Sequence record: NC_041973.1
Strand: one strand, 5' to 3'
Length of the DNA stretch: 64,000 nucleotides
Shown in pieces: positions 1 to 64,000 of the stretch. Both the position numbers and the translations under genes were made by a program. The notes under the pieces were generated by a model that saw nothing but the letters and a program-made list of their open reading frames with translations, was not told the DNA's origin and did no database searches. Positions within the stretch are counted from its first letter, which is position 1, and every line of letters begins with the position of its first letter.

Positions 1-11
1 TTATTAACGAC

Positions 12-671
12 ATGTACTTTGTCATCTACCCGAATAAAATCAGGTTCCGTGGTGGCGAGTATGATAAGTACATCGAAGCGATTGCCTTGATGTATGGACT
101 GGTGAGTAATAAGAAGGTCAAGACCAAAGGCTTCGGCGGGACGTATAACCACGTCAAGTTTGAGCAAAGCATCATGAAAGACAAGCAGCTGTTGAAGACG
201 TACCTTACGCTCATCAACAAGGTGTTCTCCTTCTTCTTTATTAAAGTGAAGGAACCTGAACAACGCTGTCTCATTTATTGTGCCACGGTCGAGATGTGTT
301 TGTACGTGACGGATTATCTGAGCACTATCCATGATACCCTGATCGTGCGTAAGTATACCCAGGAAGACCCGAAAGAATCGTTGTATGAATCTGACGTGAG
401 TGTTTCGACACTGAAGTCAGCCGGTACCGGTGTGGATATCCCAGGACTCCGCACTTGCATCATGACGATCGCGATTGGGTCACGGCAAGCCAGTGATCAG
501 GCATTGGGGCGACTGCGGCGGTTGAAAGACTACCCGGACACTATCCCGACGTTTGTTTACTTCGCCTGCACGGGTATCGAAGCACACATGAAATACCACA
601 GCAAGAAACTCGAACTCTTCCCAGTGAAGACGTTGAGTCTGCGTGAGGTGAACAGCGGCTTCTCGTTATAA
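12..671 (+). CDS. SF2 (UvsW-like) helicase, C-terminal part; reading frame is open to the window edge, so probably 5'-truncated
   Basis: Helicase-C motifs STLKSAGTGVDIPGL and QALGRLRR; frame has no stop upstream of position 12. Confidence 0.8.
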   Translation: MYFVIYPNKIRFRGGEYDKYIEAIALMYGLVSNKKVKTKGFGGTYNHVKFEQSIMKDKQLLKTYLTLINKVFSFFFIKVKEPEQRCLIYCATVEMCLYVTDYLSTIHDTLIVRKYTQEDPKESLYESDVSVSTLKSAGTGVDIPGLRTCIMTIAIGSRQASDQALGRLRRLKDYPDTIPTFVYFACTGIEAHMKYHSKKLELFPVKTLSLREVNSGFSL

Positions 672-682
672 ACTGACTGTGT

Positions 683-718
683 AAAAGACCAGGGGGCTTA
701 CTCCTTGGTCTTTTATGC
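683..718 (+). terminator. Hairpin terminator with TTTTATGC tail
   Basis: GACCAGGGGG-CTTA-CTCCTTGGTC then TTTTATGC, just after the helicase stop. Confidence 0.7.
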
Positions 719-755
719 TTTCTTTCCTTTTCTTTTTGTTAAGGATACACAGCTT

Positions 756-1082
756 ATGAATGGTAACCGACCAGTAATGGTGATTGGCGGCATGGGGTTG
801 AGTCCTGCATTGATTGAGCGCTTACGGCAGTTAGACGACCTGGAGATCAAGTTGGTGGCCGATGTGGCAATCAGCGATATCCTGGAGTTTGAACCGGGTT
901 ATGCTCGCGGCTTGGTTCAGGCGATTCAGCATCAGCAACAACGTGAGTGGAATCCCTTCCGGGAAAGCTACTGGGATAACTTCATTACCCTGCGACGTAA
1001 AGAAGTCAACGGACATACCCGCATTCCTCCCAAGAAAGCCACCTGCAGCTCCCGTCGTAAGGGACGGAGGTTCAAGGGATGA
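756..1082 (+). CDS. Hypothetical protein with basic C-terminal tail
   Basis: AAGGA RBS before ATG 756; the ORF-track TTG at 705 lies inside the terminator. Confidence 0.6.
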   Translation: MNGNRPVMVIGGMGLSPALIERLRQLDDLEIKLVADVAISDILEFEPGYARGLVQAIQHQQQREWNPFRESYWDNFITLRRKEVNGHTRIPPKKATCSSRRKGRRFKG

Positions 1083-1402
1083 GCGAGATCGATTATCGTG
1101 CATTGAAGTATTGTGTCACCAAGGTTAGTCGGCGTATCCGCGACGGGGATTCCCGTAACGCGTCACGTTGCCTCTTCCAGTATGTTGAGACGCACGCCGC
1201 ATTACAAGACATGGCCGCCATTGATCGTCTTTTAGCACAGTGCCGAGAAAATAAGGTACCCCTAAAAGAGATCAACAAAGTCTCGTTACTGCGTGCATGC
1301 TCATGTTTACGCCCCCACCTTACAGAGTATCAGTCGTGTATGGACCTGTGGCGCCAGGACATTAAAGCGGCGGGTATGGAAAACTTATTAATAGGATTGT
1401 GA
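1079..1402 (+). CDS. Hypothetical protein
   Basis: ATGA start/stop overlap with the previous gene. Confidence 0.6.
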   Translation: MSEIDYRALKYCVTKVSRRIRDGDSRNASRCLFQYVETHAALQDMAAIDRLLAQCRENKVPLKEINKVSLLRACSCLRPHLTEYQSCMDLWRQDIKAAGMENLLIGL

Positions 1403-1403
1403 T

Positions 1404-1766
1404 ATGTCTGATTATTGTGCGGATATCTTTAAAGCGATCAGTTGCAAAACCCCCACCAAAGGCAGTGAACTCTACATCGATGATTTCGGTGATCTGTGGA
1501 TGTTGATTCCCAAGCTTAACCGCTTCGGTGAGCAGTCAGTGTTTCGTCAGTATGCCGGTAACCTTGCGTTGATGGCTGACCGCGGGCAGATGTATCAGGG
1601 TCAGTTATATGTGTGTGAGTTGATCCCGGGATATCACTTGGTGTTAACCAACCAAGCCGTGATGGTCAACCAATACAGCCTGGTGCAGTATGTGAAGACC
1701 CGTGCTGCGAAAGTGGAAGCGCGCTACCGTAAGAAACCCAAGCCGATGAGCCGAGCTTACGCGTAA
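1404..1766 (+). CDS. Hypothetical protein
   Basis: Tightly packed in the operon. Confidence 0.6.
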   Translation: MSDYCADIFKAISCKTPTKGSELYIDDFGDLWMLIPKLNRFGEQSVFRQYAGNLALMADRGQMYQGQLYVCELIPGYHLVLTNQAVMVNQYSLVQYVKTRAAKVEARYRKKPKPMSRAYA

Positions 1767-1796
1767 GCAACCTGACTGACAAGAAAGGATAGACCT

Positions 1797-2306
1797 ATGT
1801 TCGAATGGTTCTCTGTGTTATTGATGAAGTGGTTGACCCGAAAGGAAAAGAAACACAACAGGACAGTGCGGGTAGAACCGGTGGTGTTTGAACCGCAACT
1901 CAAACCCACCCCGCAGCCGTTGAGTAACGCGTTAAAAGAAGAAGCGCAGCAGATTCGGGACACCCTGCTGTTTGAGTCGCCGTTGAATAAATCCCGACCG
2001 ATCCCGACCAAACCCACCTTACGGGTAGTAAGACCCAGTACAAGCTCCTCACGCCCACACGGTAAGGCGAACGATGACAGCATGCTAACACATGCCTTAT
2101 TGATGCAGCAGGTGTTAGCAGACGATACAGCGCCGTCTGATCGTCATCATCGTACCCATGCCCCTCAGGATAACCACCGCCATGAAGACCGACCCTCGTA
2201 CCATTCCACGCCCACTCATCATAGCAGTTCTAGTAGTAGTCGCGATGATGATAACGGGAGTAATGATTACAGTAGCGGACCTAGTGACAGCGGTTCGTCT
2301 GATTAA
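1797..2306 (+). CDS. Hypothetical protein with His/Ser/Asp-rich low-complexity C-terminus
   Basis: AAGGA RBS; SSSSSRDDD...SDSGSSD tail. Confidence 0.65.
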   Translation: MFEWFSVLLMKWLTRKEKKHNRTVRVEPVVFEPQLKPTPQPLSNALKEEAQQIRDTLLFESPLNKSRPIPTKPTLRVVRPSTSSSRPHGKANDDSMLTHALLMQQVLADDTAPSDRHHRTHAPQDNHRHEDRPSYHSTPTHHSSSSSSRDDDNGSNDYSSGPSDSGSSD

Positions 2307-2345
2307 TACCCTCGATTAACCTTACGTAATAAGGAACGCCTCACC

Positions 2346-3203
2346 ATGACAGATCCCCACCCCATTCTCGCCGCAGCCATCGGAGAGCCCCAGGATGACG
2401 ATTGCTGGGATTTTCCGGGCGAGACTGTTGTTGGTCACGGCGACTTGATGTACACCAACATCCATAAGCCTCAGGCATTATGGAACGGTGTTATCCGGTC
2501 ACTGCGAAAACGTTTCCTTACTGAACCATCAATTAACCAAAAGGATACTTGTATGACCGAGCAATACAAGCCATCGCCTGACACCGGCTACCAAAACCTT
2601 TTCTGTGAGCCCGATGTTCTCAACACAAACGACCGAATTTATCCCCGCAAGAGTCTGGTAGCCTTACTGGAGAAATTCCCCTCCGATAATTTTCGTGGAA
2701 CACCCGCAGTTCGCTATCCTTTTATGCGCCGTCTGGCGGTGTTGTTTAAGATAGCGTTCTTACAGACCAGCCTTGACCAGAAAGCTTTATCCTTGAATAC
2801 ACGCCAGACCGGTAAACCACGGATCACGCAACATTCATTAACTAGTATCTGTAATTTAATGCACCAGCTGCATTATGAGCTCAGAGAGCTTCAGTATCAG
2901 AACCCCAATCCGATTGACCTGACCCGTTATGCAAGGCTGTTGAAGTGGGAAGCTGTAAAGACGGAAAAACCAGAGTGGCTTACATCCCTGGATGCAATTG
3001 AGTCACGCACCAAGTATAGCCGTCCGTTTGATGAAGATGTGGCGCATATGTACCTGAACCCCATAATGCCGATTCATAGACAAATTCAGGCGATGGAGCT
3101 TTTACCGGATTTGTTTGTGCCAACCAATCCTAAGTTCGGTAAAGCACTCACAGAACAACTCAACCGTGAAGCGCTGATTGCGCCACGCAAGCGCAGAGGT
3201 TAA
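2346..3203 (+). CDS. Hypothetical protein (contains an NxNxRIYP motif)
   Basis: AAGGA RBS; 285-aa ORF. Confidence 0.65.
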   Translation: MTDPHPILAAAIGEPQDDDCWDFPGETVVGHGDLMYTNIHKPQALWNGVIRSLRKRFLTEPSINQKDTCMTEQYKPSPDTGYQNLFCEPDVLNTNDRIYPRKSLVALLEKFPSDNFRGTPAVRYPFMRRLAVLFKIAFLQTSLDQKALSLNTRQTGKPRITQHSLTSICNLMHQLHYELRELQYQNPNPIDLTRYARLLKWEAVKTEKPEWLTSLDAIESRTKYSRPFDEDVAHMYLNPIMPIHRQIQAMELLPDLFVPTNPKFGKALTEQLNREALIAPRKRRG

Positions 3204-3205
3204 TC

Positions 3206-4345
3206 ATGGCACTGGATCAAGAGTATTATGAAAAGGCATTGGGTGTCCTACTGACCAAAGGCTTCTCTAACCAAGAAGCTGACCAGATCGCCACCACGCT
3301 TTCGGTATATCTCCCGATGCGTTTCATCAAAGCTGGTGTATGGGCACTCATGCCTTACGACCAGCATCCGGCTGATCCCCTGGCATTTAAACACATGCGG
3401 CTACTTGACCGTATCCCTGAGTTAAAGAAACCAGTGATCCTTCAAATGCCGACTGACTTTACTTACACCACGTATGGTCAGGAGTATTGCCCTGGTGCTG
3501 ACTCGCCGGTATACACCACAGGACCCGATGGCTATACACATCATCCGGTTGGTTGGGAAAGTGGCATTACTGGCATGCCAGGCGTAATGGGTCCGGCTGG
3601 GGATGACAATATTGAAGTCAGTGATCTGACCTGTGATCACCCCCAAAGCGATTTTAGACTATCGTTACCTGCCGAATCAATGGCTAGTCAGTTTACCGTT
3701 GTCATGCGGGTTGGTGGTAAGGCTATTAAAATGACGCTGGAAGAACTCATCCAGGAAATTGGAGGTTATGACAAACTTCCTGCTTCTGCACGTGCTGCGA
3801 TTGATCGTGTCATGGAAGAGCATCGCAATGCCCCTGTAACTACTGTATCTGTGCGTACACCCTTACCAGGCGGAGTATCTCAGGATCAAGCTGACTATCT
3901 GAAACTGGGCGACCTCAGCGACATCGAAGGGATCAAACGGGCTTACCCGATCATCGACGAGAAAACAGCTGAACGGATGTCTAAGTTGCATTGTCAGCTT
4001 AATCAGCATATCGCGCGGGTTCATCGTGAGCCGAGAGACGTTGAGGTATTTGATCTGCTTGCGGGCGATCACTCTCAGCGGATATTCCAATCTCGTCATG
4101 CTAAACGTCAGTACCCAAACAGTTTGTTTGAGAAGTTCCTGCCGGATCAAGCAGACATCGATGAACCCGAGGGCATGACTGTTAAAATCAAAACTCACAG
4201 CATACGTCACTTCGGTCACGGTCTTGAAATTAGCACGCCGTTGTTTGGTCAATCCCACAAAAACCCTACGGGACCACAAACCATGCCGGGGCTTGAGAAA
4301 GGCCGTGATGGTAAACGTAAACGTAATAAGAAGGGCAGACGATGA
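3206..4345 (+). CDS. Hypothetical protein, basic C-terminus
   Basis: 379-aa ORF closely following the upstream gene. Confidence 0.7.
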   Translation: MALDQEYYEKALGVLLTKGFSNQEADQIATTLSVYLPMRFIKAGVWALMPYDQHPADPLAFKHMRLLDRIPELKKPVILQMPTDFTYTTYGQEYCPGADSPVYTTGPDGYTHHPVGWESGITGMPGVMGPAGDDNIEVSDLTCDHPQSDFRLSLPAESMASQFTVVMRVGGKAIKMTLEELIQEIGGYDKLPASARAAIDRVMEEHRNAPVTTVSVRTPLPGGVSQDQADYLKLGDLSDIEGIKRAYPIIDEKTAERMSKLHCQLNQHIARVHREPRDVEVFDLLAGDHSQRIFQSRHAKRQYPNSLFEKFLPDQADIDEPEGMTVKIKTHSIRHFGHGLEISTPLFGQSHKNPTGPQTMPGLEKGRDGKRKRNKKGRR

Positions 4346-5115
4346 TCGATCGCAGTTTTGAAGGTGGCTGGGAGTCTATACTGCAATGGCATGGGTTTGC
4401 TGATCGTGCTAAACAGGGGCTGTCTGAGCACTTTGTTATCGTGGATTACGGAACCCTGGCAGAGGCCGCCGCTTTTGAGCAATTGACAGCGCTGGCGGAG
4501 AAAGTGAAGTATGTCTCAGTCGAGCGAGTTAAAGCCGTTGACTTTACCCCGACGCTTGTACGTACGCTACATGAACGTGAACATGGCTGGCATTACTGTC
4601 ATGTCATGGGGCGATGTGGTTACGGCGGCCACGGGATAATGATCGGTGCTAATGGCGGCTGGACAGGCGCGCACGGCGGTGCAGGTGATGCAGGCCCGCC
4701 CTCAACACCTGATGATGGCTCGATACTATACCAGACAGATTACAGTAGTCTCGGTATCCAGGACCGAGGATTTACTACACTGCAAGACATGATGGAAAAC
4801 GCCAGCCCTTACGATTACCCTCGGGAGATTCGTATAGTAGGGGATCGGCATGACCCGGATGTCAAAGCGTTAACGCAGGCAGTGATAAAGCTTGTTGGGC
4901 GTCGAGCTATCAAAGTAGTTAACATACCGCATGCCGACATGATGTATAGACCCGGCCCGCACCGAACGTATAACCTCGCGCCGGAGAAATACCGGGAGCG
5001 ATTTGACATTGCTTATAAACAAGCATTAGAAAATCTCAACAAGGCGGCCATCCTGCCGTATGCCCGTGGACCATTGCAGTCTGTTCTGGCATCAAAGCGC
5101 AAGAAACACTTTTAA
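4342..5115 (+). CDS. Hypothetical protein
   Basis: ATGA overlap with the upstream gene; 257 aa. Confidence 0.65.
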   Translation: MIDRSFEGGWESILQWHGFADRAKQGLSEHFVIVDYGTLAEAAAFEQLTALAEKVKYVSVERVKAVDFTPTLVRTLHEREHGWHYCHVMGRCGYGGHGIMIGANGGWTGAHGGAGDAGPPSTPDDGSILYQTDYSSLGIQDRGFTTLQDMMENASPYDYPREIRIVGDRHDPDVKALTQAVIKLVGRRAIKVVNIPHADMMYRPGPHRTYNLAPEKYRERFDIAYKQALENLNKAAILPYARGPLQSVLASKRKKHF

Positions 5116-5142
5116 TCAGTTCCCCTCAACAGGAGAGTAACC

Positions 5143-5448
5143 ATGTGTAACATGCGATCGGATTGGTTTGTAGAAGACGAACCGTCCATGAAGGAAAGTG
5201 ATCCGCATTTCGACAATAAAGCAATGGATGGCTTGATGGCAAAGATCCGTGACTTTGTTAAAGAGAGTGATGCGGCGACCTATGTCCCGCAAGCCCTGTT
5301 TGGCGAAGCCGGTAAAGTTAACCTGTCCAAAGTGGCAGCAGTAACCCGTCCGGTCGATCACCTCATTACCCTGAACCCAGTGGCCAATGACGGTGATGTG
5401 TATCTGGACTTCGCGCGAGGGAAGCGGCGTGGATACAAACCCCACTGA
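5143..5448 (+). CDS. Hypothetical protein
   Basis: AGGAG RBS. Confidence 0.6.
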   Translation: MCNMRSDWFVEDEPSMKESDPHFDNKAMDGLMAKIRDFVKESDAATYVPQALFGEAGKVNLSKVAAVTRPVDHLITLNPVANDGDVYLDFARGKRRGYKPH

Positions 5449-5659
5449 AGTTAACATCGAGCAGGCCAATCGTTATGAGGGGTCTACCGATGATTTGGTC
5501 CAGCAAGCTAATGATCGTGGTTTTCTCCAGGGGATTCGTATCACTTCTGGCGAGGACATCGATCCAAGCATTTGGACACCTGAGAAGATCGAAAAGTTGA
5601 AAGCTGCACTTCGACATATTCGTGACTCAGAACAACGCATCAAAGGTAGCCAGGGGTAA
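5429..5659 (+). CDS. Hypothetical protein (probable GTG start at 5429)
   Basis: GAGG RBS upstream of an in-frame GTG; followed by a terminator hairpin. Confidence 0.5.
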   Translation: MDTNPTEVNIEQANRYEGSTDDLVQQANDRGFLQGIRITSGEDIDPSIWTPEKIEKLKAALRHIRDSEQRIKGSQG

Positions 5660-5677
5660 CACCCTGGCTTTATGCCG
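5648..5677 (+). terminator. Hairpin-TTATGCCG element
   Basis: AGCCAGGG-GTAACA-CCCTGGCT + TTATGCCG. Confidence 0.65.
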
Positions 5678-5697
5678 GTTTAACGAGGACGTGTAAC

Positions 5698-6153
5698 ATG
5701 GAATCGAGCGGTTTGATTACGCTGGCAATGGTCTTTTTAACCTTCGTCATTGGGTTATGTTGTTGGCTGACGCGTTTCATACGCTATCACACCAACCGCT
5801 ACACCGTTGACACCAAGAAGGCGTTAAAGCAATTTGCCTGTAAGCTTGAAAGAGTACTGGATGTCCCGCAGCCGTATTCGCTGGCACAAAGCGAAATGAC
5901 AAGGCTGGATAATGAACTGAACGCTTCTCTCTTCCTCTTTGAAGAGATCACAGGGAAGATCCACGATGAAACCAGTCGACTGTACCTGGAGTCAAGTTTC
6001 ATGGTGGTGCGCGGCACTCAACACGATACCCCGATTCGTATCTGTGTGGCGAACACAATCTTCAGCCTGTCAACGACTAACCACAATCACCACAGCGTCA
6101 TGAAGGTCATCAACGACTTTAATAACCGCTTGGCTAAAATTGTAGAAAGTTAA
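5698..6153 (+). CDS. Hypothetical membrane protein with an N-terminal TM helix
   Basis: GAGGA RBS; hydrophobic LITLAMVFLTFVIGLCCWL. Confidence 0.65.
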   Translation: MESSGLITLAMVFLTFVIGLCCWLTRFIRYHTNRYTVDTKKALKQFACKLERVLDVPQPYSLAQSEMTRLDNELNASLFLFEEITGKIHDETSRLYLESSFMVVRGTQHDTPIRICVANTIFSLSTTNHNHHSVMKVINDFNNRLAKIVES

Positions 6154-6159
6154 GCACAG

Positions 6160-6198
6160 AAAAACTCAGACCTATATCACGCCCGTGATAGACCCCTC
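6160..6198 (+). promoter_or_regulatory. Candidate phage early promoter (ACCTATATCAC variant)
   Basis: Resembles the ACCTACATTA copies at 13828, 54046 and 63924; overlaps inverted repeat TATCAC-GCCC-GTGATA. Confidence 0.45.
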
Positions 6199-6228
6199 AA
6201 CCCCCATTAATCTTAAGTGAGTTCAATC

Positions 6229-6669
6229 ATGAAATACGTTTACACTATTATCGCTGTTCTTGGTTTCTCTTTTGCGTCTGTTGCAGTTGCTGCAGATCAA
6301 ACCAAAGTGGTGAAAGGTTGGTACGCCGAATACAACACGGCTTCGGTCCTGTATTCTGCTGGGCCAAAGAAAGGACAAGAATTGACCATGGAATGTGTAT
6401 TAGGTGGTTGGACGTTTGCGTATGCAGACAAGATGGGCGAGGAAGTAAACTCGGTCGATGATGACATGACAATCCTGGTCGACGGTGCAGCGTTTGCTGT
6501 GCCGAAGACTCAGGGTCAGCGTGAGAAGTTATACGCCGCCATTCAGCACGCTAAGAGTGGTATTCAATACAAGACCCACGCCTATGGTGTGTCGGTAGTA
6601 TTCCCAGTGGATGGCTTGGCCGAGATGTTTCGTGACCTGCCGTTTGAAGTCAGCCCGTGCATGAGCTAA
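6229..6669 (+). CDS. Putative secreted/periplasmic protein
   Basis: Sec-type signal peptide MKYVYTIIAVLGFSFASVAVA-A. Confidence 0.65.
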   Translation: MKYVYTIIAVLGFSFASVAVAADQTKVVKGWYAEYNTASVLYSAGPKKGQELTMECVLGGWTFAYADKMGEEVNSVDDDMTILVDGAAFAVPKTQGQREKLYAAIQHAKSGIQYKTHAYGVSVVFPVDGLAEMFRDLPFEVSPCMS

Positions 6670-6682
6670 AAGGAAAACAATT

Positions 6683-7384
6683 GTGATGACCCCTACCAAA
6701 CAAATTAAACGCAGCTACCGTCTGATCAAAGTGACTGCCGATGTAACACGGGATAACTGGGTCGGGAAAGACATCGACTTCATTGTTCAGCCCAATAAAG
6801 ACATGATCGACGACACCACACGTGGTGGACCTAATCGCCTGCTCGCGACATACATCGTGCTGGGTAACCGTATTCCTGTAACCGTTAACAGCCATGCGGC
6901 CATTACCCGGGAAGAAGGCTTGCAGGATCTGCAGGTCAGTATTGTCGATGGTCAGTCAAAATACATTGACATCAGTAATGTGCGTTACGTCGTGTCGTGT
7001 GAGTTAGAAGAGCACTTCACCTGCACCCCACCAAAAGAACCTTCGCTACTTGATCAGCTGGTTGGCGGACCAATGGGTGACCCAACCCATATGTTCATTA
7101 TCGATGAAAACTATAACGTCTTTGTCGGCACAGCGAACGATTCACAGGAAGATTATACCTTGGCTGGTCGTCTGATCAGTAACCTCGGTTCTCATGATGC
7201 TGAAGCTAATGATTTGGAGATTATCGGCAGTTATCCTGATGACCAAGGTGACCACTACTACGTCTCCATTGACTGGAACAAGTCATTCATTTCCGGGATT
7301 TCCAACAACGAGAAATGCGAATGGTTTAACCAACTCGATGCACTGGTAGCAATGTTGCTGGAAAAGATTAAAGTTACAGTGTAA
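6683..7384 (+). CDS. Hypothetical protein
   Basis: AAGGA RBS; 233 aa. Confidence 0.65.
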   Translation: MMTPTKQIKRSYRLIKVTADVTRDNWVGKDIDFIVQPNKDMIDDTTRGGPNRLLATYIVLGNRIPVTVNSHAAITREEGLQDLQVSIVDGQSKYIDISNVRYVVSCELEEHFTCTPPKEPSLLDQLVGGPMGDPTHMFIIDENYNVFVGTANDSQEDYTLAGRLISNLGSHDAEANDLEIIGSYPDDQGDHYYVSIDWNKSFISGISNNEKCEWFNQLDALVAMLLEKIKVTV

Positions 7385-7392
7385 GTAATATC

Positions 7393-7425
7393 AGGCAGGG
7401 GGAATACTCTCTGCCTTTATTTTTT
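7393..7425 (+). terminator. Intrinsic terminator
   Basis: AGGCAGGGGG-AATA-CTCTCTGCCT + TTATTTTTT. Confidence 0.7.
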
Positions 7426-7496
7426 GTGGTATTCTGCCACAGAAAACTACTGGCCATACTACCAGTGGTATTCACTCAATAGACTGCGAGGAATAA

Positions 7497-8057
7497 ATGA
7501 TGTTTGATAAAATTGAAGGATTGGCTGATGTGATCGAGCTGAAGTACGGCTTGCTTGATATCACCTATCACCGCGGTAACGACAAAGACCTCTATGTCGA
7601 TGTCTTTTATAAAGACACACGCTTGTCAAGCCGGCGTGACCTGACCGATGCCCTGGACTACGCTTATATCGGTGTGCGGTTGTGTAACCCTCAGTTCGGT
7701 GCCTGGTGTTATGGTGCTGAGCGTGAGTTGGTCATGTCGCATTTAATGGACGCATTGAGAATGGTGGGTAAGCCTGCACCCAGGGCGGTTGAAGACTCAC
7801 GGTTAAAGACAGGGATTCATCGTACCATTCAGCTGCTTACCGAGAACGGTAACCTGCATCCGAAAGAGGATGATATCCGCATCACGATCCATCGCGCGGC
7901 ACGAGTGGACTACGGTTCAACAGATACCATCGAAACAACCATCAGCATGACCAACCACGATATTACTATTAGTAAGCGACGGATTGAGTGTGTCAGTGGT
8001 GAGATGCGGGATTTACAAGCATGGGCGCGTAAGTTATATGCGAGACACTTTGAATAA
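7497..8057 (+). CDS. Hypothetical protein
   Basis: GAGGA RBS. Confidence 0.65.
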   Translation: MMFDKIEGLADVIELKYGLLDITYHRGNDKDLYVDVFYKDTRLSSRRDLTDALDYAYIGVRLCNPQFGAWCYGAERELVMSHLMDALRMVGKPAPRAVEDSRLKTGIHRTIQLLTENGNLHPKEDDIRITIHRAARVDYGSTDTIETTISMTNHDITISKRRIECVSGEMRDLQAWARKLYARHFE

Positions 8058-8067
8058 CGAGGTAGCT

Positions 8068-8469
8068 ATGGGTAGTGCGTACTGTAAGGTTGTGGCAATC
8101 CACAGCATCTATGTACACAGTGCAGCGATGGAAGCGGTATCCGCTAAATACAGGAGCTGTTTTCGTTTGGCGTATAACTTCGTGAATGCTACGCAGTTAG
8201 CCCAACAGCTACGGCTTGCCGTGAAGAACAGCGAAATCCTGATTGTCGATACCAGTGACTTTACTCGCCGGGCACTTAACAATCTTAATGAGCAGTTCTA
8301 CTGCATCTATCCGGGTGAGGAACAACATTCCGATATGTCAGTCAAGCATCAGCGTAACTGTCGCATGACGCCTGACTGTATTCATATCGAAATTCAAAAC
8401 CTCAGCGACTTTGAGCGCTTAAACTGGGAAGTTCGACCCGATGCAGGGTTAAGGATATCACGCCGTTAG
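8068..8469 (+). CDS. Hypothetical protein (start probably ATG 8068)
   Basis: GAGGT RBS before ATG 8068; avoids a long overlap with the upstream gene. Confidence 0.55.
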   Translation: MGSAYCKVVAIHSIYVHSAAMEAVSAKYRSCFRLAYNFVNATQLAQQLRLAVKNSEILIVDTSDFTRRALNNLNEQFYCIYPGEEQHSDMSVKHQRNCRMTPDCIHIEIQNLSDFERLNWEVRPDAGLRISRR

Positions 8470-8471
8470 AA

Positions 8472-8523
8472 CGGCATATAGGCCCTCCGTAATGGAGGGC
8501 CTTTTATGACATCTTTTTTTTTT
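8472..8523. terminator. Bidirectional terminator between convergent genes
   Basis: CGGCATA-TAGGCCCTCC-GTAAT-GGAGGGCCT-TTTATGAC followed by a T10 run. Confidence 0.75.
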
Positions 8524-8534
8524 GGTTTACAGCG

Positions 8535-8981
8535 TTATACCAGGCGCTGAGTTAACTGCGAACTATATTGAATAGCGTGATAGGTCGCAGGTTTCTCAAG
8601 CTGCTCGGTGCAGCGGTAGACCGGGGTCTTCATAAAAGGGCAACCGGCATTCATTAATGCCTCACGGTTGCTGGGCGACTCATCCACGCGAATCACCACA
8701 TCCGTGGACTGGAAGCCAAAGACTTCCCGCTTCGTTGCAGTATATTCTGCATCCAGCACCACGATCTTACGGTTGATCACCAGCTTCACGGCCACCGGGT
8801 ATTTGATTACCAGGTCTGACCCTAAGCCCGCCAAGACAAACTTAATGACAAACTTCTTAAGTCCATTTAGCAACTGACTCTCACTGGCCCAACTTTTAAC
8901 AATCTGCAGCATGTGTGTATTTCCACTCATATAAGGGGAAGTTAAGAAAAGCAACCTGAGGGCCCGTCCGTGATCCCTCAT
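8535..8981 (-). CDS. Hypothetical protein (start uncertain)
   Basis: Follows the 8988 ORF after a 7-nt gap and ends at the bidirectional terminator. Confidence 0.5.
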   Translation of the reverse strand: MRDHGRALRLLFLTSPYMSGNTHMLQIVKSWASESQLLNGLKKFVIKFVLAGLGSDLVIKYPVAVKLVINRKIVVLDAEYTATKREVFGFQSTDVVIRVDESPSNREALMNAGCPFMKTPVYRCTEQLEKPATYHAIQYSSQLTQRLV

Positions 8982-8987
8982 AATGTA

Positions 8988-9452
8988 TTACTTCATACCG
9001 TCCAACTGCTTTTGAAGTTCCTTTAACTGACGGCTTGCATCCGGCGTCTCGGCGTCATGATCTCTGATCGCTTCAATAAACGACTTCCGTTTGCAATAAG
9101 GATACTTCATCCATTTATCAAATGACAAACCAAATTTGCCCAAGATATCCGCACGCAGATATTCGAGCTCATACTTTCGATACCCAACTAACGCCAGCGA
9201 GTCTTCCTGCTCGACCTGTAAGATTAACGAGAGCGGCGAGGTTTCCACGTTATGGTCAATAATCCCAAACGTGTCATCGTAAAGCTCTGTTAATCGAATT
9301 AGTGGATACTCCCAGTTCTCGGTAAGAAACGTGGGGTTTTCTAACGCGACATCCCAGGCATCGGACCGATCACTTTCGGACAGACCGAAATCCCAATGGA
9401 TTAGATGTCGGCTTGATCGAACGTCTGATTCAGTGTATTCGTCATTAGGGTA
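8988..9452 (-). CDS. Tail/baseplate assembly chaperone C-terminal (T-like) ORF, probably reached by -1 frameshift from the upstream gene
   Basis: ILGKFGLSFDKWMKYP resembles the short C-terminal domain of tail-assembly chaperone fusions; no start codon with an RBS after the upstream stop; T8 run at the overlap. Confidence 0.6.
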   Translation of the reverse strand, partial: YPNDEYTESDVRSSRHLIHWDFGLSESDRSDAWDVALENPTFLTENWEYPLIRLTELYDDTFGIIDHNVETSPLSLILQVEQEDSLALVGYRKYELEYLRADILGKFGLSFDKWMKYPYCKRKSFIEAIRDHDAETPDASRQLKELQKQLDGMK

Positions 9453-11020
9453 AAAAAAACCCGTGCTACGTTCAGCGGGGTGTATGCCGGGAAGGTGTTG
9501 CTCACCAGCGGTTGACGCGCCTGGCAGTTCGGGCATTTCCAACGCGGTACTGCGACCACACCGACCGTTACCCGGTTGATGAACTTGTTCAGCTCTTCAA
9601 AGAACGGTTTACGCATATCCGGGGTTGCACTGAATTGCTTCAGCAGCAAGGCCACGTCATCGGCCGACTCAACATAGTTGCCATCGTTGAACTCGATCTT
9701 GGTCACCCAGTGGGCGTAACCACGCATGGAGGACAGCGCTGCCTGTTTGTTGATGTGTTGCTCACGCTGCTCACGCGTCATGCTGTCGTTGAAGCTGTCG
9801 GTGATCGCTTGTTGAATGCCGTTGATCCAGGCATAACCCGCTGCATTCTTATCTTCGAGTGATGGCACCCGCAGATAGAACTTCACATCTTTCACAGTGA
9901 TGACATTGTCTTTCATCACTTCAAAGCCGGTCTGATAGGCAACGACCTGCTCGACGGTACGGCCGCTGAAGTGAGACATGTGCGCACGCTGGGTTGGTGA
10001 CAGACGATTGTTGTCAATGATCGACAGACGAGAGACGTTAACTTTCGCTGCTTCAACATGCACACACTTCTTCGGATCGGCGGCACAGGCAGTGACCATG
10101 TGGTAGCCAGACTTAAAGCGTGCGCCCAGGTAGGCGTTAGCGATCAGATCGAGATCCTGCTCTTTGATTAACGGCAGCAGGGTTTTCTTATCGGAGACGC
10201 CGATGCTGCTGTCAGTGACCATACCCAGCAGGAAGTCAGTCATGTGCTTACGCACCACGACATCCAGGTTGTTAAACACCAGACCGTTGGTACGACGACC
10301 GAGGATCGCTTTCTCAGCCATGATGGCGGTTTGCATATCCACAAACTCATCATCACCGGCAATCAGCAACGTAACCCAGATACCAGAATGTGGCAGCGGC
10401 AGATGGACATAGTCACCCATGTTCATCACGCCACGAGCACGCATCACTGCCTGTGGACCGGTCAGCAGTTTAGTGCCTTCGGTACTGCGCTTCACTGGCG
10501 GGCGAGAAACACCCTGCACTTTGTTATTGTCGAGCAGAATACCCTGCAGCCACTGCGCACCATCTTGACGAATGGTCAGGTTCAGACCAGAACGGTACGA
10601 CAGGTTGGTGATGGCGTTACTGGCCAGGGATAGCCAGATCATCGCTTTATCAGCACCGTACAGACTGACGATCTCTTTTAAGATCTTCTTGTCTTCGGTG
10701 TTGGTGTCGATCTCGTTGATCAGCGCCGTCGCTGCATCGTAATCCTGATGCATGATAGACAGCACACCTTCCGTGCCGACATCCTCCATGGAGTTCAGCT
10801 TTTCAATGATCGGGTTCTGATAGAGCGGATCGAACGCCTGCTCAACGGCTTCAACTTCAGGTGCTTCAGCTTCGCCCTGTTGGCTGGTTTCTGCTGGCTC
10901 GGGATCGGTGCCAATAGTACCAGTAGTCGCCGGACGGCCTGGATCAACTTCAGGAATACCAGAGTGGTTTTCTTCAACAGGATCTTGCTGTGACAGAATG
11001 GATGGGTTATCACCGGACAT
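9401..11020 (-). CDS. Tail/baseplate-hub assembly chaperone-like protein (T4 gp26/gp51-like; phiKZ gp77 position)
   Basis: CxxxxxxC and CPNC cysteine pairs, FxLRVPSL segment, acidic N-terminal linker; synteny upstream of the vRNAP beta' subunit. Confidence 0.55.
   Translation of the reverse strand: MSGDNPSILSQQDPVEENHSGIPEVDPGRPATTGTIGTDPEPAETSQQGEAEAPEVEAVEQAFDPLYQNPIIEKLNSMEDVGTEGVLSIMHQDYDAATALINEIDTNTEDKKILKEIVSLYGADKAMIWLSLASNAITNLSYRSGLNLTIRQDGAQWLQGILLDNNKVQGVSRPPVKRSTEGTKLLTGPQAVMRARGVMNMGDYVHLPLPHSGIWVTLLIAGDDEFVDMQTAIMAEKAILGRRTNGLVFNNLDVVVRKHMTDFLLGMVTDSSIGVSDKKTLLPLIKEQDLDLIANAYLGARFKSGYHMVTACAADPKKCVHVEAAKVNVSRLSIIDNNRLSPTQRAHMSHFSGRTVEQVVAYQTGFEVMKDNVITVKDVKFYLRVPSLEDKNAAGYAWINGIQQAITDSFNDSMTREQREQHINKQAALSSMRGYAHWVTKIEFNDGNYVESADDVALLLKQFSATPDMRKPFFEELNKFINRVTVGVVAVPRWKCPNCQARQPLVSNTFPAYTPLNVARVFFTLMTNTLNQTFDQADI
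9452..9460 (-). promoter_or_regulatory. Slippery site G-TTT-TTT-TT (T8) for -1 frameshifting
   Basis: 0 frame CGG GTT TTT TTT ACC; -1 frame GGT TTT TTT TAC is open for 154 further codons. Confidence 0.6.
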
Positions 11021-11037
11021 TATGCTTATCCTTACCT

Positions 11038-11505
11038 TTACTTTTTAGTGGGGTCGACCTGAACCGGGTCATTGAGTTTGCTTGCTGCGCCAGCGGCAAC
11101 CGCGTTAGCATGGGCACTGTCTGACATGGTCAGAATGGCAGCACCGTGACGCTGCATCGCATCCAGCAATTTACTCTGCAGGACGATGTATTGTTCGTGC
11201 ACACTGAGGAAGTCAGCGATGGTGCTGTCATGCAAGGCATAACCGGTTTTGCCTTGATGCTGCTGCTTGATCATCGGCAGTGTTTCATCGATCTCTTTGA
11301 CTACAGCCAGCGCCGCTTCGATGTGCGAGCTTAACGCAGAGGGGTTTGGCTGAAAGCGAATGATGTTGGTGTTGACGGCCATGAGACAAGTATTGCTCAG
11401 CTCATTGCGCAAATTAATCGTATAAGTTGCCGCAGAATCCAGGTACTCCCAGAACTGATCGGGCTGATGGACCTCTGGTGCGAGAGGCGGTTCATTGGTT
11501 GACAT
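11038..11505 (-). CDS. Conserved hypothetical protein (phiKZ gp78 position)
   Basis: AAGGA RBS; co-oriented with the chaperone genes. Confidence 0.6.
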   Translation of the reverse strand: MSTNEPPLAPEVHQPDQFWEYLDSAATYTINLRNELSNTCLMAVNTNIIRFQPNPSALSSHIEAALAVVKEIDETLPMIKQQHQGKTGYALHDSTIADFLSVHEQYIVLQSKLLDAMQRHGAAILTMSDSAHANAVAAGAASKLNDPVQVDPTKK

Positions 11506-11597
11506 AACGGGTCCTTGAGGTGATTTATCTTGTGGCTTACATATATTGACACTACTAATGTCAACAATTACAACGTTTATACGGAAAAGGCACGGTC

Positions 11598-12509
11598 ATG
11601 AGTGATTTTACTGACTTAACGAAATTGAAGACCGAATTACCACAAAACATCCAAAAGATTGATGAGCAGGATGATGTGGGTGACTTCAGCGATCTTAACG
11701 ACTACCTCATGACCATCATTCCGGATGAACGGCGTGAGCGCTTGATCGCGATCTGTCAAAACTTGAGCACCCTGCAGTATCATCAAGTCCAGCCCGATGT
11801 GGATCGGTTACTAATGATGGCCAACGACGGTGAAGCGCCTTCGGTGCTCGATGACTTGACCCGGTTGTTATTTGAACACGCTTATGACTTAACGAAAAAC
11901 ATGGGCTTTAACTGGGCTGATGAGATTGAGTTTGATCAGCTGTTCCTGCTCGGTGATGTAATCGAAGGTGCCATGTTGATTGATGGCATGGAAGACTACG
12001 GCGACCTCTCAGCGATCCTGGATGGGGATGACTCAGTTGAAGAGAAGGTGGTGGATATCTGGGGTCTGGTGCTCGACAAAGACATGCACCATCTGTTTGA
12101 ACAGATCCAGTCCATCGAACCGGCGGTGATCAGCGGGATCAAGCAAGTCACGACCCGACCGTATGCCGAAGACGATTATGCAGATGTGCAACGTCCACTT
12201 GAGTTTGTGGTTGAGCGGTTGGTGAAAGTCCGTGAAATGATGAAGACCGATGGCATTGCTTACCAGCACGTGGCCAAGGGTGGCGCCTTAGGCGTTGAGC
12301 TCGATTCACTGATCACGCTCTACACCCCTGAGCTGAATGCCGTGACCGACCCGATCGAACTGACCGACCTGCTGGTTGCCTTTACCCTGATCAGCAACAC
12401 CCCAGATGGTTTGGTGAAATCCACCGCATCCCGGCTGGCAGAAAAATGGATTGATGATATCGAAGTCATCAATGTGGTAGGTAAACATATCGACAGGTAT
12501 CCCGTGTGA
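11598..12509 (+). CDS. Acidic protein (phiKZ gp79 position)
   Basis: 303-aa ORF overlapping the GTG start of the RNAP subunit. Confidence 0.6.
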   Translation: MSDFTDLTKLKTELPQNIQKIDEQDDVGDFSDLNDYLMTIIPDERRERLIAICQNLSTLQYHQVQPDVDRLLMMANDGEAPSVLDDLTRLLFEHAYDLTKNMGFNWADEIEFDQLFLLGDVIEGAMLIDGMEDYGDLSAILDGDDSVEEKVVDIWGLVLDKDMHHLFEQIQSIEPAVISGIKQVTTRPYAEDDYADVQRPLEFVVERLVKVREMMKTDGIAYQHVAKGGALGVELDSLITLYTPELNAVTDPIELTDLLVAFTLISNTPDGLVKSTASRLAEKWIDDIEVINVVGKHIDRYPV

Positions 12510-13816
12510 ATATTCGCGACTATTTAATCATGGCCTTTCGGGCAGGGGCTTACAAGCAACGCCAGTGGGTGTTGAGTGTCATGAGTATCACCCAGACCCC
12601 GGATGGTAAATCCGTAGCAGACAGTATGATCCCGTATCAGGCACACCGCATCAACATCGGCGCGACCCTCGATTGGGCTTACTGGGACGACTTCAACAAA
12701 ACCTTTGTGCCGATTGAGGGAGTGGATGTTAACTTCCCGTTGTTTCGACCCGAGGATCAATACACACTACAACCTGGGGATTTTGCCAATGTCACTGAAG
12801 AAGTTACTACTACTTTCGGCCGTATTCTGGCTAACCATTATTATTTTATCGATGTGGTCGGTGAACGTGTCCCATTTCAGAACGTAGAATTCAACCGTGG
12901 GATGTTGGAGAAGATCTACAAGGCCCGGGTATTAGAAGACGCCCAGGACTTGCGGCGTTCTGATCCGTTCTACCTGACCGTCGATGAATTCAAACGCTCA
13001 GTGGATAATGGCTTTGCCTTGGGTGGGTTGTCGAAACTTTGTGTACCGACTGCTTGTCCGGAAACCATGTATCCGCCGAAGTTCATCATCGAGATGCGTG
13101 ACCGTCTGTTTGAAGAACACAAGGATGAGCTCAACAACCCGGTGGTCATGGGGCGTATTCAGGATGAGCTGTTAAAGCACTATCGTGAGTTCCTGATGTC
13201 CACCCCGTCAGCCAAGTTCTTTGTGATCAAGAAGACCATCGACCAGGCCTTCAACAACATGTTCCTGACCGGTGGTATTGCGGGGGCTTTTGGTGGTAAC
13301 ACTGTTATTACCAACTCGCTGTACGAAGGCTGGAACCTGAAGAACTTCCCGGCGTTAGTGAATGGCTCTATCGAAGCTTCCTTTGACCGCGGTGCGGCTA
13401 CAGCCGATGGCGGCGAGAAAGTGAAGATGTTGATCCGTGCCACGCAGAACATCCGTATCACCGATGATGATTGCGGCACCCAGCTCGGGGTACCGTGGGT
13501 GATTGAAGATGCCGGCAAGGCACGCTTCATTAACTCTTACATACTGGATAAGGGTGTGACGATTCTGTTAACTCCGGAGAACATTGATAAGTTCGTCGGT
13601 AAGCCGGTCATGACCCGTTCACCCAGCTTCTGTAAGAAATCCCATGGCGACTCCTGTAAGTTCTGCGTCGGTGCGCATAACGCCACCAACCCACGCGGGA
13701 TGTCTTCCGGTACCTCGAAGATCGGTTCTACCCTGATGTTGTTATCGATGAAAGCGATGCATAAAGGCAGTAAGATCGATCTGATCGAGTATAACCTTGA
13801 TGAGGTCTTTAACTGA
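12506..13816 (+). CDS. Virion RNA polymerase beta' subunit, C-terminal part (phiKZ gp80-like)
   Basis: DRGAATADGG (trigger/bridge-region TAxxG), ITDDDCGT and RSPSFC...CKFCVG Zn-site motifs of RpoC. Confidence 0.88.
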   Translation: MNIRDYLIMAFRAGAYKQRQWVLSVMSITQTPDGKSVADSMIPYQAHRINIGATLDWAYWDDFNKTFVPIEGVDVNFPLFRPEDQYTLQPGDFANVTEEVTTTFGRILANHYYFIDVVGERVPFQNVEFNRGMLEKIYKARVLEDAQDLRRSDPFYLTVDEFKRSVDNGFALGGLSKLCVPTACPETMYPPKFIIEMRDRLFEEHKDELNNPVVMGRIQDELLKHYREFLMSTPSAKFFVIKKTIDQAFNNMFLTGGIAGAFGGNTVITNSLYEGWNLKNFPALVNGSIEASFDRGAATADGGEKVKMLIRATQNIRITDDDCGTQLGVPWVIEDAGKARFINSYILDKGVTILLTPENIDKFVGKPVMTRSPSFCKKSHGDSCKFCVGAHNATNPRGMSSGTSKIGSTLMLLSMKAMHKGSKIDLIEYNLDEVFN

Positions 13817-13827
13817 GGATATCTGAA

Positions 13828-13838
13828 ACCTACATTAT
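13828..13838 (+). promoter_or_regulatory. Candidate phage early promoter ACCTACATTA
   Basis: Exact 10-mer also at 54046 and 63924; each copy lies ahead of an accessory region. Confidence 0.55.
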
Positions 13839-13870
13839 AAGAGGGAGATAACTTTTATAAGGAACGTACC

Positions 13871-14587
13871 ATGTATGGTTTATTAATCCTCGCCTTGCCT
13901 CAGTCACCGTACGTCCACATGAGTGCGATGACTGCGGACAGGTTTACTGAACTGCTCCCACAACTCCAGAAAGAGCTCGATGCAGATATCTTTCCTAATG
14001 TGTGTTTCCAGGGTGCATTCAATGTCAGTAATACCCGTACGGTCACTCAGCTGTTTATTCCGTGTAGCGGATTGGTGGCGGCGCGGGAGTTGGGGTATGA
14101 ACAGATCCGCAATATTCTCGCCAACCCAGAGAAGGAAGTCCAGCATGTCACCAACATCGGTGATTGGCTGGGTATTCCTGGTAAGGTGATGTTTGATAAT
14201 GCGGATGGATCTGTGGATGAGGTCGTTGTGACTGACATGTACAAATATCTGGTACATGAAAGAAGAGAGCGCTCTGTCTTTCGGTTCAGTCCTATTGATC
14301 TTAGTATAACCGATACCGAACCATTACCAACTCACCTCTACCCACGTGATCATTTCTACGACCAGGTCTACCTCGACAAAGACGGCGAGCGTGCTTTCCT
14401 GTCTTACGGGTCGTGCGGTGAGGAAGGCTGTGTCATAGAACCCAGAGAAGAGAAACCCGTGCAAGTGTACGGCGTTACCTACTCGTCACTGGATGAAGTG
14501 GCCCGATGCTATAACCTGCCTGAGCAGTACGTGAAAGAACGCGTTGAGTCTGACAGCCTTGAATGGCTGGAGTGGTCATATTTGTAA
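13871..14587 (+). CDS. Hypothetical protein with C-terminal NUMOD1-like HTH; paralog of 18136..18918
   Basis: Shared TNIGDWL and VTDxxKYL; C-terminal VYGVTYSSLDEVARCY...WLEWSYL. Confidence 0.65.
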   Translation: MYGLLILALPQSPYVHMSAMTADRFTELLPQLQKELDADIFPNVCFQGAFNVSNTRTVTQLFIPCSGLVAARELGYEQIRNILANPEKEVQHVTNIGDWLGIPGKVMFDNADGSVDEVVVTDMYKYLVHERRERSVFRFSPIDLSITDTEPLPTHLYPRDHFYDQVYLDKDGERAFLSYGSCGEEGCVIEPREEKPVQVYGVTYSSLDEVARCYNLPEQYVKERVESDSLEWLEWSYL

Positions 14588-14715
14588 AAGTATTTGGGGA
14601 TGAGACGCAGAGCTGATTCCCATCTACGGTAAGTTGTTCAAGGAAGCAGCAAACCGGTTATAAAAAATGAAAGGGTTTTCGTAAGATAGTCAGTGCTCCG
14701 TACCCGAGACAATAC

Positions 14716-14913
14716 ATGACCACAAACCCGCAGTTTATTTTCGTGGCTCAGAATTCTGATGCTACACACAGCGTAGAGAAACTGGAAGTAGGACGCGATA
14801 CCGATACCCAGAAGAACCTCACGGAACTTCGTAAAGGTTTGCCGTTCGACTTCTCGTTTATCATGTCTGAAGAGGCGATCTATCAACTTCGACAGGCAGG
14901 GCACATCAACTAA
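14716..14913 (+). CDS. Small hypothetical protein
   Basis: 65-aa co-oriented ORF filling the gap. Confidence 0.45.
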   Translation: MTTNPQFIFVAQNSDATHSVEKLEVGRDTDTQKNLTELRKGLPFDFSFIMSEEAIYQLRQAGHIN

Positions 14914-14928
14914 ACTGCTGAGGTAGTC

Positions 14929-15381
14929 ATGACGAACAAATCGGAGATCTCACACGGTGGTGGTGATCAGCCTATGGAAAAAGAGCAAAGCAACTTATCC
15001 GTACTGGTGAACTACTCCACAGGTGTGATGGAAGGTGACCGTTTTAATTACTCGGTTGCATTGGCGCTGTTGAAAGACGGCATCAAAGTGAAACGCGAAG
15101 ACTGGAAGAACGCTTTCCTGGTGTTCGTCCCGGGTAGTCAGAATGTTGAACTGCCAAAAGGGTCGCCGTATGAAGTCGCACTCCACGGTAAGAAGTCCGT
15201 TGCCAATATTCGTCCGCACATCGATCTGTACACGGAGTACGGTGAATTCGAAGTCGGTTGGACCGCCAACCAGGAAGACACCAACGCCGATGACTGGATG
15301 ATTGTCTTAGACAAGAACACCAATCAAGACGACAGTGCCGACGAAGAGAAAGAGTCCTCAAACGACGACTCGAAGTCATAA
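14929..15381 (+). CDS. tad2: DUF2829/Tad2-like (Thoeris anti-defence 2-like) protein
   Basis: FNYSVALALLKDGIKVKREDW...FVPGS...RPHID...W.ANQEDTNADDWMIV matches the recalled family pattern F..AL..LK.G.KV.R..W...W...Q.D..A.DW. Confidence 0.7.
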   Translation: MTNKSEISHGGGDQPMEKEQSNLSVLVNYSTGVMEGDRFNYSVALALLKDGIKVKREDWKNAFLVFVPGSQNVELPKGSPYEVALHGKKSVANIRPHIDLYTEYGEFEVGWTANQEDTNADDWMIVLDKNTNQDDSADEEKESSNDDSKS

Positions 15382-15386
15382 ACCCC

Positions 15387-15415
15387 AGGAGAGCTTCGGC
15401 TCTCCTTTTATGCCC
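15387..15415 (+). terminator. Hairpin (UUCG loop)-TTTATGCC element
   Basis: AGGAGAGC-TTCG-GCTCTCCT + TTTATGCCC. Confidence 0.75.
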
Positions 15416-15430
15416 ATTAAGGAACATGTC

Positions 15431-15790
15431 ATGAGTGAAAAGAAAGCGTTTGAAGTGGTATTGGATAGCCGTCATGAACCGTACGAAGCTTACCAGTTAT
15501 TAGTGGCGCGTATCAATACGTTATTACGCACCGGTCAAGGCTACCATGAAGTGAAACTCACGAAGTGGCAGCTTTACGATAACGGTCTTCTTATCAAAGG
15601 AGATGATGATGTGCATATCTCCTTGTTGCGTCATTTCTATTACGATAAGCAACGCAATACGTTTGGTGGTGGCTTCATGGCCTTTGAGATCCTGGAAGAT
15701 TTGGGTCGTTACTACAAAGTGCACGATATCACAGAAGGGATGAGCGAGAACGTTGGCCTCGTCTTCACGATCACGGTAACCACACCATAA
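15431..15790 (+). CDS. Tandem paralog array member 1 (start ATG 15431)
   Basis: AAGGA RBS; aligns by eye with 15797..16165. Confidence 0.65.
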   Translation: MSEKKAFEVVLDSRHEPYEAYQLLVARINTLLRTGQGYHEVKLTKWQLYDNGLLIKGDDDVHISLLRHFYYDKQRNTFGGGFMAFEILEDLGRYYKVHDITEGMSENVGLVFTITVTTP

Positions 15791-15796
15791 GAGGTT

Positions 15797-16165
15797 GTGA
15801 TGAAACCACTCTTCGCCATGAAGTTCGATACCCGGGATGCGGGATTAGGGGATCAACTCGATCTCTTGCAATCACGGGTGAAGGCTTACTCTAAACACGG
15901 CACCATGATCAAGGATGTGGCGGTGACGGCCTGGGTGGTCTGTTCGGATAACATGCCAGTTGCCGGTGATGACCCTGCTTATGTCAGTATTATCCACCGT
16001 TACCGTTACGACATCGAACAACAGTGTGTGGTCGGTGGGGTCAGTGCCATGGATGCTCTGCGTGAGATCTGGTCGGCGTATGGTCCTGACTCTACCCTCC
16101 CGCCGTTCAGCCGGATACCCGGTGCTGTCGATATGCAATTTACCTTAACTGTGTTCACTATTTAA
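15797..16165 (+). CDS. Tandem paralog array member 2
   Basis: Shared DxR...LL..R, T.W, GDD, YD, GG..A pattern. Confidence 0.65.
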   Translation: MMKPLFAMKFDTRDAGLGDQLDLLQSRVKAYSKHGTMIKDVAVTAWVVCSDNMPVAGDDPAYVSIIHRYRYDIEQQCVVGGVSAMDALREIWSAYGPDSTLPPFSRIPGAVDMQFTLTVFTI

Positions 16166-16178
16166 AGGAGATACCCTC

Positions 16179-16571
16179 ATGGGAGTTTCTACTGCTGCTG
16201 CTCGTCGTTCTAAAGAAGGGGTGTTTACCCGGAGTATTGAAGTGCGTCACGATCACTGGAAACGCGATATCACTGATCTAGGACTGGATGTCCATAACCT
16301 GGTGCTGTGCAAGCAGGAGATCGTGTCCGTTACCGTCACGGCTTGGCGGGCGTATGATGAGTGCGGTGTATTGCGCGGTAGTGCCAAAGAGTTGAAGTTA
16401 GACATTACGGAATGGTTCCTCGGTGACAAAGGCCCGGTCATTAATGATGCGATCAAACCTCTCACGTTTGCCTTCATCATTAATCAACAACGCAGCCAAC
16501 GCACGCCCTGGGTAAAAGATGTCCGCTTAGGGCTTAACCTGTCCATTGTCTACAAGAGGATTCAGCAATAA
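16179..16571 (+). CDS. Hypothetical protein, possible array member 3
   Basis: AAGGAG RBS; VTVTAW motif. Confidence 0.6.
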   Translation: MGVSTAAARRSKEGVFTRSIEVRHDHWKRDITDLGLDVHNLVLCKQEIVSVTVTAWRAYDECGVLRGSAKELKLDITEWFLGDKGPVINDAIKPLTFAFIINQQRSQRTPWVKDVRLGLNLSIVYKRIQQ

Positions 16572-16915
16572 TGGAAATTGTCCACCAACTCGATCTTAGC
16601 CACGGCTGGGAACCCTTCAACCGCCTGAAAGCCGCCTTTGCCAAGAAACCCCCGGAGGCGATCCACATCACTGCCTGGGTCGCTCATGGTTATAAAGGAA
16701 ACCTCATCGGCGATGAGCAAGTGGTGAAAGGGTCGTGCCAGGAGTGTCGGATTGATGTGACCCACATCTTCTTTCCCAGTCGGCCTGAGATCTTGATTGG
16801 TTTGTCGAGCTTCATTAACACTATTAACCGTGACGGGCCGGTGAAGATCCCGGCCTGGACCGGATCGATTACTCTTTGTCTTGAATTAGCGATAAGTTAT
16901 ACGGATAGAATTTAA
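16571..16915 (+). CDS. Hypothetical protein, possible array member 4
   Basis: TAATG overlap; IHITAW motif. Confidence 0.6.
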   Translation: MEIVHQLDLSHGWEPFNRLKAAFAKKPPEAIHITAWVAHGYKGNLIGDEQVVKGSCQECRIDVTHIFFPSRPEILIGLSSFINTINRDGPVKIPAWTGSITLCLELAISYTDRI

Positions 16916-17022
16916 TCGGCATATATTCTGTCTCGTTAGCGTAAGCTCGCTAAAAACCCTTTTAAAGTTTTGTATAACAAACTATCAACTTTGTAGAAAG
17001 AAACAAATAGGAAATTAATCTC

Positions 17023-17733
17023 ATGTTGCATGAAAACTTTGAAGCCTTAGTGGCGAACATCGCCAACCAAATCAATCAGCTGGAACCAGAGGATCTGCCG
17101 TCACTGATCCTGACCAAGAGCGAGGTCTACATCAACGACAAGCGACACGATCGCACGCGTCTACTGCTGAACCTGTTTACCCCACAACCCGGGCACACGC
17201 ACGACGTGACCTTCGATCAAGAGCTGCAGGATGCCTTCGCTCACAACAACCTGGAGTTTATCAAAGTCGGTGAAGGGATCGCCTACGGACTACTGCGTAC
17301 CAGTATCGTTAACAACGAACCCGCGGTGTTCTGGATTCACGCCGATGTCTCCGATGATGCATCATTACTGAAGCAAGCCTGGGACATCATCACCGACCTG
17401 AAGAAGAATGCGGGTTACCCCCAGGCGTTTAACATTGACGTGCTCGACGTAAGCTGGCATGCGTTAAGCTGGGCACAACTGCTGGGGACTTTGCTTGACC
17501 GCACTGACCCGACCCGCCGGTTCCGTTTGGCAACTAACCCCGATTACGATTTTGTGTTATCCCAGAAAGCCATCACGTACTACCAGGAGACGTTGAGTAA
17601 ACGTCCGATGGCACCGGTTGCTTACCTCGATGACACTAACCTGTTTAATGGTGGCGACTTTAACGACAGTGATCGCAACTGGGCAATCGCCCCGAACGAC
17701 AGCACCCGCCCTATCGTGAAGGTGTATGTTTAA
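17023..17733 (+). CDS. Hypothetical protein
   Basis: AGGA RBS; 236 aa. Confidence 0.65.
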   Translation: MLHENFEALVANIANQINQLEPEDLPSLILTKSEVYINDKRHDRTRLLLNLFTPQPGHTHDVTFDQELQDAFAHNNLEFIKVGEGIAYGLLRTSIVNNEPAVFWIHADVSDDASLLKQAWDIITDLKKNAGYPQAFNIDVLDVSWHALSWAQLLGTLLDRTDPTRRFRLATNPDYDFVLSQKAITYYQETLSKRPMAPVAYLDDTNLFNGGDFNDSDRNWAIAPNDSTRPIVKVYV

Positions 17734-17743
17734 ATAAACACAA

Positions 17744-17784
17744 GCTCCAGATGGTATACTTGGAAACATTTATTGATCTGGAGC
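17744..17784 (+). promoter_or_regulatory. RBS-sequestering hairpin with TATACT in the loop
   Basis: GCTCCAGAT...ATCTGGAGC 9-bp stem whose 3' arm contains the GGAG of the 17792 gene. Confidence 0.5.
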
Positions 17785-17791
17785 CCCAGCC

Positions 17792-18091
17792 ATGCAAAAC
17801 AATGACGATGTGGTGCCGATGCACTATAACCACAACGTGGACATGAATAACCCGCTCGACGTGGATGAAGAGGCGTTAAAGGTTCGCTTCGCTGCGCGCC
17901 TGTGCAGCTTCCTTGATCTTGCCGAGCAACTGAATAAGGATGACTTAACCCAAAACGATATCAGTCAGTTCACCGTCGGTATCGTAAACTTAGTGTGTGA
18001 CTCAATGGGCAGTAGTCCCAAACGAGACCTTTACAGGAGACAGATGGTTGACAAACTTGAACCTGTTCTGTCGAGGCATCTGATTAAATAG
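17792..18091 (+). CDS. Hypothetical protein
   Basis: GGAG RBS; 99 aa. Confidence 0.6.
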   Translation: MQNNDDVVPMHYNHNVDMNNPLDVDEEALKVRFAARLCSFLDLAEQLNKDDLTQNDISQFTVGIVNLVCDSMGSSPKRDLYRRQMVDKLEPVLSRHLIK

Positions 18092-18135
18092 TCGGAGGCG
18101 TGACGGAACGCGACTACATTGCAGTATAAAAGGAT

Positions 18136-18918
18136 ATGGCTATGACGTTCGAAAAAGAAGGGGACACGTTGCACATTGTGCGACTGAGAACCAAAGGCTG
18201 GTACCACATGACGGTAACCAGCGATCCTGATGCGAGTATGGATATCGTTAACACGAACTTACGTCAGGGCACTTTTACTGATCCACTTTTACAACACCAG
18301 TACGACATCTGTAAAAAAGAGATGGGACAAGATCCCAATCCAAATGACATCGTTTTCCACCAGTTCGTGACCACGCCAGACCAGACCGGGTATCAGTCTG
18401 GCCACTGGATGATTCGTGATCACATTCGCCACGGCTATTCACTGAAGTGCCTGACTAACATCGGTGACTGGCTTTCGACCGCAGCCTATCTTTATATCCC
18501 AGACCCTGATGATAAAGAGGGCGGTGATAGAAAATACAAAGTAACTGACTTAGGTAAGTATCTCGACAAGGAAGAGTTGTTGGGTCACTCCGACCACCTG
18601 CCGATGTATTTCTTGCCTGATGAGGAACCGGGTGACAGCTATGATGAGTTGATTGAAACCCATCGTCTTCCGCAACCTGACAAAGGTTACTCTTGTGTGG
18701 CCATCAAGAACGGTATGTCGTTTAGTTTGCTGACGTACAACAACTCCAAGCGGGTGCTTTCAGAAGAGGAAGAACTGCAAACCACAACCGTCCCAGTCAG
18801 GGCAGATGGTTTGCTGTACAGCTCCGTCTTAGAGTTGGCTATGGCTAAGAACGCCCCAGTCTGGTTTGTCTTGGAGATGTTAACTTCCGAAACCGACCCG
18901 AACTGGCATTTCGTCTAA
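18136..18918 (+). CDS. Hypothetical protein with C-terminal HTH-like domain; paralog of 13871..14587
   Basis: TNIGDWL, KVTDLGKYL, ADGLLYSSVLELA...NWHFV. Confidence 0.65.
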   Translation: MAMTFEKEGDTLHIVRLRTKGWYHMTVTSDPDASMDIVNTNLRQGTFTDPLLQHQYDICKKEMGQDPNPNDIVFHQFVTTPDQTGYQSGHWMIRDHIRHGYSLKCLTNIGDWLSTAAYLYIPDPDDKEGGDRKYKVTDLGKYLDKEELLGHSDHLPMYFLPDEEPGDSYDELIETHRLPQPDKGYSCVAIKNGMSFSLLTYNNSKRVLSEEEELQTTTVPVRADGLLYSSVLELAMAKNAPVWFVLEMLTSETDPNWHFV

Positions 18919-19006
18919 CCGAGATTGGCTGTGGGGAATCCTATGCAATTGCAAAGTGTAGAGAGAACCACGGCCAATCGTAAGCTGTATCATAAGGAGA
19001 GAGATT

Positions 19007-20587
19007 GTGAGTGAAGCTAACCAGAACATCGTAGAAAGCTACGACGACCTGCCGAAGAACGCGCAGAAAGGTGATCGCTATACCGTGCGTGAAGACGCGA
19101 TCGTTTACGAACTCCAGGAAGATGGTTCTTGGAAAGACGTAGACATCAACGAACAGGTTGATCAGGAAAACGAAGAGCAGGCGCAGACCGAAGATGGTCA
19201 GCAGTCTGACACCGGCGCAACTGACCAGCCTGCCTCTGATGAAGAGGGCGACGCGGATTCGTCTAAAACGGCAGCTACCGATGAAGAAAACCAGGTAGAT
19301 GACAACGGCGATGACAAGCAGACTCCGGCTGAAGAGAAGCAGGAAGAAGCAGCGCAGGCGGTTGATGAAACCCAGCCACGTGATGACCCTTACGTACGAG
19401 GAGCGAACAGCGATGCCAATCCGGCACAACCTGAAGATGCGAATCAAACGCAAGATCAGACTGACGAAGCAGGACAAACTCCTGATTCTTCTGACGATAC
19501 CAACGCGCAGCAGGAAAGCACTGATGGCGTTGCGACGCAGGATGCGAAAGAGCAGGCTAACATCCCGGAAGGGGTAGATCCTGAAGAAGCGCAACCTGAC
19601 AACCAGCCACTGGCAGTAGCACCGGTTGAGCAGCCCCCTGTCCAGCACGAAGCGGTCGCGGTTGATCCTAACGCTGACCAGCCATCACCTGAAGCGCGTC
19701 CAGACAGCAAGATCGAAGAAGCGGCTGAACTGAACGCACAGAAAGAAGATGCGGCTCGTGACGAGATCGCTGAAGCCGGTGCTGATGCACAAGCTGCGAC
19801 CTCTGCTGAGCAGACTGACGCTGGCAAAGCCAAAGAAGACGCACAGGCTGAAGGCCAGTTGCCGAACGATGGTGCTGCTGATGATGTCGCCGCTGGTAAA
19901 CCACGTAATGACCAGACCTACACCGAAGATCAGAAAGCGGCGAACACGCCAGCTCCTGAAATCGTGCAGGCTCAGGAAAACCATACGTCAGAGCCTGATC
20001 CGGTAGTTAGCCAGGAAGAGACCCATGTGCAGAACGCCACGGACCCTGACCAGCCGACTATCATCCCGCAGGAAGCGAAGTCTGAATCACTGGCGCATCA
20101 AGCTGCCGATCCAACGCAGGAAACTGTGTTTGTTAAGCAGGATGAAAACCTGGACCCGGAAGTGCGTGTGCTGCAACAGCGCATCGAAGAGTACATCAGC
20201 AACATGGGTGTGAACGGTAAGCACGATCGCCGTGACGGTCCGAAGTATCAGGCTCGCCTGTACAAAGACCTGCACTCCATCATGGCGCTGGAGCCAGTGA
20301 AGTTCAAGCAAGTGATGGACTACCTGCTGAACCGTGTGTATGAAGAACGTGCCGGTGCTTTCTCTGACACCTATACGCGCCGTTACTTCGATCAGCTGTC
20401 ACCGATGCACATGCAGACCGATCGCGTGCGTGAGTTTGACAACATCCTGTCGCTGGTAACCACTGTGGGTCATTCCAAAAACCGCAGTCGTGCCCTGCAG
20501 CAGGTTGATCTGCAGCGCGCCCTGAAGAACATTCAGGATGCCGGGAAGCAGCAGCGTATGGCAGCGTACTTTGATGCTCTGCGTTAA
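19007..20587 (+). CDS. Acidic low-complexity protein with helical C-terminal domain (between the gp80-like and gp82-like genes)
   Basis: AAGGAG RBS with GTG start; about 330 aa D/E/Q/A/P-rich linker; highly biased codon usage. Confidence 0.75.
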   Translation: MSEANQNIVESYDDLPKNAQKGDRYTVREDAIVYELQEDGSWKDVDINEQVDQENEEQAQTEDGQQSDTGATDQPASDEEGDADSSKTAATDEENQVDDNGDDKQTPAEEKQEEAAQAVDETQPRDDPYVRGANSDANPAQPEDANQTQDQTDEAGQTPDSSDDTNAQQESTDGVATQDAKEQANIPEGVDPEEAQPDNQPLAVAPVEQPPVQHEAVAVDPNADQPSPEARPDSKIEEAAELNAQKEDAARDEIAEAGADAQAATSAEQTDAGKAKEDAQAEGQLPNDGAADDVAAGKPRNDQTYTEDQKAANTPAPEIVQAQENHTSEPDPVVSQEETHVQNATDPDQPTIIPQEAKSESLAHQAADPTQETVFVKQDENLDPEVRVLQQRIEEYISNMGVNGKHDRRDGPKYQARLYKDLHSIMALEPVKFKQVMDYLLNRVYEERAGAFSDTYTRRYFDQLSPMHMQTDRVREFDNILSLVTTVGHSKNRSRALQQVDLQRALKNIQDAGKQQRMAAYFDALR

Positions 20588-20602
20588 TTGATCATTTGAT
20601 CA

Positions 20603-20653
20603 GCATAAGGAGAGGCCTCGCGCCTCTCCTGTTTATGCCGTCTTTTTTTTTTT
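20603..20653. terminator. Bidirectional hairpin GCATAA...TTATGCCG plus T-run
   Basis: GGAGAGGC-CTCGC-GCCTCTCC between convergent genes. Confidence 0.8.
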
Positions 20654-21155
20654 ACACTAAAATGCCGTTAAAGGCCACCGGGTCATTAGCCAGGAATGGA
20701 TTGTACCGAACCACGGACCCTAATGTGTAATCGTAATAGATGAAATCCAAGCATTGCGCACCCTGGTAGGTAGTCCATGACTTTGATAGATAACCATTGC
20801 GATCTAACGCAACGTAAGCTGGGCGGCTTGACAACGGAGTAAACTTCATCAACACTTGTGGCTGGTTGTTGAGGTTGTTTGTAAATACAGGCAGGGAAGG
20901 ATGCGCATGCCTTGCAATGGAGCACAACCAAGAGTCGTAGGTAAACCACTCTTTATACGGCGTGCCGTACATGTTGTTGGATGTGTTCAATGTAGTATTA
21001 ACATATTTACCGGCATTGGCGGACATGCTGGTACTCGCGTTCGCTACCTTCGTATATTTGGCGGCATTGGCCGCAAGCCACGCCTCGAATTGTGCATAGG
21101 TCATCTTAGTACCTATCTGTGGCTGTGACTTACTGCCCATTAACATCTCTAACAT
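20652..21155 (-). CDS. MLExLM-family putative virion/fibre-associated protein
   Basis: AGGAG RBS; clear paralog of 21168..21677. Confidence 0.7.
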   Translation of the reverse strand: MLEMLMGSKSQPQIGTKMTYAQFEAWLAANAAKYTKVANASTSMSANAGKYVNTTLNTSNNMYGTPYKEWFTYDSWLCSIARHAHPSLPVFTNNLNNQPQVLMKFTPLSSRPAYVALDRNGYLSKSWTTYQGAQCLDFIYYDYTLGSVVRYNPFLANDPVAFNGILV

Positions 21156-21167
21156 GGTAACTCCTGA

Positions 21168-21677
21168 TTAGATCAACACCCCGTTAAACGGTACCGGTGT
21201 GCCGCCATTTAACGGAGTCCACCGCATCACAACACCCTGGGTATTGTCGTAGTAAATAAAGTCAAGCACAGTACGCCCATTAAATGATCCGTAAGACAAG
21301 CTGGTGTAACCGTTACGATTGAGGCCTGAATAGGCACTTTTGGTAACATAAGGTCCAAGCTTCATTAAACAAAACTGTTTATTCGCCAACATGTAATCAA
21401 ACATCGTTTGTGCCGGACACGCATGTCGTGCGATCCTTGCCCAAGTTGAATCGTGAGTACAGGAGTTTAAATAGGGAGTACCCCACATGTTACCGCCATC
21501 AGCCGTCATGGAGATCCTGGCATAGCCGTTCGTAAACGTGGTGGACGACGGAGTGCCTGTATTCGACGCTGCACTGACCGCACTGTACTTAGTGGTATTG
21601 GTATTTAACCAAGTAACAAAATCCGCATAGCTCATCTTTACAGTTTTCTTGCCAGCGTACATTAATAACTCGAGCAT
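21168..21677 (-). CDS. MLExLM-family putative virion/fibre-associated protein
   Basis: GAGGTGGAG RBS; shares GTPY, IARHA, RNGY, LDFIYYD and FNG.L with its neighbour. Confidence 0.7.
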   Translation of the reverse strand: MLELLMYAGKKTVKMSYADFVTWLNTNTTKYSAVSAASNTGTPSSTTFTNGYARISMTADGGNMWGTPYLNSCTHDSTWARIARHACPAQTMFDYMLANKQFCLMKLGPYVTKSAYSGLNRNGYTSLSYGSFNGRTVLDFIYYDNTQGVVMRWTPLNGGTPVPFNGVLI

Positions 21678-21748
21678 AACTCCACCTCAAAATAAAATCC
21701 CGTTAGCAAGGGTTCTGGTTCTCTAATACATGACTTATAGGATTTAGC

Positions 21749-21778
21749 CGGCATAACGGAGCAGGCAACGCCTACTCC
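21749..21778 (-). terminator. Hairpin-TTATGCCG element
   Basis: Minus strand GGAGTAGGC-GTT-GCCTGCTCC + GTTATGCCG. Confidence 0.65.
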
Positions 21779-21818
21779 TGAATCCTGGTGTGAATAACGG
21801 TTGGTCGATTGGGGTATT

Positions 21819-22796
21819 TTAACCCGCTGTAGTTTGATCTGGGTAACCTCGACCTGTCCCCCAGACAATACGAACAATACCATCAGCACCACTACCTAAG
21901 AAACTGGTGCCGTCACTCTTGTACTGACTTGCCCCGCCGCCTCCTGCACCCCCGCCTGGAATCGCGGTAGGTATCCCCGCCCCTGATCCTGGCATATCCT
22001 TGATACGTCCTGTCGATTTAATTCCCCCACCACCTCGACCAGTATAGATCTTGGTAGTGCCTTGGGTCGTCAGGGTAACATTCCCACCATAACCCGCTCC
22101 CGTATCCGCAGGGTTAGTGGGGGTTGCGCCATAAGCACATCCTGCGCCGCCATCGCCCATGTAACCGCCTGCACCGCCACCGCCGACCGCACGTGTCGTT
22201 AATGACCCGGTGCCACCCTTTCCACCTGTACCACCCCCAACAATAGGTTTGGTAGCAGGGTTCTGGATAGGGTTGTTCGCGATCCCGGCTAACACACCGC
22301 CGACGACATTTAACAGCCCGCCGACCAAACCGCCTACTAATCCCCCTACTATATCCACCAATACCAGATCCAGGAGATTACCGGAAAGTCCATTCGACTG
22401 CGGCATGACGGTAACTGCCGTGTTACCGGATGCGTCCTCCCCGCCACCCACTGCTTTTAACAGATAGGTGCCATTACGCGCTATCCCGGAGAAAGACCCT
22501 TTATTCGCCGTGAAGGCGGTTTTAACGGGTGTTGGTGTACCAATCCCACCTTGCCCTACCACAACCGTCATCTTCTCACCAGGAGTCACAGGGATCGCAT
22601 TACGATAACGTAACGTCCCGCCATTCCCGCCGGTGTGTACAAGGGTAGTGCTACTGGCTGATTGCCCACCCCCTACTGCGACGGCACTCATGCTCGTTGC
22701 CCCTTCTGGCACAATCAGTTCGTACACCCCCGCCTTTGTGAAGAGCGTCTCTAGGGGTAACTTAATGTGTGTCTTGTTTAACAATAACCCAATCAT
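21819..22796 (-). CDS. Glycine-rich-domain protein (tail-fibre/receptor-binding type)
   Basis: FTKAGVYELIVPEGATSMSAVAVGGG and repeated GGGGAGG turns ending GADGIVRIVW. Confidence 0.7.
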   Translation of the reverse strand: MIGLLLNKTHIKLPLETLFTKAGVYELIVPEGATSMSAVAVGGGQSASSTTLVHTGGNGGTLRYRNAIPVTPGEKMTVVVGQGGIGTPTPVKTAFTANKGSFSGIARNGTYLLKAVGGGEDASGNTAVTVMPQSNGLSGNLLDLVLVDIVGGLVGGLVGGLLNVVGGVLAGIANNPIQNPATKPIVGGGTGGKGGTGSLTTRAVGGGGAGGYMGDGGAGCAYGATPTNPADTGAGYGGNVTLTTQGTTKIYTGRGGGGIKSTGRIKDMPGSGAGIPTAIPGGGAGGGGASQYKSDGTSFLGSGADGIVRIVWGTGRGYPDQTTAG

Positions 22797-22853
22797 GCAT
22801 CATCCTTCTAGAATGAGTACCTTGACGACCTACTCGCGTCATAGCATTCCAGC

Positions 22854-22897
22854 CGGCATAAGGGAGTGGATACCCTGACCGTAGCCAAGGTATCCAC
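22854..22897 (-). terminator. Hairpin-TTATGCCG element downstream of the DNA polymerase gene
   Basis: GTGGATACC...GGTATCCAC stem, then CTTATGCCG on the minus strand. Confidence 0.6.
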
Positions 22898-22905
22898 GTG
22901 GTGCG

Positions 22906-24627
22906 TCAAGCCGCAGCCATGAAATCGATCTCGATGTGTTTTTCTACCATAAAGTCTTTCAGTAACGTAATGGTCTCAGGTGCTTTGTACAACTTACGTG
23001 CAAGTTCACCGGCATTGTTCATACCACCGGCTGCCAGGTTTACTGCTACCTGACGATACTCCGTATCATCCAATCCTTCGATCTGGGTCATCTCAATCCA
23101 GGTGGTTTGTTTCCCCACATTCATGATGACCGTACCGGTCGGGTATGCTCCTTCTACGTCGATGTCGTTCGTACCTGTTCGCACATAGGACTTGACATTC
23201 GGCAGTTCTTTAAACATCGCTTTGCCGTTTAAAGCAACCAGCTCTGTTGGCAGCATGACGATCCAGCCACCCAGCCCCTGAATGTGATCATCCAGTTCGG
23301 TACGCATCTGATCTGATGTAGTACCCCAGATATACCCTTCTTTCATTACATCGTAATGCATCGCCTCAGCGATACGTGTCGGCTGCGATATAAAGTTACG
23401 GTAGTCTGACACCCCGCAGAACGTTGGAACCGCTACAGAGAGATCTGAGGTCTTCTCGTCCATCATTTCAACCACGATGCAGTCGAAGATGTTATACATC
23501 ACATATTCGTACTTGTAGTTGCTCTGCATGAACTCATGCCAGTCTGCCCCGTGGTACCCTTCAGCTTCACTGAACTTCATCTTGGTCACACCGAGTACTT
23601 TCTCTGCGATGTTATCCAGTTTGTAGTTCAGCTCTTTACCGTTCATGGTACGCAGGTAGTAATAGGCTGACATCGATTCAGCCCAACGGAACGACGCAGG
23701 GGCATTGACGTAAGGCCACTTCTCATAGTTAGCTAATGATGTCTTGGTGACTTCTTTGCCATCATTTTTTACTTTGTGGGTTTTGCCCTCGTAGTAATAA
23801 ACGTTACGGTACTCTTGGGGTACCGAGGGATCGCAAATAACGTCAGCAGGGTTGATGCCGGCATTAGTTAATGTTTGGGTGAGAACCTTGTAGTCGAACT
23901 CGAGCACGTTCCAGCCAGTGATGAAATCGGGCATCCACTCATGGGCGCGTTCAAACAGTTTGACAAAGCCATCTGCAGCACTGTCAACCAACACGAACTC
24001 TGGGTTGGTGATGCTGCGTTTGGTTGCCCACTCGCCCAGGTATTTATCCCAGGCCAGTTTCAGCTTCTGATGAATACGTTCATCCGCTTCCCCGCCAAAG
24101 TAGCGACGGATCACAAAGGTAAAGGTGCGTTCTTTAAAGGTTAAGGATGCCATGATCGGCTCACCCTTATACCGCTCGTCTACCATTTCGGTTTCGATAT
24201 CGAACACACTGATTTTGTACGGAGTAAAGGTATCAGGAAACTTCGCTTCGTACATCGCTTTGACAATCGAGGAGGGTTCGATGTCAGCGCCATACACGTA
24301 CGGACTGCGACATACCCGACGCAGTTGCTGATCGGTGGCACCTTTTCCCAACATCTTTGAGATGTGGTTAGGAAGATCCCACTGCGGGCAACTGAACTTC
24401 TGCAGCTTGGACAGCTCTTCGTAATCTTTCTTATCCTGGTGATTGCGGTACGCCGGTTTGGTGAGGTAGTAATCACGCTTCATGTCTTTGATGATGCGGG
24501 TGTGGGGTTTGCTGTTCCCGTTCTCGTCAATCACATTCTCTTTCACGAAGATGATGTCTGATTTGCCGCGCAGAGAAAGGGTATAGATCGCGTGCTTGCA
24601 TTCGAAACGAAGGTTATTGCTGCTCAT
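22906..24627 (-). CDS. Family B DNA polymerase, split: 3'-5' exonuclease plus motif A subunit (phiKZ gp82-like)
   Basis: ExoI FDIETE, ExoII GWNVLEFD, ExoIII YNIFDC, pol motif A DIDVEGAYPT; motifs B and C absent. Confidence 0.9.
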   Translation of the reverse strand: MSSNNLRFECKHAIYTLSLRGKSDIIFVKENVIDENGNSKPHTRIIKDMKRDYYLTKPAYRNHQDKKDYEELSKLQKFSCPQWDLPNHISKMLGKGATDQQLRRVCRSPYVYGADIEPSSIVKAMYEAKFPDTFTPYKISVFDIETEMVDERYKGEPIMASLTFKERTFTFVIRRYFGGEADERIHQKLKLAWDKYLGEWATKRSITNPEFVLVDSAADGFVKLFERAHEWMPDFITGWNVLEFDYKVLTQTLTNAGINPADVICDPSVPQEYRNVYYYEGKTHKVKNDGKEVTKTSLANYEKWPYVNAPASFRWAESMSAYYYLRTMNGKELNYKLDNIAEKVLGVTKMKFSEAEGYHGADWHEFMQSNYKYEYVMYNIFDCIVVEMMDEKTSDLSVAVPTFCGVSDYRNFISQPTRIAEAMHYDVMKEGYIWGTTSDQMRTELDDHIQGLGGWIVMLPTELVALNGKAMFKELPNVKSYVRTGTNDIDVEGAYPTGTVIMNVGKQTTWIEMTQIEGLDDTEYRQVAVNLAAGGMNNAGELARKLYKAPETITLLKDFMVEKHIEIDFMAAA

Positions 24628-24727
24628 GATGAATGATAATCCTATGTCAAAACACTACAAAGTGCACCAGTGTTTAATACGCGTTATAACATCAGGCGTG
24701 CAACTACATTTATACAAAGGAGATCAC

Positions 24728-25990
24728 ATGATCCTATCTAGCGGTCTGGAAGCGATTAGCTTTCAAAAGAATCCGCTCTTTTACAAACAGCTGGTTGTCG
24801 AATTCGGCCGTCTGATGGAACTTGCTAAAGCCAATGGTAAGAAGCGCTTGACCGAAGAGATGATGGCGCAGTCTAACCTGGCAAAAATCACCATGGCGAA
24901 CACCGGCATCAAAGTCTCGCCTGGGGTGGATACCCGCATGCAGTGTAATGCGTACGTTATGATTCCGAGCATCAACTCCTATCACGTCTTCAATGACCGC
25001 ATGCGTCAGATCTTCTCAGGGTATGCCGAATCGTTTGAGCAGTTTCGTAAAGCCAACGATGTGTTGATTGGGTTGGTTGATCTGCAGAACTCCAAAGTGG
25101 GCGGGGTCTTCTCGACTATTGATCACCGCATCTGTCTGTCGTACGATATGATGACCGACTATGACATGACCCCGGGTGAAGTCGCAGCCATTTACATGCA
25201 TGAAGTCGGCCATGCCTTTACCTTCCTGGAGATGCTGCATTATACCGCTACCACCAACCTGGTGCTGACCGCTGGCATTGAAGCGATCATCAAATCAGAA
25301 ACTTCTCGTAAGCATGTCATCTTAAGTGATATCGAAAACTCCTTAGGGATTAAGATTGATAATAAAGATGAACTGGTCGCTTACGACAAGTATGAAGATT
25401 ATGCTGTCACGATCCTGTCGAAGTACAATCGCACCTTAGCTGCGGCCCTGGGTTCACCGGCACACGATGAATCGATGTCTGAGCAGATGGCAGATATGTT
25501 TGCCACCCGACATGGCGCGGGATTGGATCTGGCGCGGGGATTGTCCCGTATTCACAAATATTACAATTCACCGAAGTTTAAGTTTGCCCGCTATCTGGAG
25601 ATCTTTGTCGGCATCCTGCAGACCATGGGCTTGTCCCTGGTGTTCGATGTGTTGGGAGTAATCGTTGTCCTGACTGTCGGTAACTTCTTTGGTGGGACGT
25701 ATGACCGGGCGAAAGACCGTTTCATCCGCATGCGTAACGAAATCGTGGTCGGCCTGAAAGATGAAGAGATCAGTGCAGCTGACCGCAAACTCTTGATCAG
25801 TCATATCGCCGAGCTGGACAAGATCATTGCCCAGGCCAAAAACGAAAGCTCCTTTGTCGAGCAGTTGTCTCTGGTGGTGCGCGCCAGCCAGCGTGAGCGT
25901 TATGCCAGCAAGTACCTGCAAAAGGATCTTGAAGCCCTTCTTAATAATCCGCTCTATGTCAGTGCGGCCAAACTGAAAACATTGCAATAA
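24728..25990 (+). CDS. Processed head protein with M48-like zinc-metallopeptidase motifs
   Basis: AAGGAG RBS at ATG 24728; SGLE|A near the N-terminus; HEVGH plus EQMADMFA; hydrophobic segment near the C-terminus. Confidence 0.65.
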   Translation: MILSSGLEAISFQKNPLFYKQLVVEFGRLMELAKANGKKRLTEEMMAQSNLAKITMANTGIKVSPGVDTRMQCNAYVMIPSINSYHVFNDRMRQIFSGYAESFEQFRKANDVLIGLVDLQNSKVGGVFSTIDHRICLSYDMMTDYDMTPGEVAAIYMHEVGHAFTFLEMLHYTATTNLVLTAGIEAIIKSETSRKHVILSDIENSLGIKIDNKDELVAYDKYEDYAVTILSKYNRTLAAALGSPAHDESMSEQMADMFATRHGAGLDLARGLSRIHKYYNSPKFKFARYLEIFVGILQTMGLSLVFDVLGVIVVLTVGNFFGGTYDRAKDRFIRMRNEIVVGLKDEEISAADRKLLISHIAELDKIIAQAKNESSFVEQLSLVVRASQRERYASKYLQKDLEALLNNPLYVSAAKLKTLQ

Positions 25991-26003
25991 GGATTCATCA
26001 GAA

Positions 26004-26510
26004 ATGATTATTGACGTAGCAGAATTAAAGAAACAGATCGTGTCGGTGCGTTCTATTGCAGAGATCCCAACTACCCTGCGTACTAAACTGATTGAAACCG
26101 GTCTGGCCCGTGCGGTAGCTTATGGTGTTGATCTGCCAAAAGAGCTGGTCGGCAACCCGGTCTCCTATTTCGCCAGCAACGCCACTGATGCTAAGCAGGC
26201 ACTGGCGGTGATCAACGAAACCAACGTGATCAACATCTCCCGTATCCTGTCACTCGCCACCATCATCTGGCAGGCACGCTACAACATGGTTTATCTGCCC
26301 GCCACTCGCGAGTCCATGGAGTTGACCCATCAGGTATTGTCCGATCAACGCGAATGGTTGTTCGATGCAGAGCAGCAGGATTTCCTGTCGGCGACCATTG
26401 GCGACGGTACGGTGCAAGACAGCCTGAAGCTGGCTCTGTTAACCTTCACCTGCCCGGCTGTGATCAACCCTAACCAGGTAGCACCAGTCACCACCGCTGA
26501 CGAGGAGTAA
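26004..26510 (+). CDS. Head/minor capsid protein (phiKZ gp85 position)
   Basis: Synteny; AAGGA RBS. Confidence 0.55.
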   Translation: MIIDVAELKKQIVSVRSIAEIPTTLRTKLIETGLARAVAYGVDLPKELVGNPVSYFASNATDAKQALAVINETNVINISRILSLATIIWQARYNMVYLPATRESMELTHQVLSDQREWLFDAEQQDFLSATIGDGTVQDSLKLALLTFTCPAVINPNQVAPVTTADEE

Positions 26511-26512
26511 TC

Positions 26513-27979
26513 ATGTCTATTGATCTGATCGCTTCCTTTATCGACGATTCGGGCAATGTCCCGATGACGGCGCTGACCGTGGTAAAGAAAGAGAACGACG
26601 AAGCCAACGCACAACTGCCGAAACAGGTAGCGATGCTGAAAGCCTCTAACGAACGTATCGTTGAACTTCAGTCTGTGATCGAGCGCGTACGTCGTGAAGG
26701 CATGAGCCGTGAAGTTGCCGCGATTGTTGCCTCGATTGCACCCGAAGCGCTGCCGGTTGGCTACGGTGCTGAAGGTTTCACTGAGCAACCCTCAAAGCTC
26801 GGGATGGCCGCTGGTCTGGAATCGATCACCGCCTATGTGATTGATGGCATCAAACGTCTGATCGCATTCCTGATTGATAAGGCCAAGAAAGCCGCTGCCT
26901 TTATTGTGGATCAGTATCGTCGTCTGACGGGCATTGCTCCCACTGCGTACAAGATCGATCGTCGTGCTGCTTATCTTACGGCGATGTCTGCCCGGTTTGC
27001 TCAGCACTTCGGTACGGATCTGGCGACCCTGTTAGAGCAGGATATCAATGCCGGCTTTACCAGTATCGAAAGTACCCGTATGGTATTAAGCGGAATGTTT
27101 GCTGATGCGGAAGTGCTGCAGGCGGATCTGTCTAAATATGGCAAGCACATCAATGTCATGTCCAAACAGATCGAAGCGTTACTGGCAGATGCGCCAGCAC
27201 GTGTGGTGCGGGTCAATGCGATTGTTAATGATGTCACGGTATCGCGCAATGGCAGCAACGATCGCAGTGCAGAGATCCTGCGTCTGATCGACACCCGTAA
27301 CCTCGATGCCGTGGTTAGTACGTTGCGCAGCGTCAGTAAGTTACTGGTCAGCAGCCCGATGTACAAATCCACTGGCGCCGGTAAAGACGGCAAAATCAAA
27401 CAGACTATCCTTGAGCAGTTAAACAGCGATGGTTTCCGTGAGATGATGTCCGGTCTTTCCATGGCTGCTAATGCTGGCATGACCCACACCATGGACATGA
27501 CGGATGCCTCGGCGATCATTCGCTCACGTAATCTGGCTGAGGCTGTTAAAGAGCTCACCAATTACGAAGAAGTGAAGAAGCGTTCACTGGATGACCTCAA
27601 GTCTGCTACTGGTTCGATCAACAGCAACAAATATGTGCAGGCCGCTGAACAGTCACCGGGTGATGACCCGACCATGGCAGCTGTGGTGCAGTTTAACCAA
27701 TACTGGGATGATGTCACGACCGCCGTAAAAGTGGCACAGGACATCACCACCGCCTACGCGGAGACAGTATTCAAACTGCAGCTGTTCTCGGTGCGTTGTC
27801 AGGATCTGGCGCTGGTACAGTGGTCCGCTAACCCAGCCAATGCCGGCCTGGCAGAAGCCAATGCCGCGACTGAACGTCTGCAGGCGGTGGTCAAGCAGTA
27901 TCTGGATAAGGTCGTGAAGAACACCACGGGCTTGAAAGGTGCGCTGGATGACCTCGGCAAACTGGTCAATCAACTGTAA
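26513..27979 (+). CDS. Processed head protein (phiKZ gp86 position)
   Basis: GAE|G and AGLE|S sites followed by an amphipathic helix. Confidence 0.6.
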   Translation: MSIDLIASFIDDSGNVPMTALTVVKKENDEANAQLPKQVAMLKASNERIVELQSVIERVRREGMSREVAAIVASIAPEALPVGYGAEGFTEQPSKLGMAAGLESITAYVIDGIKRLIAFLIDKAKKAAAFIVDQYRRLTGIAPTAYKIDRRAAYLTAMSARFAQHFGTDLATLLEQDINAGFTSIESTRMVLSGMFADAEVLQADLSKYGKHINVMSKQIEALLADAPARVVRVNAIVNDVTVSRNGSNDRSAEILRLIDTRNLDAVVSTLRSVSKLLVSSPMYKSTGAGKDGKIKQTILEQLNSDGFREMMSGLSMAANAGMTHTMDMTDASAIIRSRNLAEAVKELTNYEEVKKRSLDDLKSATGSINSNKYVQAAEQSPGDDPTMAAVVQFNQYWDDVTTAVKVAQDITTAYAETVFKLQLFSVRCQDLALVQWSANPANAGLAEANAATERLQAVVKQYLDKVVKNTTGLKGALDDLGKLVNQL

Positions 27980-27988
27980 GGAAATCGC

Positions 27989-29245
27989 ATGGAATCCACA
28001 TTACTTCAAACGATCAATGAAACCACGGAGTTGTGTGACTCTTTGATTTCGTTGTCACAACGTCTTGAGATGTTGGGTCCCATTGCTGCTGAATCCGTTA
28101 ACTTCGCAAAGATCCATGAATCGATTAACCTGAAGGTGGCGAAGATTGCCGCTTCGATGGAGTCGATTGAAGCTAACGGCATCAACCAGGAGGCGGTGTT
28201 AGAAATCAATACTGCCATGCCTGGTATCATTCCCAACACCATCCCTCTTAATGGATACACCAAAGCCCGCAGTCAGATGAATGTGGGGTTTGCCTTAGAG
28301 TCGTTGGAGTCAGGTAAAGCAGCAATGATCTCCGGTTCAGTAACAGGGATCGTGGCCGTGATCGTCAAACTGTTTCGTTGGGTTGTCATGACCATCAAGC
28401 AGTATGTCAAATCACGCCGTGATGCGAACCGTCTCGGTGTCTCTGTGACACAAGCACTGCAACGTGCGGGAACGATCAACGAATACCTGTTAGAACAGTT
28501 GGCAAAAACCCCAGAAGCCAAAGCCGCCCGTCCGGGCTTTGAATGGTTGGTATCGATCTGGCGTCCGCAGGCTGGGATCTTTAAGTTCAATGAAGATGCA
28601 CTGGTGCAGTGGTGGCCAGAACTCGTCAATGAACTGGAGTACGAATACAACCAGATCAGCAAGGCGTTTGACATGCTGCGTAGCGGTGGGTCGTTTGTCC
28701 CGAACATTGCGAAAGCGCATCAGTCCCCCTCCATGAAGCGTTTCTTTGAAGCCTTACCGCAAGGGACGGATCGTCAAGGGAACATCGTTGAGGTAGAGCT
28801 GGCGAAGAAGCAGTTTCAGGAGAACCCACAGCGTGCGTTGTTCCAGCTGGCTGAGCGTCTGCGCTACATGATCATGCGCGAGCCTAAATCAAAAGGTACT
28901 GACTTTGGGCAAGAGCTGATTTCAGTAGGTCGCAGTATTGAAGCCTACACCAATGTGGATCGTCTGGTGTTTGATCAGCTGAATACCTACGATACCAACA
29001 ATCGATTAGGGAAACTGGAAGAGGCGTTTGGTGCGTTGTATAAGCAAGTACAAGCCACACGCTACACTGCAGACAAAGCCCTGGTTGATGAGTTCGTGGG
29101 TTACCTGAACCGTTATTCAGAAAAGCTTAACTGTTTCGTGCAACTGATCACCATTGTGAGTTACCTGGATAGCTGTAGTTTCCAGATCCTTGACAATGTC
29201 TCCAAAGCCACCATGAAGTACGTTGATATTGCTGCCAGTAATTAA
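27989..29245 (+). CDS. Processed head protein
   Basis: SME|S and ALE|SLE|S sites followed by an amphipathic helix. Confidence 0.6.
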   Translation: MESTLLQTINETTELCDSLISLSQRLEMLGPIAAESVNFAKIHESINLKVAKIAASMESIEANGINQEAVLEINTAMPGIIPNTIPLNGYTKARSQMNVGFALESLESGKAAMISGSVTGIVAVIVKLFRWVVMTIKQYVKSRRDANRLGVSVTQALQRAGTINEYLLEQLAKTPEAKAARPGFEWLVSIWRPQAGIFKFNEDALVQWWPELVNELEYEYNQISKAFDMLRSGGSFVPNIAKAHQSPSMKRFFEALPQGTDRQGNIVEVELAKKQFQENPQRALFQLAERLRYMIMREPKSKGTDFGQELISVGRSIEAYTNVDRLVFDQLNTYDTNNRLGKLEEAFGALYKQVQATRYTADKALVDEFVGYLNRYSEKLNCFVQLITIVSYLDSCSFQILDNVSKATMKYVDIAASN

Positions 29246-29247
29246 AT

Positions 29248-29299
29248 CGGCATAAAGGCCTGGCCTTCCTTGCGGAGGGCCAGAGCCTTGCTTATGCCG
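29248..29299. terminator. Symmetric bidirectional element CGGCATAA-hairpin-TTATGCCG
   Basis: Long stem between convergent genes; 8-nt flanks are exact reverse complements. Confidence 0.8.
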
Positions 29300-32249
29300 T
29301 TAAGCTTGACTTCGCTGAGGTATGTTTCAGGAAGGTAATGGAGATGTCTTCTTTCACCGTTAAGGTTTCATCCGACGCCACATCTACCCGTTTCTTGATG
29401 GCACACCGCATGGTGTCATCTAATGCGGTCATGACTTTGATGTCACCGTTCACCCCGAGTGCTTTAAACTCGATGTCAACCACATCAGACGTTCGATACG
29501 GTTTCAGCGCATCAACCAGATCTGTTAGACCAAAGGTCGCCCGGGCAATCACAGCAGCAACCGCTGGACTCACTTTCGCTGACAGGTTGTCACGCAACGA
29601 GGTGTTCTTGTAACCGTTGTCGGTCATGTAGAAGGTTACGTCAAAACCAATCGCGGCGGAGATCTGACGAGACTCTCGTGCATTGGCAATCACATCGATC
29701 AAGCCCAGGGTTTGTTTCGGTCGTAACGACACCGTGGTCTTCTCAAGCAACTGCCGCTTCACCGTAACCATATCTTGCGTCACCCAGTCAACCAGATCAG
29801 AGATCACATCAGTGATGTATGTCTTATCCAGCGGGTTACCGGTAAAGTAGTAGACACCATCCAGACCCACCACATCGATCTCACGCACCACCACACGTTC
29901 ATTAAGCGGGATAGGGTTACCTTGCTCATCCGACTTAATGTCACCCACCCGATAACGATAGATGATGTTGTTATCAGCGTCATACATGATGTCGCCTTTG
30001 GCGTGCAGGATGATCGGTTGGTTGTTGCTGTCAAACACCAATTGGTTAGTGACCGCATCACGCTGATACACTGTCTCTGCATAGCGCCATGGTACATCGA
30101 CATCATACTTCTGATACTCGATGTCAGACACCACTGAACGTGACCGCTGATACAGATAGGTCAGGGCTTTGCCCATCACCACATCGTAGGACTGCTCCGT
30201 CACCACCACGAACTGCTGATCCAGGTAGAAACTCCCCAGCTTCTTATCACTGTCGCTGTACACCACATCGTTCGGTGATTTGGCCACCGCAATACAGTTC
30301 AGCAGGATGAAGTTCTTTTCCAGTACCGAGCGCAACTTAGACGGTGCATTACCAAACTGACCAAAGGAGGTCAGGATGATCTCGTCCTCGTTGGTGATGT
30401 CGAGATTACTGTCAATGTCAAACTGCCAGACACGTTCGCGGGTTGCTGTCCGACCGATCATCACGCCATTGAGGTAGCCGTAGTTGCTTTCCCCTTCTGG
30501 CATGAACAGTAACTGACACGCCACATCGCTGTCTGCCAGGTCTTTGTAGTAATCACCTGAACTCGTCACCACGGTTGCTCTAAAGCCATTGGTGGTTTTG
30601 GTAAAGGTAAAACTGTCCGCCACAAGTTCAACACCGATGGAGTTGTTCTCATAGCTGAATACCCGACCTGCTACAGAAGGACGATCCAGATCATAGACCC
30701 GAGTGGTAAACGCATCGTTATTCGCATCCAACACCATGTAGAAAGGTGAGAACATGAACACGTTGTTGTTGACCGTCAAGGCACGACTGTCTAATCCCGC
30801 ACCGTTGATCGTAGCCAGCTCCGCATCGGATACCATGTTGTAGATGCCGTTGACCAGCCGGTATAAGGCGGTCGGGGTGATGGTGATGCGATTGCCGTTG
30901 TCACGCACTGCGGTATTACTGACCAACTGCAACATCGATGACTGCAGGGTAATGATCCCGGTACCGGCCGGCGTGTTGATACCAGACTTGTTGGTCTGCG
31001 GATTCAGTGACCGTGTCGCATGGTAAATACGTTGCGTCACTGTGTCTTCTGATTTCAATGCCCCGTAGCCTAAATCGACCAGGGTTTGTGAGACCTGCGC
31101 TTCAGTAATCGGTAAGACCGTTTTATTGGCCGAATAGATCACCGCTTCCCGCAACGCTTCAACACTGAGACCGTTCACCCCACCGCTGACACCGCTGCTG
31201 ATCGACATGGTCTTTTCATTAAAGACGGTCAATGGGGTAGAGTACTTATCCAACACCCGATCTTCGTAATTGAAGTCACGGTAGACCGCACTGATTGAAG
31301 AAGACTGCAGCGCCAGCGTTTCGATAACCAGGTTACCTTTACTGGTGTAGACATCCGCCCGCACCTGACGACCCACTGCCAGATTGTTGGAGATGTAGAT
31401 TTCCGGTAGCACAACCTTCACTGAGTCTTCTAACACCTGGGCGACGAAGGTCAGCTTGGTGTTGTCATAGACCAGGTCATCATGGGTGACGTACGCCTCT
31501 TCCCACTCATCGGTCACATTCGCCCGCGTAAAGACGCGCAGGTAATAGAACTGATCACCTTTTAATGGATAGGTATTGCGATACCCACTCATGCTGGTAA
31601 TCTGACCGTAATAAGGCTGGGCTTTGAACTGACGTAAAGGTACCGTGATGTAGAGCAGTTCAACCCCGTTGAAGATCGCAGTGCGCCAGGTTAACTGGTT
31701 GGTTTCAACCGTCAGTAACGGGCTGGGTTGCGACACATCGTACACCACCACAAAGCCGCCATGTTTCATCACCCGGATTTCAATCGGATACTCCAGACTG
31801 AAGGTGACATCCATCACCGTGATTTCCGTGTTGCGCGGAATCACCATCTTCGAGTAGATGCTGTCGATGTCATCGCTACCACTGCTGTCGAGTTGCACCG
31901 CTCGTGCCCGAATCTCATCGGCATTGAAAATGAAGTTGGTGGTGATACGTGACGGAGTACAGAAACGGTTCTTGTAATCCTCATCACTCATGTTGCGATA
32001 CAGATCTTCATACGTCCGCGCCATCTTCGGGTAGTACGCCGTATAAAGGTCTTCATGGTTTTGCATCACCGCTGAACCGGTCAGGGCAACCAGCTCAAAA
32101 GCAAACATCGCAGGGTTGGTGGCATTCATGATATCAATCGTGCCGTCCATGTTTTGGTCTAACAGATCGAGTGTGTAGTCCATCATCAACGATGGATCAT
32201 TACGCAGGTCGATCATTTTCTGTTTACGTACGTCGATGCTGTCGCTCAT
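29292..32249 (-). CDS. Baseplate wedge-like structural protein (phiKZ gp87-like)
   Basis: 985 aa; SGGVNGLSVEALRE...ITEAQ resembles the baseplate-J/T4 gp6 GG.D.ES..ELR motif; synteny. Confidence 0.7.
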   Translation of the reverse strand: MSDSIDVRKQKMIDLRNDPSLMMDYTLDLLDQNMDGTIDIMNATNPAMFAFELVALTGSAVMQNHEDLYTAYYPKMARTYEDLYRNMSDEDYKNRFCTPSRITTNFIFNADEIRARAVQLDSSGSDDIDSIYSKMVIPRNTEITVMDVTFSLEYPIEIRVMKHGGFVVVYDVSQPSPLLTVETNQLTWRTAIFNGVELLYITVPLRQFKAQPYYGQITSMSGYRNTYPLKGDQFYYLRVFTRANVTDEWEEAYVTHDDLVYDNTKLTFVAQVLEDSVKVVLPEIYISNNLAVGRQVRADVYTSKGNLVIETLALQSSSISAVYRDFNYEDRVLDKYSTPLTVFNEKTMSISSGVSGGVNGLSVEALREAVIYSANKTVLPITEAQVSQTLVDLGYGALKSEDTVTQRIYHATRSLNPQTNKSGINTPAGTGIITLQSSMLQLVSNTAVRDNGNRITITPTALYRLVNGIYNMVSDAELATINGAGLDSRALTVNNNVFMFSPFYMVLDANNDAFTTRVYDLDRPSVAGRVFSYENNSIGVELVADSFTFTKTTNGFRATVVTSSGDYYKDLADSDVACQLLFMPEGESNYGYLNGVMIGRTATRERVWQFDIDSNLDITNEDEIILTSFGQFGNAPSKLRSVLEKNFILLNCIAVAKSPNDVVYSDSDKKLGSFYLDQQFVVVTEQSYDVVMGKALTYLYQRSRSVVSDIEYQKYDVDVPWRYAETVYQRDAVTNQLVFDSNNQPIILHAKGDIMYDADNNIIYRYRVGDIKSDEQGNPIPLNERVVVREIDVVGLDGVYYFTGNPLDKTYITDVISDLVDWVTQDMVTVKRQLLEKTTVSLRPKQTLGLIDVIANARESRQISAAIGFDVTFYMTDNGYKNTSLRDNLSAKVSPAVAAVIARATFGLTDLVDALKPYRTSDVVDIEFKALGVNGDIKVMTALDDTMRCAIKKRVDVASDETLTVKEDISITFLKHTSAKSSLTA

Positions 32250-32258
32250 CGTAGCCTC

Positions 32259-33284
32259 TTATTTTTGATCCTTCGGAACCCACCACTGGAATTCGTTCGT
32301 CATCACGTCGATATAAGGATAACCAATAAAGTTGTAGCGCTGCATTTCACCCGGGGAGATTTTGCGGAAGAACGTGTTACGGTTTGCGGCTTTCATCTGC
32401 GGGTTAAATAACTCGACACAACTGTTGAAATCCAGGATCAGGGATTGCGTGTTATAGCGCCAGCCCACACACTGCCAGTTACAACTGATTTGGTTATTGT
32501 TCTTGATCAGTGGGGTGTCTTTGGTGGTGCCAAAGTCAAACGCATTACCAATCGGGTTGGTGGTACAGATTGCTGCGTAGGGTGCACCGATCTTCGTCAC
32601 ATAGCGTGAAGTCTGATCCAGGATGATGCGATAGAAGCGCATGGTGTAATCAATATAGTTGTTAACAATGGCGTCCCAATAGGGAACCATGTCGCCAAGG
32701 TATACCGATGAGCTGTACGTTTGCAGCAGATCCAGAATCATGGTGATCGGGTCACCTGAGATGTTGGTGTGCGTTGATGTCACCTGATAGGCTTCATTAA
32801 ACTCCGATTGCCCATCGACCATCGACCAGGTTTCTTTACGTGAGCCTGGTGGTGCAGTAAAGGTATCGATCACGATATCGGGAAAACCGGTCATCGATTC
32901 CAGGGTGTTTGATAAAATGGACACGAAGGCCTGTTGGTTATCAAACAGTCTGGAGTAGCTTTTTCGATCAATTGTGCCGGTCGCATCAAACATCGAACGG
33001 ATCGCACCAGGGATCGTATCGGCGTTGTTTGAAGCAAGCGAAAGCAGCTTTTCTTGTCGATTCAGATTATCGTATGACAGGTTAAGGATTGGGCGTGTGA
33101 AAAAGGTATACCCCATGACGTCTTTGTTGATGGGTAGAAAGGCGCTACGGTTACTGAATTTGTTCAAACCCCAATAGTTATGCGCAAGCGATGAGGTTAC
33201 ACTACCATACCCGGACTCCCTTGCAGCCGAGTCAATACTCTCGGTCCACAACCCAGGATTGTAGTCGTCATTGTCATTGGCCAT
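32259..33284 (-). CDS. Tail-tube-like baseplate protein (phiKZ gp88-like)
   Basis: Synteny; beta-rich 341-aa protein. Confidence 0.55.
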   Translation of the reverse strand: MANDNDDYNPGLWTESIDSAARESGYGSVTSSLAHNYWGLNKFSNRSAFLPINKDVMGYTFFTRPILNLSYDNLNRQEKLLSLASNNADTIPGAIRSMFDATGTIDRKSYSRLFDNQQAFVSILSNTLESMTGFPDIVIDTFTAPPGSRKETWSMVDGQSEFNEAYQVTSTHTNISGDPITMILDLLQTYSSSVYLGDMVPYWDAIVNNYIDYTMRFYRIILDQTSRYVTKIGAPYAAICTTNPIGNAFDFGTTKDTPLIKNNNQISCNWQCVGWRYNTQSLILDFNSCVELFNPQMKAANRNTFFRKISPGEMQRYNFIGYPYIDVMTNEFQWWVPKDQK

Positions 33285-33337
33285 TACTCATCACCTCTTT
33301 GAAATAGAATATCCGTTGAATCCATAGGAGTACTTTT

Positions 33338-34504
33338 ATGTTACCATTAGTTACGGGGGCGATTACACTGGCCAGTTCGCTTGCGCTTGTCGCCGAACGT
33401 ATTCTGGCAGCCAAGAAAGCTGCTGGTGAAGTCGCTGGTACTGTTGACAATACGTTGGCCACGTTAGGCCAGATGGGCACACGTGATTTGGTAACCTTTA
33501 CCAAAGTGACCCGCATGGAACCTCTGGTGTTGTTAGATGATCGTTTGAAGTTTGATCCTTCGACCCCTGAGATCCTGCAAGTACTGACCAGTTTGATTGC
33601 CGGCTACTATACCCAGGCGTTTGCCCTGCTGGGCCAGGTCGACGGTATTGACGTCATTGGCACCCTGGATAAGCTGAACCCGTCACGTACTGGTATTGGC
33701 CTGAACAACTTTGAAGGTGATCTTGAGAAAGACGGCCTCCATAAATTTAGTAACCAGTCAAATACCCCTCTCTATAGTATCGGGCTGGAAGCACTGACTG
33801 AAGTGCAGAGCGCTGAGAACAAGCCGGTTAAAATCCAGACCGATAAAAATGTCGTGGCTGATATTTCGGCACCGACTAACCTGGCGCTGGGTAAGATGAT
33901 CAAGGTGACCTTGTCAGCTAATGGCAACACCATTGAGATCCCAATCACCATCCGTGTGAAACCTGTCACCACCGGTAGCGATGCCGTCACGGCGATTCTG
34001 GCTATTGGTACCACGAAGAACACTGTGGCTGAGCGCTGGAACCGTTTCAAAGCTGGTGAGCTGACCTTCACTAACCTGGCCACTGGCGATGACGTGATTC
34101 GTCAACACAAGAAGATCCTGGTGCAGGATACCTCGGGCTTCTATGCCGAGATCACCCGTCGTGCCCGTGGTAATGCGAAGAAAGGCGCCCTGTCCGGTAA
34201 CCTGTCGCTGGCTACGGATTCTAACGTGGTAATGATCTCTTCAGCCACGGCGCTGGATGTGGGTCGCGAGCTCGGCGGTGAACTGTCCAACTTCCGTATC
34301 CGTGAAGCGATGTTCGCCAAGGTGTACTCTAACATGCTGATCATCGTGGATGACCTGCGTGGCATGGTCTCCTTCTACTACCGCGGTGAGTCATTACCAA
34401 ACGTGCTGTCGCTGCAGGATATCAAACTGTATAACAAAGGCAGCGGTCCAGACATCATGTCGATCTTCAGTGCGTTTGCTGAAAACAAAATCCCTTCCCT
34501 TTAA
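33338..34504 (+). CDS. Head/inner-body protein (phiKZ gp89-like)
   Basis: Synteny; IGLE|A site; about 388 aa. Confidence 0.6.
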   Translation: MLPLVTGAITLASSLALVAERILAAKKAAGEVAGTVDNTLATLGQMGTRDLVTFTKVTRMEPLVLLDDRLKFDPSTPEILQVLTSLIAGYYTQAFALLGQVDGIDVIGTLDKLNPSRTGIGLNNFEGDLEKDGLHKFSNQSNTPLYSIGLEALTEVQSAENKPVKIQTDKNVVADISAPTNLALGKMIKVTLSANGNTIEIPITIRVKPVTTGSDAVTAILAIGTTKNTVAERWNRFKAGELTFTNLATGDDVIRQHKKILVQDTSGFYAEITRRARGNAKKGALSGNLSLATDSNVVMISSATALDVGRELGGELSNFRIREAMFAKVYSNMLIIVDDLRGMVSFYYRGESLPNVLSLQDIKLYNKGSGPDIMSIFSAFAENKIPSL

Positions 34505-34516
34505 GGATCTCGTTCG

Positions 34517-35410
34517 ATGAACATTTTTAACTACGTCAAAGGCCTGATTGGTACGGTTGACAAACGCGATGTCCTAAGCGAGATCGATGCCCTGCGTGAT
34601 GAGCTCACCCGGTTCACCATTAACAACTATGCGAAAGCCATGGATGTTAATGTCAACACCGACGGCAGTAATTACTACGTAAAACAGATCAGCCGTGAAT
34701 TCGCGAAAGTGAAACAGGTTGAAGGTTTACGTGGTCAGAACCTGATCGCTCAAACGTACATCTCCTTAAAGCAGCTGACCCTGACCCTGGAGTGGATGCG
34801 CAAACAGGTTGAGCGTGAGTACGGCGGTCGTATTGCCCGTGAAGCCGTTGACTTTAAACAAGCCAACTTCCTGCGCTATATCGACTCGATCGACTTCTAC
34901 CTGCGTTACGCTCGCTCCATGCTGCTCGTGGTGACGTCCCTGAATGCTAACCCATCAGCGGATATCACTAAAGGCTTCACGGTGCATGAGATCCGTTTCC
35001 TGACCGATACTGCTGTGCACTTCATCTACCTGACCTCGCTGTTCTCACAGCCGGTGAGTGTGACTGAGAAAGTGTTCGATGCGGTGCCATCGGTTGTGGT
35101 CTCCGATGCGGATCAGCAAGCGATCGAAGCAGTACTGGGTAACAAGACTGATGTGGCGAGGTCTAACTTCATCCCATTGGGTTACAACCCGTTCTTCCTG
35201 ATTGGTCGTCTGCGTGCTGAACGTCGTGTGAAACGCCTGCGGGCAGCTGAAGCGGCAGCCATTGCCACTGAGCTGACCTTGAGCAAGCTCATGGACAAAC
35301 AAGCAGGCGGGTCAGAAGACCCCACCATTCAGAAACAAATTGATCATTATCAGAATCAGTTGAACCGACTGAACTTTGAGATCGATCAGATCAAATCCGA
35401 AGTCGAGTAA
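34517..35410 (+). CDS. Head/inner-body protein (phiKZ gp90-like)
   Basis: Synteny; C-terminal coiled coil. Confidence 0.6.
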   Translation: MNIFNYVKGLIGTVDKRDVLSEIDALRDELTRFTINNYAKAMDVNVNTDGSNYYVKQISREFAKVKQVEGLRGQNLIAQTYISLKQLTLTLEWMRKQVEREYGGRIAREAVDFKQANFLRYIDSIDFYLRYARSMLLVVTSLNANPSADITKGFTVHEIRFLTDTAVHFIYLTSLFSQPVSVTEKVFDAVPSVVVSDADQQAIEAVLGNKTDVARSNFIPLGYNPFFLIGRLRAERRVKRLRAAEAAAIATELTLSKLMDKQAGGSEDPTIQKQIDHYQNQLNRLNFEIDQIKSEVE

Positions 35411-35420
35411 GGAGTCCGTC

Positions 35421-35960
35421 ATGGCAGATCGTGTTAGTACTGGTGCAGAGATTATCTACGGCACCGGCTTTACCTCCCATGGCGGCCCAGGACAGCAAGG
35501 CGTAAAGATCAACGTCGACAACAACGTCATTGATCTTTACCAGCGTTTGGCAGGCAACATCACGCTCGCCGGTAACTTTAACTTCCGAAAAGAAGTGTGT
35601 GTTACTGCTGCACGACTGTTACTGCCATTGCCAAACTGGCTCCTGGCCACCCGTAGTAATTACCTGCACTCCAAACACGCGCTGTTGTTCGCCCGTGACC
35701 TGGGGTTGATTGCGATGGGTAAGAGTCCGGACATGAGTGTGATGACGCGCATGCGTCTGTTTTCACCCAGTTCTGTGAAGTCCAACCCGGGTGAGCTGAA
35801 TGCGTCGAATTACGATGCACTCTCGTTGATCCCTAATAAGTTCATTGATGAGCTGCGTACCTATTCCAATGGTGCACAGCTGGCTAACCTGACCCGCGAC
35901 GCACAGCATGTGAAAGACCTGGTCACGTCATTATATGTCATGTTTGGTTCTGTTGAATAA
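35421..35960 (+). CDS. Minor capsid protein (phiKZ gp91 position); start ATG 35421
   Basis: AAGGAG RBS before ATG 35421. Confidence 0.55.
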   Translation: MADRVSTGAEIIYGTGFTSHGGPGQQGVKINVDNNVIDLYQRLAGNITLAGNFNFRKEVCVTAARLLLPLPNWLLATRSNYLHSKHALLFARDLGLIAMGKSPDMSVMTRMRLFSPSSVKSNPGELNASNYDALSLIPNKFIDELRTYSNGAQLANLTRDAQHVKDLVTSLYVMFGSVE

Positions 35961-35997
35961 CAGGCCTCAAAATCGGAATGTAGAGGATACGTAAAAA

Positions 35998-37587
35998 ATG
36001 AGTAAAGCATACCTCCATACCCTGCTGACTGCAGGTAATGAAGCGTTTGATGCAGCCGGCGAACCAGTGGGTGTGACTGTGGTTGATGCCCCGATCGAAG
36101 TGCCTGTTGTTGCAGACCCAGCAGTTGAGCCAGAAGCCCCAGCGGTAACTGATGCGCCAGTGGTTACGCAGGACCCGGTTGAGCCTGATCCAGAACCAGC
36201 AGCGGTCGTCGTTGCCATCAACGAAGATGAGAAAGAGCTGGTCATTGCGTCTACTGAAGCGGCTGCGGCCGAAGTGGTTGTGATCGAATCTGATTGCGCG
36301 CTGGAAGAAGTTGAAGACCTGCTCGACGACCAGATCCAGGTTGTAGCGGAAACTGAAAACATCGTCGCCTCTATGGAATCGTTCGTCGGTTCTGCGATGA
36401 CCATGCAGGATGCGCAAGCCCTGCAGCAGTGGGTGCATAACGCCACCCGTGGTCAATATGACCAAGCTAAAGTTGTCGGCTCTCTGGAAGCGTTCGGTAA
36501 CGACGTCTCTACCGATGATGCGCTGAACGCTGGCCTGGAAGGGATCGGCGAGTTCCTGAAAGCTGCCCGTAATAAAGCAGCTGATCTGCGTAAAGTCATG
36601 GTTGCGCGCTGGAACGCTTTCTTCAAAGATGTGTTCGTGGGCTTTGATAAAGTTGCACGTCGTGCTGATGCGCTGGGTAAACTGGCGAAAGGTACTTCAG
36701 GCGAATCCAACTCCTCTACTATTCAGCTGCCGCTGGATACGGCCTGGCGTCTGGTGAAAGATGGTAAGGTTTCTCAGAACCTGCCGAAAGATCTGGGTGA
36801 CCTGGGTAAATTTGCCAAGGCGGTCTTTAAAGACAACCCGGAAGCGCTGCTGGTGCATCGTAAGAAACTGGTTGACATCGCTGTTCGTCTGTCTACTGCT
36901 GACTATGACGACGCACTGAAGATCGGCAAAGAGCTGGTGAACTTCGAACTGCCAAGCGTTGGCGTGTGCAAAACCAAAGTGGTCAACAACTCCAACACGG
37001 TTGATGTGTATCGCTCTGATGAGTTCCTGGGTGCGCTGTCTATTTTCTATTGCAAGCCTGTTGACAAAATCAATGCGCAGTTACCACTGCCGCGTCAGCT
37101 GTCTGACAAGTTCAACTCCATCATCGCGATCGATGTGAGCGTGTCTGAAACCGGTAAGAAAACACCGAAGCTGGATGTCTCTATTGATACCCTGCAACCG
37201 GCTGAAATCGCCAAAGTGGCTGATGATGTCAACGCTATCCTGGGCGACATCCGTCAGTACCGCACCAACTACGGTGAGTGGTATGCGGCGAACAGCGATC
37301 TGGATCGTGTGATCGGTATCCTGGCGAACGTACCGTGGTCTGGCGATGCTGGCACCACTACTGTCGACAGCACCACTGATGCCGAGGGTAATACCTCAAC
37401 CATCGTGAACATCATCGGTCTGAACCGCGACCTGGCGGATGTGATTGAAGGCATGCATGACATGTATAGCTACCTGTCTGTAAGCCCGATCCGTGTCCTG
37501 TCTGCCGAACTGCTGCCAATCCTGAACCGTGCACTGGAAGTGGGTGAGCGTTCTCTGGCAACCTACAGCGACAACAACCTGGCGTAA
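35998..37587 (+). CDS. Processed head (ejection-type) protein, paralog family member
   Basis: AGNE|AF, SME|S, SLE|AF, AGLE|G in an acidic propeptide. Confidence 0.7.
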   Translation: MSKAYLHTLLTAGNEAFDAAGEPVGVTVVDAPIEVPVVADPAVEPEAPAVTDAPVVTQDPVEPDPEPAAVVVAINEDEKELVIASTEAAAAEVVVIESDCALEEVEDLLDDQIQVVAETENIVASMESFVGSAMTMQDAQALQQWVHNATRGQYDQAKVVGSLEAFGNDVSTDDALNAGLEGIGEFLKAARNKAADLRKVMVARWNAFFKDVFVGFDKVARRADALGKLAKGTSGESNSSTIQLPLDTAWRLVKDGKVSQNLPKDLGDLGKFAKAVFKDNPEALLVHRKKLVDIAVRLSTADYDDALKIGKELVNFELPSVGVCKTKVVNNSNTVDVYRSDEFLGALSIFYCKPVDKINAQLPLPRQLSDKFNSIIAIDVSVSETGKKTPKLDVSIDTLQPAEIAKVADDVNAILGDIRQYRTNYGEWYAANSDLDRVIGILANVPWSGDAGTTTVDSTTDAEGNTSTIVNIIGLNRDLADVIEGMHDMYSYLSVSPIRVLSAELLPILNRALEVGERSLATYSDNNLA

Positions 37588-37605
37588 CCGTCATAAGGCA
37601 AAGAG

Positions 37606-38991
37606 ATGTCTTTACACCAAAAGCTCCTCTCTGCCGGGCTGGAGGCGTTTGATGCGCCTCCGGCTGCTCCGGTAGTAGCGGCAGTAGTACCTGCTCCATT
37701 TGATAACAACGCCCCGGTTAGCGAAGACCCGGAACTGATTCGTGAAGAGACTGCCGCTCGTTTAGCGCTCGTGTCGATCATCGAAGCGGAACGTGACGAA
37801 GAAGACTCGCGGTCAGCGGTTTACGAACTGCGTCGTCTGTCTGATGGTTTGGAAGGGTTGATGGTTGAGATTCAAAACGTCAACAACCCAGAAGAACCGA
37901 CTGAAGACGAAATGGCGATGTTGAAAGCCACCGCCCAGCAAGTACGTAAAGAGCTGCTGGAAGATGGTGAGCAAGAACTCGTCATCAATGTCGAAAACGG
38001 CATTCTGGTCGGTTCACAGGAAGGTCTGGCTGATGCCCTCAGTAATGTGGCGAAGAAGATCGGTTTTGCATTAGGTAATGCAGCGAAAGGTTTACTGAGC
38101 AAAGGCGAGCAGGCGAAAGCGCCGTTGTCTTATAACCGTAAACTGGCAGCTGAACTGAAAGCGAAAATCGATAAGCTCGGCACGACAGAATTTGACTTTA
38201 CCATGCCAGCTGATCTGGTCCGTCAGATTCGTGTGAGCGATACCGGTCCGGTTGATGCACTCAAAGCAGTAGCAGACTTCCCGGCAGCACTTGATGCCTG
38301 GTATCTGACCCCTGCTGATGCAGCAATGAACCTGTTTGAAAAACACGCCAACATCGTGCAGGCGATTGCCGGTAGCAAGACTCTCGAAGAGTTCAACACG
38401 AACTATGCGAAACTGAGCTCACTGGCACCACCGCTACCTGCAGGCGCTAAACGCCTTGATCCGATTAACACGCGGGATTATATCTTCGATGTTAATGAAC
38501 ATCACCCAAGTATGGGTCGTGTGGCTCGCTACTATTATGTTGCGCGTCCGGATGTGGGTAAAACGCCTGAAGATAAAGCGCTGGATAATGTCATTGCTTT
38601 GGCGCAGTATTCGACCGGGATCTATCCGTTCGATAAGATCTCTAAACGCAAAGCAACTGATGAGCAGGTGAAGTTCAGCGCGGCTGAAGTCAAAGGCTTG
38701 CTGGATGACATGCTGAAAGCGTGTGACGTGGTTGATAAGTACCTTTCACGTCTTGCAGTCGCCAGCACAATGGATAAGCGCTACAACGCTCTGGTTGATT
38801 TACTCAATAGCGACTTGCGTAAACAAGAGTGGTGTTCCACAGAAGTCAACCGCATGGCACGCGTTGCGTTGATCTCAATGGATGCGTATTATTCATACGG
38901 GTTTGCTTATACCAGTCGTGCTTACGAGCTGATGGAGGTGATCGTCAAGTTGGTGAAGAAAGCCGTGTATAAATCTGACCTCAGTAAGTAA
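37606..38991 (+). CDS. Processed head protein, paralog family member
   Basis: AGLE|AF, GLE|G, SQE|G. Confidence 0.7.
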   Translation: MSLHQKLLSAGLEAFDAPPAAPVVAAVVPAPFDNNAPVSEDPELIREETAARLALVSIIEAERDEEDSRSAVYELRRLSDGLEGLMVEIQNVNNPEEPTEDEMAMLKATAQQVRKELLEDGEQELVINVENGILVGSQEGLADALSNVAKKIGFALGNAAKGLLSKGEQAKAPLSYNRKLAAELKAKIDKLGTTEFDFTMPADLVRQIRVSDTGPVDALKAVADFPAALDAWYLTPADAAMNLFEKHANIVQAIAGSKTLEEFNTNYAKLSSLAPPLPAGAKRLDPINTRDYIFDVNEHHPSMGRVARYYYVARPDVGKTPEDKALDNVIALAQYSTGIYPFDKISKRKATDEQVKFSAAEVKGLLDDMLKACDVVDKYLSRLAVASTMDKRYNALVDLLNSDLRKQEWCSTEVNRMARVALISMDAYYSYGFAYTSRAYELMEVIVKLVKKAVYKSDLSK

Positions 38992-39002
38992 ACGGAGAAA
39001 AC

Positions 39003-40373
39003 ATGTCCGCGATTAATGACTTTCTATTTACTGCGGGCATGGAGGGGTTTAACGACCCCTCCTCTATACCGCCCGTTGGTATAGTTGTGCCCTTTTTTGG
39101 TGTTGAGGAGTTCGCCGAAGCGGATGCTGAACAATCTGTACGTATGACAGAGATGAACCAGCAAGCCGAAGCAATTCAACGCCTGCAACAAACGCTGGTC
39201 TACATCAACGCTCACCGTCCGACCTTTGACCGTGAGAATGCTGCCGTCGTGCAGCAAGCACTGGGTGAAGTGCAGGTACTGATGCCCGACATGGAAGACC
39301 CGGTCACCATCATGGGGTCGCTGGAGCATTATACGCCGGCTTACACCAACCACCTGCTTGCGCACGGTATTGAAGGCATTGGTGATAAGATCCTGAGCGT
39401 GGTCAAGAAGATCATCGAACTCTTGAAGAAAGGTTATGCCTTCTTGAGTAAAGCCATCCAGGCAAAGGGTGTGGTCTTCGGTAAACAGAAGCGCGAACTC
39501 GATGACCTCAATGCGTGGTTTAAAGAGCAACGCAAAAGCAACGATAAGCCCGCTACCACCACCGGTAATGAACCTAAGGTTGTTACGGTCACTGCCCCGA
39601 CCTATCTGTACACCGTCGACAGTAACAAACCGTTAGCGGCAGATCGCTTAGCAAGCGAAGTGGCAAAGTACAATAAATTCCTGCAGGCCTTCTCGGTTGA
39701 TTTCATCCGGGCGCATATTACCCTGGGTGATCTCTATATTCGTGCACTGGGTAGTCTGGATATTGCCAGCACCAGTAACGAAGAGTTGTTCACCAAGATG
39801 TTTAAGGGCCAGTTTAAATACCAGGCCTCGGGTGCATCGCTGTACACCAAACGCAACGGCGAGATGTGTGATATCGAAACAGTTGGGTTGATTGGCGGGA
39901 TTGGCTTTAAAGCCTCCATCGCGAATATCCTGGTCGCACCGCTTGAGATGACTGCAGACGGTTCTAACCAGCGTAAGTTCTTCAAGCAGATGAACGGGTT
40001 ATACAACTACAGTTTTGTCTCCAAAATAAAAATGGATGGCAGTACGGTAGGGAATACCCCAATCTATGCTTGCAGTCTCGCTGACGCTGAGCGGTTGGTG
40101 AATCAACTTGATATGTTGACCAACTGGATGATTAACAGTCAACACGACGAAGAGATCCGTGACTTTAATAAGCGGGTGACTGAGTGTGTGGATAAGCTGG
40201 CTGATCGTGCCGGTCGTCTGGGTAATGACCGCAGTGATTTTATCACTACTGTGATCAACGCCTTGTCTGGTATCTCCAGTGGTCTGGAAAATGTGTCTCG
40301 TGGCATGAATCAGCAAACGAACACATTGATCAACAACTTGCGTGAGTACGTTACCAAATCCACGAAAGCGTAA
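39003..40373 (+). CDS. Processed head protein, paralog family member
   Basis: AGME|GF, SLE|H, GIE|G. Confidence 0.7.
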   Translation: MSAINDFLFTAGMEGFNDPSSIPPVGIVVPFFGVEEFAEADAEQSVRMTEMNQQAEAIQRLQQTLVYINAHRPTFDRENAAVVQQALGEVQVLMPDMEDPVTIMGSLEHYTPAYTNHLLAHGIEGIGDKILSVVKKIIELLKKGYAFLSKAIQAKGVVFGKQKRELDDLNAWFKEQRKSNDKPATTTGNEPKVVTVTAPTYLYTVDSNKPLAADRLASEVAKYNKFLQAFSVDFIRAHITLGDLYIRALGSLDIASTSNEELFTKMFKGQFKYQASGASLYTKRNGEMCDIETVGLIGGIGFKASIANILVAPLEMTADGSNQRKFFKQMNGLYNYSFVSKIKMDGSTVGNTPIYACSLADAERLVNQLDMLTNWMINSQHDEEIRDFNKRVTECVDKLADRAGRLGNDRSDFITTVINALSGISSGLENVSRGMNQQTNTLINNLREYVTKSTKA

Positions 40374-40391
40374 ATTATTATATGTGTTAAC

Positions 40392-40419
40392 GGCCCTGCA
40401 GGAAACGCGGGGCCTTATC
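40392..40419 (+). terminator. Hairpin in the intergenic leader (terminator or processing site)
   Basis: GGCCCTGC-AGGAAAC-GCGGGGCC + TTATC. Confidence 0.45.
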
Positions 40420-40466
40420 ACAATACGATCGTATTTAATTTCATGAAATTAAGGTAGAGACTCACT

Positions 40467-41822
40467 ATGTCTATTCAAGCATTTTTAAACCTCGGCGCCG
40501 AGGCTTTCGAAGACGCACCGGTTGTTGAAGAAGCACCGGTTGTAGTTGTTGCACCAGTACCAGAAGAAGTGATCGAGCTGATTGCCGAGCGTGATGATTC
40601 GAACATCGCCCTGGCTATTGCTCAGGATGCGGCGGCAATGTCTGCTGCTGAGCGTCAGGTGGAAGAGTTTGCTTCCGCAATCGAGCGCGTTGAAAATGTC
40701 CAGGCATCAATGGAGCACTTCATCGAAGCGGGCCTGTCGCAGAAATCAGCAATGATGCTGCATCGCCAGATCTCAACAGTTATGGCATCTGTCGGCAAGG
40801 ATGGCAGCGCCATCGGTGGCGGTCTGGAAAACTTCGACAACGAAGAAGCCAGCATTGCACTGCTGACCGCTGGTCTGGAAGCACTGGATGCCGAGAAAGC
40901 CGATCTGTCCTCCCGTGCCGGTGCATCTATTGCCGGTATCGCTGGTAACATTAAAAGCTTTCTGGGCAACATCAGTACTCAGGCCGGTCGTTATAAACTG
41001 CGTGCTGAAGCGATCGTTAAATCTGCTGACGGCGCTGAAGCCAAGTCCGGTACTGTTGAAGTAAAAGATAAACACCTGGTTGTAAAAGGTGGCAATCCAT
41101 CAACTAACCTGAAAGGCGATCTGGGTAACTTCAGCAAGCTGGTTGGTGCGGCAATCGCTACCTTCATCGAAGGCGATATCGTTAAAGAAGGCAGCGCCCT
41201 GGCAAAAGCTGGCGAGACCATCATTAAAGCGACTACCGCTGATGTGGCAGTGAAAGCTGCAATGGGTGTGAAACACAATCCATTCCCGGGCGCAACCATC
41301 GCAGTGCAGGACAAAGACACCTTCAGTATCAAACGTACTGAAGTGGTTCTCGGCGGCTATGCGGTATTCGATCTGCAATATAAAGCCACCGGCGGCGAAG
41401 GTGCTGAAGCAGCTGTTGCGCATCTGAATGCACTGAGCAAAAACCGCGTTACTCTTCGTCAGGCTCCAGTTGAAGCTGGTAGCGAGAAAGTATTCTCTGC
41501 CACTATGTCTCCGGCCGATGGCGCAGCACTGGCGAAAGATGTTATCGCAATGCTGGACAACATCACAGCGGTCAATAACCGTAGCCTGGGTGCGGTAAGT
41601 GGTGCACTGGCCCGTCTGGGTACCAGCGTTGTGTTGAAAGGTGCTGTGGCGAAAGACGCAGACAAAGACGTGAAGAAAATTGCTGGTGCCATGGGTAAAA
41701 CCCTGGTTGGTTCTATCCAGGCTGTTAACAGTCTGCCACGCGATGCCCTGAGCGCTGCGCTGAAAGTGTCTGATGCTGTACTGAAAGTTGCTAAGAAAGC
41801 TGCTGCAGGTCAAGTAGACTAA
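40467..41822 (+). CDS. Abundant processed head protein (phiKZ gp93/SPN3US gp53-54-type family)
   Basis: GAE|AF, SME|HF, GLE|NF, AGLE|A; strongly optimised codons. Confidence 0.7.
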   Translation: MSIQAFLNLGAEAFEDAPVVEEAPVVVVAPVPEEVIELIAERDDSNIALAIAQDAAAMSAAERQVEEFASAIERVENVQASMEHFIEAGLSQKSAMMLHRQISTVMASVGKDGSAIGGGLENFDNEEASIALLTAGLEALDAEKADLSSRAGASIAGIAGNIKSFLGNISTQAGRYKLRAEAIVKSADGAEAKSGTVEVKDKHLVVKGGNPSTNLKGDLGNFSKLVGAAIATFIEGDIVKEGSALAKAGETIIKATTADVAVKAAMGVKHNPFPGATIAVQDKDTFSIKRTEVVLGGYAVFDLQYKATGGEGAEAAVAHLNALSKNRVTLRQAPVEAGSEKVFSATMSPADGAALAKDVIAMLDNITAVNNRSLGAVSGALARLGTSVVLKGAVAKDADKDVKKIAGAMGKTLVGSIQAVNSLPRDALSAALKVSDAVLKVAKKAAAGQVD

Positions 41823-41842
41823 TCGAGTAACTTGACAACCTT

Positions 41843-41876
41843 AGGGGGAGAGGGGTTTCCCTCTCCTCTTATACCG
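41843..41876 (+). terminator. Hairpin-TTATACCG variant element
   Basis: AGGGGGAGAGGG-GTTT-CCCTCTCCTCT + TATACCG. Confidence 0.7.
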
Positions 41877-41893
41877 ACCAAGAAGGTGAATGC

Positions 41894-44236
41894 ATGTCAA
41901 CCATGACAGAACTGGGTCCGTCACAAGGCACACTCCTTGCGGATGAGAAAGCAGTACACGATGACGCGGCCACCGAAGCCACCGAAGTTGCACTCCACGT
42001 ATTAAAGAAGATTGGTAAGAAGAAAGAGAAAGATGACGAGGATGAAGAGGTCGTGCTCTCCTTTGGTAGCGAAGGCTATGCCATGCTCACCAGTATGTCA
42101 TTTGATCTGACTGAGAACTCCGATCTGGCCGTACAGGAACTCCTGGATAAGATCACCACCATCGTCATTGAAGCAAATGGCAATCTCACGCAGAAAGATC
42201 TGGAGAAGATCAAGAGTGTGGGGAATGAGTCGTTATTAGGCGATGGGAATGAAGACTATAAAGAAGTCGTCACCATGGTCATGAAACGGATCATGCAATT
42301 CATTCGCTGGGCGATCAACCAGGGTAAGGAAGGGATCAAACGGGTTGCTGACCGCTTGAGTCGTCTGAGCGTGAAGACGATGTATGTTGAGCGTAAGATC
42401 GATATCTCCACTGACAACTCATTGCCGACTGACAAGTTTGTGTTACCGCGCAGCTATCCAATGCTGATGATGGTGAACAAACCACCGGCCAATGCCATGG
42501 AAGTGATTAACGCCGTCAACCGCACCAAGTATCTCTTCACCACGCTACATAACGACTACCAAGGCTTCCAGGCGTTGTTTAAGGCAGCGGTAGCCACTGG
42601 CTCTCGGGCTGACACCTTAGAGATGATCAACAACTATCTCAACGGGTTGATCAGTAAGCTCTCAGCACGCCCTAACCCACTGTTCGATAACCGCAATACC
42701 TTTAACCAGTTACCGGGTGGGTATCGTCTGGTGTTCTCAGAAGGTCAGTCGTTTGCGGATTGTGGGGCAACGATCCTGCGTACGCCGGAGAAATACGAAG
42801 CCGCACCGGCGGTTCAGCGTCCAGATAAAGCGAGTCTGGTACGGTTGGTCAGTGAGATCAAAACCTACCTGCGGGTGATTAACGAAGTCTACGGTAAAGT
42901 CTCCAGTCGGTTGGAGGTTGATTTCCGTAACATCGTGAAAGCCGCTGAGAAAGAAGTGAAGGGGTTTGATTCAACAGCAGATATCCGCACTGCCTCGACC
43001 ACCATCGAATGGTTCACCGAACAGCAGTCACGCCTGTATACCCGCTCAATGATGCTCTCTTGTACGGTATTGAATGCCGCGCTTGATTACTGTCTGGGTG
43101 CCATTGGGGCGAAACCGGCTGTCGGGACCGAAAGCTTTGATATCCTTGATACCTCATCAATGGGTTATGCGATCGAGTCGCTGGGCGAGCAAATGGAACG
43201 GCTTGACGCTGGCTTGTGTGAACTGGAGATCGATGCCCGTACTATGCAGTCGATTACCGATGTCAAAGAGATGGTAGATGTCGATAACGATCACGTCATC
43301 CAGCTTCTGATGCAACAGCGCCCAAGCAGCTATTTCAATCCACCGGATGGACTGTCAGAGTACTCGCTGGGTGATGCCTTTAACGGCAGTGCTACGGCAC
43401 GTTATATTGGCAGGCGTTTAACCAGTATCGTTAACCTCACGAATCAGCTCTCAGGCACCACGGATTTGATGAAAGGGTTATTGGCTGAAATGCCAACGGG
43501 TGAGATCAAGCCAGGCAGTGATGCGGATGTAATCGAGCGTAACTCGTTGCTTGACCGGGAGATGTTTGAAGGTCATCCCCTGTGTGCGTTCCTGCATCGG
43601 GTAGACCGGGAAGGTATCTACGCCACCGATGTGATTCGCTATGTTACTGACACCTATGAGAAACTGCGTCAAGTGCGCACGACTCTGGCGGTTCAGGCTG
43701 AGCAGATGACACTAACAGTGGCTGATGGTGAGATGAACGTGAGCTTGTTGAAAGAGTTCCTGTTTAACGCCCCTCAGGAGCCCTTCACGGACAGCGTACT
43801 CTGTGGTGGATTCAGACTACAACCTGTAGCAGAAAAGCTCGGAGAACTCGTTATACACGGTGCTGTGATGGATTCCCCTCCACCACTGAAACCGATGACG
43901 ACTATCCATCGCCCAAGCTACGACGAGTATAATGGTGTCAACCAGCTGGCAAGCCTGTTCGGTAATGAACTGCGGGAACTGGCTAAGATCGCAGAGCGGC
44001 TACAAATCGGCACAGGGTATTTGCGCTACATCACAACCTCAGTAGCGGACAACCTCAATGAGGATGGCTTGAAAGGGGGTGGTGATGGTTGGTTCAATAC
44101 TGCACTTGAGTACTTGGCGGTGTCAGCACGCCAGTATCGCTGGATGTATCGCCTAACTGTTCAGTTGGCGGTGTATGAACACACCATGATCAATGCCCTG
44201 CGTCACTACAACAACTCAGGAGGCTGGCATGACTGA
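41894..44236 (+). CDS. Large processed head protein (phiKZ gp97-like), apparently two-domain
   Basis: GSE|G and GNE|S near the N-terminus; internal GTE|SF; LPGGYRL and LCGGFRL repeats. Confidence 0.65.
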   Translation: MSTMTELGPSQGTLLADEKAVHDDAATEATEVALHVLKKIGKKKEKDDEDEEVVLSFGSEGYAMLTSMSFDLTENSDLAVQELLDKITTIVIEANGNLTQKDLEKIKSVGNESLLGDGNEDYKEVVTMVMKRIMQFIRWAINQGKEGIKRVADRLSRLSVKTMYVERKIDISTDNSLPTDKFVLPRSYPMLMMVNKPPANAMEVINAVNRTKYLFTTLHNDYQGFQALFKAAVATGSRADTLEMINNYLNGLISKLSARPNPLFDNRNTFNQLPGGYRLVFSEGQSFADCGATILRTPEKYEAAPAVQRPDKASLVRLVSEIKTYLRVINEVYGKVSSRLEVDFRNIVKAAEKEVKGFDSTADIRTASTTIEWFTEQQSRLYTRSMMLSCTVLNAALDYCLGAIGAKPAVGTESFDILDTSSMGYAIESLGEQMERLDAGLCELEIDARTMQSITDVKEMVDVDNDHVIQLLMQQRPSSYFNPPDGLSEYSLGDAFNGSATARYIGRRLTSIVNLTNQLSGTTDLMKGLLAEMPTGEIKPGSDADVIERNSLLDREMFEGHPLCAFLHRVDREGIYATDVIRYVTDTYEKLRQVRTTLAVQAEQMTLTVADGEMNVSLLKEFLFNAPQEPFTDSVLCGGFRLQPVAEKLGELVIHGAVMDSPPPLKPMTTIHRPSYDEYNGVNQLASLFGNELRELAKIAERLQIGTGYLRYITTSVADNLNEDGLKGGGDGWFNTALEYLAVSARQYRWMYRLTVQLAVYEHTMINALRHYNNSGGWHD

Positions 44237-44576
44237 TAACAGTAACAAGGCGTTGTATAATGCAGCGCGCTTGCCTGTTCTTTACGAGTACCCGCATGAC
44301 TTCACCCCGTATGCCCGTTTACTGGCTAACGAGAAGCAAGGCGCACAACCTTCGCAGGCGTTTGCTGAGATGCTGGCTAAGGTAACGGGTGATCCCTGGA
44401 CACTGACCCCTAAGCAACCGTATACCCTGTACGGTGCCAAGGTGACGTTGATTGGTGAGAACCAGCCCAACTTCCCAACCAGTAAACGGTTTCCTTACGT
44501 CCTGGTGTTGCAGTTGAGTACCAGGTATCAAGAACGCAAGTTATACCTGAGCTTTAAGATCTTGAAATCGAGCTGA
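44229..44576 (+). CDS. Hypothetical protein (start ATG 44229)
   Basis: AGGAGG RBS overlapping the upstream gene end. Confidence 0.6.
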   Translation: MTDNSNKALYNAARLPVLYEYPHDFTPYARLLANEKQGAQPSQAFAEMLAKVTGDPWTLTPKQPYTLYGAKVTLIGENQPNFPTSKRFPYVLVLQLSTRYQERKLYLSFKILKSS

Positions 44577-44613
44577 GCATAAGGAGAGGGCAAACGCCCT
44601 CTCCTCTATGCCG
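44577..44613. terminator. Bidirectional GCATAA-hairpin-TATGCCG element
   Basis: GGAGAGGGC-AAAC-GCCCTCTCC between convergent genes. Confidence 0.8.
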
Positions 44614-45315
44614 TTATGCTTGTGGTGCTTCGCCACTGCCATCAGCTGGCGTGGTTTCATCTTCACTGAACGTATTGGGAATACGAGGCAGATCACCAAT
44701 CACAGTTGCGGAGGTTACCGCGTTCTTGAAAGTCCAGTAACGCTCAAGGTACGCATTATAAGACTCCAGCAGACGCTCAACCACGTCGATCACTTCAACC
44801 GGTAAGAGTTCAACCATTTGACCGTCAACAGTACGCAGACGAAATTTGGTTTCATCGGAGGCCCCGACGCGTTTCTCACCGACCACACGCATGCCCATCA
44901 GGTTAGCGCGTTCTTCAGCAGTCATCACCACTTTATAGTCTGTGCTTTCATGAGTAAATGCAATGCCGTTGTTAAGATCATTACTGATGATCTCTTTGGC
45001 ACTTTGCAGTGACATGTCTTTACCCATTGCCAGGTTGGCTGCGAGCTCTTCTTCATTATAAGCCCGCACATCCCAGAATTGGTAATAAAGACCGTCATCA
45101 CCTTTAACCGGTGTACCTTCGGTCACCACATCGCCATCCGGTCGATCAACCATGTTGACCATGGCGTAAGGACGAGGAAGGTTCAGCAGCTTCTCAGACT
45201 CGATGGTGCTACCCCAGCTGGTCTGCATGTTGTCCTGACGGGCATCATACATGTACTTCGGGTAAGCCATATCCTCGATACGGACGAGGGGTGTAGAATT
45301 CGTTACTGTAGTCAT
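44614..45315 (-). CDS. Tail-fibre assembly chaperone-like protein (DUF4376-like C-terminus)
   Basis: Directly downstream of the fibre gene; N-terminal YARVNMVDRP.GDVV.EG.PV...DG.Y.Q.W.V pattern and C-terminal helical domain. Confidence 0.6.
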   Translation of the reverse strand: MTTVTNSTPLVRIEDMAYPKYMYDARQDNMQTSWGSTIESEKLLNLPRPYAMVNMVDRPDGDVVTEGTPVKGDDGLYYQFWDVRAYNEEELAANLAMGKDMSLQSAKEIISNDLNNGIAFTHESTDYKVVMTAEERANLMGMRVVGEKRVGASDETKFRLRTVDGQMVELLPVEVIDVVERLLESYNAYLERYWTFKNAVTSATVIGDLPRIPNTFSEDETTPADGSGEAPQA

Positions 45316-45363
45316 TACGACTCCTTGAAGAATGCTGGGGCTTTCACCCCAGCACAGACGCCG

Positions 45364-48462
<3,099 letters not shown>

Positions 48463-48521
48463 TACAAACCTCTTTTAGTAACTATATTGCTGTTTAGTGT
48501 AAACGGGTTCACACTCGTGTG

Positions 48522-49055
48522 TTATGCCACGCTTTCAAGCTTCAGTGGCTGGCCGTCTTCAGTTGTGAGCCATTGACCACTTTCAGTCAGCAGGACAGGC
48601 TGCTGCGTCGCACCGGTGTTAATCAGCACCGCAAGGGTACCTTCATAGACGAGGCTACCTTGGAAGACGATGTCGTGCATGATACGACCTTCGCTGTCCG
48701 TGTTGTTCGCGTCAATGGTGCGATCTGAAATGTCATTGGCTGTGACCTGCAAGCCGTAACGACCGTTTAACGTCGCCAGCAGATCTTTAGTTGTGGATGG
48801 AGTACTAACAGTGAGTTCTGGAACAATGCCAAAAAACAACGTCGATACCTTGAGTCGGTCGAGGTTGACGATATTGCTCCCAACGTACCCTTTGTCAGCT
48901 ACAGCAATAACAGGGATGTCGGTATCGCGTTTACCCGCTCCTGTCACTGGCGTAGGGACACCAAAGTTAATTTGATCAGCCTGGATAGTAAGATTATTAT
49001 CCTGGTTAATTTGATCAACGATGATTTGGGCCGATGGCTGATTCAGGATGGTCAT
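48522..49055 (-). CDS. Virion structural adaptor protein upstream of the collagen fibre
   Basis: C-terminal LLTESGQWLTTEDGQPLKLE motif typically precedes genes starting ISxLP. Confidence 0.65.
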   Translation of the reverse strand: MTILNQPSAQIIVDQINQDNNLTIQADQINFGVPTPVTGAGKRDTDIPVIAVADKGYVGSNIVNLDRLKVSTLFFGIVPELTVSTPSTTKDLLATLNGRYGLQVTANDISDRTIDANNTDSEGRIMHDIVFQGSLVYEGTLAVLINTGATQQPVLLTESGQWLTTEDGQPLKLESVA

Positions 49056-49186
49056 ACTTTTCTCCCGTAAGCGCCGTTTCTGATGATCATATAATAATTT
49101 CTTTTCTACAAAACTAACCTAATCAAATAGGTATTCTGTGGTGAAATCGTATAGACATTAAAAGAAAGGGGATTGAGGATTACATC

Positions 49187-50743
49187 ATGCCCATTGTGAC
49201 TGAAGCTACACCTGAGCAACACAAGTCGATTATTCGCCCGGTGGTCATTGAAGTCGTCAACCAGATTCTGCCTGTCATGCGCTTAAGTAATGACGACGAA
49301 TTGATCTTCAATGGTTTTGCGGATATTGCCATGTTGTCAAATTCCATGATCGGTGTGAACCGTAACCCTGACTCGCCCATTCGTCCACCGGGTCCAAGTC
49401 AGATCATGGTTAATATCGAGGAGAGTGCAACCAGCACCACCTCACCTGAGATGGCGGTACTTTATCCTGAGAACCGGTTTATCATGCGTGATGCTCGCCT
49501 GGGGATTGGTGTCCGTCCGGTTCGTAAACGCACCTTACTCAACATCACCTTTAATAAACGTTTCCGCTCCAAAGCCGCCGCTGACCGCTGGCATTCCAAC
49601 ATGGAACAGCTGATGGCCCGTTATGTGCAGGATTATATCCACACCCTGGATTATCACTACAACATCCCTGACGGTATGCTGGTGATGCTCAGTGAGTTCT
49701 GGAAGCTGCGTGAAGCACAAGCGCCGTATAACCAGAACTTCGGTGAATGGCTCTCCTCGTGCATGGCGCCGTACCAGACGGTCACCACTAACCAGGCGGG
49801 TAAACAAGCACAGTTGTCATTTGCTGAATCGTTAGATAACGTGCAGGGGTGGTGGGATTTCGATGTGGTGCCCTACCCGGTCCGTGAGAACACCCGTGGG
49901 AACTGGCAAGTCACCTTCGATTACAAAGTCGAATTTGATAAGGTAATTGAATTGGTGATGAACTACCCGATCATCATTCATAACCAGATGCTTCCCCCGG
50001 AGATGATCCCTCAGCCACGCCTACCGAGCTATCGCAACAAGGTATATCAGAAGAACGCGATGATGTATCGGGCCGAAGCCGTACAGCAGGAAGTAGAGCC
50101 AGCAAACTACAGCTTGCGTGATTACCTGTGCTACCCGGTGTACGATGACTGGATACCGGAATACATCCCGCCGTATCAGATCGTGCAATACACTGCCCAG
50201 CTTGCTGTTGATCCGGCTGACCTGCGGTTGGTGGTTAACTTAAAAGAGTTGGGGGATTATGAGTTCACGGGAGCGGCACTGGAGTACTTGCGCTATGTGA
50301 AGAACCGGGCTTTCGTCAATACCCGTTCGGTGATTCAGCTGAAGGTGTATGAAGAGGATGTGCTGATCGATTCGGAGAAGCTCACCTTGGACAGTAACCT
50401 GGATGTGCACTGTGCCTTTGATCTGAACCTGCGTAAATCTTACCACATCATGGTCACCATCGACTCCGACCTGGCAAAACTGTCTGAACAGACCGTCAGT
50501 GAGTTAAAAGAAGATGGCTGGTTTACTGAGAATGTCTTGCAGGTGATCTACCCGCAGTATCTCAATGCCCCGGTTTGGCCAAAACCCAATGACCGGGGGA
50601 CGATCTCTGATCTTGCCTGGGATCGGTTTGTGGCGGCACTCTACCCGACCAACCAGTGGTACCGCAAGCCGGACATCGCCCAGCTAACGATTGGACAGTT
50701 TACCATTCTTGCTAAGAAGAGAAACGATCATGGCTATCGCTAA
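49187..50743 (+). CDS. Virion neck/tail structural protein (phiKZ gp98 position)
   Basis: Synteny; GAGGA RBS. Confidence 0.55.
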   Translation: MPIVTEATPEQHKSIIRPVVIEVVNQILPVMRLSNDDELIFNGFADIAMLSNSMIGVNRNPDSPIRPPGPSQIMVNIEESATSTTSPEMAVLYPENRFIMRDARLGIGVRPVRKRTLLNITFNKRFRSKAAADRWHSNMEQLMARYVQDYIHTLDYHYNIPDGMLVMLSEFWKLREAQAPYNQNFGEWLSSCMAPYQTVTTNQAGKQAQLSFAESLDNVQGWWDFDVVPYPVRENTRGNWQVTFDYKVEFDKVIELVMNYPIIIHNQMLPPEMIPQPRLPSYRNKVYQKNAMMYRAEAVQQEVEPANYSLRDYLCYPVYDDWIPEYIPPYQIVQYTAQLAVDPADLRLVVNLKELGDYEFTGAALEYLRYVKNRAFVNTRSVIQLKVYEEDVLIDSEKLTLDSNLDVHCAFDLNLRKSYHIMVTIDSDLAKLSEQTVSELKEDGWFTENVLQVIYPQYLNAPVWPKPNDRGTISDLAWDRFVAALYPTNQWYRKPDIAQLTIGQFTILAKKRNDHGYR

Positions 50744-52001
50744 GACACCCGCATCGAAGGTTCCAAACCCGGTGCAGAACCCGGTGATCAAATCACCGGA
50801 GGTTAGAAACGAAGTGGTCGATTCCACTTATAACCCCCGTAAGTCGTTAATGACCTTTGTCGGGGGGTCGTCTTGGGTCATCACCTATTACAGTCAGGTC
50901 TTGGGTGAGGGCAGTGAACCCATGGCCTTGCAGCATGACGAGCAAGGGACCACACAGCAGTACCTGCGTATTCGTCGCAATGTCATGAAAGTCTCCACCC
51001 CGCTGAACCATAACCCCGAGAAAGACCAGGGGCAAATGGAAATCACCGGGGCCGGTTATCTGATGCCAGGGATTGTGCCGAACCAAGGTGACATGTTTGT
51101 GGCCGATGTGGGTGATGGTCGTGCTGGACTCTTTACCATCAACGATATCGAGATCATGTCCATCTATAACGACACCGCGTATCAGGTGACGTATGAGATG
51201 ACGGACTTCTGGGATGCTGCTATCCAGAAGCTGCTCGATGACAAGACGGTGCAAGACACGGTCTATGACATGGACTTTGCCCGTACGGGTAAGAACCCGA
51301 TCATCGCCTCGGAAGACTTCTTTAACCGTGAGCGCATGATGGGACTGGAGGCCTCGTTAATCCATCACTTCTTCATGACGTTTTACGATAACGAGTTCAA
51401 CACCTTCTTACTCCCGGGGCAATTGCGCACTACTTACGACCCGTACCATGCCCGGTTTGTGGATAAGTTGATTGACTACGATTCACGCCCAGGTCATGCC
51501 CGGGTTAACATCTACGACGAGTCACTCAAGGGTAATGCAAAACCCACGACGATCTGGGACCTGTTAGTTGCACAAGACCCGCTGATGTTTAAGTACATCA
51601 CCAAACAGATGCAAGTCTTGCCCGCGACGTACTTTCGCAGTGCCACCGCGCTGTACGGGGCAATTGCGTATGCAGGTATCTACGGGGTGGTCTATCCGGT
51701 CAGTACCGATATCTTCATTAATACCGATATCGCCATTCCAGTTACCCCCATCAACCCTTTGCTGTTCAGTGGGATTGGGATCAACAAGACCTACGTGTTA
51801 AGTGAGGCCTTCTATCTGCAGCAACCGCATCTGATGAGCGAGCTGGAGCGGCAGGTGTATAACCTCATTACCGGCTTACCCATCAACGTGGAAAAGCTGA
51901 TCGATTTGGTGGATACCTACTTCGAGGCAGCGCCATTGGTACAATACTACGCATTTCCTCTATTAGTGTGTTTGTGCCGAACCGCACGTTATCGTTTATA
52001 G
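50730..52001 (+). CDS. Virion structural protein (phiKZ gp99 position); start ATG 50730
   Basis: PGIVPNQGDMFVADVGDG resembles head-closure beta-barrel motifs; synteny. Confidence 0.55.
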   Translation: MAIAKTPASKVPNPVQNPVIKSPEVRNEVVDSTYNPRKSLMTFVGGSSWVITYYSQVLGEGSEPMALQHDEQGTTQQYLRIRRNVMKVSTPLNHNPEKDQGQMEITGAGYLMPGIVPNQGDMFVADVGDGRAGLFTINDIEIMSIYNDTAYQVTYEMTDFWDAAIQKLLDDKTVQDTVYDMDFARTGKNPIIASEDFFNRERMMGLEASLIHHFFMTFYDNEFNTFLLPGQLRTTYDPYHARFVDKLIDYDSRPGHARVNIYDESLKGNAKPTTIWDLLVAQDPLMFKYITKQMQVLPATYFRSATALYGAIAYAGIYGVVYPVSTDIFINTDIAIPVTPINPLLFSGIGINKTYVLSEAFYLQQPHLMSELERQVYNLITGLPINVEKLIDLVDTYFEAAPLVQYYAFPLLVCLCRTARYRL

Positions 52002-52008
52002 GTGTTCT

Positions 52009-52638
52009 ATGACCCAGGTGATACATAGCACGGAATTTCTAAAGAGTGAACTGGAGCGTTTACAAGTGGTGCTGTTCGAGTGCCGCTATGAATGCCGTAT
52101 CCGCCAACGCGATCTCTACGATGTTGACTATCTGCAAAACGTGGGACTGCCATCATCTGGGATAGCTTGGCTCGATCAGGAGATGGACAACCAGTTAGTG
52201 GATATGTTCCTTACCATTAACAAGATGACCGAGTGTGTGAAGAACGGGTATAACTTCTACATCAACTACCCGGAGACCTACGCAGGGATCATCTACAAAG
52301 CGATCACCGACTACATCCGCTATTACGGCGAGCTCTCGGACCGTTTCCCGAACTTACCGTTACCGGATCAGGACGACTTTGAGATCCTGGACCAGACCGC
52401 GAGTAAGATCTATACAGTCTATCGCTGCTATGAGAAACCGGAAGAACTCTCGGGTATTGTCGGTCGTCTGCGTCGACGTCGTCGCTCCTTCGATCTGCAG
52501 AACCCGGTGGCCGAAGTTGAGCTACAGCGTGATGAAGACGGTAACGTGATTGCGAAGGAACATAACTCGATGCTGGATATGTTTGCTGACCGCATGACCG
52601 TGAAGAGGATTCCAAAGCATGAATTTGGAGAAGAGTAG
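52009..52638 (+). CDS. Conserved protein (phiKZ gp100 position)
   Basis: Synteny. Confidence 0.5.
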   Translation: MTQVIHSTEFLKSELERLQVVLFECRYECRIRQRDLYDVDYLQNVGLPSSGIAWLDQEMDNQLVDMFLTINKMTECVKNGYNFYINYPETYAGIIYKAITDYIRYYGELSDRFPNLPLPDQDDFEILDQTASKIYTVYRCYEKPEELSGIVGRLRRRRRSFDLQNPVAEVELQRDEDGNVIAKEHNSMLDMFADRMTVKRIPKHEFGEE

Positions 52639-53980
52639 TCTTTATAATGAAATCATCGCGATCGGGACCAAAGGCGGGCGCAGTGTCTACCGAATAAAGG
52701 CGGAGATCTTTTTTGATACCACCATCTGTTCGGTATTCCGGGTACGCAGTCTCAATCGCTTTGATGACTTCATGAACCGCTACAGTGAAGAGCTGAACAT
52801 TGAAGTGGCAATGTCAGAGGGGGTGTACAACCAACAGATCATCCCCAATGCCACGCGGCTTAAGATGCACCTGGTGATTAACAAGTACGAACCGGGACAA
52901 GAACCCGTCAGTACGCGCTACACACTTCGGGTGTTTCCTAAAACGGGATATGACCCGCAGCTGACACAACAACGGGCCGCGGATATCAACCAGGCTGCGA
53001 TTGCTGCAACCTCCTTGCAGTTCTATCAGTTCCAGTTGTTTACCTCGGCGATTGAACAACTCAGTGCAACACCGTGTGCCGGGATCTTTCCTACTACCTC
53101 ACCGGCGGCGTTAATTCGGGTGTTACTGGGCGGGGTGTCGGAAGGGCTGGAGTTACCGTTAGAGGAAAAGCCGCTGGGGATGGAGATGTACCCGGTGGAT
53201 GCGGTGACGCCAGATGGCAAGGAGATCATCAAGAACCATGTGGTGGTCAAGCCGATCCAGTTGTGTGACTTACCGGGCTTTCTACAGCACGAGTATGGGT
53301 TGTACAAGACAGCGATTGGGTCGTATTACCATAAGCAGTACTGGCACATCTGGCCGCTCTACAACACCAAACGGTTTGAACTGGTGCGCAAGAACCTGAT
53401 TGTAGTCAACGTTCCTAAGGATAAGTTCCCTAACATGGAACACACCTATGAGATGCGTGGCTCGAGTCTGTGTGTCTTGGCGACCGGTGATACTGCAGTG
53501 CACGACACGTCGAACCTGGCGCAATACCAGGAAGGCAATGGCGTCAGAGCAACCCGGTCCTCTGCGATGAGTGGTGATGAGGGGATGGAGGTGAAGCAGG
53601 GGCAGGTGGTGCTGCAGCGTGGTGCGACTAACTCTGAGTTCATTACCAATACCCGTCAAGGTGCAGTTAACTTCGCCCCCATGGCCGGTGAGATCACGGA
53701 CAACAGTTATCGCATTGTGTCAAAGACCGCAGTTAATAACGGATCTACCATTCAGGTGACCTGGCAGAACGCCGACCCTGAGCTGATCTTCCCTGGCATG
53801 CCGGTGAAGTACCTCTACATGAAGTCGACGGGTGTTGAACAACGCTACGGGACGCTGGTGATGGCAGAGGCGCATTATCGACTAGCACAGGACGGGTTAG
53901 CTGATGAGGTGATGTTGTGTGATATGGCCTTAACCTTGTTCATTGATACCGCCGACGAAACCGCCAACAGTTCATTGTAA
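52619..53980 (+). CDS. Baseplate hub-like protein (phiKZ gp101-like)
   Basis: Synteny; W.N.DP.LI.PGMPV segment. Confidence 0.55.
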   Translation: MNLEKSSLYNEIIAIGTKGGRSVYRIKAEIFFDTTICSVFRVRSLNRFDDFMNRYSEELNIEVAMSEGVYNQQIIPNATRLKMHLVINKYEPGQEPVSTRYTLRVFPKTGYDPQLTQQRAADINQAAIAATSLQFYQFQLFTSAIEQLSATPCAGIFPTTSPAALIRVLLGGVSEGLELPLEEKPLGMEMYPVDAVTPDGKEIIKNHVVVKPIQLCDLPGFLQHEYGLYKTAIGSYYHKQYWHIWPLYNTKRFELVRKNLIVVNVPKDKFPNMEHTYEMRGSSLCVLATGDTAVHDTSNLAQYQEGNGVRATRSSAMSGDEGMEVKQGQVVLQRGATNSEFITNTRQGAVNFAPMAGEITDNSYRIVSKTAVNNGSTIQVTWQNADPELIFPGMPVKYLYMKSTGVEQRYGTLVMAEAHYRLAQDGLADEVMLCDMALTLFIDTADETANSSL

Positions 53981-54045
53981 TTAGTGACATTCATCCCTAG
54001 TCTTATGAGCTCCTGGCTCATAGGCTAGGATGGATTTATTCTTAG

Positions 54046-54056
54046 ACCTACATTAT
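54046..54056 (+). promoter_or_regulatory. Candidate phage early promoter ACCTACATTA
   Basis: Identical 10-mer to 13828; 35 nt before the RBS-bearing ATG 54090. Confidence 0.55.
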
Positions 54057-54089
54057 CGAGATGATCCAATAAAATATAAGGACTTCACC

Positions 54090-55568
54090 ATGAGTCGCAA
54101 TTTCTCGTTGACCACCCTCATCAATCTCCTTCAAGCTGAGCTCGATTGGTACTCTACCCAGTTTCCTGAGTTTGAAGCCGATGTGCTGGACATTGTTAAT
54201 AACACCATCAGCGGTAAGTTAACCGCCAGTGACTTTGGCTGGACTTATAATCGCCTGATCTCTAAATTTGGCCTGGTGATGCAGGATACCGGTAACCCGC
54301 GGGCAAGGTTCTTGCGTTGCATCGTACCGAACTGCACCCATGGTATTATCCCACAGCTGCAGAGCATTCGTAATTACGGTGATCAACACATCGATCGTGA
54401 TCACATCATGGCCAGCGCTGTAGAGATCTTGTTGGGAAATTCCGTCGCCCCGATTATCAGCAGTTTTTATAAAAGCATCAAGCAGGGTGGCGATACTGCA
54501 CCGTGGGAGCGTGAGGGCTATTATGAATTGTTGTATATGCGCTTGCGCAACAACCGCCATCAATTCCCTTCAGGCTTTCAGGTGCTGCAACCCCAACCGC
54601 GCTTGACGGATGAACTCTCCACTGAGATCTATCGTCGCTTTGATGAGATTGTCGGTGCCCTGGAGAAGTTTAACAGCGACCCACAATACGCGTCAGAGAA
54701 CTACACCCTGCACGGCCTGCAAGATCCGTGGACTCATGCCGGGACTCGGGGCGATACCATGGCAGCGAAGTTGTGCCGTGCAATTGATGGTGAACGCCCC
54801 CACCACTATGACGAAGATGAAGACGAGGAGCTTTCGTTTAACCTCACACCCTATAACCCGGAAGCGGATTTAGTGAGCACGCTGAATAACGTGCATCATC
54901 TTCAGCCGATTGTGAAAGCCATCGTCAGTGCGGCAGCCACCAAAGAGTCTATTGATGAACGTTACCCGTTTCGTCAACCTCACGGTGTGCTTCAGTTGGT
55001 GCAGAAAGGTTACTTCGATGGCCTGACCCCAAAACACCTCAACGAGATCTACAGCACCGATCTCACTATCCCTGCGATCCACAACGTATTAAGTAAGGTA
55101 ACTTACTATAGTCGCGATGACCATGCGCAGCTTGAACTCGACCAGAACGGCAACATTCCTGATCGTCAAATCAACCCGGTGATCACTAACTTTAACCAAG
55201 CTCTAAACCGTACATACCCAACCAATATCCCGTTACTGACCATTCCAATGCCGGTGGCCATGAACGAAGAGCTCGACTTTGCAGCCCTCGCGAAAACCGA
55301 GATCAGAAACTATAACCGGGATGGGTATCTGTGGTTGTTGCTCGGTATCGTCTTTGACATCAGTAAGATGACCGTGACGTATCGCCGTCAGCTGAACCGC
55401 ATCAAAGGCGTGCCGTTACGGAAGGTGTGGGAATTGCCTCTGATCGTCACACCGCATCGCACCATCGAAGAGATCTTTGCTGATCTTGGTTATGAAATCT
55501 TAGAGGTAACTGATCCAAATGCCAAAACAGAAGCTCCAGTTCGAAAACCTGGTGGCAAGCGTAAATGA
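54090..55568 (+). CDS. Hypothetical protein (start ATG 54090)
   Basis: TAAGGA RBS; about 492 aa; basic C-terminus. Confidence 0.7.
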   Translation: MSRNFSLTTLINLLQAELDWYSTQFPEFEADVLDIVNNTISGKLTASDFGWTYNRLISKFGLVMQDTGNPRARFLRCIVPNCTHGIIPQLQSIRNYGDQHIDRDHIMASAVEILLGNSVAPIISSFYKSIKQGGDTAPWEREGYYELLYMRLRNNRHQFPSGFQVLQPQPRLTDELSTEIYRRFDEIVGALEKFNSDPQYASENYTLHGLQDPWTHAGTRGDTMAAKLCRAIDGERPHHYDEDEDEELSFNLTPYNPEADLVSTLNNVHHLQPIVKAIVSAAATKESIDERYPFRQPHGVLQLVQKGYFDGLTPKHLNEIYSTDLTIPAIHNVLSKVTYYSRDDHAQLELDQNGNIPDRQINPVITNFNQALNRTYPTNIPLLTIPMPVAMNEELDFAALAKTEIRNYNRDGYLWLLLGIVFDISKMTVTYRRQLNRIKGVPLRKVWELPLIVTPHRTIEEIFADLGYEILEVTDPNAKTEAPVRKPGGKRK

Positions 55569-55914
55569 TTTCGCTGGTCAACTGGGTCAGGTAGCTGTGC
55601 TGATCGAAGGCTTTGATGGGGGCGCTAAGCGCCCCTATTTAGCGTTTGCTCTCCATATGCTCCTTTCATCAGACGCGTCCGAGCGACTGGGTGCCGGTTG
55701 GTACCTGTTACTCATTCGGGCTATGTACAACGAACTCGGCCATGAGTTCACTACCGTCGATGAGTTAGATGACTTCATCGATACCTTTTATGACTTGTTT
55801 GATGCGCACAACATCGAACTGAACGACGCCGTCGTGAACGAATTGAATATCGCTTTCGACATGTTTGAAGAGTCACTCGACCTGGGTGATGCCACCGACG
55901 AGTATGACGACTAA
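55519..55914 (+). CDS. Acidic hypothetical protein
   Basis: GAGG RBS; 50-nt overlap with the upstream gene. Confidence 0.6.
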   Translation: MPKQKLQFENLVASVNDFAGQLGQVAVLIEGFDGGAKRPYLAFALHMLLSSDASERLGAGWYLLLIRAMYNELGHEFTTVDELDDFIDTFYDLFDAHNIELNDAVVNELNIAFDMFEESLDLGDATDEYDD

Positions 55915-55943
55915 TTCCCATCCTTAATTAACCGAGACGTAAA

Positions 55944-56165
55944 ATGAAAAAGAACATCCTACTGGCTGTGGTCCTGTTGTCCGCACTTCCTTCTGTAAAG
56001 GCATCCATGGATGTCCCGCCAGATCCGTACACCATTCAGTGTTTATCGGAGACTGAATGCTTTTATGCTAATGGACGTAAAGTGACTGAGCAGGAACTTC
56101 AGAAACTGGCGCTCCTGATTCAACAAGAGGAACAAAATGAGTCAAGTCAAAACAATGACGGCTGA
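55944..56165 (+). CDS. Small secreted protein
   Basis: Signal peptide MKKNILLAVVLLSALPSVKA-S; Cys pair. Confidence 0.55.
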   Translation: MKKNILLAVVLLSALPSVKASMDVPPDPYTIQCLSETECFYANGRKVTEQELQKLALLIQQEEQNESSQNNDG

Positions 56166-56919
56166 AGAGATCAGAAAGGCGATGTGGGTCTATGATGCAT
56201 TGTCTAACAGCCACCGTGGTCTGTATGTCAAAGCAGAAGGTCCGGATGGTTCGGGTAAGTCAACCTTTGTGAAACTGCTAACGGAATGGTTACAGACACA
56301 GTTAGGTAACAGCCGGGCGGTGATGACCCGTGAAATGGGCGGCACTGCACAAGGTCGTGTCTTTCGTGAAATGGTGCTCTTCCCTAAAGAGACCCAAGAG
56401 CTGGATCTGCAAACTGAAACGCTGCTGTGCTGGGCTGATCGGGTTGAAGGCCAGAAGCAAGTTAAAGCCTGGTTAAACGCCGGGATCGCTGTGGTTCAGG
56501 ATCGCACCTACTTCTCCACCTACGCTTATCAAGGCATGCTGTACGGACAGTCACCGTTGGTAAGCAAGATTCATTCCGGCCTGGACATCATGAACGCGGA
56601 TATCGTGTTTGTGTTGGACGTTGACCCAGAAGACATTCTGGCGCGCGTAGGTCGTCGTGAAGCAAAGGGTAATGAAGATCCAACGGGTAATGACCGGATG
56701 GATGTGATGACCGATCGGCAGCTAAAAGACCTCTGCTACTTTTACCGGGGTATTGAGCACCAGATGCCCGCCTGTGCCAATATCAAACAATCTAAAGTCA
56801 TCCACCTGGATGGCCGGCAAACGCAGGAGCAATTGCTGCAGGATGCCATTGTTCACTTAACCCGTTTTCTGGATGAGAAGGAACGCGAAGCAAATGACCT
56901 CTGCCGTGCTATTTGCTAA
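56137..56919 (+). CDS. tmk: Thymidylate (dTMP) kinase
   Basis: P-loop EGPDGSGKST, TREMGGT, DRTYFSTYAYQG, LDVDPE. Confidence 0.92.
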   Translation: MSQVKTMTAEEIRKAMWVYDALSNSHRGLYVKAEGPDGSGKSTFVKLLTEWLQTQLGNSRAVMTREMGGTAQGRVFREMVLFPKETQELDLQTETLLCWADRVEGQKQVKAWLNAGIAVVQDRTYFSTYAYQGMLYGQSPLVSKIHSGLDIMNADIVFVLDVDPEDILARVGRREAKGNEDPTGNDRMDVMTDRQLKDLCYFYRGIEHQMPACANIKQSKVIHLDGRQTQEQLLQDAIVHLTRFLDEKEREANDLCRAIC

Positions 56920-57205
56920 TGTGACCGAACCTCTGTTGCTGAAACTCAAAGAGGTGAATGAAGCGGTTGACCTCGAGTGGCTGATTGAACAGGGTAAGAT
57001 GGTCAGTCTTATTCGTAAGAACGTCGTGCGTGCTGAACGTGATGACGGCGCGCATGTGCATGTGATGGTGTTTCCCCGCGAGTATCTTCTGAACCTCGCT
57101 GACCGCCATGACGATGCGCAATATCAGGCCTGGTTAATCGAAAGCAAGATCAAGCCTTTTAAAGAGCATTACGCTCACGGTAGTCTCAGTATGTACGTGT
57201 ACTAA
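56894..57205 (+). CDS. Hypothetical protein
   Basis: Short overlap with tmk; followed by a terminator hairpin. Confidence 0.55.
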   Translation: MTSAVLFANVTEPLLLKLKEVNEAVDLEWLIEQGKMVSLIRKNVVRAERDDGAHVHVMVFPREYLLNLADRHDDAQYQAWLIESKIKPFKEHYAHGSLSMYVY

Positions 57206-57210
57206 CTTTA

Positions 57211-57243
57211 AGCAGGAGTAAGGAAACTTACTCCGCTTATGCC
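57211..57243 (+). terminator. Hairpin (GAAA loop)-TTATGCC element
   Basis: GGAGTAAG-GAAA-CTTACTCC + GCTTATGCC. Confidence 0.7.
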
Positions 57244-57268
57244 AATTTAATTTAACCGGACGTGTATC

Positions 57269-57679
57269 ATGAAATTAGGCTTTTATTACGCATTAGTAAA
57301 GAACCATGTGTCAGGTAAACGTGAGATCTTATCTATCCAACGTGAGAGTGTCGCAGAACTCTTCCCAGTGTGTTATACGCGACTCTGTAAAGATATCGAG
57401 GAAAACCACAGTGGTAAGTACGAAACCTCAGCATTGGCCTTTGGTGCGCTTAAAATCGAGTATCATGCAGCCAGTCAGTTGGGAACGGTATGGATTGGAC
57501 ATACCAAGGTCGGAATCATTACCCCGAAAGCCACGTTGATCTCGGTAGGCGTGGAATATCCGATTGGGACTTTCTACTTATCCCCTCCGCCAAGTCTGCA
57601 GATTGGTGACCCAGAACTGATTCAGTTACGGGATGTGGTGGCCAGTGTCATTGGCGATGCAACATGGGTGATGAACTAA
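57269..57679 (+). CDS. Hypothetical protein
   Basis: 136-aa co-oriented ORF. Confidence 0.55.
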   Translation: MKLGFYYALVKNHVSGKREILSIQRESVAELFPVCYTRLCKDIEENHSGKYETSALAFGALKIEYHAASQLGTVWIGHTKVGIITPKATLISVGVEYPIGTFYLSPPPSLQIGDPELIQLRDVVASVIGDATWVMN

Positions 57680-58176
57680 TGGCGAAGATCAATGTCTCGA
57701 ATGCCACGACCTATAAGTTCTTTAAAGAACGTGCAAACCACACACTGCGTCATTTTGCCCAAGATCTTGATCCGGGTATTCTGCCAGTCGTAAGGGAACT
57801 TAACGCAATAGAAGGGATCGCCCCTGTCTGGAGTTGTGAGTCACACCCTAAAGGTAATGCACATCTTCTTCGCGAGGCATACGTTATCTGTGTGGTCACT
57901 GGGCGGGGGATGGATAAGTTAGAAGAGATCTATAAAGAATGGATGCGGTTGCTAGACCAAGATCGATCATCCTGGCGTAAAGACGATACCGCCCATTCTC
58001 GTAGAAAACGAGTATTTGCTCATCATGTGGTAATCACGACACGTCGCTTGACTTGGCCTAATGACTTCAGTCGCCACTATACCTCTGTCTGTTTAGGGTA
58101 TGAGCGCCTTAATGCCGTCAACAAGCGCTTGGTGCTTCTGTCGTTTGAACAAGCTATCCGTAACGTAACCTTTTAA
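57664..58176 (+). CDS. Hypothetical protein with a TYW3-like D..I...V..LN......SC..H motif (true start may be ATG 57679)
   Basis: LDPGILPVVRELNAIEGIAPVWSCESH. Confidence 0.55.
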   Translation: MGDELMAKINVSNATTYKFFKERANHTLRHFAQDLDPGILPVVRELNAIEGIAPVWSCESHPKGNAHLLREAYVICVVTGRGMDKLEEIYKEWMRLLDQDRSSWRKDDTAHSRRKRVFAHHVVITTRRLTWPNDFSRHYTSVCLGYERLNAVNKRLVLLSFEQAIRNVTF

Positions 58177-58183
58177 ACTTAAT

Positions 58184-58251
58184 CGGCATAACCCCCTGAG
58201 AGAGAAGCGCAATGCTTCTCTCTCAGGGATGCCTGAATCTCTTTTTTTTTT
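58184..58251 (+). terminator. Long hairpin element with GGCAT...ATGCC closure and T10 run
   Basis: CCCTGAGAGAGAAGC-GCAAT-GCTTCTCTCTCAGGG. Confidence 0.8.
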
Positions 58252-58371
58252 AGTCTGGTTAAATATAGTGGATAGAGAATTAACTTGAATAACAAAAAAT
58301 AAAGCAAAGTAATATCAACGCCGGTAAGGGCTACAACAGTTGTTCTAATTTTCAGGCACGTAGCCTAGGAG

Positions 58372-58409
58372 AAAAAAAAGGAGGAAGCAGCTTATCCAGT
58401 TACTTCCTC
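58372..58409 (-). terminator. Intrinsic terminator of the dnaB-like gene
   Basis: Minus strand GAGGAAGTA...TGCTTCCTC followed by T8. Confidence 0.75.
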
Positions 58410-58450
58410 AAAAACGTTATTTCTCGTCGTCCCCATTCTGGGACATAGTA

Positions 58451-59983
58451 TTACCCAAACCACGGAGCTCCACCGCCATCAGAGTTTGTCTCTCCGGCAA
58501 CGTGCTTACGGGATTTGTCCTTTCCATTCACATCATCAAGAATACCGACTCCAGGTTCGAACTTGTAAACGCAATATTTATCACGCTCAGGTGTAATCGA
58601 AATGGTGCGATGCTTACCGCGCTGAATGCACAGATAAGACTCTTCACCAACACGGACAATATGGATAATCATTTCCACATCGACTTCTTGGTCGATCTTG
58701 GTACAGTTATCCCAATAACCTTTATTCGCTGTTTCACGTGGAAGGTCTTCTTCGAGACCGTTACGGACCAGCATCTTCGCAGCAGGACTCAACTGATGCG
58801 GAGTAATGACACAGATACCACGAGCAGATGTAAAGTTACGGACACGACGGAAAAGATCACGGTACTCTTGTCCCGCAACACCTTTCTCGCAACCTTCTTT
58901 ACTGAACATCCCCAGGTAGTCGATGGTTAATAGATGAATTTCATAACCCATATTCTCAAAGTGCTTAATACGCTCAAAGAGATTACGGTAACCAAACTGC
59001 GATGGGTTAACACGACAGAAGTTGACTTCATAACCGTTAACAGATAAGGCGGCTAAGACTTCACGGGCTGCTTCCGCTTCATCTACTGTCTGATGGTTAT
59101 GATCCAGGCCATCGATGTTTGCTTTGATCTTCTTCCACCACAGAACCATGTTGTCGGTCATGTTGTTTTCAGAAGAGATGTGCATGATCATCGGTTTCTT
59201 CTTCGGATCACGCATGTACGGTTTGTTAAAGGTGGCGATCTGACGTGTCAGGTCCATGGTGAAGCCGGTCTTGTTGTTGTGCTGCAATGCACCAATCAAG
59301 ACGAACTCACTGCGACGGAACCCGCCCACTTCACCCAGCATGCGGTTGATACCGGTGTAACCTGTCTTTAATACCCCAAGCGTAGAAGACTCTTCTTTCG
59401 CTTGCTTAAAGATCTTACCCACTTCTTCCAGGTTACTGACTGTAATGTCAGAGATCACCGCTGGGTCAAACTGTTCAGAGACACCGATGTTAACCGTTTC
59501 AATCTCTTCTAACAGCTTGACCACCGCAGAATCCATGTCGATGTCTTCACCGCCGAAGATGATAGGTGCTGCAAACCGCTTGATGATGGCCTTCGCCCGA
59601 CGGTGCTGATCCCACTTACGTAGTTCACGTCCAATGGCAACCACAGACTGTTTGGCTTTGTAAGGATCATCCTCGGTGCTGCTGACACCCATTTCTAAGG
59701 CTTGGTAAGTTGCCGCGTCATGGCCGCAGTCAGTTAACAAGCGTTGAAGAAGATCAGTTTTATCCAGTGGTTGATTCTTAGGACGACTAATCATCCAGCG
59801 AATAGTACGGCGTAAAGCCAGCTGTACATTGCGGGATTCGTCATCACCTGTACCTTCAACAGGGGTCGGAATGTTATCCAGGAGTTCATCAACGAACTCA
59901 CTGCTGTCATCGCTGTCAGTGCCAACAATGGACTCTTGATAAAATAACGTAATAATCTTTATGAGTAATAGAACGGTTTCCAT
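58451..59983 (-). CDS. dnaB: DnaB-like replicative helicase (phiKZ gp118-like); start ATG 59983
   Basis: TGYTGINRMLG...GFRRSE, variant Walker A ALQHNNKT, Walker B IDYL, PHQLS, KIDQEVD, QRGKHR. Confidence 0.9.
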   Translation of the reverse strand: METVLLLIKIITLFYQESIVGTDSDDSSEFVDELLDNIPTPVEGTGDDESRNVQLALRRTIRWMISRPKNQPLDKTDLLQRLLTDCGHDAATYQALEMGVSSTEDDPYKAKQSVVAIGRELRKWDQHRRAKAIIKRFAAPIIFGGEDIDMDSAVVKLLEEIETVNIGVSEQFDPAVISDITVSNLEEVGKIFKQAKEESSTLGVLKTGYTGINRMLGEVGGFRRSEFVLIGALQHNNKTGFTMDLTRQIATFNKPYMRDPKKKPMIMHISSENNMTDNMVLWWKKIKANIDGLDHNHQTVDEAEAAREVLAALSVNGYEVNFCRVNPSQFGYRNLFERIKHFENMGYEIHLLTIDYLGMFSKEGCEKGVAGQEYRDLFRRVRNFTSARGICVITPHQLSPAAKMLVRNGLEEDLPRETANKGYWDNCTKIDQEVDVEMIIHIVRVGEESYLCIQRGKHRTISITPERDKYCVYKFEPGVGILDDVNGKDKSRKHVAGETNSDGGGAPWFG

Positions 59984-60011
59984 TATGCCCCTCGTTATAA
60001 GGTAATTAACC

Positions 60012-60641
60012 ATGTACAATGAAAAGTTGGTAATTGTGCCAGCGCCAATCCTTCGGGCTATTCACAATGCAAAAGAAAGTGAAGCAATTTTAACGTGTCC
60101 GAAAAGAATGCTTTCCATATTATCCAGACGTGATGTCATTTTCTACTACGTGGTGAATACTCTTCTTTGTGACTATTCCTATAAAGCAGACCCAGCCAAC
60201 CCAGAACCACCATTGGTGTCGGCGCTGCGGGATCTGTTGTCACACACTAACGGCGTAATGAATGCCTTTACCTCGCCGGCGTGGGTTGCGTTTGTTGATG
60301 AGAACGACGCCGATATCCAAAGTGAGCGTCGACTGAAAGCGCGTAGTATCTATGAGTACCTGACTGGTGAACCGTATGCATGGAATTCAACAGAAGGTGA
60401 CGATTCTTTAAGCTATATCTATGACACCCAGGCGAAAGTCGTGGGAGGTGAAGCCGTTGCAGTGTTGATTAATGCTGTGAAGGAGAACGATAGTTACAAT
60501 ATCATCAGTCATCAACGTTTATTCGAACAAACCATTCTGGCGTTCACTACACTGACAGCAGACACCAAAAGCTTTGCTTCCCTTTATAAAGGCTTTTGTG
60601 AACTGGTTTACCAAGACTCGCTAATCCGACGTTTTGTGTAA
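60012..60641 (+). CDS. Minor capsid protein (phiKZ gp119 position)
   Basis: Between dnaB and the major capsid gene, as in phiKZ. Confidence 0.6.
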   Translation: MYNEKLVIVPAPILRAIHNAKESEAILTCPKRMLSILSRRDVIFYYVVNTLLCDYSYKADPANPEPPLVSALRDLLSHTNGVMNAFTSPAWVAFVDENDADIQSERRLKARSIYEYLTGEPYAWNSTEGDDSLSYIYDTQAKVVGGEAVAVLINAVKENDSYNIISHQRLFEQTILAFTTLTADTKSFASLYKGFCELVYQDSLIRRFV

Positions 60642-60666
60642 GAATCTATGTAATAGTATGTAAATT

Positions 60667-60765
60667 GCCATTTCGATGGCGGCGTACTGTTATGACCGTG
60701 TGTTAGCGCGACACAACCCCCTGTTTATGTACATAGACAGGTAATATCGAAAACTTATATAAGTT
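60667..60765 (+). promoter_or_regulatory. Structured 5' leader of the major capsid gene (four inverted repeats)
   Basis: GCCAT-TTCG-ATGGC; GTGT..ACAC; CTGTTTATGTACATAGACAG; AACTTATATAAGTT. Confidence 0.5.
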
Positions 60766-60783
60766 ATTGAAGGAAACAACGAA

Positions 60784-63051
60784 ATGGCATTGAAACTTCT
60801 GCATGTAGCTAAAACCGCCGACATGCTGTCACGCATCCAATCTCAGATCAATGGCGGCCATGCATCAGGCGACGCTACCGCGGTTAAAAGCTACGGTATG
60901 GAGTCGCTTGACGGCAACACTCTGGGCGCGCAGGAAACCGCCATCAAAAATGGTATCTCTGTCATTACCGACGTGATCGCTCAGGGCACTGCATCTCAGG
61001 GCCAGAGCTACGCCGGTAACGGTCTGGAAGGTTTCTCTGATGCACAGATCCAAGCGGCATCAATCGCACTGACTATCGGTGGTGACTTCCAGGGTTACAT
61101 CGGTGCACTGAAAAACAACTCTAACCGTGCCATGTCTGCATCTGACCTGAGCCTGGTTTCCGGTAGCCGTTACGGCTCTGCTAACATGAAGCAGGGTTAC
61201 GGTACCGAAGCTTTCGAACAGGCGCAGAGCTTTGTTCCTCAGCAGAACGCAACGGTTGAATACAACCTGAAAGCGGCTAAGCAGGATGCCGTTGGTGAAG
61301 CCTTCTTCCCAACTACTACCCTGACGCCAAACGACATCGGCCTGAGCGTAACTGTGCCGGTTGACATCGTTGAACCTTTCATCAAGCACAAAGCAAATGG
61401 CGAAGTGACGGATTGGCAGCGTAAGAAGCTCATCAACGCAATGCGTGACCCGACCATTCTGCGTAACGACGCGATCAAGCTGATTCCTTATCGTCCACTG
61501 GACGGCAGCAACGACGCACAGTTCGCAGTAGGCGTGCCGAAGTTCAACGAAATTCAGGGCGGCGAAGAAGTACCAACTGGTGCACTGAAGCCTGGTATCA
61601 AAATCGGTTTCATGGGTCTGTGCTCTACTCCGTCTCTGGTTCAGGCCGGCGCGCTGGAAGCATCTGATCAGATCGACACCGGTGCTCGTCTGCAGTACAT
61701 CTGGATCGAAGTAGCTAACGCCTCTGGTACCAAAGAGCTGTTCAAGCTGCGTACTGATCACCTGGATCGTTCTACTTTCCAGAAATCTCAGGAAGGCGAT
61801 AAGTTCGAGACGTCTCTGGACTTCTCTAACATCACCATCGCGCTGAACGACCTGAACAAAACCACCGACAACACCGATTCAGCTCTGCTGGCTCCGTTGG
61901 TGACTTCTGGTCAGCAAGCGATCCTGGCGCTGGATATCAAAGGCACCATGAACCACGAGAAAGGCAGCCTGGTAGTTAACTCGCTGACTAACCCGTCTAT
62001 CATCCGTGTTTACGATACCGTGGCTAAAGAAGATGCGAACACCAAGTCTGGTGCTCTGCGTGACGCAATCGACGCTCTGACGATCACCTTCAAAGGTTAC
62101 TTCGTCCGCGCTAACCTGCGTAACAGCAACTTCCGTACCCGCGAGCAGCGTGTTGACCGCCAGACTTCCGTGTACAAGTACATGGTACAGCTGGGCGCGC
62201 CAATCACTGCTATCGCTCCAGTAACTGACGCATGGGGCCCGAAAGAGTCTATCGCAGTTGAAACCCTGAGCAACGCAACGTATGCACGTAACTCCGCAAT
62301 GGCTATCAGCCGTCTGCTGGACTACGTTGAAACCATCCGTGATGCAGGCGTGACCAACAACGGTCTGTGGCAGCGTTACGATGAGAACAGCATCGAAGGC
62401 GTTGGTAAAGCTGTAGTTGATCCATGGTACGGCGAAGGTAGCTTTGACATCTCTAAAGTTGTCAACGGTGTTAAATCTTCTCAGACCCGCGATGACGTTT
62501 CTGAAAAGATCCTGAACATCCTGCGTACCTACGCATACCGCATGAACGCCGAGTCTGGCTACAACGTTGCACTGCAGATGCTGTACAACGAAGTTCAGCC
62601 AACGCTGGTTATCGCAACCGACAACATCATCGCGCAGTACCTGATGGAAGTTGGTGACCTCCGCACAGCTGGTATCAGCTTCAAAGTGCACGTGGCCACC
62701 ACCAACAACATCGAGATGCGCGGCAAGATCATCATGACCCTGTCTCGTATGAAGTCAGGCGGTCTGGATCTGCTGACGTTCGGTATGCACCTGTGGGTGC
62801 CTGAGATCGTAGCAACTGTTAACGTAATGCGTAACGGTACCTACATCGAAGAAACCATGGTGCAGCCGCGTAACCTGCACGTAGTGGTTTGCCCAATCGT
62901 GGCGAACATCACCATCACCGGTCTGGAAGAAGCGTACACCGGCAAGATCACTGTCCCTGTTGACATCGTGAGCGAGCCTGAGTCTGCTGGCGCCCAAGAC
63001 CTGGGTGGTCTGAACACTACTCCGGCAACTACTACCAACCCTGCTGCGTAA
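60784..63051 (+). CDS. Major capsid protein (phiKZ gp120-like)
   Basis: 755 aa; propeptide with GME|S, GLE|GF, GTE|AF; ETMVQPRNLHV C-terminal motif; most biased codon usage in the window; synteny after dnaB/gp119. Confidence 0.9.
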   Translation: MALKLLHVAKTADMLSRIQSQINGGHASGDATAVKSYGMESLDGNTLGAQETAIKNGISVITDVIAQGTASQGQSYAGNGLEGFSDAQIQAASIALTIGGDFQGYIGALKNNSNRAMSASDLSLVSGSRYGSANMKQGYGTEAFEQAQSFVPQQNATVEYNLKAAKQDAVGEAFFPTTTLTPNDIGLSVTVPVDIVEPFIKHKANGEVTDWQRKKLINAMRDPTILRNDAIKLIPYRPLDGSNDAQFAVGVPKFNEIQGGEEVPTGALKPGIKIGFMGLCSTPSLVQAGALEASDQIDTGARLQYIWIEVANASGTKELFKLRTDHLDRSTFQKSQEGDKFETSLDFSNITIALNDLNKTTDNTDSALLAPLVTSGQQAILALDIKGTMNHEKGSLVVNSLTNPSIIRVYDTVAKEDANTKSGALRDAIDALTITFKGYFVRANLRNSNFRTREQRVDRQTSVYKYMVQLGAPITAIAPVTDAWGPKESIAVETLSNATYARNSAMAISRLLDYVETIRDAGVTNNGLWQRYDENSIEGVGKAVVDPWYGEGSFDISKVVNGVKSSQTRDDVSEKILNILRTYAYRMNAESGYNVALQMLYNEVQPTLVIATDNIIAQYLMEVGDLRTAGISFKVHVATTNNIEMRGKIIMTLSRMKSGGLDLLTFGMHLWVPEIVATVNVMRNGTYIEETMVQPRNLHVVVCPIVANITITGLEEAYTGKITVPVDIVSEPESAGAQDLGGLNTTPATTTNPAA

Positions 63052-63078
63052 GCACCAGGCGCGAGAGTAATCCGTAGC

Positions 63079-63118
63079 GCATAAACAGAGGAGGAGCATT
63101 GCTCCTCCTCTTATGCCG
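63079..63118 (+). terminator. GCATAA-hairpin-TTATGCCG element after the capsid gene
   Basis: GAGGAGGAGC-ATT-GCTCCTCCTC + TTATGCCG; no poly-T. Confidence 0.75.
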
Positions 63119-63156
63119 TGTGATTTTATAGAGGCACACACCAGGGGCGGATAGTA

Positions 63157-63870
63157 ATGCTTGAATTACTAATGATAGGAAGGAAGAAAGCAACAGGGGG
63201 TGGGACACCTGCGGATCTTGGACCAGGACCTGCCTCCATGCTTGGGTATTACGAGCGACCGGATGGCGGTAACTCAGGGTACTTCGGTACCTTTACTAAT
63301 TTTGTTTCAACAGCCGGGTTATGTCAATCTATCGGGTTAACTGCAGGTTACCAGCAAGTTGAGAATGCCACTTGGCATAAGTTTCTGTTAGATGGTAAGA
63401 TCCTCTTTATACCAACCAACTATATCGTACGTAATCTTCACTGGAACTACATTTATAATGCCGGGGCAGTATACGGGGATGACAGTTTTGGTCTTTATCA
63501 AAGCCCAACGCCAACAGCACAGAGTGCCATGCATGTGACGGTGGATGGTCGGGTTTATCGCGTGCGGTTAGTATCTATCTCAAATGGCGATCCGGCTCTG
63601 ACAGGCCAAATCGATAAAACCACCGAATGGGGTCGGTTGATGTATCCGATTGATCCAACGGTAGATGCTAGTAATACTGAAGCGGGTAAGAAATGGGGTA
63701 ACGTGGGACTGCTTTTGAGTTCAACGCAGATTCTGGCAAAGGAGACCTACGCCAGCACACCTGCTAGTAGCCTGGTTGTGGTTACGAATTCTACGACACG
63801 CTCCGCTCAATCTAAATCATCCGCACCCAGTAACTGCACCTGGCGTCCGATTCTTGAACTTGTGCAGTAA
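63157..63870 (+). CDS. MLELLM-family virion structural protein
   Basis: WHKFLLDGKILFIP and YRVRL motifs typical of a phiKZ-like paralogous structural family. Confidence 0.7.
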   Translation: MLELLMIGRKKATGGGTPADLGPGPASMLGYYERPDGGNSGYFGTFTNFVSTAGLCQSIGLTAGYQQVENATWHKFLLDGKILFIPTNYIVRNLHWNYIYNAGAVYGDDSFGLYQSPTPTAQSAMHVTVDGRVYRVRLVSISNGDPALTGQIDKTTEWGRLMYPIDPTVDASNTEAGKKWGNVGLLLSSTQILAKETYASTPASSLVVVTNSTTRSAQSKSSAPSNCTWRPILELVQ

Positions 63871-63875
63871 GCTCT

Positions 63876-63906
63876 AAGAGGAAGGCTCCGGCCTCCTCTT
63901 ATGCCG
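63876..63906 (+). terminator. Hairpin-TTATGCCG element
   Basis: AAGAGGAAGGC-TCCG-GCCTCCTCTT + ATGCCG. Confidence 0.7.
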
Positions 63907-63923
63907 ATCTGAAAGAATTACAG

Positions 63924-63934
63924 ACCTACATTAC
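63924..63934 (+). promoter_or_regulatory. Candidate phage early promoter ACCTACATTAC
   Basis: Third exact ACCTACATTA copy, right after a terminator. Confidence 0.55.
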
Positions 63935-64000
63935 TAACTAGATGTAACAGCGACGCTAGTGTTTAGTTGAAGCCTTACATCTATGTGGAGTTAGGCGCGT

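Follow-up and report, generated by a model that had tools for sequence, protein, structure and literature searches.

Nucleus-forming jumbo phages use their own, non-canonical polymerases for transcription. Previously, an unusual stop signal had been mapped in two Pseudomonas phages, phiKZ and 201phi2-1. In phiKZ, 61 terminators have in common a stem-loop with a TTAT region behind it, the IUPAC form of the tail being YTTATKYYGT, and these motif terminators were classed as intrinsic by ARNold (Putzeys et al. 2024, PMC10914365). Motif A of 201phi2-1, based on 59 mapped terminators, strongly resembles the phiKZ motif; motif B of the same phage lengthens the hairpin, and its authors suggest a link to antitermination (PMC11512511). 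The core of the late promoters of the phiKZ non-virion RNA polymerase (nvRNAP) is T(-3)ATG(+1), which is necessary for initiation (PMC4666361, PMC7618050), and nothing is conserved downstream of the TATG in these promoters (PMC4666361).

The stretch of DNA analysed here (the window) constitutes the final 64 kb of the genome of Erwinia phage vB_EamM_RAY (NC_041973.1), a nucleus-forming jumbo phage. According to the record annotation, taken over as it stands and not re-derived, RAY encodes both a split non-virion multisubunit RNA polymerase (gp2, gp223, gp248 and gp249) and a split virion one (vRNAP; gp154, gp163, gp164 and gp270). The papers on RAY and Agricanvirus do not describe transcription signals, with MEME motifs being “not followed further”. 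A literature search with the motif string gave a sequencing primer in the announcement of phage Miami as its sole match, and no Rfam 15 family matched the 64-kb window at gathering score. Matches of RAY to Mycobacterium phages were 48–60 nt long and confined to the tail-fibre gene, in its collagen-like repeat.

RAY contains an element composed of a hairpin and a short tail, dispersed over ~40 mostly intergenic loci. In 53 strand-specific copies, a GC-rich stem-loop is followed by a TTAT tail of the published IUPAC form. We consider it probable that RAY uses these elements to terminate transcription and that they are its version of the conserved phiKZ-type terminator. Genome-wide, TATGC was located beside the stem in 53 of the 169 intergenic hairpins, compared with 12 at most for any permuted 5-mer. 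TATGCC alone was not enriched (32 found vs 26 ± 5 expected), so only the composite of hairpin and tail is informative; it is for this composite that the enrichment near hairpins, suggested as a check by the first-pass annotation, was found. A covariance approach was unsuitable because the copies share no alignable stem and the preselection of hairpins makes pair counts circular. In its place, a motif-anchored fold test and a comparison with orthologues in the relative AH06 were used. With a stable fold set at −10 kcal/mol or lower in the 43 nt upstream of the motif, 52 of 66 TATGCCG copies were situated behind such a fold vs ~22% for 180 control hexamers.

The tail is the only part common to the copies, as stems and loops vary around a constant flank, which matches what was noticed initially. 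Among 56 copies, T precedes TATGC in 50, C follows in 44 and then G in 43, and the gap between stem and tail is −1 to +3 nt in 49. The stems mostly have a purine-rich 5′ arm and a pyrimidine-rich 3′ arm. The uninterrupted U-rich tract that directly follows the stem of an intrinsic terminator is not a property of the RAY elements. T-run tails were present in 5 of the 78 sense hairpins of the genome-wide junction set, a T-run occurs further downstream in 12 of the 56 tailed copies, and a scan for canonical terminators over bases 1–20000 caught two of five elements (679 and 7393). From five sites at which the U-tract had been reported missing, four lack it (5648, 44577, 57211, 63876) and one has a short TTTT (63079). 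It counts against the terminator reading that 24 of the 78 sense-side hairpins (~30%) carry neither a TTAT nor a TATG tail. An origin of the motif by chance or as a start-codon artefact was rejected, since the reading frames that begin at the tail's ATG are mostly 3–31 codons long and the bases past the ATG are conserved.

The elements in the window are listed in Table 1. The first-pass annotation had named 14 hairpins flanked by TATGC, and 13 of these are indeed GC-rich with TATGC at −1 to +9 nt on the strand reported. The one at 16917 was rejected as a member, having a 5-bp stem located 11 nt from the motif and lying antisense to both neighbour genes. Both variants that had been noted, TATACCG at 41843 and TTATC at 40392, are present, the flanks at 29248 are complementary as described, and the TTATGC at 29292 and 44614, thought to double as the GCA-TAA end of a gene, overlaps the ends of minus-strand genes. 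GCATAA, noted initially as able to extend the stem by pairing with TTATGC, was also present on the 5′ side of some hairpins; it represents the opposite-strand tail of putative bidirectional terminators between convergent genes.

Table 1. Hairpin-plus-tail elements in the 64-kb window of the RAY genome and their state in the relative AH06
Position	Strand	Element	Location	AH06
681..721	+	Hairpin, TTTTATGC tail and T-rich run; most canonical-looking copy	Just past non-virion SNF2 helicase gene gp250	TATG gone, T-rich run retained
5648..5678	+	8-bp GC-rich hairpin, TTATGCCG tail, no U-tract	20 nt ahead of gp260 start codon	Tail retained; one stem change, giving G·U on the sense strand
7393..7424	+	Variant: hairpin, TTAT then T-run; addition to the first-pass annotation	Past gp262	
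8471..8513	both	Bidirectional; minus tail ATATGCCG, plus tail TTTTATGACA then T10	Between convergent gp264/gp265	Compensatory stem change C:G to T:A; both tails retained
15387..15416	+	Hairpin, TTTTATGCCC tail	Past gp273	Tail identical
20600..20641	both	Bidirectional; plus tail TTTATGCCG then T11, minus tail TATGCTG	Between convergent gp281/gp282	
21748..21778	-	Hairpin, GTTATGCCGG tail	Past minus-strand gp284	
22853..22897	-	14-bp hairpin, TTATGCCGG tail	Past minus-strand DNA polymerase gene gp285	Stem change pairs on the minus (sense) strand only
29248..29300	both	Bidirectional; exactly complementary 8-nt tails	Between convergent gp289/gp290; plus tail overlaps last codons of gp290	Central hairpin reverse-complemented, both tails unmoved
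39041..39072	+	Variant: hairpin, TCTATACCG tail (TATACCG); absent from the first-pass annotation	50 nt past gp296 stop, within annotated 5′ end of gp297	Hairpin and tail differ at the final base of the tail only; flanks 82% identical
40392..40422	+	Variant: hairpin, TTATC tail	Past gp297	Tail differs, though stem pairing persists; hence the weakest member
41842..41877	+	Variant: 13-bp hairpin, TATACCG tail	Past gp298	Tail retained
44574..44622	both	Bidirectional; plus tail CTATGCCG, followed by a second plus-strand TTATGC overlapping gp301 stop; minus tail TTATGCTC	Between convergent gp300/gp301	
57215..57245	+	Hairpin, GCTTATGCCA tail	Past gp312	Compensatory A:T to G:C; tail retained
58183..58229	-	16-bp hairpin, GTTATGCCGA tail; plus side is a T10 run without TATG	gp314/gp315 convergent junction	
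63076..63119	+	11-bp hairpin, TATGCCG tail; nothing but a weak TATGCG on the antisense side	Past major capsid gene gp317	
63875..63907	+	Hairpin, TTATGCCGA tail	Past gp318; promoter-like CCTACATTA motif 18 nt further on	

In the comparison between RAY and AH06, 6.6% of the tail positions and 7.0% of the stem positions were changed vs 29% in the loops and 22% in the flanks. Two stem pairs showed compensatory changes, and in the unidirectional elements every one-sided stem change still pairs on the sense strand. These values point clearly to purifying selection, acting on the tail as well as on the pairing of the sense strand.

The tail is also strand-specific. At co-directional junctions, the tail occurred on the sense side in 27 of 78 cases vs 2 of 60 on the antisense side (Fisher p = 4e-6). 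All 17 convergent junctions with a gap carry an element, in 13 of them with tails on both strands. The RAY elements are therefore arranged like phiKZ-type terminators, in sense orientation downstream of genes and bidirectional where genes converge. This bears on a reading at the level of DNA, according to which the element would be a selfish, REP- or MITE-like palindrome or a signal in replication, recombination or packaging, its link to transcription being incidental. Copies that are dispersed over ~40 loci, palindromic and mostly intergenic would suit such a repeat, and RAY encodes SbcCD-like nucleases, which act on hairpin DNA. However, the tail tracks the direction of the upstream gene, and the G·U pairing kept by the one-sided stem changes is limited to the sense strand, which cruciform DNA would not favour. 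REP or MITE copies should be alike over their whole length, whereas only the short tail is shared here and stems and loops are wholly different, between copies as well as between orthologous sites; elements at homologous positions in distant phages, e.g., downstream of chimallin, have unrelated stems. We therefore regard a DNA-level repeat as extremely improbable.

Support for termination comes from the end and start maps of phiKZ in the bioRxiv version of the phiKZ paper, from which 12 sites in the 20–70 kb region were used. At all 12 of these sites, the mapped RNA 3′ ends are at −1 to +3 nt relative to the G in TATG, and 4–8 nt past the stem; as mapped in vivo, such ends can reflect processing or trimming rather than polymerase release. 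Units transcribed from phiKZ promoters of the early, middle and late classes all end at TATG tails. The initial proposal of a phage-specific signal for termination or 3′-end formation, with the tail in place of poly-U, is thus supported by orientation, selection, the fit to the published motif and the phiKZ 3′ ends. The role in mRNA handling at the phage nucleus that it also mentioned is not supported, no sign for or against it having been seen.

The same proposal had cautioned that the element could couple termination to re-initiation. As a composite of terminator and promoter, the element would stop transcription at the hairpin and restart it on the spot, the tail TATG acting as the nvRNAP late promoter core, which phiKZ needs for initiation (PMC4666361, PMC7618050). 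The tails at 5648, 15387 and 57211 are situated just 20–35 nt ahead of the next start codon, and one divergent junction has a TTATGCC without a hairpin, 25 nt ahead of the gp316 start. This copy is, however, the sole TATGCC at such places: 16 of the 17 divergent junctions lack TATGCC, and the promoter-only junctions of RAY contain TATGT and CCTAYATTA motifs in its place. At convergent junctions, with tails on both strands, a promoter would produce antisense RNA only. Moreover, the RAY tail is conserved past TATG, which phiKZ late promoters are not, and none of the 12 phiKZ tail TATGs coincided with a mapped start site, the starts being located 25–58 nt downstream at separate promoters. Re-initiation at the tail thus finds no counterpart in these maps, and we judge a composite terminator–promoter very unlikely.

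Outside RAY, the tail was enriched (p from 8e-4 to 2e-14) in phiKZ, 201phi2-1, Goslar, pEa_SNUABM_48, Proteus phage 10, Eowyn, RTH11 and RSF1, and at least nine genera, that of RAY included, have it. The TATG tail was absent from SPN3US, RisingSun, pTD1 and AgentSmith, related phages that also possess multisubunit RNA polymerases (msRNAPs); therefore, the tail is not a requirement of the msRNAP family in itself. SPN3US-, RisingSun- and pTD1-like phages have U-rich tails instead. The phages without the tail included a Bacillus phage. A segment of the E. coli chromosome served as control and gave 1/127 for the tail; a DnaB helicase search for an unrelated phage gave related jumbo phages only.

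That a specific tail is kept across Pseudomonas, Erwinia, Xanthomonas and Ralstonia hosts points to a phage-encoded reader, and the tail is too U-poor for a classical intrinsic terminator. Both observations would fit factor-dependent termination or RNA processing, in which a phage protein binds or cuts hairpin and tail and makes or protects the 3′ ends. Candidates would be a release factor such as either of the SNF2-family ATPases, an endoribonuclease or a 3′-end-binding protein. An SNF2 helicase gene is located directly 3′ of the nvRNAP beta/beta′ genes in seven phages (RAY, AH06, phiKZ, 201phi2-1, Goslar, Eowyn and Proteus phage 10), and another SNF2 helicase of RAY is packaged in the virion, so that the pair mirrors the two polymerases; both are given as function unknown in the RAY paper (PMC10299810). 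These proteins are candidates only, and the classification of the phiKZ motif terminators by ARNold as intrinsic speaks against a factor. Furthermore, if RAY transcripts end like those of phiKZ, the C, C and G of the tail would be at or beyond the 3′ end, and a protein reading the finished RNA would leave their conservation unexplained. We therefore regard a factor as rather unlikely.

For the terminator reading preferred here, the following mechanism can be envisaged. The nascent sense-strand RNA would fold into the GC-rich hairpin, directly followed by the short tail consisting of a pyrimidine, U, UAUG and then C, C and G. By analogy with the 3′ ends of phiKZ, whose chimallin is only ~24% identical to that of RAY, the polymerase would let go of the transcript at the G of UAUG or a few nt from it, ~4–8 nt past the stem; we infer both that RAY transcripts end at the tails and that the polymerase releases them intrinsically. 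The short A/U-rich stretch may replace the U-tract as a weak RNA:DNA hybrid, and the G/C-rich bases after UAUG would coincide with the active site or lie immediately in front of it. Such a position of the conserved C, C and G suggests a signal that the polymerase reads on DNA or the hybrid, e.g., a pause, and not on the released RNA. Purely intrinsic release is not self-evident, as a tail with G, C, C and G makes a stronger hybrid than a U-tract. Both the virion and the non-virion multisubunit polymerase appear to respond to the signal, and between convergent genes a single hairpin with one tail per strand would stop transcription from both sides. An unlikely extension of this scheme is a dual code read by the polymerase, in which TATG would reuse the late-promoter core and, following a hairpin, hold the elongating nvRNAP in the same register as at initiation, with release at the G. 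This code seems limited to one branch of the nucleus-forming phages, as SPN3US-, RisingSun- and pTD1-like phages lack it; it may therefore vary together with the lineage of the polymerase or with the SNF2 ATPases linked to the RNAP.

These results suggest that the signal mapped in the two Pseudomonas phages also predominates among the terminators of an Erwinia phage, where it is under purifying selection, and that it extends to at least nine genera with very different hosts while missing from another branch of nucleus-forming phages. The elements provide operon boundaries for the annotation of RAY and its relatives and flag start codons that are probably mis-called. The contrast between lineages with TATG tails and those with U-rich tails can be used in the search for the polymerase or accessory feature that reads the signal, and a concrete clue to the mechanism is that RNA 3′ ends fall on the +1 base of the late promoter.

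Short specific sequences read by a virus-encoded polymerase are known from the class II signal of T7 RNAP and from the poxvirus early termination signal, the latter requiring a virion-packaged SNF2-family ATPase. The RAY tail is likewise short and specific, and the poxvirus ATPase recalls the SNF2 pair of RAY; however, the T7 and poxvirus signals work with no hairpin beside them and with unrelated polymerases, and no homology is implied. With canonical intrinsic terminators, the RAY elements share the GC-rich RNA hairpin past genes and the U/A-rich first bases of the tail, and the phiKZ ends likewise lie 4–8 nt after the stem, but most RAY copies have a conserved specific sequence instead of a U-tract, and the E. 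coli control lacked such a tail. The nvRNAP late promoter of phiKZ contains the same four bases, TATG, and phiKZ 3′ ends cluster at the G that serves as its +1, but late promoters have neither the upstream hairpin nor the conserved downstream bases of the RAY tail.

In 201phi2-1, a scan of 50 kb found hairpins followed by TTATG or TTATT, similar to motif A and to RAY; the base after TTAT is often T in 201phi2-1, in contrast to RAY, in which nothing akin to the suggested antitermination link was seen. Compared with phiKZ, RAY shows less degeneracy in the tail (G, then C in 44/56 and G in 43/56), and its stem polarity is opposite to the C-rich 5′ arm and G/purine-rich 3′ arm published for phiKZ. 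As stem composition also varies among other phages, this polarity appears to be lineage-specific and not a defining property. In phiKZ the 3′ ends are mapped, whereas the function in RAY is deduced from its sequence. In the other respects compared, RAY agrees with phiKZ: the RAY tail matches YTTATKYYGT, the elements are intergenic, in sense orientation and bidirectional at convergent genes, and both phages encode the same two multisubunit RNA polymerases.

RAY (Erwinia phage vB_EamM_RAY, KU886224.1, 271,182 bp, Agricanvirus) is a nucleus-forming jumbo phage that encodes chimallin and has annotated virion and non-virion multisubunit RNA polymerases (vRNAP and nvRNAP); the window is 100% identical to its last 64 kb, record base 207,183 being window base 1. 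Sigma-70-type promoter-like sites were depleted in window bases 1-20000 (10 vs 22 ± 4.5 expected from shuffles), in keeping with a phage that makes no use of the host polymerase. The first-pass annotation had read the hairpins followed by UUAUGCC(G) as a phage-specific termination signal. This main reading holds: the elements are real, and according to the best-supported interpretation, in which we have considerable confidence, these hairpins with their TTATGCC(G)-like tails are the terminators of RAY.

Genome-wide scans covered the entire RAY record as seven loci, each scanned on its own. TATGCC by itself was not enriched (32 copies found vs 26 ± 5 expected); enriched was the composite of hairpin and tail. 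TATGC lay -4 to +15 nt from the stem end at 53 of the 169 intergenic hairpins, compared with at most 12 for any permuted 5-mer, and the top four 5-mers downstream of intergenic hairpins were TTATG, TATGC, ATGCC and TTTAT, with TGCCG as fifth. Starting from the motif, 52 of the 66 genomic TATGCCG copies had an upstream 43-nt fold of ≤ -10 kcal/mol (median -16.9), a value reached by ~22% of control hexamers (n = 180). The base preceding TATGC was T in 50/56 copies, the two following it were C (44/56) and G (43/56), and the gap from stem to tail was -1 to +3 nt in 49/56.

Within the window, each proposed site was folded and read, complemented by an unbiased list of perfect-stem hairpins. Thirteen of the 14 hairpins named in the first pass were confirmed, leaving 16917 as weak (5-bp stem, 11-nt gap, antisense to both neighbours); the variants TATACCG (41843) and TTATC (40392) were recovered by folding and in the hairpin list, which added two elements (table). 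Equally correct were the exact complementarity of the flanks at 29248 and the overlap of TTATGC with the terminal GCA-TAA of two minus-strand genes, gp290 (29292) and gp301 (44614). A standard terminator scan of bases 1-20000 picked up 679 and 7393 only, so a U-tract is missing from most copies. ORFs beginning at the ATG of the tail are short, and this ATG is therefore not a start codon. The annotated start codon of gp50 is such an ATG within a terminator tail and was thus probably mis-called. The tail ATG of 15387 shares the frame of gp274 and precedes its annotated start by 7 codons. The 39041 element lies 50 nt past the gp296 stop and inside what is annotated as the 5′ end of gp297; in the Erwinia relative AH06, neither hairpin nor tail differs except at the last tail base (flanks 82% identical). 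Either the gp297 start was called too far upstream or the element is an attenuator inside gp297.

Coordinates of features discussed in the text (window positions unless a locus or the record is named; L021 is AH06)
Feature	Position	Strand	Remark
CCTAYATTA in the window	13829-13837, 54047-54055, 63925-63933	plus	record 221011, 261229, 271107
CCTAYATTA elsewhere in the RAY record		plus	16 further copies
T-run after convergent-junction element	8503-8523, 20631-20652, 58229-58252	plus	
Added element, TTAT then T-run	7393		window hairpin list
Added element, TATACCG tail	39041		window hairpin list
TATACCG-tailed hairpin in annotated gp297 5′ end	39003-39072		
Terminator tail with annotated gp50 start codon	L003:46055-46090		record 46077
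Tail ATG in frame with gp274	15411-15433		
Reverse-complemented hairpin	29260-29283 vs L021:29523-29546		RAY/AH06 comparison
Purine-rich 5′ arm, examples	15387-15406, 20608-20630, 44582-44605, 63087-63111		
SNF2 helicase downstream of nvRNAP genes	1-671 with L007:2202-7182		gp250; also L008, L009, L011, L012, L013, L021
gp302 matches to tail-protein genes	47167-47298		

The tails follow the direction of the genes. At co-directional junctions, TATGC tails were found at 27/78 sense hairpins vs 2/60 antisense ones (Fisher p = 4e-6); TTAT or TATG tails accompanied 49/78 sense hairpins and a plain T-run 5/78. All 17 convergent junctions with a gap contained a GC-rich hairpin; TATG-type tails occupied both strands at 13 of them and just the minus strand at 4. 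This accounts for the GCATAA noticed earlier on the 5′ side of many hairpins: at a bidirectional site it is the tail belonging to the opposite strand. At 9 of the 17 convergent junctions the element leads into a run of 8-11 T, on the plus strand only and never on the minus-strand side, and at four convergent junctions outside the window the plus-strand tail and T-run are almost the same string. Divergent junctions must contain promoters and require no terminator; in those of RAY, TATGCC was absent except for one hairpin-less copy before gp316.

Thirteen window elements were aligned to their AH06 orthologues (chimallin identity 92.6%, flank identity 70-87%). Changes affected 9/136 positions (6.6%) in tails and 18/258 (7.0%) in stems, compared with 17/58 (29%) in loops and 896/4047 (22%) in flanks (tail vs flank, p = 2e-6). 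Two pairs changed on both sides with pairing kept (8472, 57211). All one-sided changes in unidirectional elements (5648, 15387, 40392 and 41843 on plus; 22854 on minus) keep a G.U pair on the sense strand and would mismatch on the other, which argues for a hairpin formed by the sense RNA. At the bidirectional site 29248 (gp289/gp290), the central hairpin is exactly reverse-complemented between the two phages, with both tails unchanged. The tail was lost in AH06 at two marginal members, 683 and 40392. In the tail-fibre gene gp302, stretches of 48-60 nt matched tail-protein genes from Mycobacterium and Escherichia phages at 88-93% identity; shared ancestry was rejected, as the matches fall within a collagen-like repeat and reflect repeat composition.

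Putzeys et al. mapped 133 termination sites in the Pseudomonas phage phiKZ, and the RAY tail fits the terminator motif described there (PMC10914365); a closely similar motif occurs at 59/132 termination sites of 201phi2-1 (PMC11512511). The Agricanvirus family paper and the RAY paper are both silent on transcription signals, and no Rfam family matches the elements. We placed the phiKZ termination coordinates (supplementary Table S4, bioRxiv version) on the phiKZ sequence. The stretch from 20 to 70 kb has 12 hairpin-plus-T(T)ATG sites, and at each of them the mapped RNA 3′ end falls -1 to +3 nt from base four of TATG, a distance of 4-8 nt beyond the stem. Judging from these positions, phiKZ RNAs end in the A/U-rich part of the tail, and the later bases coincide with the 3′ end or lie past it. 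Should RAY follow phiKZ in this, the conserved C, C, G could not act on the finished RNA and would be read on DNA or hybrid by the transcribing enzyme. TATG-tailed hairpins terminate phiKZ units whether the promoter is early (P012 to T013), middle or late, so both polymerases appear to respond to them.

How release occurs is less certain than the identity of the elements as terminators. A serious rival holds that a phage-encoded factor acts at them: all sampled genomes inspected have an SNF2 helicase gene after the nvRNAP genes, and the RAY virion packages a second SNF2 helicase (gp131). That two helicases pair with two polymerases suggests a role in transcription. The SNF2/SWI-family gene directly follows nvRNAP beta and beta′ in RAY, AH06, phiKZ, 201phi2-1, Goslar, Eowyn and Proteus phage 10. 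We favour release at the level of the polymerase, in which the hairpin would drive dissociation where a short weak hybrid precedes a G/C-rich block; such release would agree with the 4-8 nt geometry, the response of both polymerases and conservation beyond the RNA end.

The phiKZ non-virion polymerase initiates at the G of TATG, and this core is necessary (PMC4666361, PMC7618050). Coupled re-initiation at the tail, as suggested earlier, is unlikely, because none of the 12 phiKZ tail TATGs carries a mapped start site and RAY divergent junctions are nearly free of the motif. The phiKZ starts lie 25-58 nt downstream of the 12 tails, at separate early, middle or late promoters. That the termination point coincides with the late-promoter +1 base is the most interesting loose end. 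A second dispersed RAY motif, CCTAYATTA, occurs in 19 copies where ~4 would be expected. Every copy is on the plus strand and almost all are intergenic; each has A/T-rich sequence in front of it and lies 40-90 nt ahead of a start codon, and several lie 20-50 nt past a hairpin-plus-tail element. The motif agrees with the ...CTATATTAC... block found in phiKZ early (virion-RNAP) promoters that were mapped by experiment, and is therefore probably the early promoter of RAY.

The same hairpin-tail scan was applied to 50-kb samples of other phages. TATG at -1 to +6 nt from stem ends was far over background in eight of them (phiKZ, 201phi2-1, Goslar, Erwinia pEa_SNUABM_48, Proteus phage 10, Klebsiella Eowyn, Xanthomonas RTH11 and Ralstonia RSF1; p 8e-4 to 2e-14). 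An E. coli chromosome segment gave no such signal (1/127), nor did the samples of SPN3US, RisingSun, Vibrio pTD1 and Bacillus phage AgentSmith. Present in some sampled phages and absent in others, the TATG tail is lineage-restricted. Tails in SPN3US and pTD1 are U-rich and often contain TTTAT, and the TTAT core may be older. C, C, G follow TATG in most of the tailed phages, Y, Y and G or T in the Pseudomonas phages, and in RSF1 C precedes it; stems vary freely from phage to phage. In RAY, the 5′ arms are rich in purines and resemble Shine-Dalgarno sequences (GGAGAGG, AGAGGAGG), the 3′ arms being the pyrimidine complement. The elements of RAY join an already known kind of signal, in which published phiKZ stems have the opposite arm polarity, Eowyn resembles RAY, and RTH11 and 201phi2-1 resemble phiKZ.

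Follow-up and report, generated by a model that had tools for sequence, protein, structure and literature searches.

Gene gp267 of Erwinia phage RAY, the source of the 64,000-nt stretch of DNA analysed here (the window; NC_041973.1), appears from comparative sequence evidence to carry a conserved programmed -1 recoding event, and this assignment is well supported for the gp267 family as a whole. Reading very probably slips back by one base at a T-run near the 3' end of the gene, giving a 539-residue form and a second form of ~677 residues. The slip is more likely to be ribosomal than transcriptional, and the reading preferred here, to which we give a probability of roughly 0.6, is that gp267, a core gene of the nucleus-forming jumbo phages that is expressed early and whose product is not part of the virion, has two decodings via programmed -1 ribosomal frameshifting. 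The literature searched contains no account of the frameshift in this family (cg18), and the long isoform is absent from all genome annotations. The relevant features are as follows.

9401–11020, minus strand: ORF1, RAY gp267, the 0-frame product of 539 aa; phiKZ gp77 / Goslar gp081 / cg18 family
9458–9452, minus strand: slippery heptamer T_TTT_TTT in the phase of ORF1, Phe codons F522 and F523
9452–9459, minus strand: the complete T-run (T8), with G at 9460
9401–9451, minus strand: 0-frame tail, the C-terminus of the short isoform (16 codons and stop), dual-coding with the start of the extension
8988–9452, minus strand: -1 extension ORF (ORF2), 154 codons and stop (8990–8988), predicted to be accessible via the shift only
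9453–9536, minus strand: 5' part of annotated gp266, lying within ORF1 ahead of the slip site and read in the -1 frame
11038–11505, minus strand: gp268 (155 aa), a small co-oriented gene directly upstream of gp267

In the frame of gp267 the site reads CGG GTT TTT TTT ACC, an in-phase X_XXY_YYZ heptamer, and the second TTT is followed by 16 sense codons and then a stop. The original prediction had described a minus-strand ORF of 539 aa with a heptamer of the form T TTT TTT, both of which are borne out, but its T8 run, placed at 9452–9460, is one base shorter at 9452–9459. Read from 9452, the -1 frame stays open over 154 codons, as had been claimed, so that the predicted long product (523 + 154) comes to the estimated ~677 aa. 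The second ORF is indeed startless, with no ATG, GTG or TTG among the first 68 codons past the site. The initiation codons proposed for it needed revision: position 9542, thought to hold its only ATG, reads TTG, the upstream ATG of the -1 frame lies at 9536, and two further ATGs occur in the later part of the ORF, one at 9110 (codon 115) and one at 8996. ATG 9536 is the annotated start of gp266; it has no Shine-Dalgarno (SD) sequence (the -1-frame ATG had been said to lack a good one) and is missing in AH06, SA002 and others. The 5' part of gp266 (9453–9536) is probably not translated as annotated. The site is unusual within the window, where long ORFs contain 42 in-phase heptamers. That of gp267 alone has a -1 frame extending at least 50 codons beyond the 0-frame stop (137 codons in this case), and its T-run is the sole homopolymer of at least 7 bases inside any long ORF.

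Related loci were gathered using four sub-family alignments, and the resulting set of 88 (66 distinct) ranges from phiKZ and SPN3US through to a Bacillus phage. When these homologues are aligned, a slippery site, canonical or weakened, and a -1 ORF that follows it are found to be kept across the 66 distinct loci. An in-phase T_TTT_TTN is present at the same aligned position in 55 of them, including RAY, AH06, SA002, SNUABM37 and Proteus phage 10, and also phiKZ/PA7, SPN3US, Bacillus phage AgentSmith and RP12. The other 11 have a weakened T5–T6 heptamer at this position, in which the strict X_XXY_YYZ pattern is broken at the P-site base or the first codon. The T-run is most often T7 (37 loci), followed by T8 (14), T6 (12) and T5 (3), and the exact phase is retained as T_TTT_TTC in 4 of the 12 T6 loci. 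The -1 relation and the aligned position are preserved in 66/66 distinct loci, with ORF1 identity falling to ~20% and ORF1 length in the relatives ranging from 476 to 720 aa. The -1 ORF following the site has 135–184 codons in all complete loci except a single deposit, that of RVTF4, where the extension ORF is interrupted once. Upstream, the -1 frame of the relatives is closed 1–50 codons before the site, and downstream their 0-frame closes as early as 8 codons past it. In the +1 frame a stop is reached after a few to ~100 codons, and no extension is conserved. Selection at the nucleotide level is indicated by codon choice, since TTT TTT is retained at the site in genes where TTC dominates elsewhere: TTT accounts for only 2 of 18 Phe codons in the RP12 gene, 1 of 21 in RVTF4 and 2 of 13 in FLC9. 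Part of the T-richness of the site is explained by the protein sequence, in which 'FF' is conserved.

Evidence that the startless stretch is translated comes from the bias of substitutions towards third positions. Past the stop of ORF1 and before any ATG, substitutions at -1-frame positions 1/2/3 number 12/13/37, 17/10/49 and 23/13/57. Within the overlap (9401–9451) substitutions avoid position 2 of the 0-frame, and nucleotide divergence between RAY and AH06 is 3/51 there vs 62/309 just downstream. The 0-frame tail, with its 'FFTL...' segment, is conserved in the alignment and under 0-frame constraint; it is modelled as a helix with low confidence, and ORF2 is predicted to be mostly helical. 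No conserved start codon for ORF2 was found among the surveyed relatives. When ORF2 was searched against 1.84 billion representative proteins, only fragments of 72–186 aa were recovered and no in-frame ORF1–ORF2 fusion, which suggests that the shift has not been lost in any of the lineages sampled. Comparison by hhalign showed that ORF2 does not repeat a domain of ORF1 (probability 0.1%).

Relatives of gp267 occur in 221 phage records. The guess that it corresponds to phiKZ gp77 was right, orthology being evident from tblastn and alignment, and the core-genome table of the Chimalliviridae (supplement of 10.1101/2023.02.24.529968) equates RAY gp267, phiKZ gp077 and Goslar gp081 with core gene cg18. 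Its neighbours are gp268, gp269, the virion-RNAP subunit gp270 and small hypothetical genes, and phiKZ has the same gene order, with gp78–gp80 flanking gp77. The homologue of gp268 (phiKZ gp78) lies directly upstream and co-oriented in nearly all surveyed relatives, and gp268 probably shares the early transcription unit of gp267. The close phiKZ-type homologue of ORF1 in Churi, gp256, is not part of the virion and was detected in two experiments at 15 min after infection (PMC11849849), and published mass spectrometry (MS) data also place the gp268 homologue, gp255, at 15 min post infection. Searches of Pfam, NCBIfam, PHROGs and PDB sequences and profiles with ORF1, ORF2 or the family alignments returned no named family. 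The profiles matched were phrog_4585 and phrog_8054 for ORF1, and phrog_13274, phrog_12109 and phrog_7580 for ORF2. Two PDB matches to the designed repeat protein 'Tako8' had no passing stretch and were rejected, being judged compositional. The AlphaFold2 models are too poor for use (mean pLDDT 46 for ORF1 from a 14-sequence alignment and 54 for ORF2 from 11 sequences), and Foldseek comparison of these low-pLDDT models with the PDB gave nothing at E below 1. A zinc finger had been proposed for ORF1, and four cysteines (C312, C319, C496, C499) make this plausible in RAY, but the second pair is absent in the relatives from RP12 and FLC9. The statement that recoding had not been described for phiKZ-like phages agrees with the literature, in which no mention of a frameshift in the phiKZ gp77 family was found. 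Literature matches for 'gp77' are mostly to unrelated proteins that carry the same number in other phages.

A slip by the ribosome would proceed as follows. Most ribosomes would pass straight through the T-run and terminate 16 codons on, producing the 539-aa protein that ends in the conserved 'FFTL...' segment. In a fraction of them, the two Phe-tRNAs paired with UUU UUU would slip by -1 on U_UUU_UUU, and these ribosomes would translate a further 154 codons in the -1 frame to give the ~677-aa isoform. The two proteins would have residues 1–523 in common, the short tail being replaced in the long form by a helical domain of ~150 aa. Both isoforms may be required at a set ratio, and the extension could conceivably serve as a partner-binding or oligomerisation module carried by a sub-population of the protein. 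No conserved downstream hairpin at the expected spacing (5–9 nt) or upstream SD-like stimulator was found in an analysis of minimum free energy (MFE) z-scores for 21 lineages, the 90-nt values being mostly between -1.8 and +0.6 with none significant. For the RAY clade, RNAalifold gave a consensus hairpin of -6 kcal/mol, ~39 nt downstream and without covariation. A stimulator is not obligatory, and several phage -1 frameshift sites function without one. The site probably needs no strong RNA stimulator and is probably of modest efficiency. A scan for promoters and terminators gave only background levels. In published MS tables of infected cells the gp77 homologue is detected, while the annotated fragment of the extension, a 45-aa stub and the sole part of it in the search database, is not, an absence that carries no information.

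A -1 shift at the T-run joining the two ORFs, as originally proposed, has strong comparative evidence. Transcriptional slippage, already raised in the original prediction, is still a live alternative, although we consider it unlikely: the phage RNA polymerase, or its reiterative copying on the dA template run, would add one U in the U7–U8 run of some transcripts, and this one-base insertion would yield the same ~677-aa protein, so that comparing sequences can distinguish the two mechanisms only in part. Hybrids of rU:dA are the classic slippage-prone case, a pure T7–T8 homopolymer is present in 51 of the 66 distinct loci, and these phages have their own unusual multisubunit RNA polymerases. 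The lack of an RNA stimulator in the MFE and RNAalifold analyses also fits this explanation, and as the product is identical there is no counter-argument at the protein level. However, characterised bacterial polymerases require runs of about 8–9 or more, and the T5–T6 found in 15 of the 66 loci is below the lengths that give useful slippage with characterised polymerases. The codon phase is fixed as well, with 55/66 loci showing exact X_XXY_YYZ, including the minimal T6 form T_TTT_TTC. A polymerase would need no codon phase, so that its conservation counts against slippage during transcription, although this conservation follows in part from the conserved Phe-Phe. The preserved phase and the shortness of some runs are the grounds on which ribosomal frameshifting is favoured.

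The other explanations considered appear considerably less probable. That ORF2 is a separate gene, with translation beginning at an internal start, at a non-canonical one or by reinitiation after termination of ORF1, would agree with the deposited annotations, all of which split the pair, and with the ATG used by annotators shortly past the ORF1 stop in RP12 (ORF254), BONAISHI, Yong MS32, FBKp24 and Moabite (the last with an annotated RBS). It is nonetheless very improbable. RAY lacks any start-type codon for 68 codons past the site or near the ORF1 stop, and yet this stretch is conserved with a coding signature. Annotated starts vary wildly among close relatives, phiKZ-like records showing anything from 0 to 3 ORFs of 45–80 aa, and independent initiation fails to explain why the heptamer is conserved and the -1 frame is open from it in every locus. 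A sequencing error or recent frameshift mutation that split one ordinary gene of ~690 aa is scarcely credible: homopolymers are prone to such errors, and the RVTF4 deposit does have one further break in its extension, but the same frame relation recurs across 66 distinct sequences that independent projects determined, the runs being T5, T6, T7 and T8. Moreover, T7 and T8 runs differ by a substitution in the preceding codon and not in length, the 0-frame tail is itself under constraint, and an in-frame fused version is missing from the protein collection searched. The original prediction had gone on to call the two ORFs tail-assembly-chaperone-like and to see in them the jumbo-phage equivalent of G/GT, a view that finds no support in family, size, neighbours or timing and must be regarded as extremely doubtful. 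The architecture is alike, in that a -1 heptamer close to the 3' end is followed by an ORF without a start of its own; the ORF1 homologue is non-virion as chaperones are, and three GenBank records name the homologue 'baseplate protein' or 'putative baseplate hub assembly protein'. Neither ORF, however, has a match to tail-assembly chaperones in Pfam, PHROGs, NCBIfam or PDB sequences, or to a baseplate family, and the PHROGs that are matched are of 'unknown function'. At 539 aa, ORF1 is roughly fourfold larger than a G protein, to which the extension alone (~150 aa) would be comparable. The distance from a tape-measure gene, noted at the outset, is real: gp267 has no tape-measure or tail gene nearby, and instead of standing between tail-tube and tape-measure genes it neighbours the virion-RNAP gene gp270 and hypothetical genes. 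The presence of the Churi homologue at 15 min points to early expression rather than late morphogenesis, and both the phiKZ structural atlas and the Goslar structure paper are without mention of the protein.

If programmed frameshifting in gp267 is correct, each Chimalliviridae genome would encode one extra conserved protein, the ~680-aa long isoform of cg18 (phiKZ gp77). Downstream 'hypothetical proteins' in >200 GenBank records (PHIKZ076.4, RAY gp266, SPN3US gp226 and others) would then be fragments of it, often mis-started, and the extension domain would be lost or cut short in proteomic searches and structure predictions based on current annotations. It would provide a concrete handle on one core gene of unknown function in nucleus-forming phages, with two isoforms to be considered in proteomic, localisation and structural data. 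The few phage frameshifts outside tail-chaperone genes would also be joined by a U-run recoding site that is deeply conserved, seems to work unstimulated and serves in very different hosts. A broader proposal, for which we hold out little expectation, is that the shift is an obligatory regulatory device of the whole family. The isoform ratio would be set by the ribosome, perhaps tuned during infection by ribosome-binding phage factors or by the nuclear separation of transcription and translation; the long form would be essential in nucleus-based replication, and the stimulator-free site would work on ribosomes from Pseudomonas to Bacillus.

Several known systems resemble gp267 in part. The tau/gamma products of dnaX and the orfA–orfB products of IS elements arise by frameshifting or transcriptional slippage, and in some bacteria polymerase slippage on an A/T run achieves the same outcome as the frameshift. 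As proposed for gp267, one gene yields two products in a set ratio by a -1 event on a homopolymer-rich heptamer, and the mechanistic ambiguity is the same. The dnaX frameshift truncates its protein, whereas that of gp267 extends it, and the dnaX and IS sites have well-defined stimulators, with an SD-like element before the site and a hairpin after it, neither of which was found at gp267. The G/GT frameshift of lambda needs no strong stimulator, as is proposed for the gp267 site. The lambda-type system (PMC10885494, citing Xu, Hendrix and Duda 2004) also shares a conserved -1 shift, an X_XXY_YYZ-type heptamer close to where the upstream ORF ends, a startless downstream ORF, and an arrangement kept despite sequence divergence. 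There is no homology between the two, the upstream lambda ORF has about 140 aa, and gp267 differs in its genomic position, early expression and lack of a known role in tail assembly. The major capsid gene 10 of T7 and T3 (10A/10B) yields a minor, C-terminally extended isoform through a -1 frameshift close to its 3' end. Here the likeness includes a slip placed just a few codons ahead of the stop at which a complete, functional protein normally ends, short and long isoforms that have nearly all of their sequence in common, Phe codons at the site and a startless extension. Unlike the capsid protein of gene 10, gp267 is an early non-virion protein of another family, its extension, of 154 aa, is far longer and forms a conserved domain family in its own right, and its conservation spans a whole virus family with hosts from Pseudomonadota to Bacillus.

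The 2.2-kb region containing gp267 matches Erwinia phage vB_EamM_RAY at 100% identity and 15 sister records at 97–99%. RAY is an Agricanvirus, a phiKZ-like nucleus-forming jumbo phage, and its gp267 equals phiKZ gp077, Goslar gp081 and the Chimalliviridae core gene cg18, a 'hypothetical protein' (10.1101/2023.02.24.529968 supplement). The original prediction of an in-phase T-run shortly before the gp267 stop, followed by a long open -1 frame, is borne out, with 154 codons open as far as nt 8990–8988. The features concerned are:

9401–11020, minus strand: gp267 (ORF1), 539 aa
9458–9452, minus strand: heptamer T_TTT_TTT, within the T8 run 9452–9459
9452 to the stop at 8990–8988, minus strand: extension (ORF2), 154 open codons in the -1 frame
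8988–9536, minus strand: annotated gp266, -1 frame, read from an internal ATG

The run ends at nt 9459 rather than 9460 as first given. Because the gp267 frame at the site is CGG GTT TTT TTT ACC, T_TTT_TTT is an in-phase X_XXY_YYZ heptamer; frame 0 then continues for 16 sense codons to its stop. Among the 42 in-phase heptamers within long ORFs of the 64-kb window, this is the only one with a -1 frame reaching at least 50 codons beyond the 0-frame stop, and its T8 is the only homopolymer of at least 7 bases within a long ORF.

Protein relatives of ORF1 were found in 221 phage records, from phages of Pseudomonas, Erwinia, Salmonella, Serratia, Ralstonia, Vibrio, Klebsiella, Burkholderia and other hosts, as well as one Bacillus phage and Halocynthia phage JM-2012. 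The closest of the diverged relatives (AH06, SA002, pEa_SNUABM_37 and Proteus phage 10; ORF1 about 40–76% identical) all keep the T-run in the same phase, together with the 0-frame tail of 16 codons and a homologous -1 ORF that lacks a start, the difference between T7 (GCT TTT TTT) and T8 (GTT TTT TTT) being one of substitution, not length. The same arrangement is seen at about 20–25% identity in phiKZ/PA7 (gp77 plus the 80-aa 'PHIKZ076.4'), SPN3US, RP12 and Bacillus phage AgentSmith. The 88 loci surveyed, drawn from GenBank phages and IMG/VR, reduce to 66 distinct sequences at and near the site; these share a phylogeny, so that the counts are not independent events. Alignment of these gp77 homologues, originally proposed as a check, showed a canonical in-phase T_TTT_TTN in 55/66 (37 TTT, 15 TTC, 2 TTG, 1 TTA) and a weakened site at the same aligned place in the other 11 (9 A/G_TTT_TTY, 2 N_CTT_TTT); run lengths were T5 (3 loci), T6 (12), T7 (37) and T8 (14). 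Beyond the site a -1 ORF of 135–184 codons is present in all 65 loci with complete sequence. The exception is Pseudomonas phage RVTF4, in which the deposited extension is broken once by a frame change, both pieces being homologous to the family; the break may reflect either an error in sequencing or true decay. In the set as a whole, the -1 frame can open just 1 codon 5' of the site and frame 0 can end just 8 codons 3' of it, and the event, if homologous, must therefore lie at or adjoining the heptamer. At the surveyed loci the +1 frame has no conserved extension, a stop being reached after anything from a few to about 100 codons. TTT TTT is kept at the site even in genes with an overall preference for TTC (TTT in 2/18 in RP12, 1/21 in RVTF4, 2/13 in FLC9 and 3/17 in SNUABM37), a codon usage that shows selection on the nucleotides themselves.

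The absence of an RBS-backed start in ORF2 was also confirmed. For 68 codons past the site, the RAY -1 frame contains neither ATG nor GTG nor TTG; the first start-type codon is a GTG without an SD, and the first ATG is codon 115. The upstream ATG is at nt 9536 and not at 9542, which is a TTG; neither has an SD, and in relatives they are absent or isolated by stops. Nor was the upstream ATG the only one, as two more occur late in the ORF (9110 and 8996). Pairwise substitutions were counted by -1-frame codon position in the stretch past the ORF1 stop and ahead of any ATG. The counts at positions 1/2/3 were 12/13/37 (RAY vs AH06), 17/10/49 (SA002 vs an IMG/VR relative) and 23/13/57 (SNUABM37 vs that same relative), concentrated at position 3 in all three pairs, with many synonymous. 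On this comparative evidence, the extension is a translated sequence without a start of its own. Within the overlap of 17 codons, substitutions spare 0-frame position 2, and RAY and AH06 differ at 3/51 nucleotides, against 62/309 just downstream, a pattern consistent with dual coding and a 0-frame tail under constraint. That tail ('FFTL...') is conserved family-wide and is modelled, at low confidence, as a helix. The ~50 nt past the heptamer (9401–9452; likewise relative loci L002–L005 and L014) are much more conserved than the next 300 nt, which dual coding explains, a short-range RNA signal also being possible.

The extension is alignable in 25 lineages over its C-terminal ~110 residues and belongs to PHROGs 13274, 12109, 7580 and 34704, all of 'unknown function'. 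ORF1 and ORF2 were searched separately; when 1.84 billion representative proteins were scanned in full by HMMER for ORF2, there were 13 matches, each of 72–186 aa, and no in-frame fusion of ~700 aa.

In the proposed mechanism, two Phe-tRNAs would slip by -1 on the ribosome at the heptamer to give the extended protein. The same protein would result if RNA polymerase inserted one U in the run, and the unusual RNA polymerases that the phage encodes may well slip in this way. This route is nevertheless considered the less likely, and a ribosomal slip is favoured from the sequences, because those 55 of the 66 loci retain the codon phase of the run, among them T6 cases fitting X_XXY_YYZ only minimally, and because 15 of 66 have runs of just T5–T6. 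Characterised polymerases need longer runs than these for useful slippage. The ribosomal slip would probably be constitutive and modest in efficiency, like those at other phage sites without a stimulator, since no conserved stimulator was found in the folding energies (MFE) of the 90 nt downstream in 21 lineages, unremarkable by z-score in 19, or in the RAY-clade consensus. The sole consensus hairpin of that clade is weak (-6 kcal/mol), lies ~39 nt downstream, lacks covariation and overlies a conserved protein motif.

In architecture the nearest analogue is capsid gene 10A/10B of T7/T3, in which slippage a few codons short of the stop yields an extended form as the minor isoform. Evolutionarily, the gp267 site behaves most like the G/GT tail-chaperone frameshift, the position of which is conserved while sequences drift; the latter is reportedly dealt with by Xu et al. 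(2004), cited in PMC10885494. In the ambiguity of its mechanism the gp267 site is like dnaX and IS elements. The site is of a known recoding kind, in a protein family new to it. No description of a gp267/gp77 frameshift was found in the full-text collection searched, which covers not all journals, and an earlier mention is possible.

The two ORFs had been described as tail-assembly-chaperone-like, a view that was not supported: searches of Pfam, NCBIfam, the annotated PHROGs and PDB found the gp267 family no relative, and every testable feature of membership failed except the frameshift architecture. Predicted structures were of low quality (pLDDT 46 and 54) and unusable. Three records carry 'baseplate' labels at these loci, namely Churi_gp258, a 47-aa 'baseplate hub protein' (L035, the Churi locus, 3014–3157), AH06_284 (L002, 5680–7323) and AGENTSMITH_11 (L008, 2081–3784), the last two with 'baseplate protein' and 'putative baseplate hub assembly protein'. 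These look like annotation carry-over, as family and structure searches give them no support. ORF1 has an acidic, variable and probably disordered N-terminus and a conserved core with a 'PLPHSGIW' motif. Of the suggested Zn finger, there remain four cysteines that could be zinc ligands (C312, C319, C496, C499); the second pair, a CxxC just 5' of the slip site, occurs in most of the family and is absent from RP12 (Ralstonia phage) and FLC9 (Burkholderia phage), so any zinc site is not universal.

ORF1 lies in a conserved block with a small upstream gene (RAY gp268, phiKZ gp78) and divergently oriented genes for a head protein and a virion-RNA-polymerase subunit. In Churi, 99% identical to phiKZ here, MS at 15 min after infection detected, among the non-virion proteins, the gp267 homologue gp256 and the upstream gp255, the latter with 52% coverage (PMC11849849). 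Since Churi gp256 behaves in this way, and the protein is mentioned neither in the phiKZ structural atlas (PMC13250141) nor in the Goslar structure preprint, the family protein is early and non-structural. The gp268-type gene (nt 11038–11505, minus strand, in RAY; 395–889 of L035 for gp255) is directly 5' and in the same orientation in almost every lineage surveyed, its stop and the ORF1 start often overlapping or adjoining; CR5 has no separate small gene. Searches gave no family match for gp268, which may be a functional partner of gp267.

None of the annotated records marks slippage at this locus. Between 0 and 3 small ORFs of 45–180 aa are annotated per record in the extension region, and 47 near-identical phiKZ-like records have 0, 1, 2 or 3, some on the wrong strand. 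RAY gp266 itself starts at an unconserved ATG inside gp267, and similar inconsistency is seen in relative loci L006, L010–L012 and L035. The ORF 3' of the extension (8535–8981, minus strand) has a possible ATG at 8981, 7 nt past the extension stop (148 aa); the RAY annotation and a PHROG profile (residues 24–148) favour a later start (125 aa).

The other homopolymers of at least 7 bases found by scanning the window are all intergenic:

8514–8523, 20643–20653 and 58242–58251, plus strand: T10–T11 runs
58372–58379: A8

All three T10–T11 runs lie just 3' of plus-strand ORFs and are preceded by similar sequence (...TC, then the run); they may be terminator or promoter signals of the phage. The A8 lies between two SD-like motifs at an ORF start.
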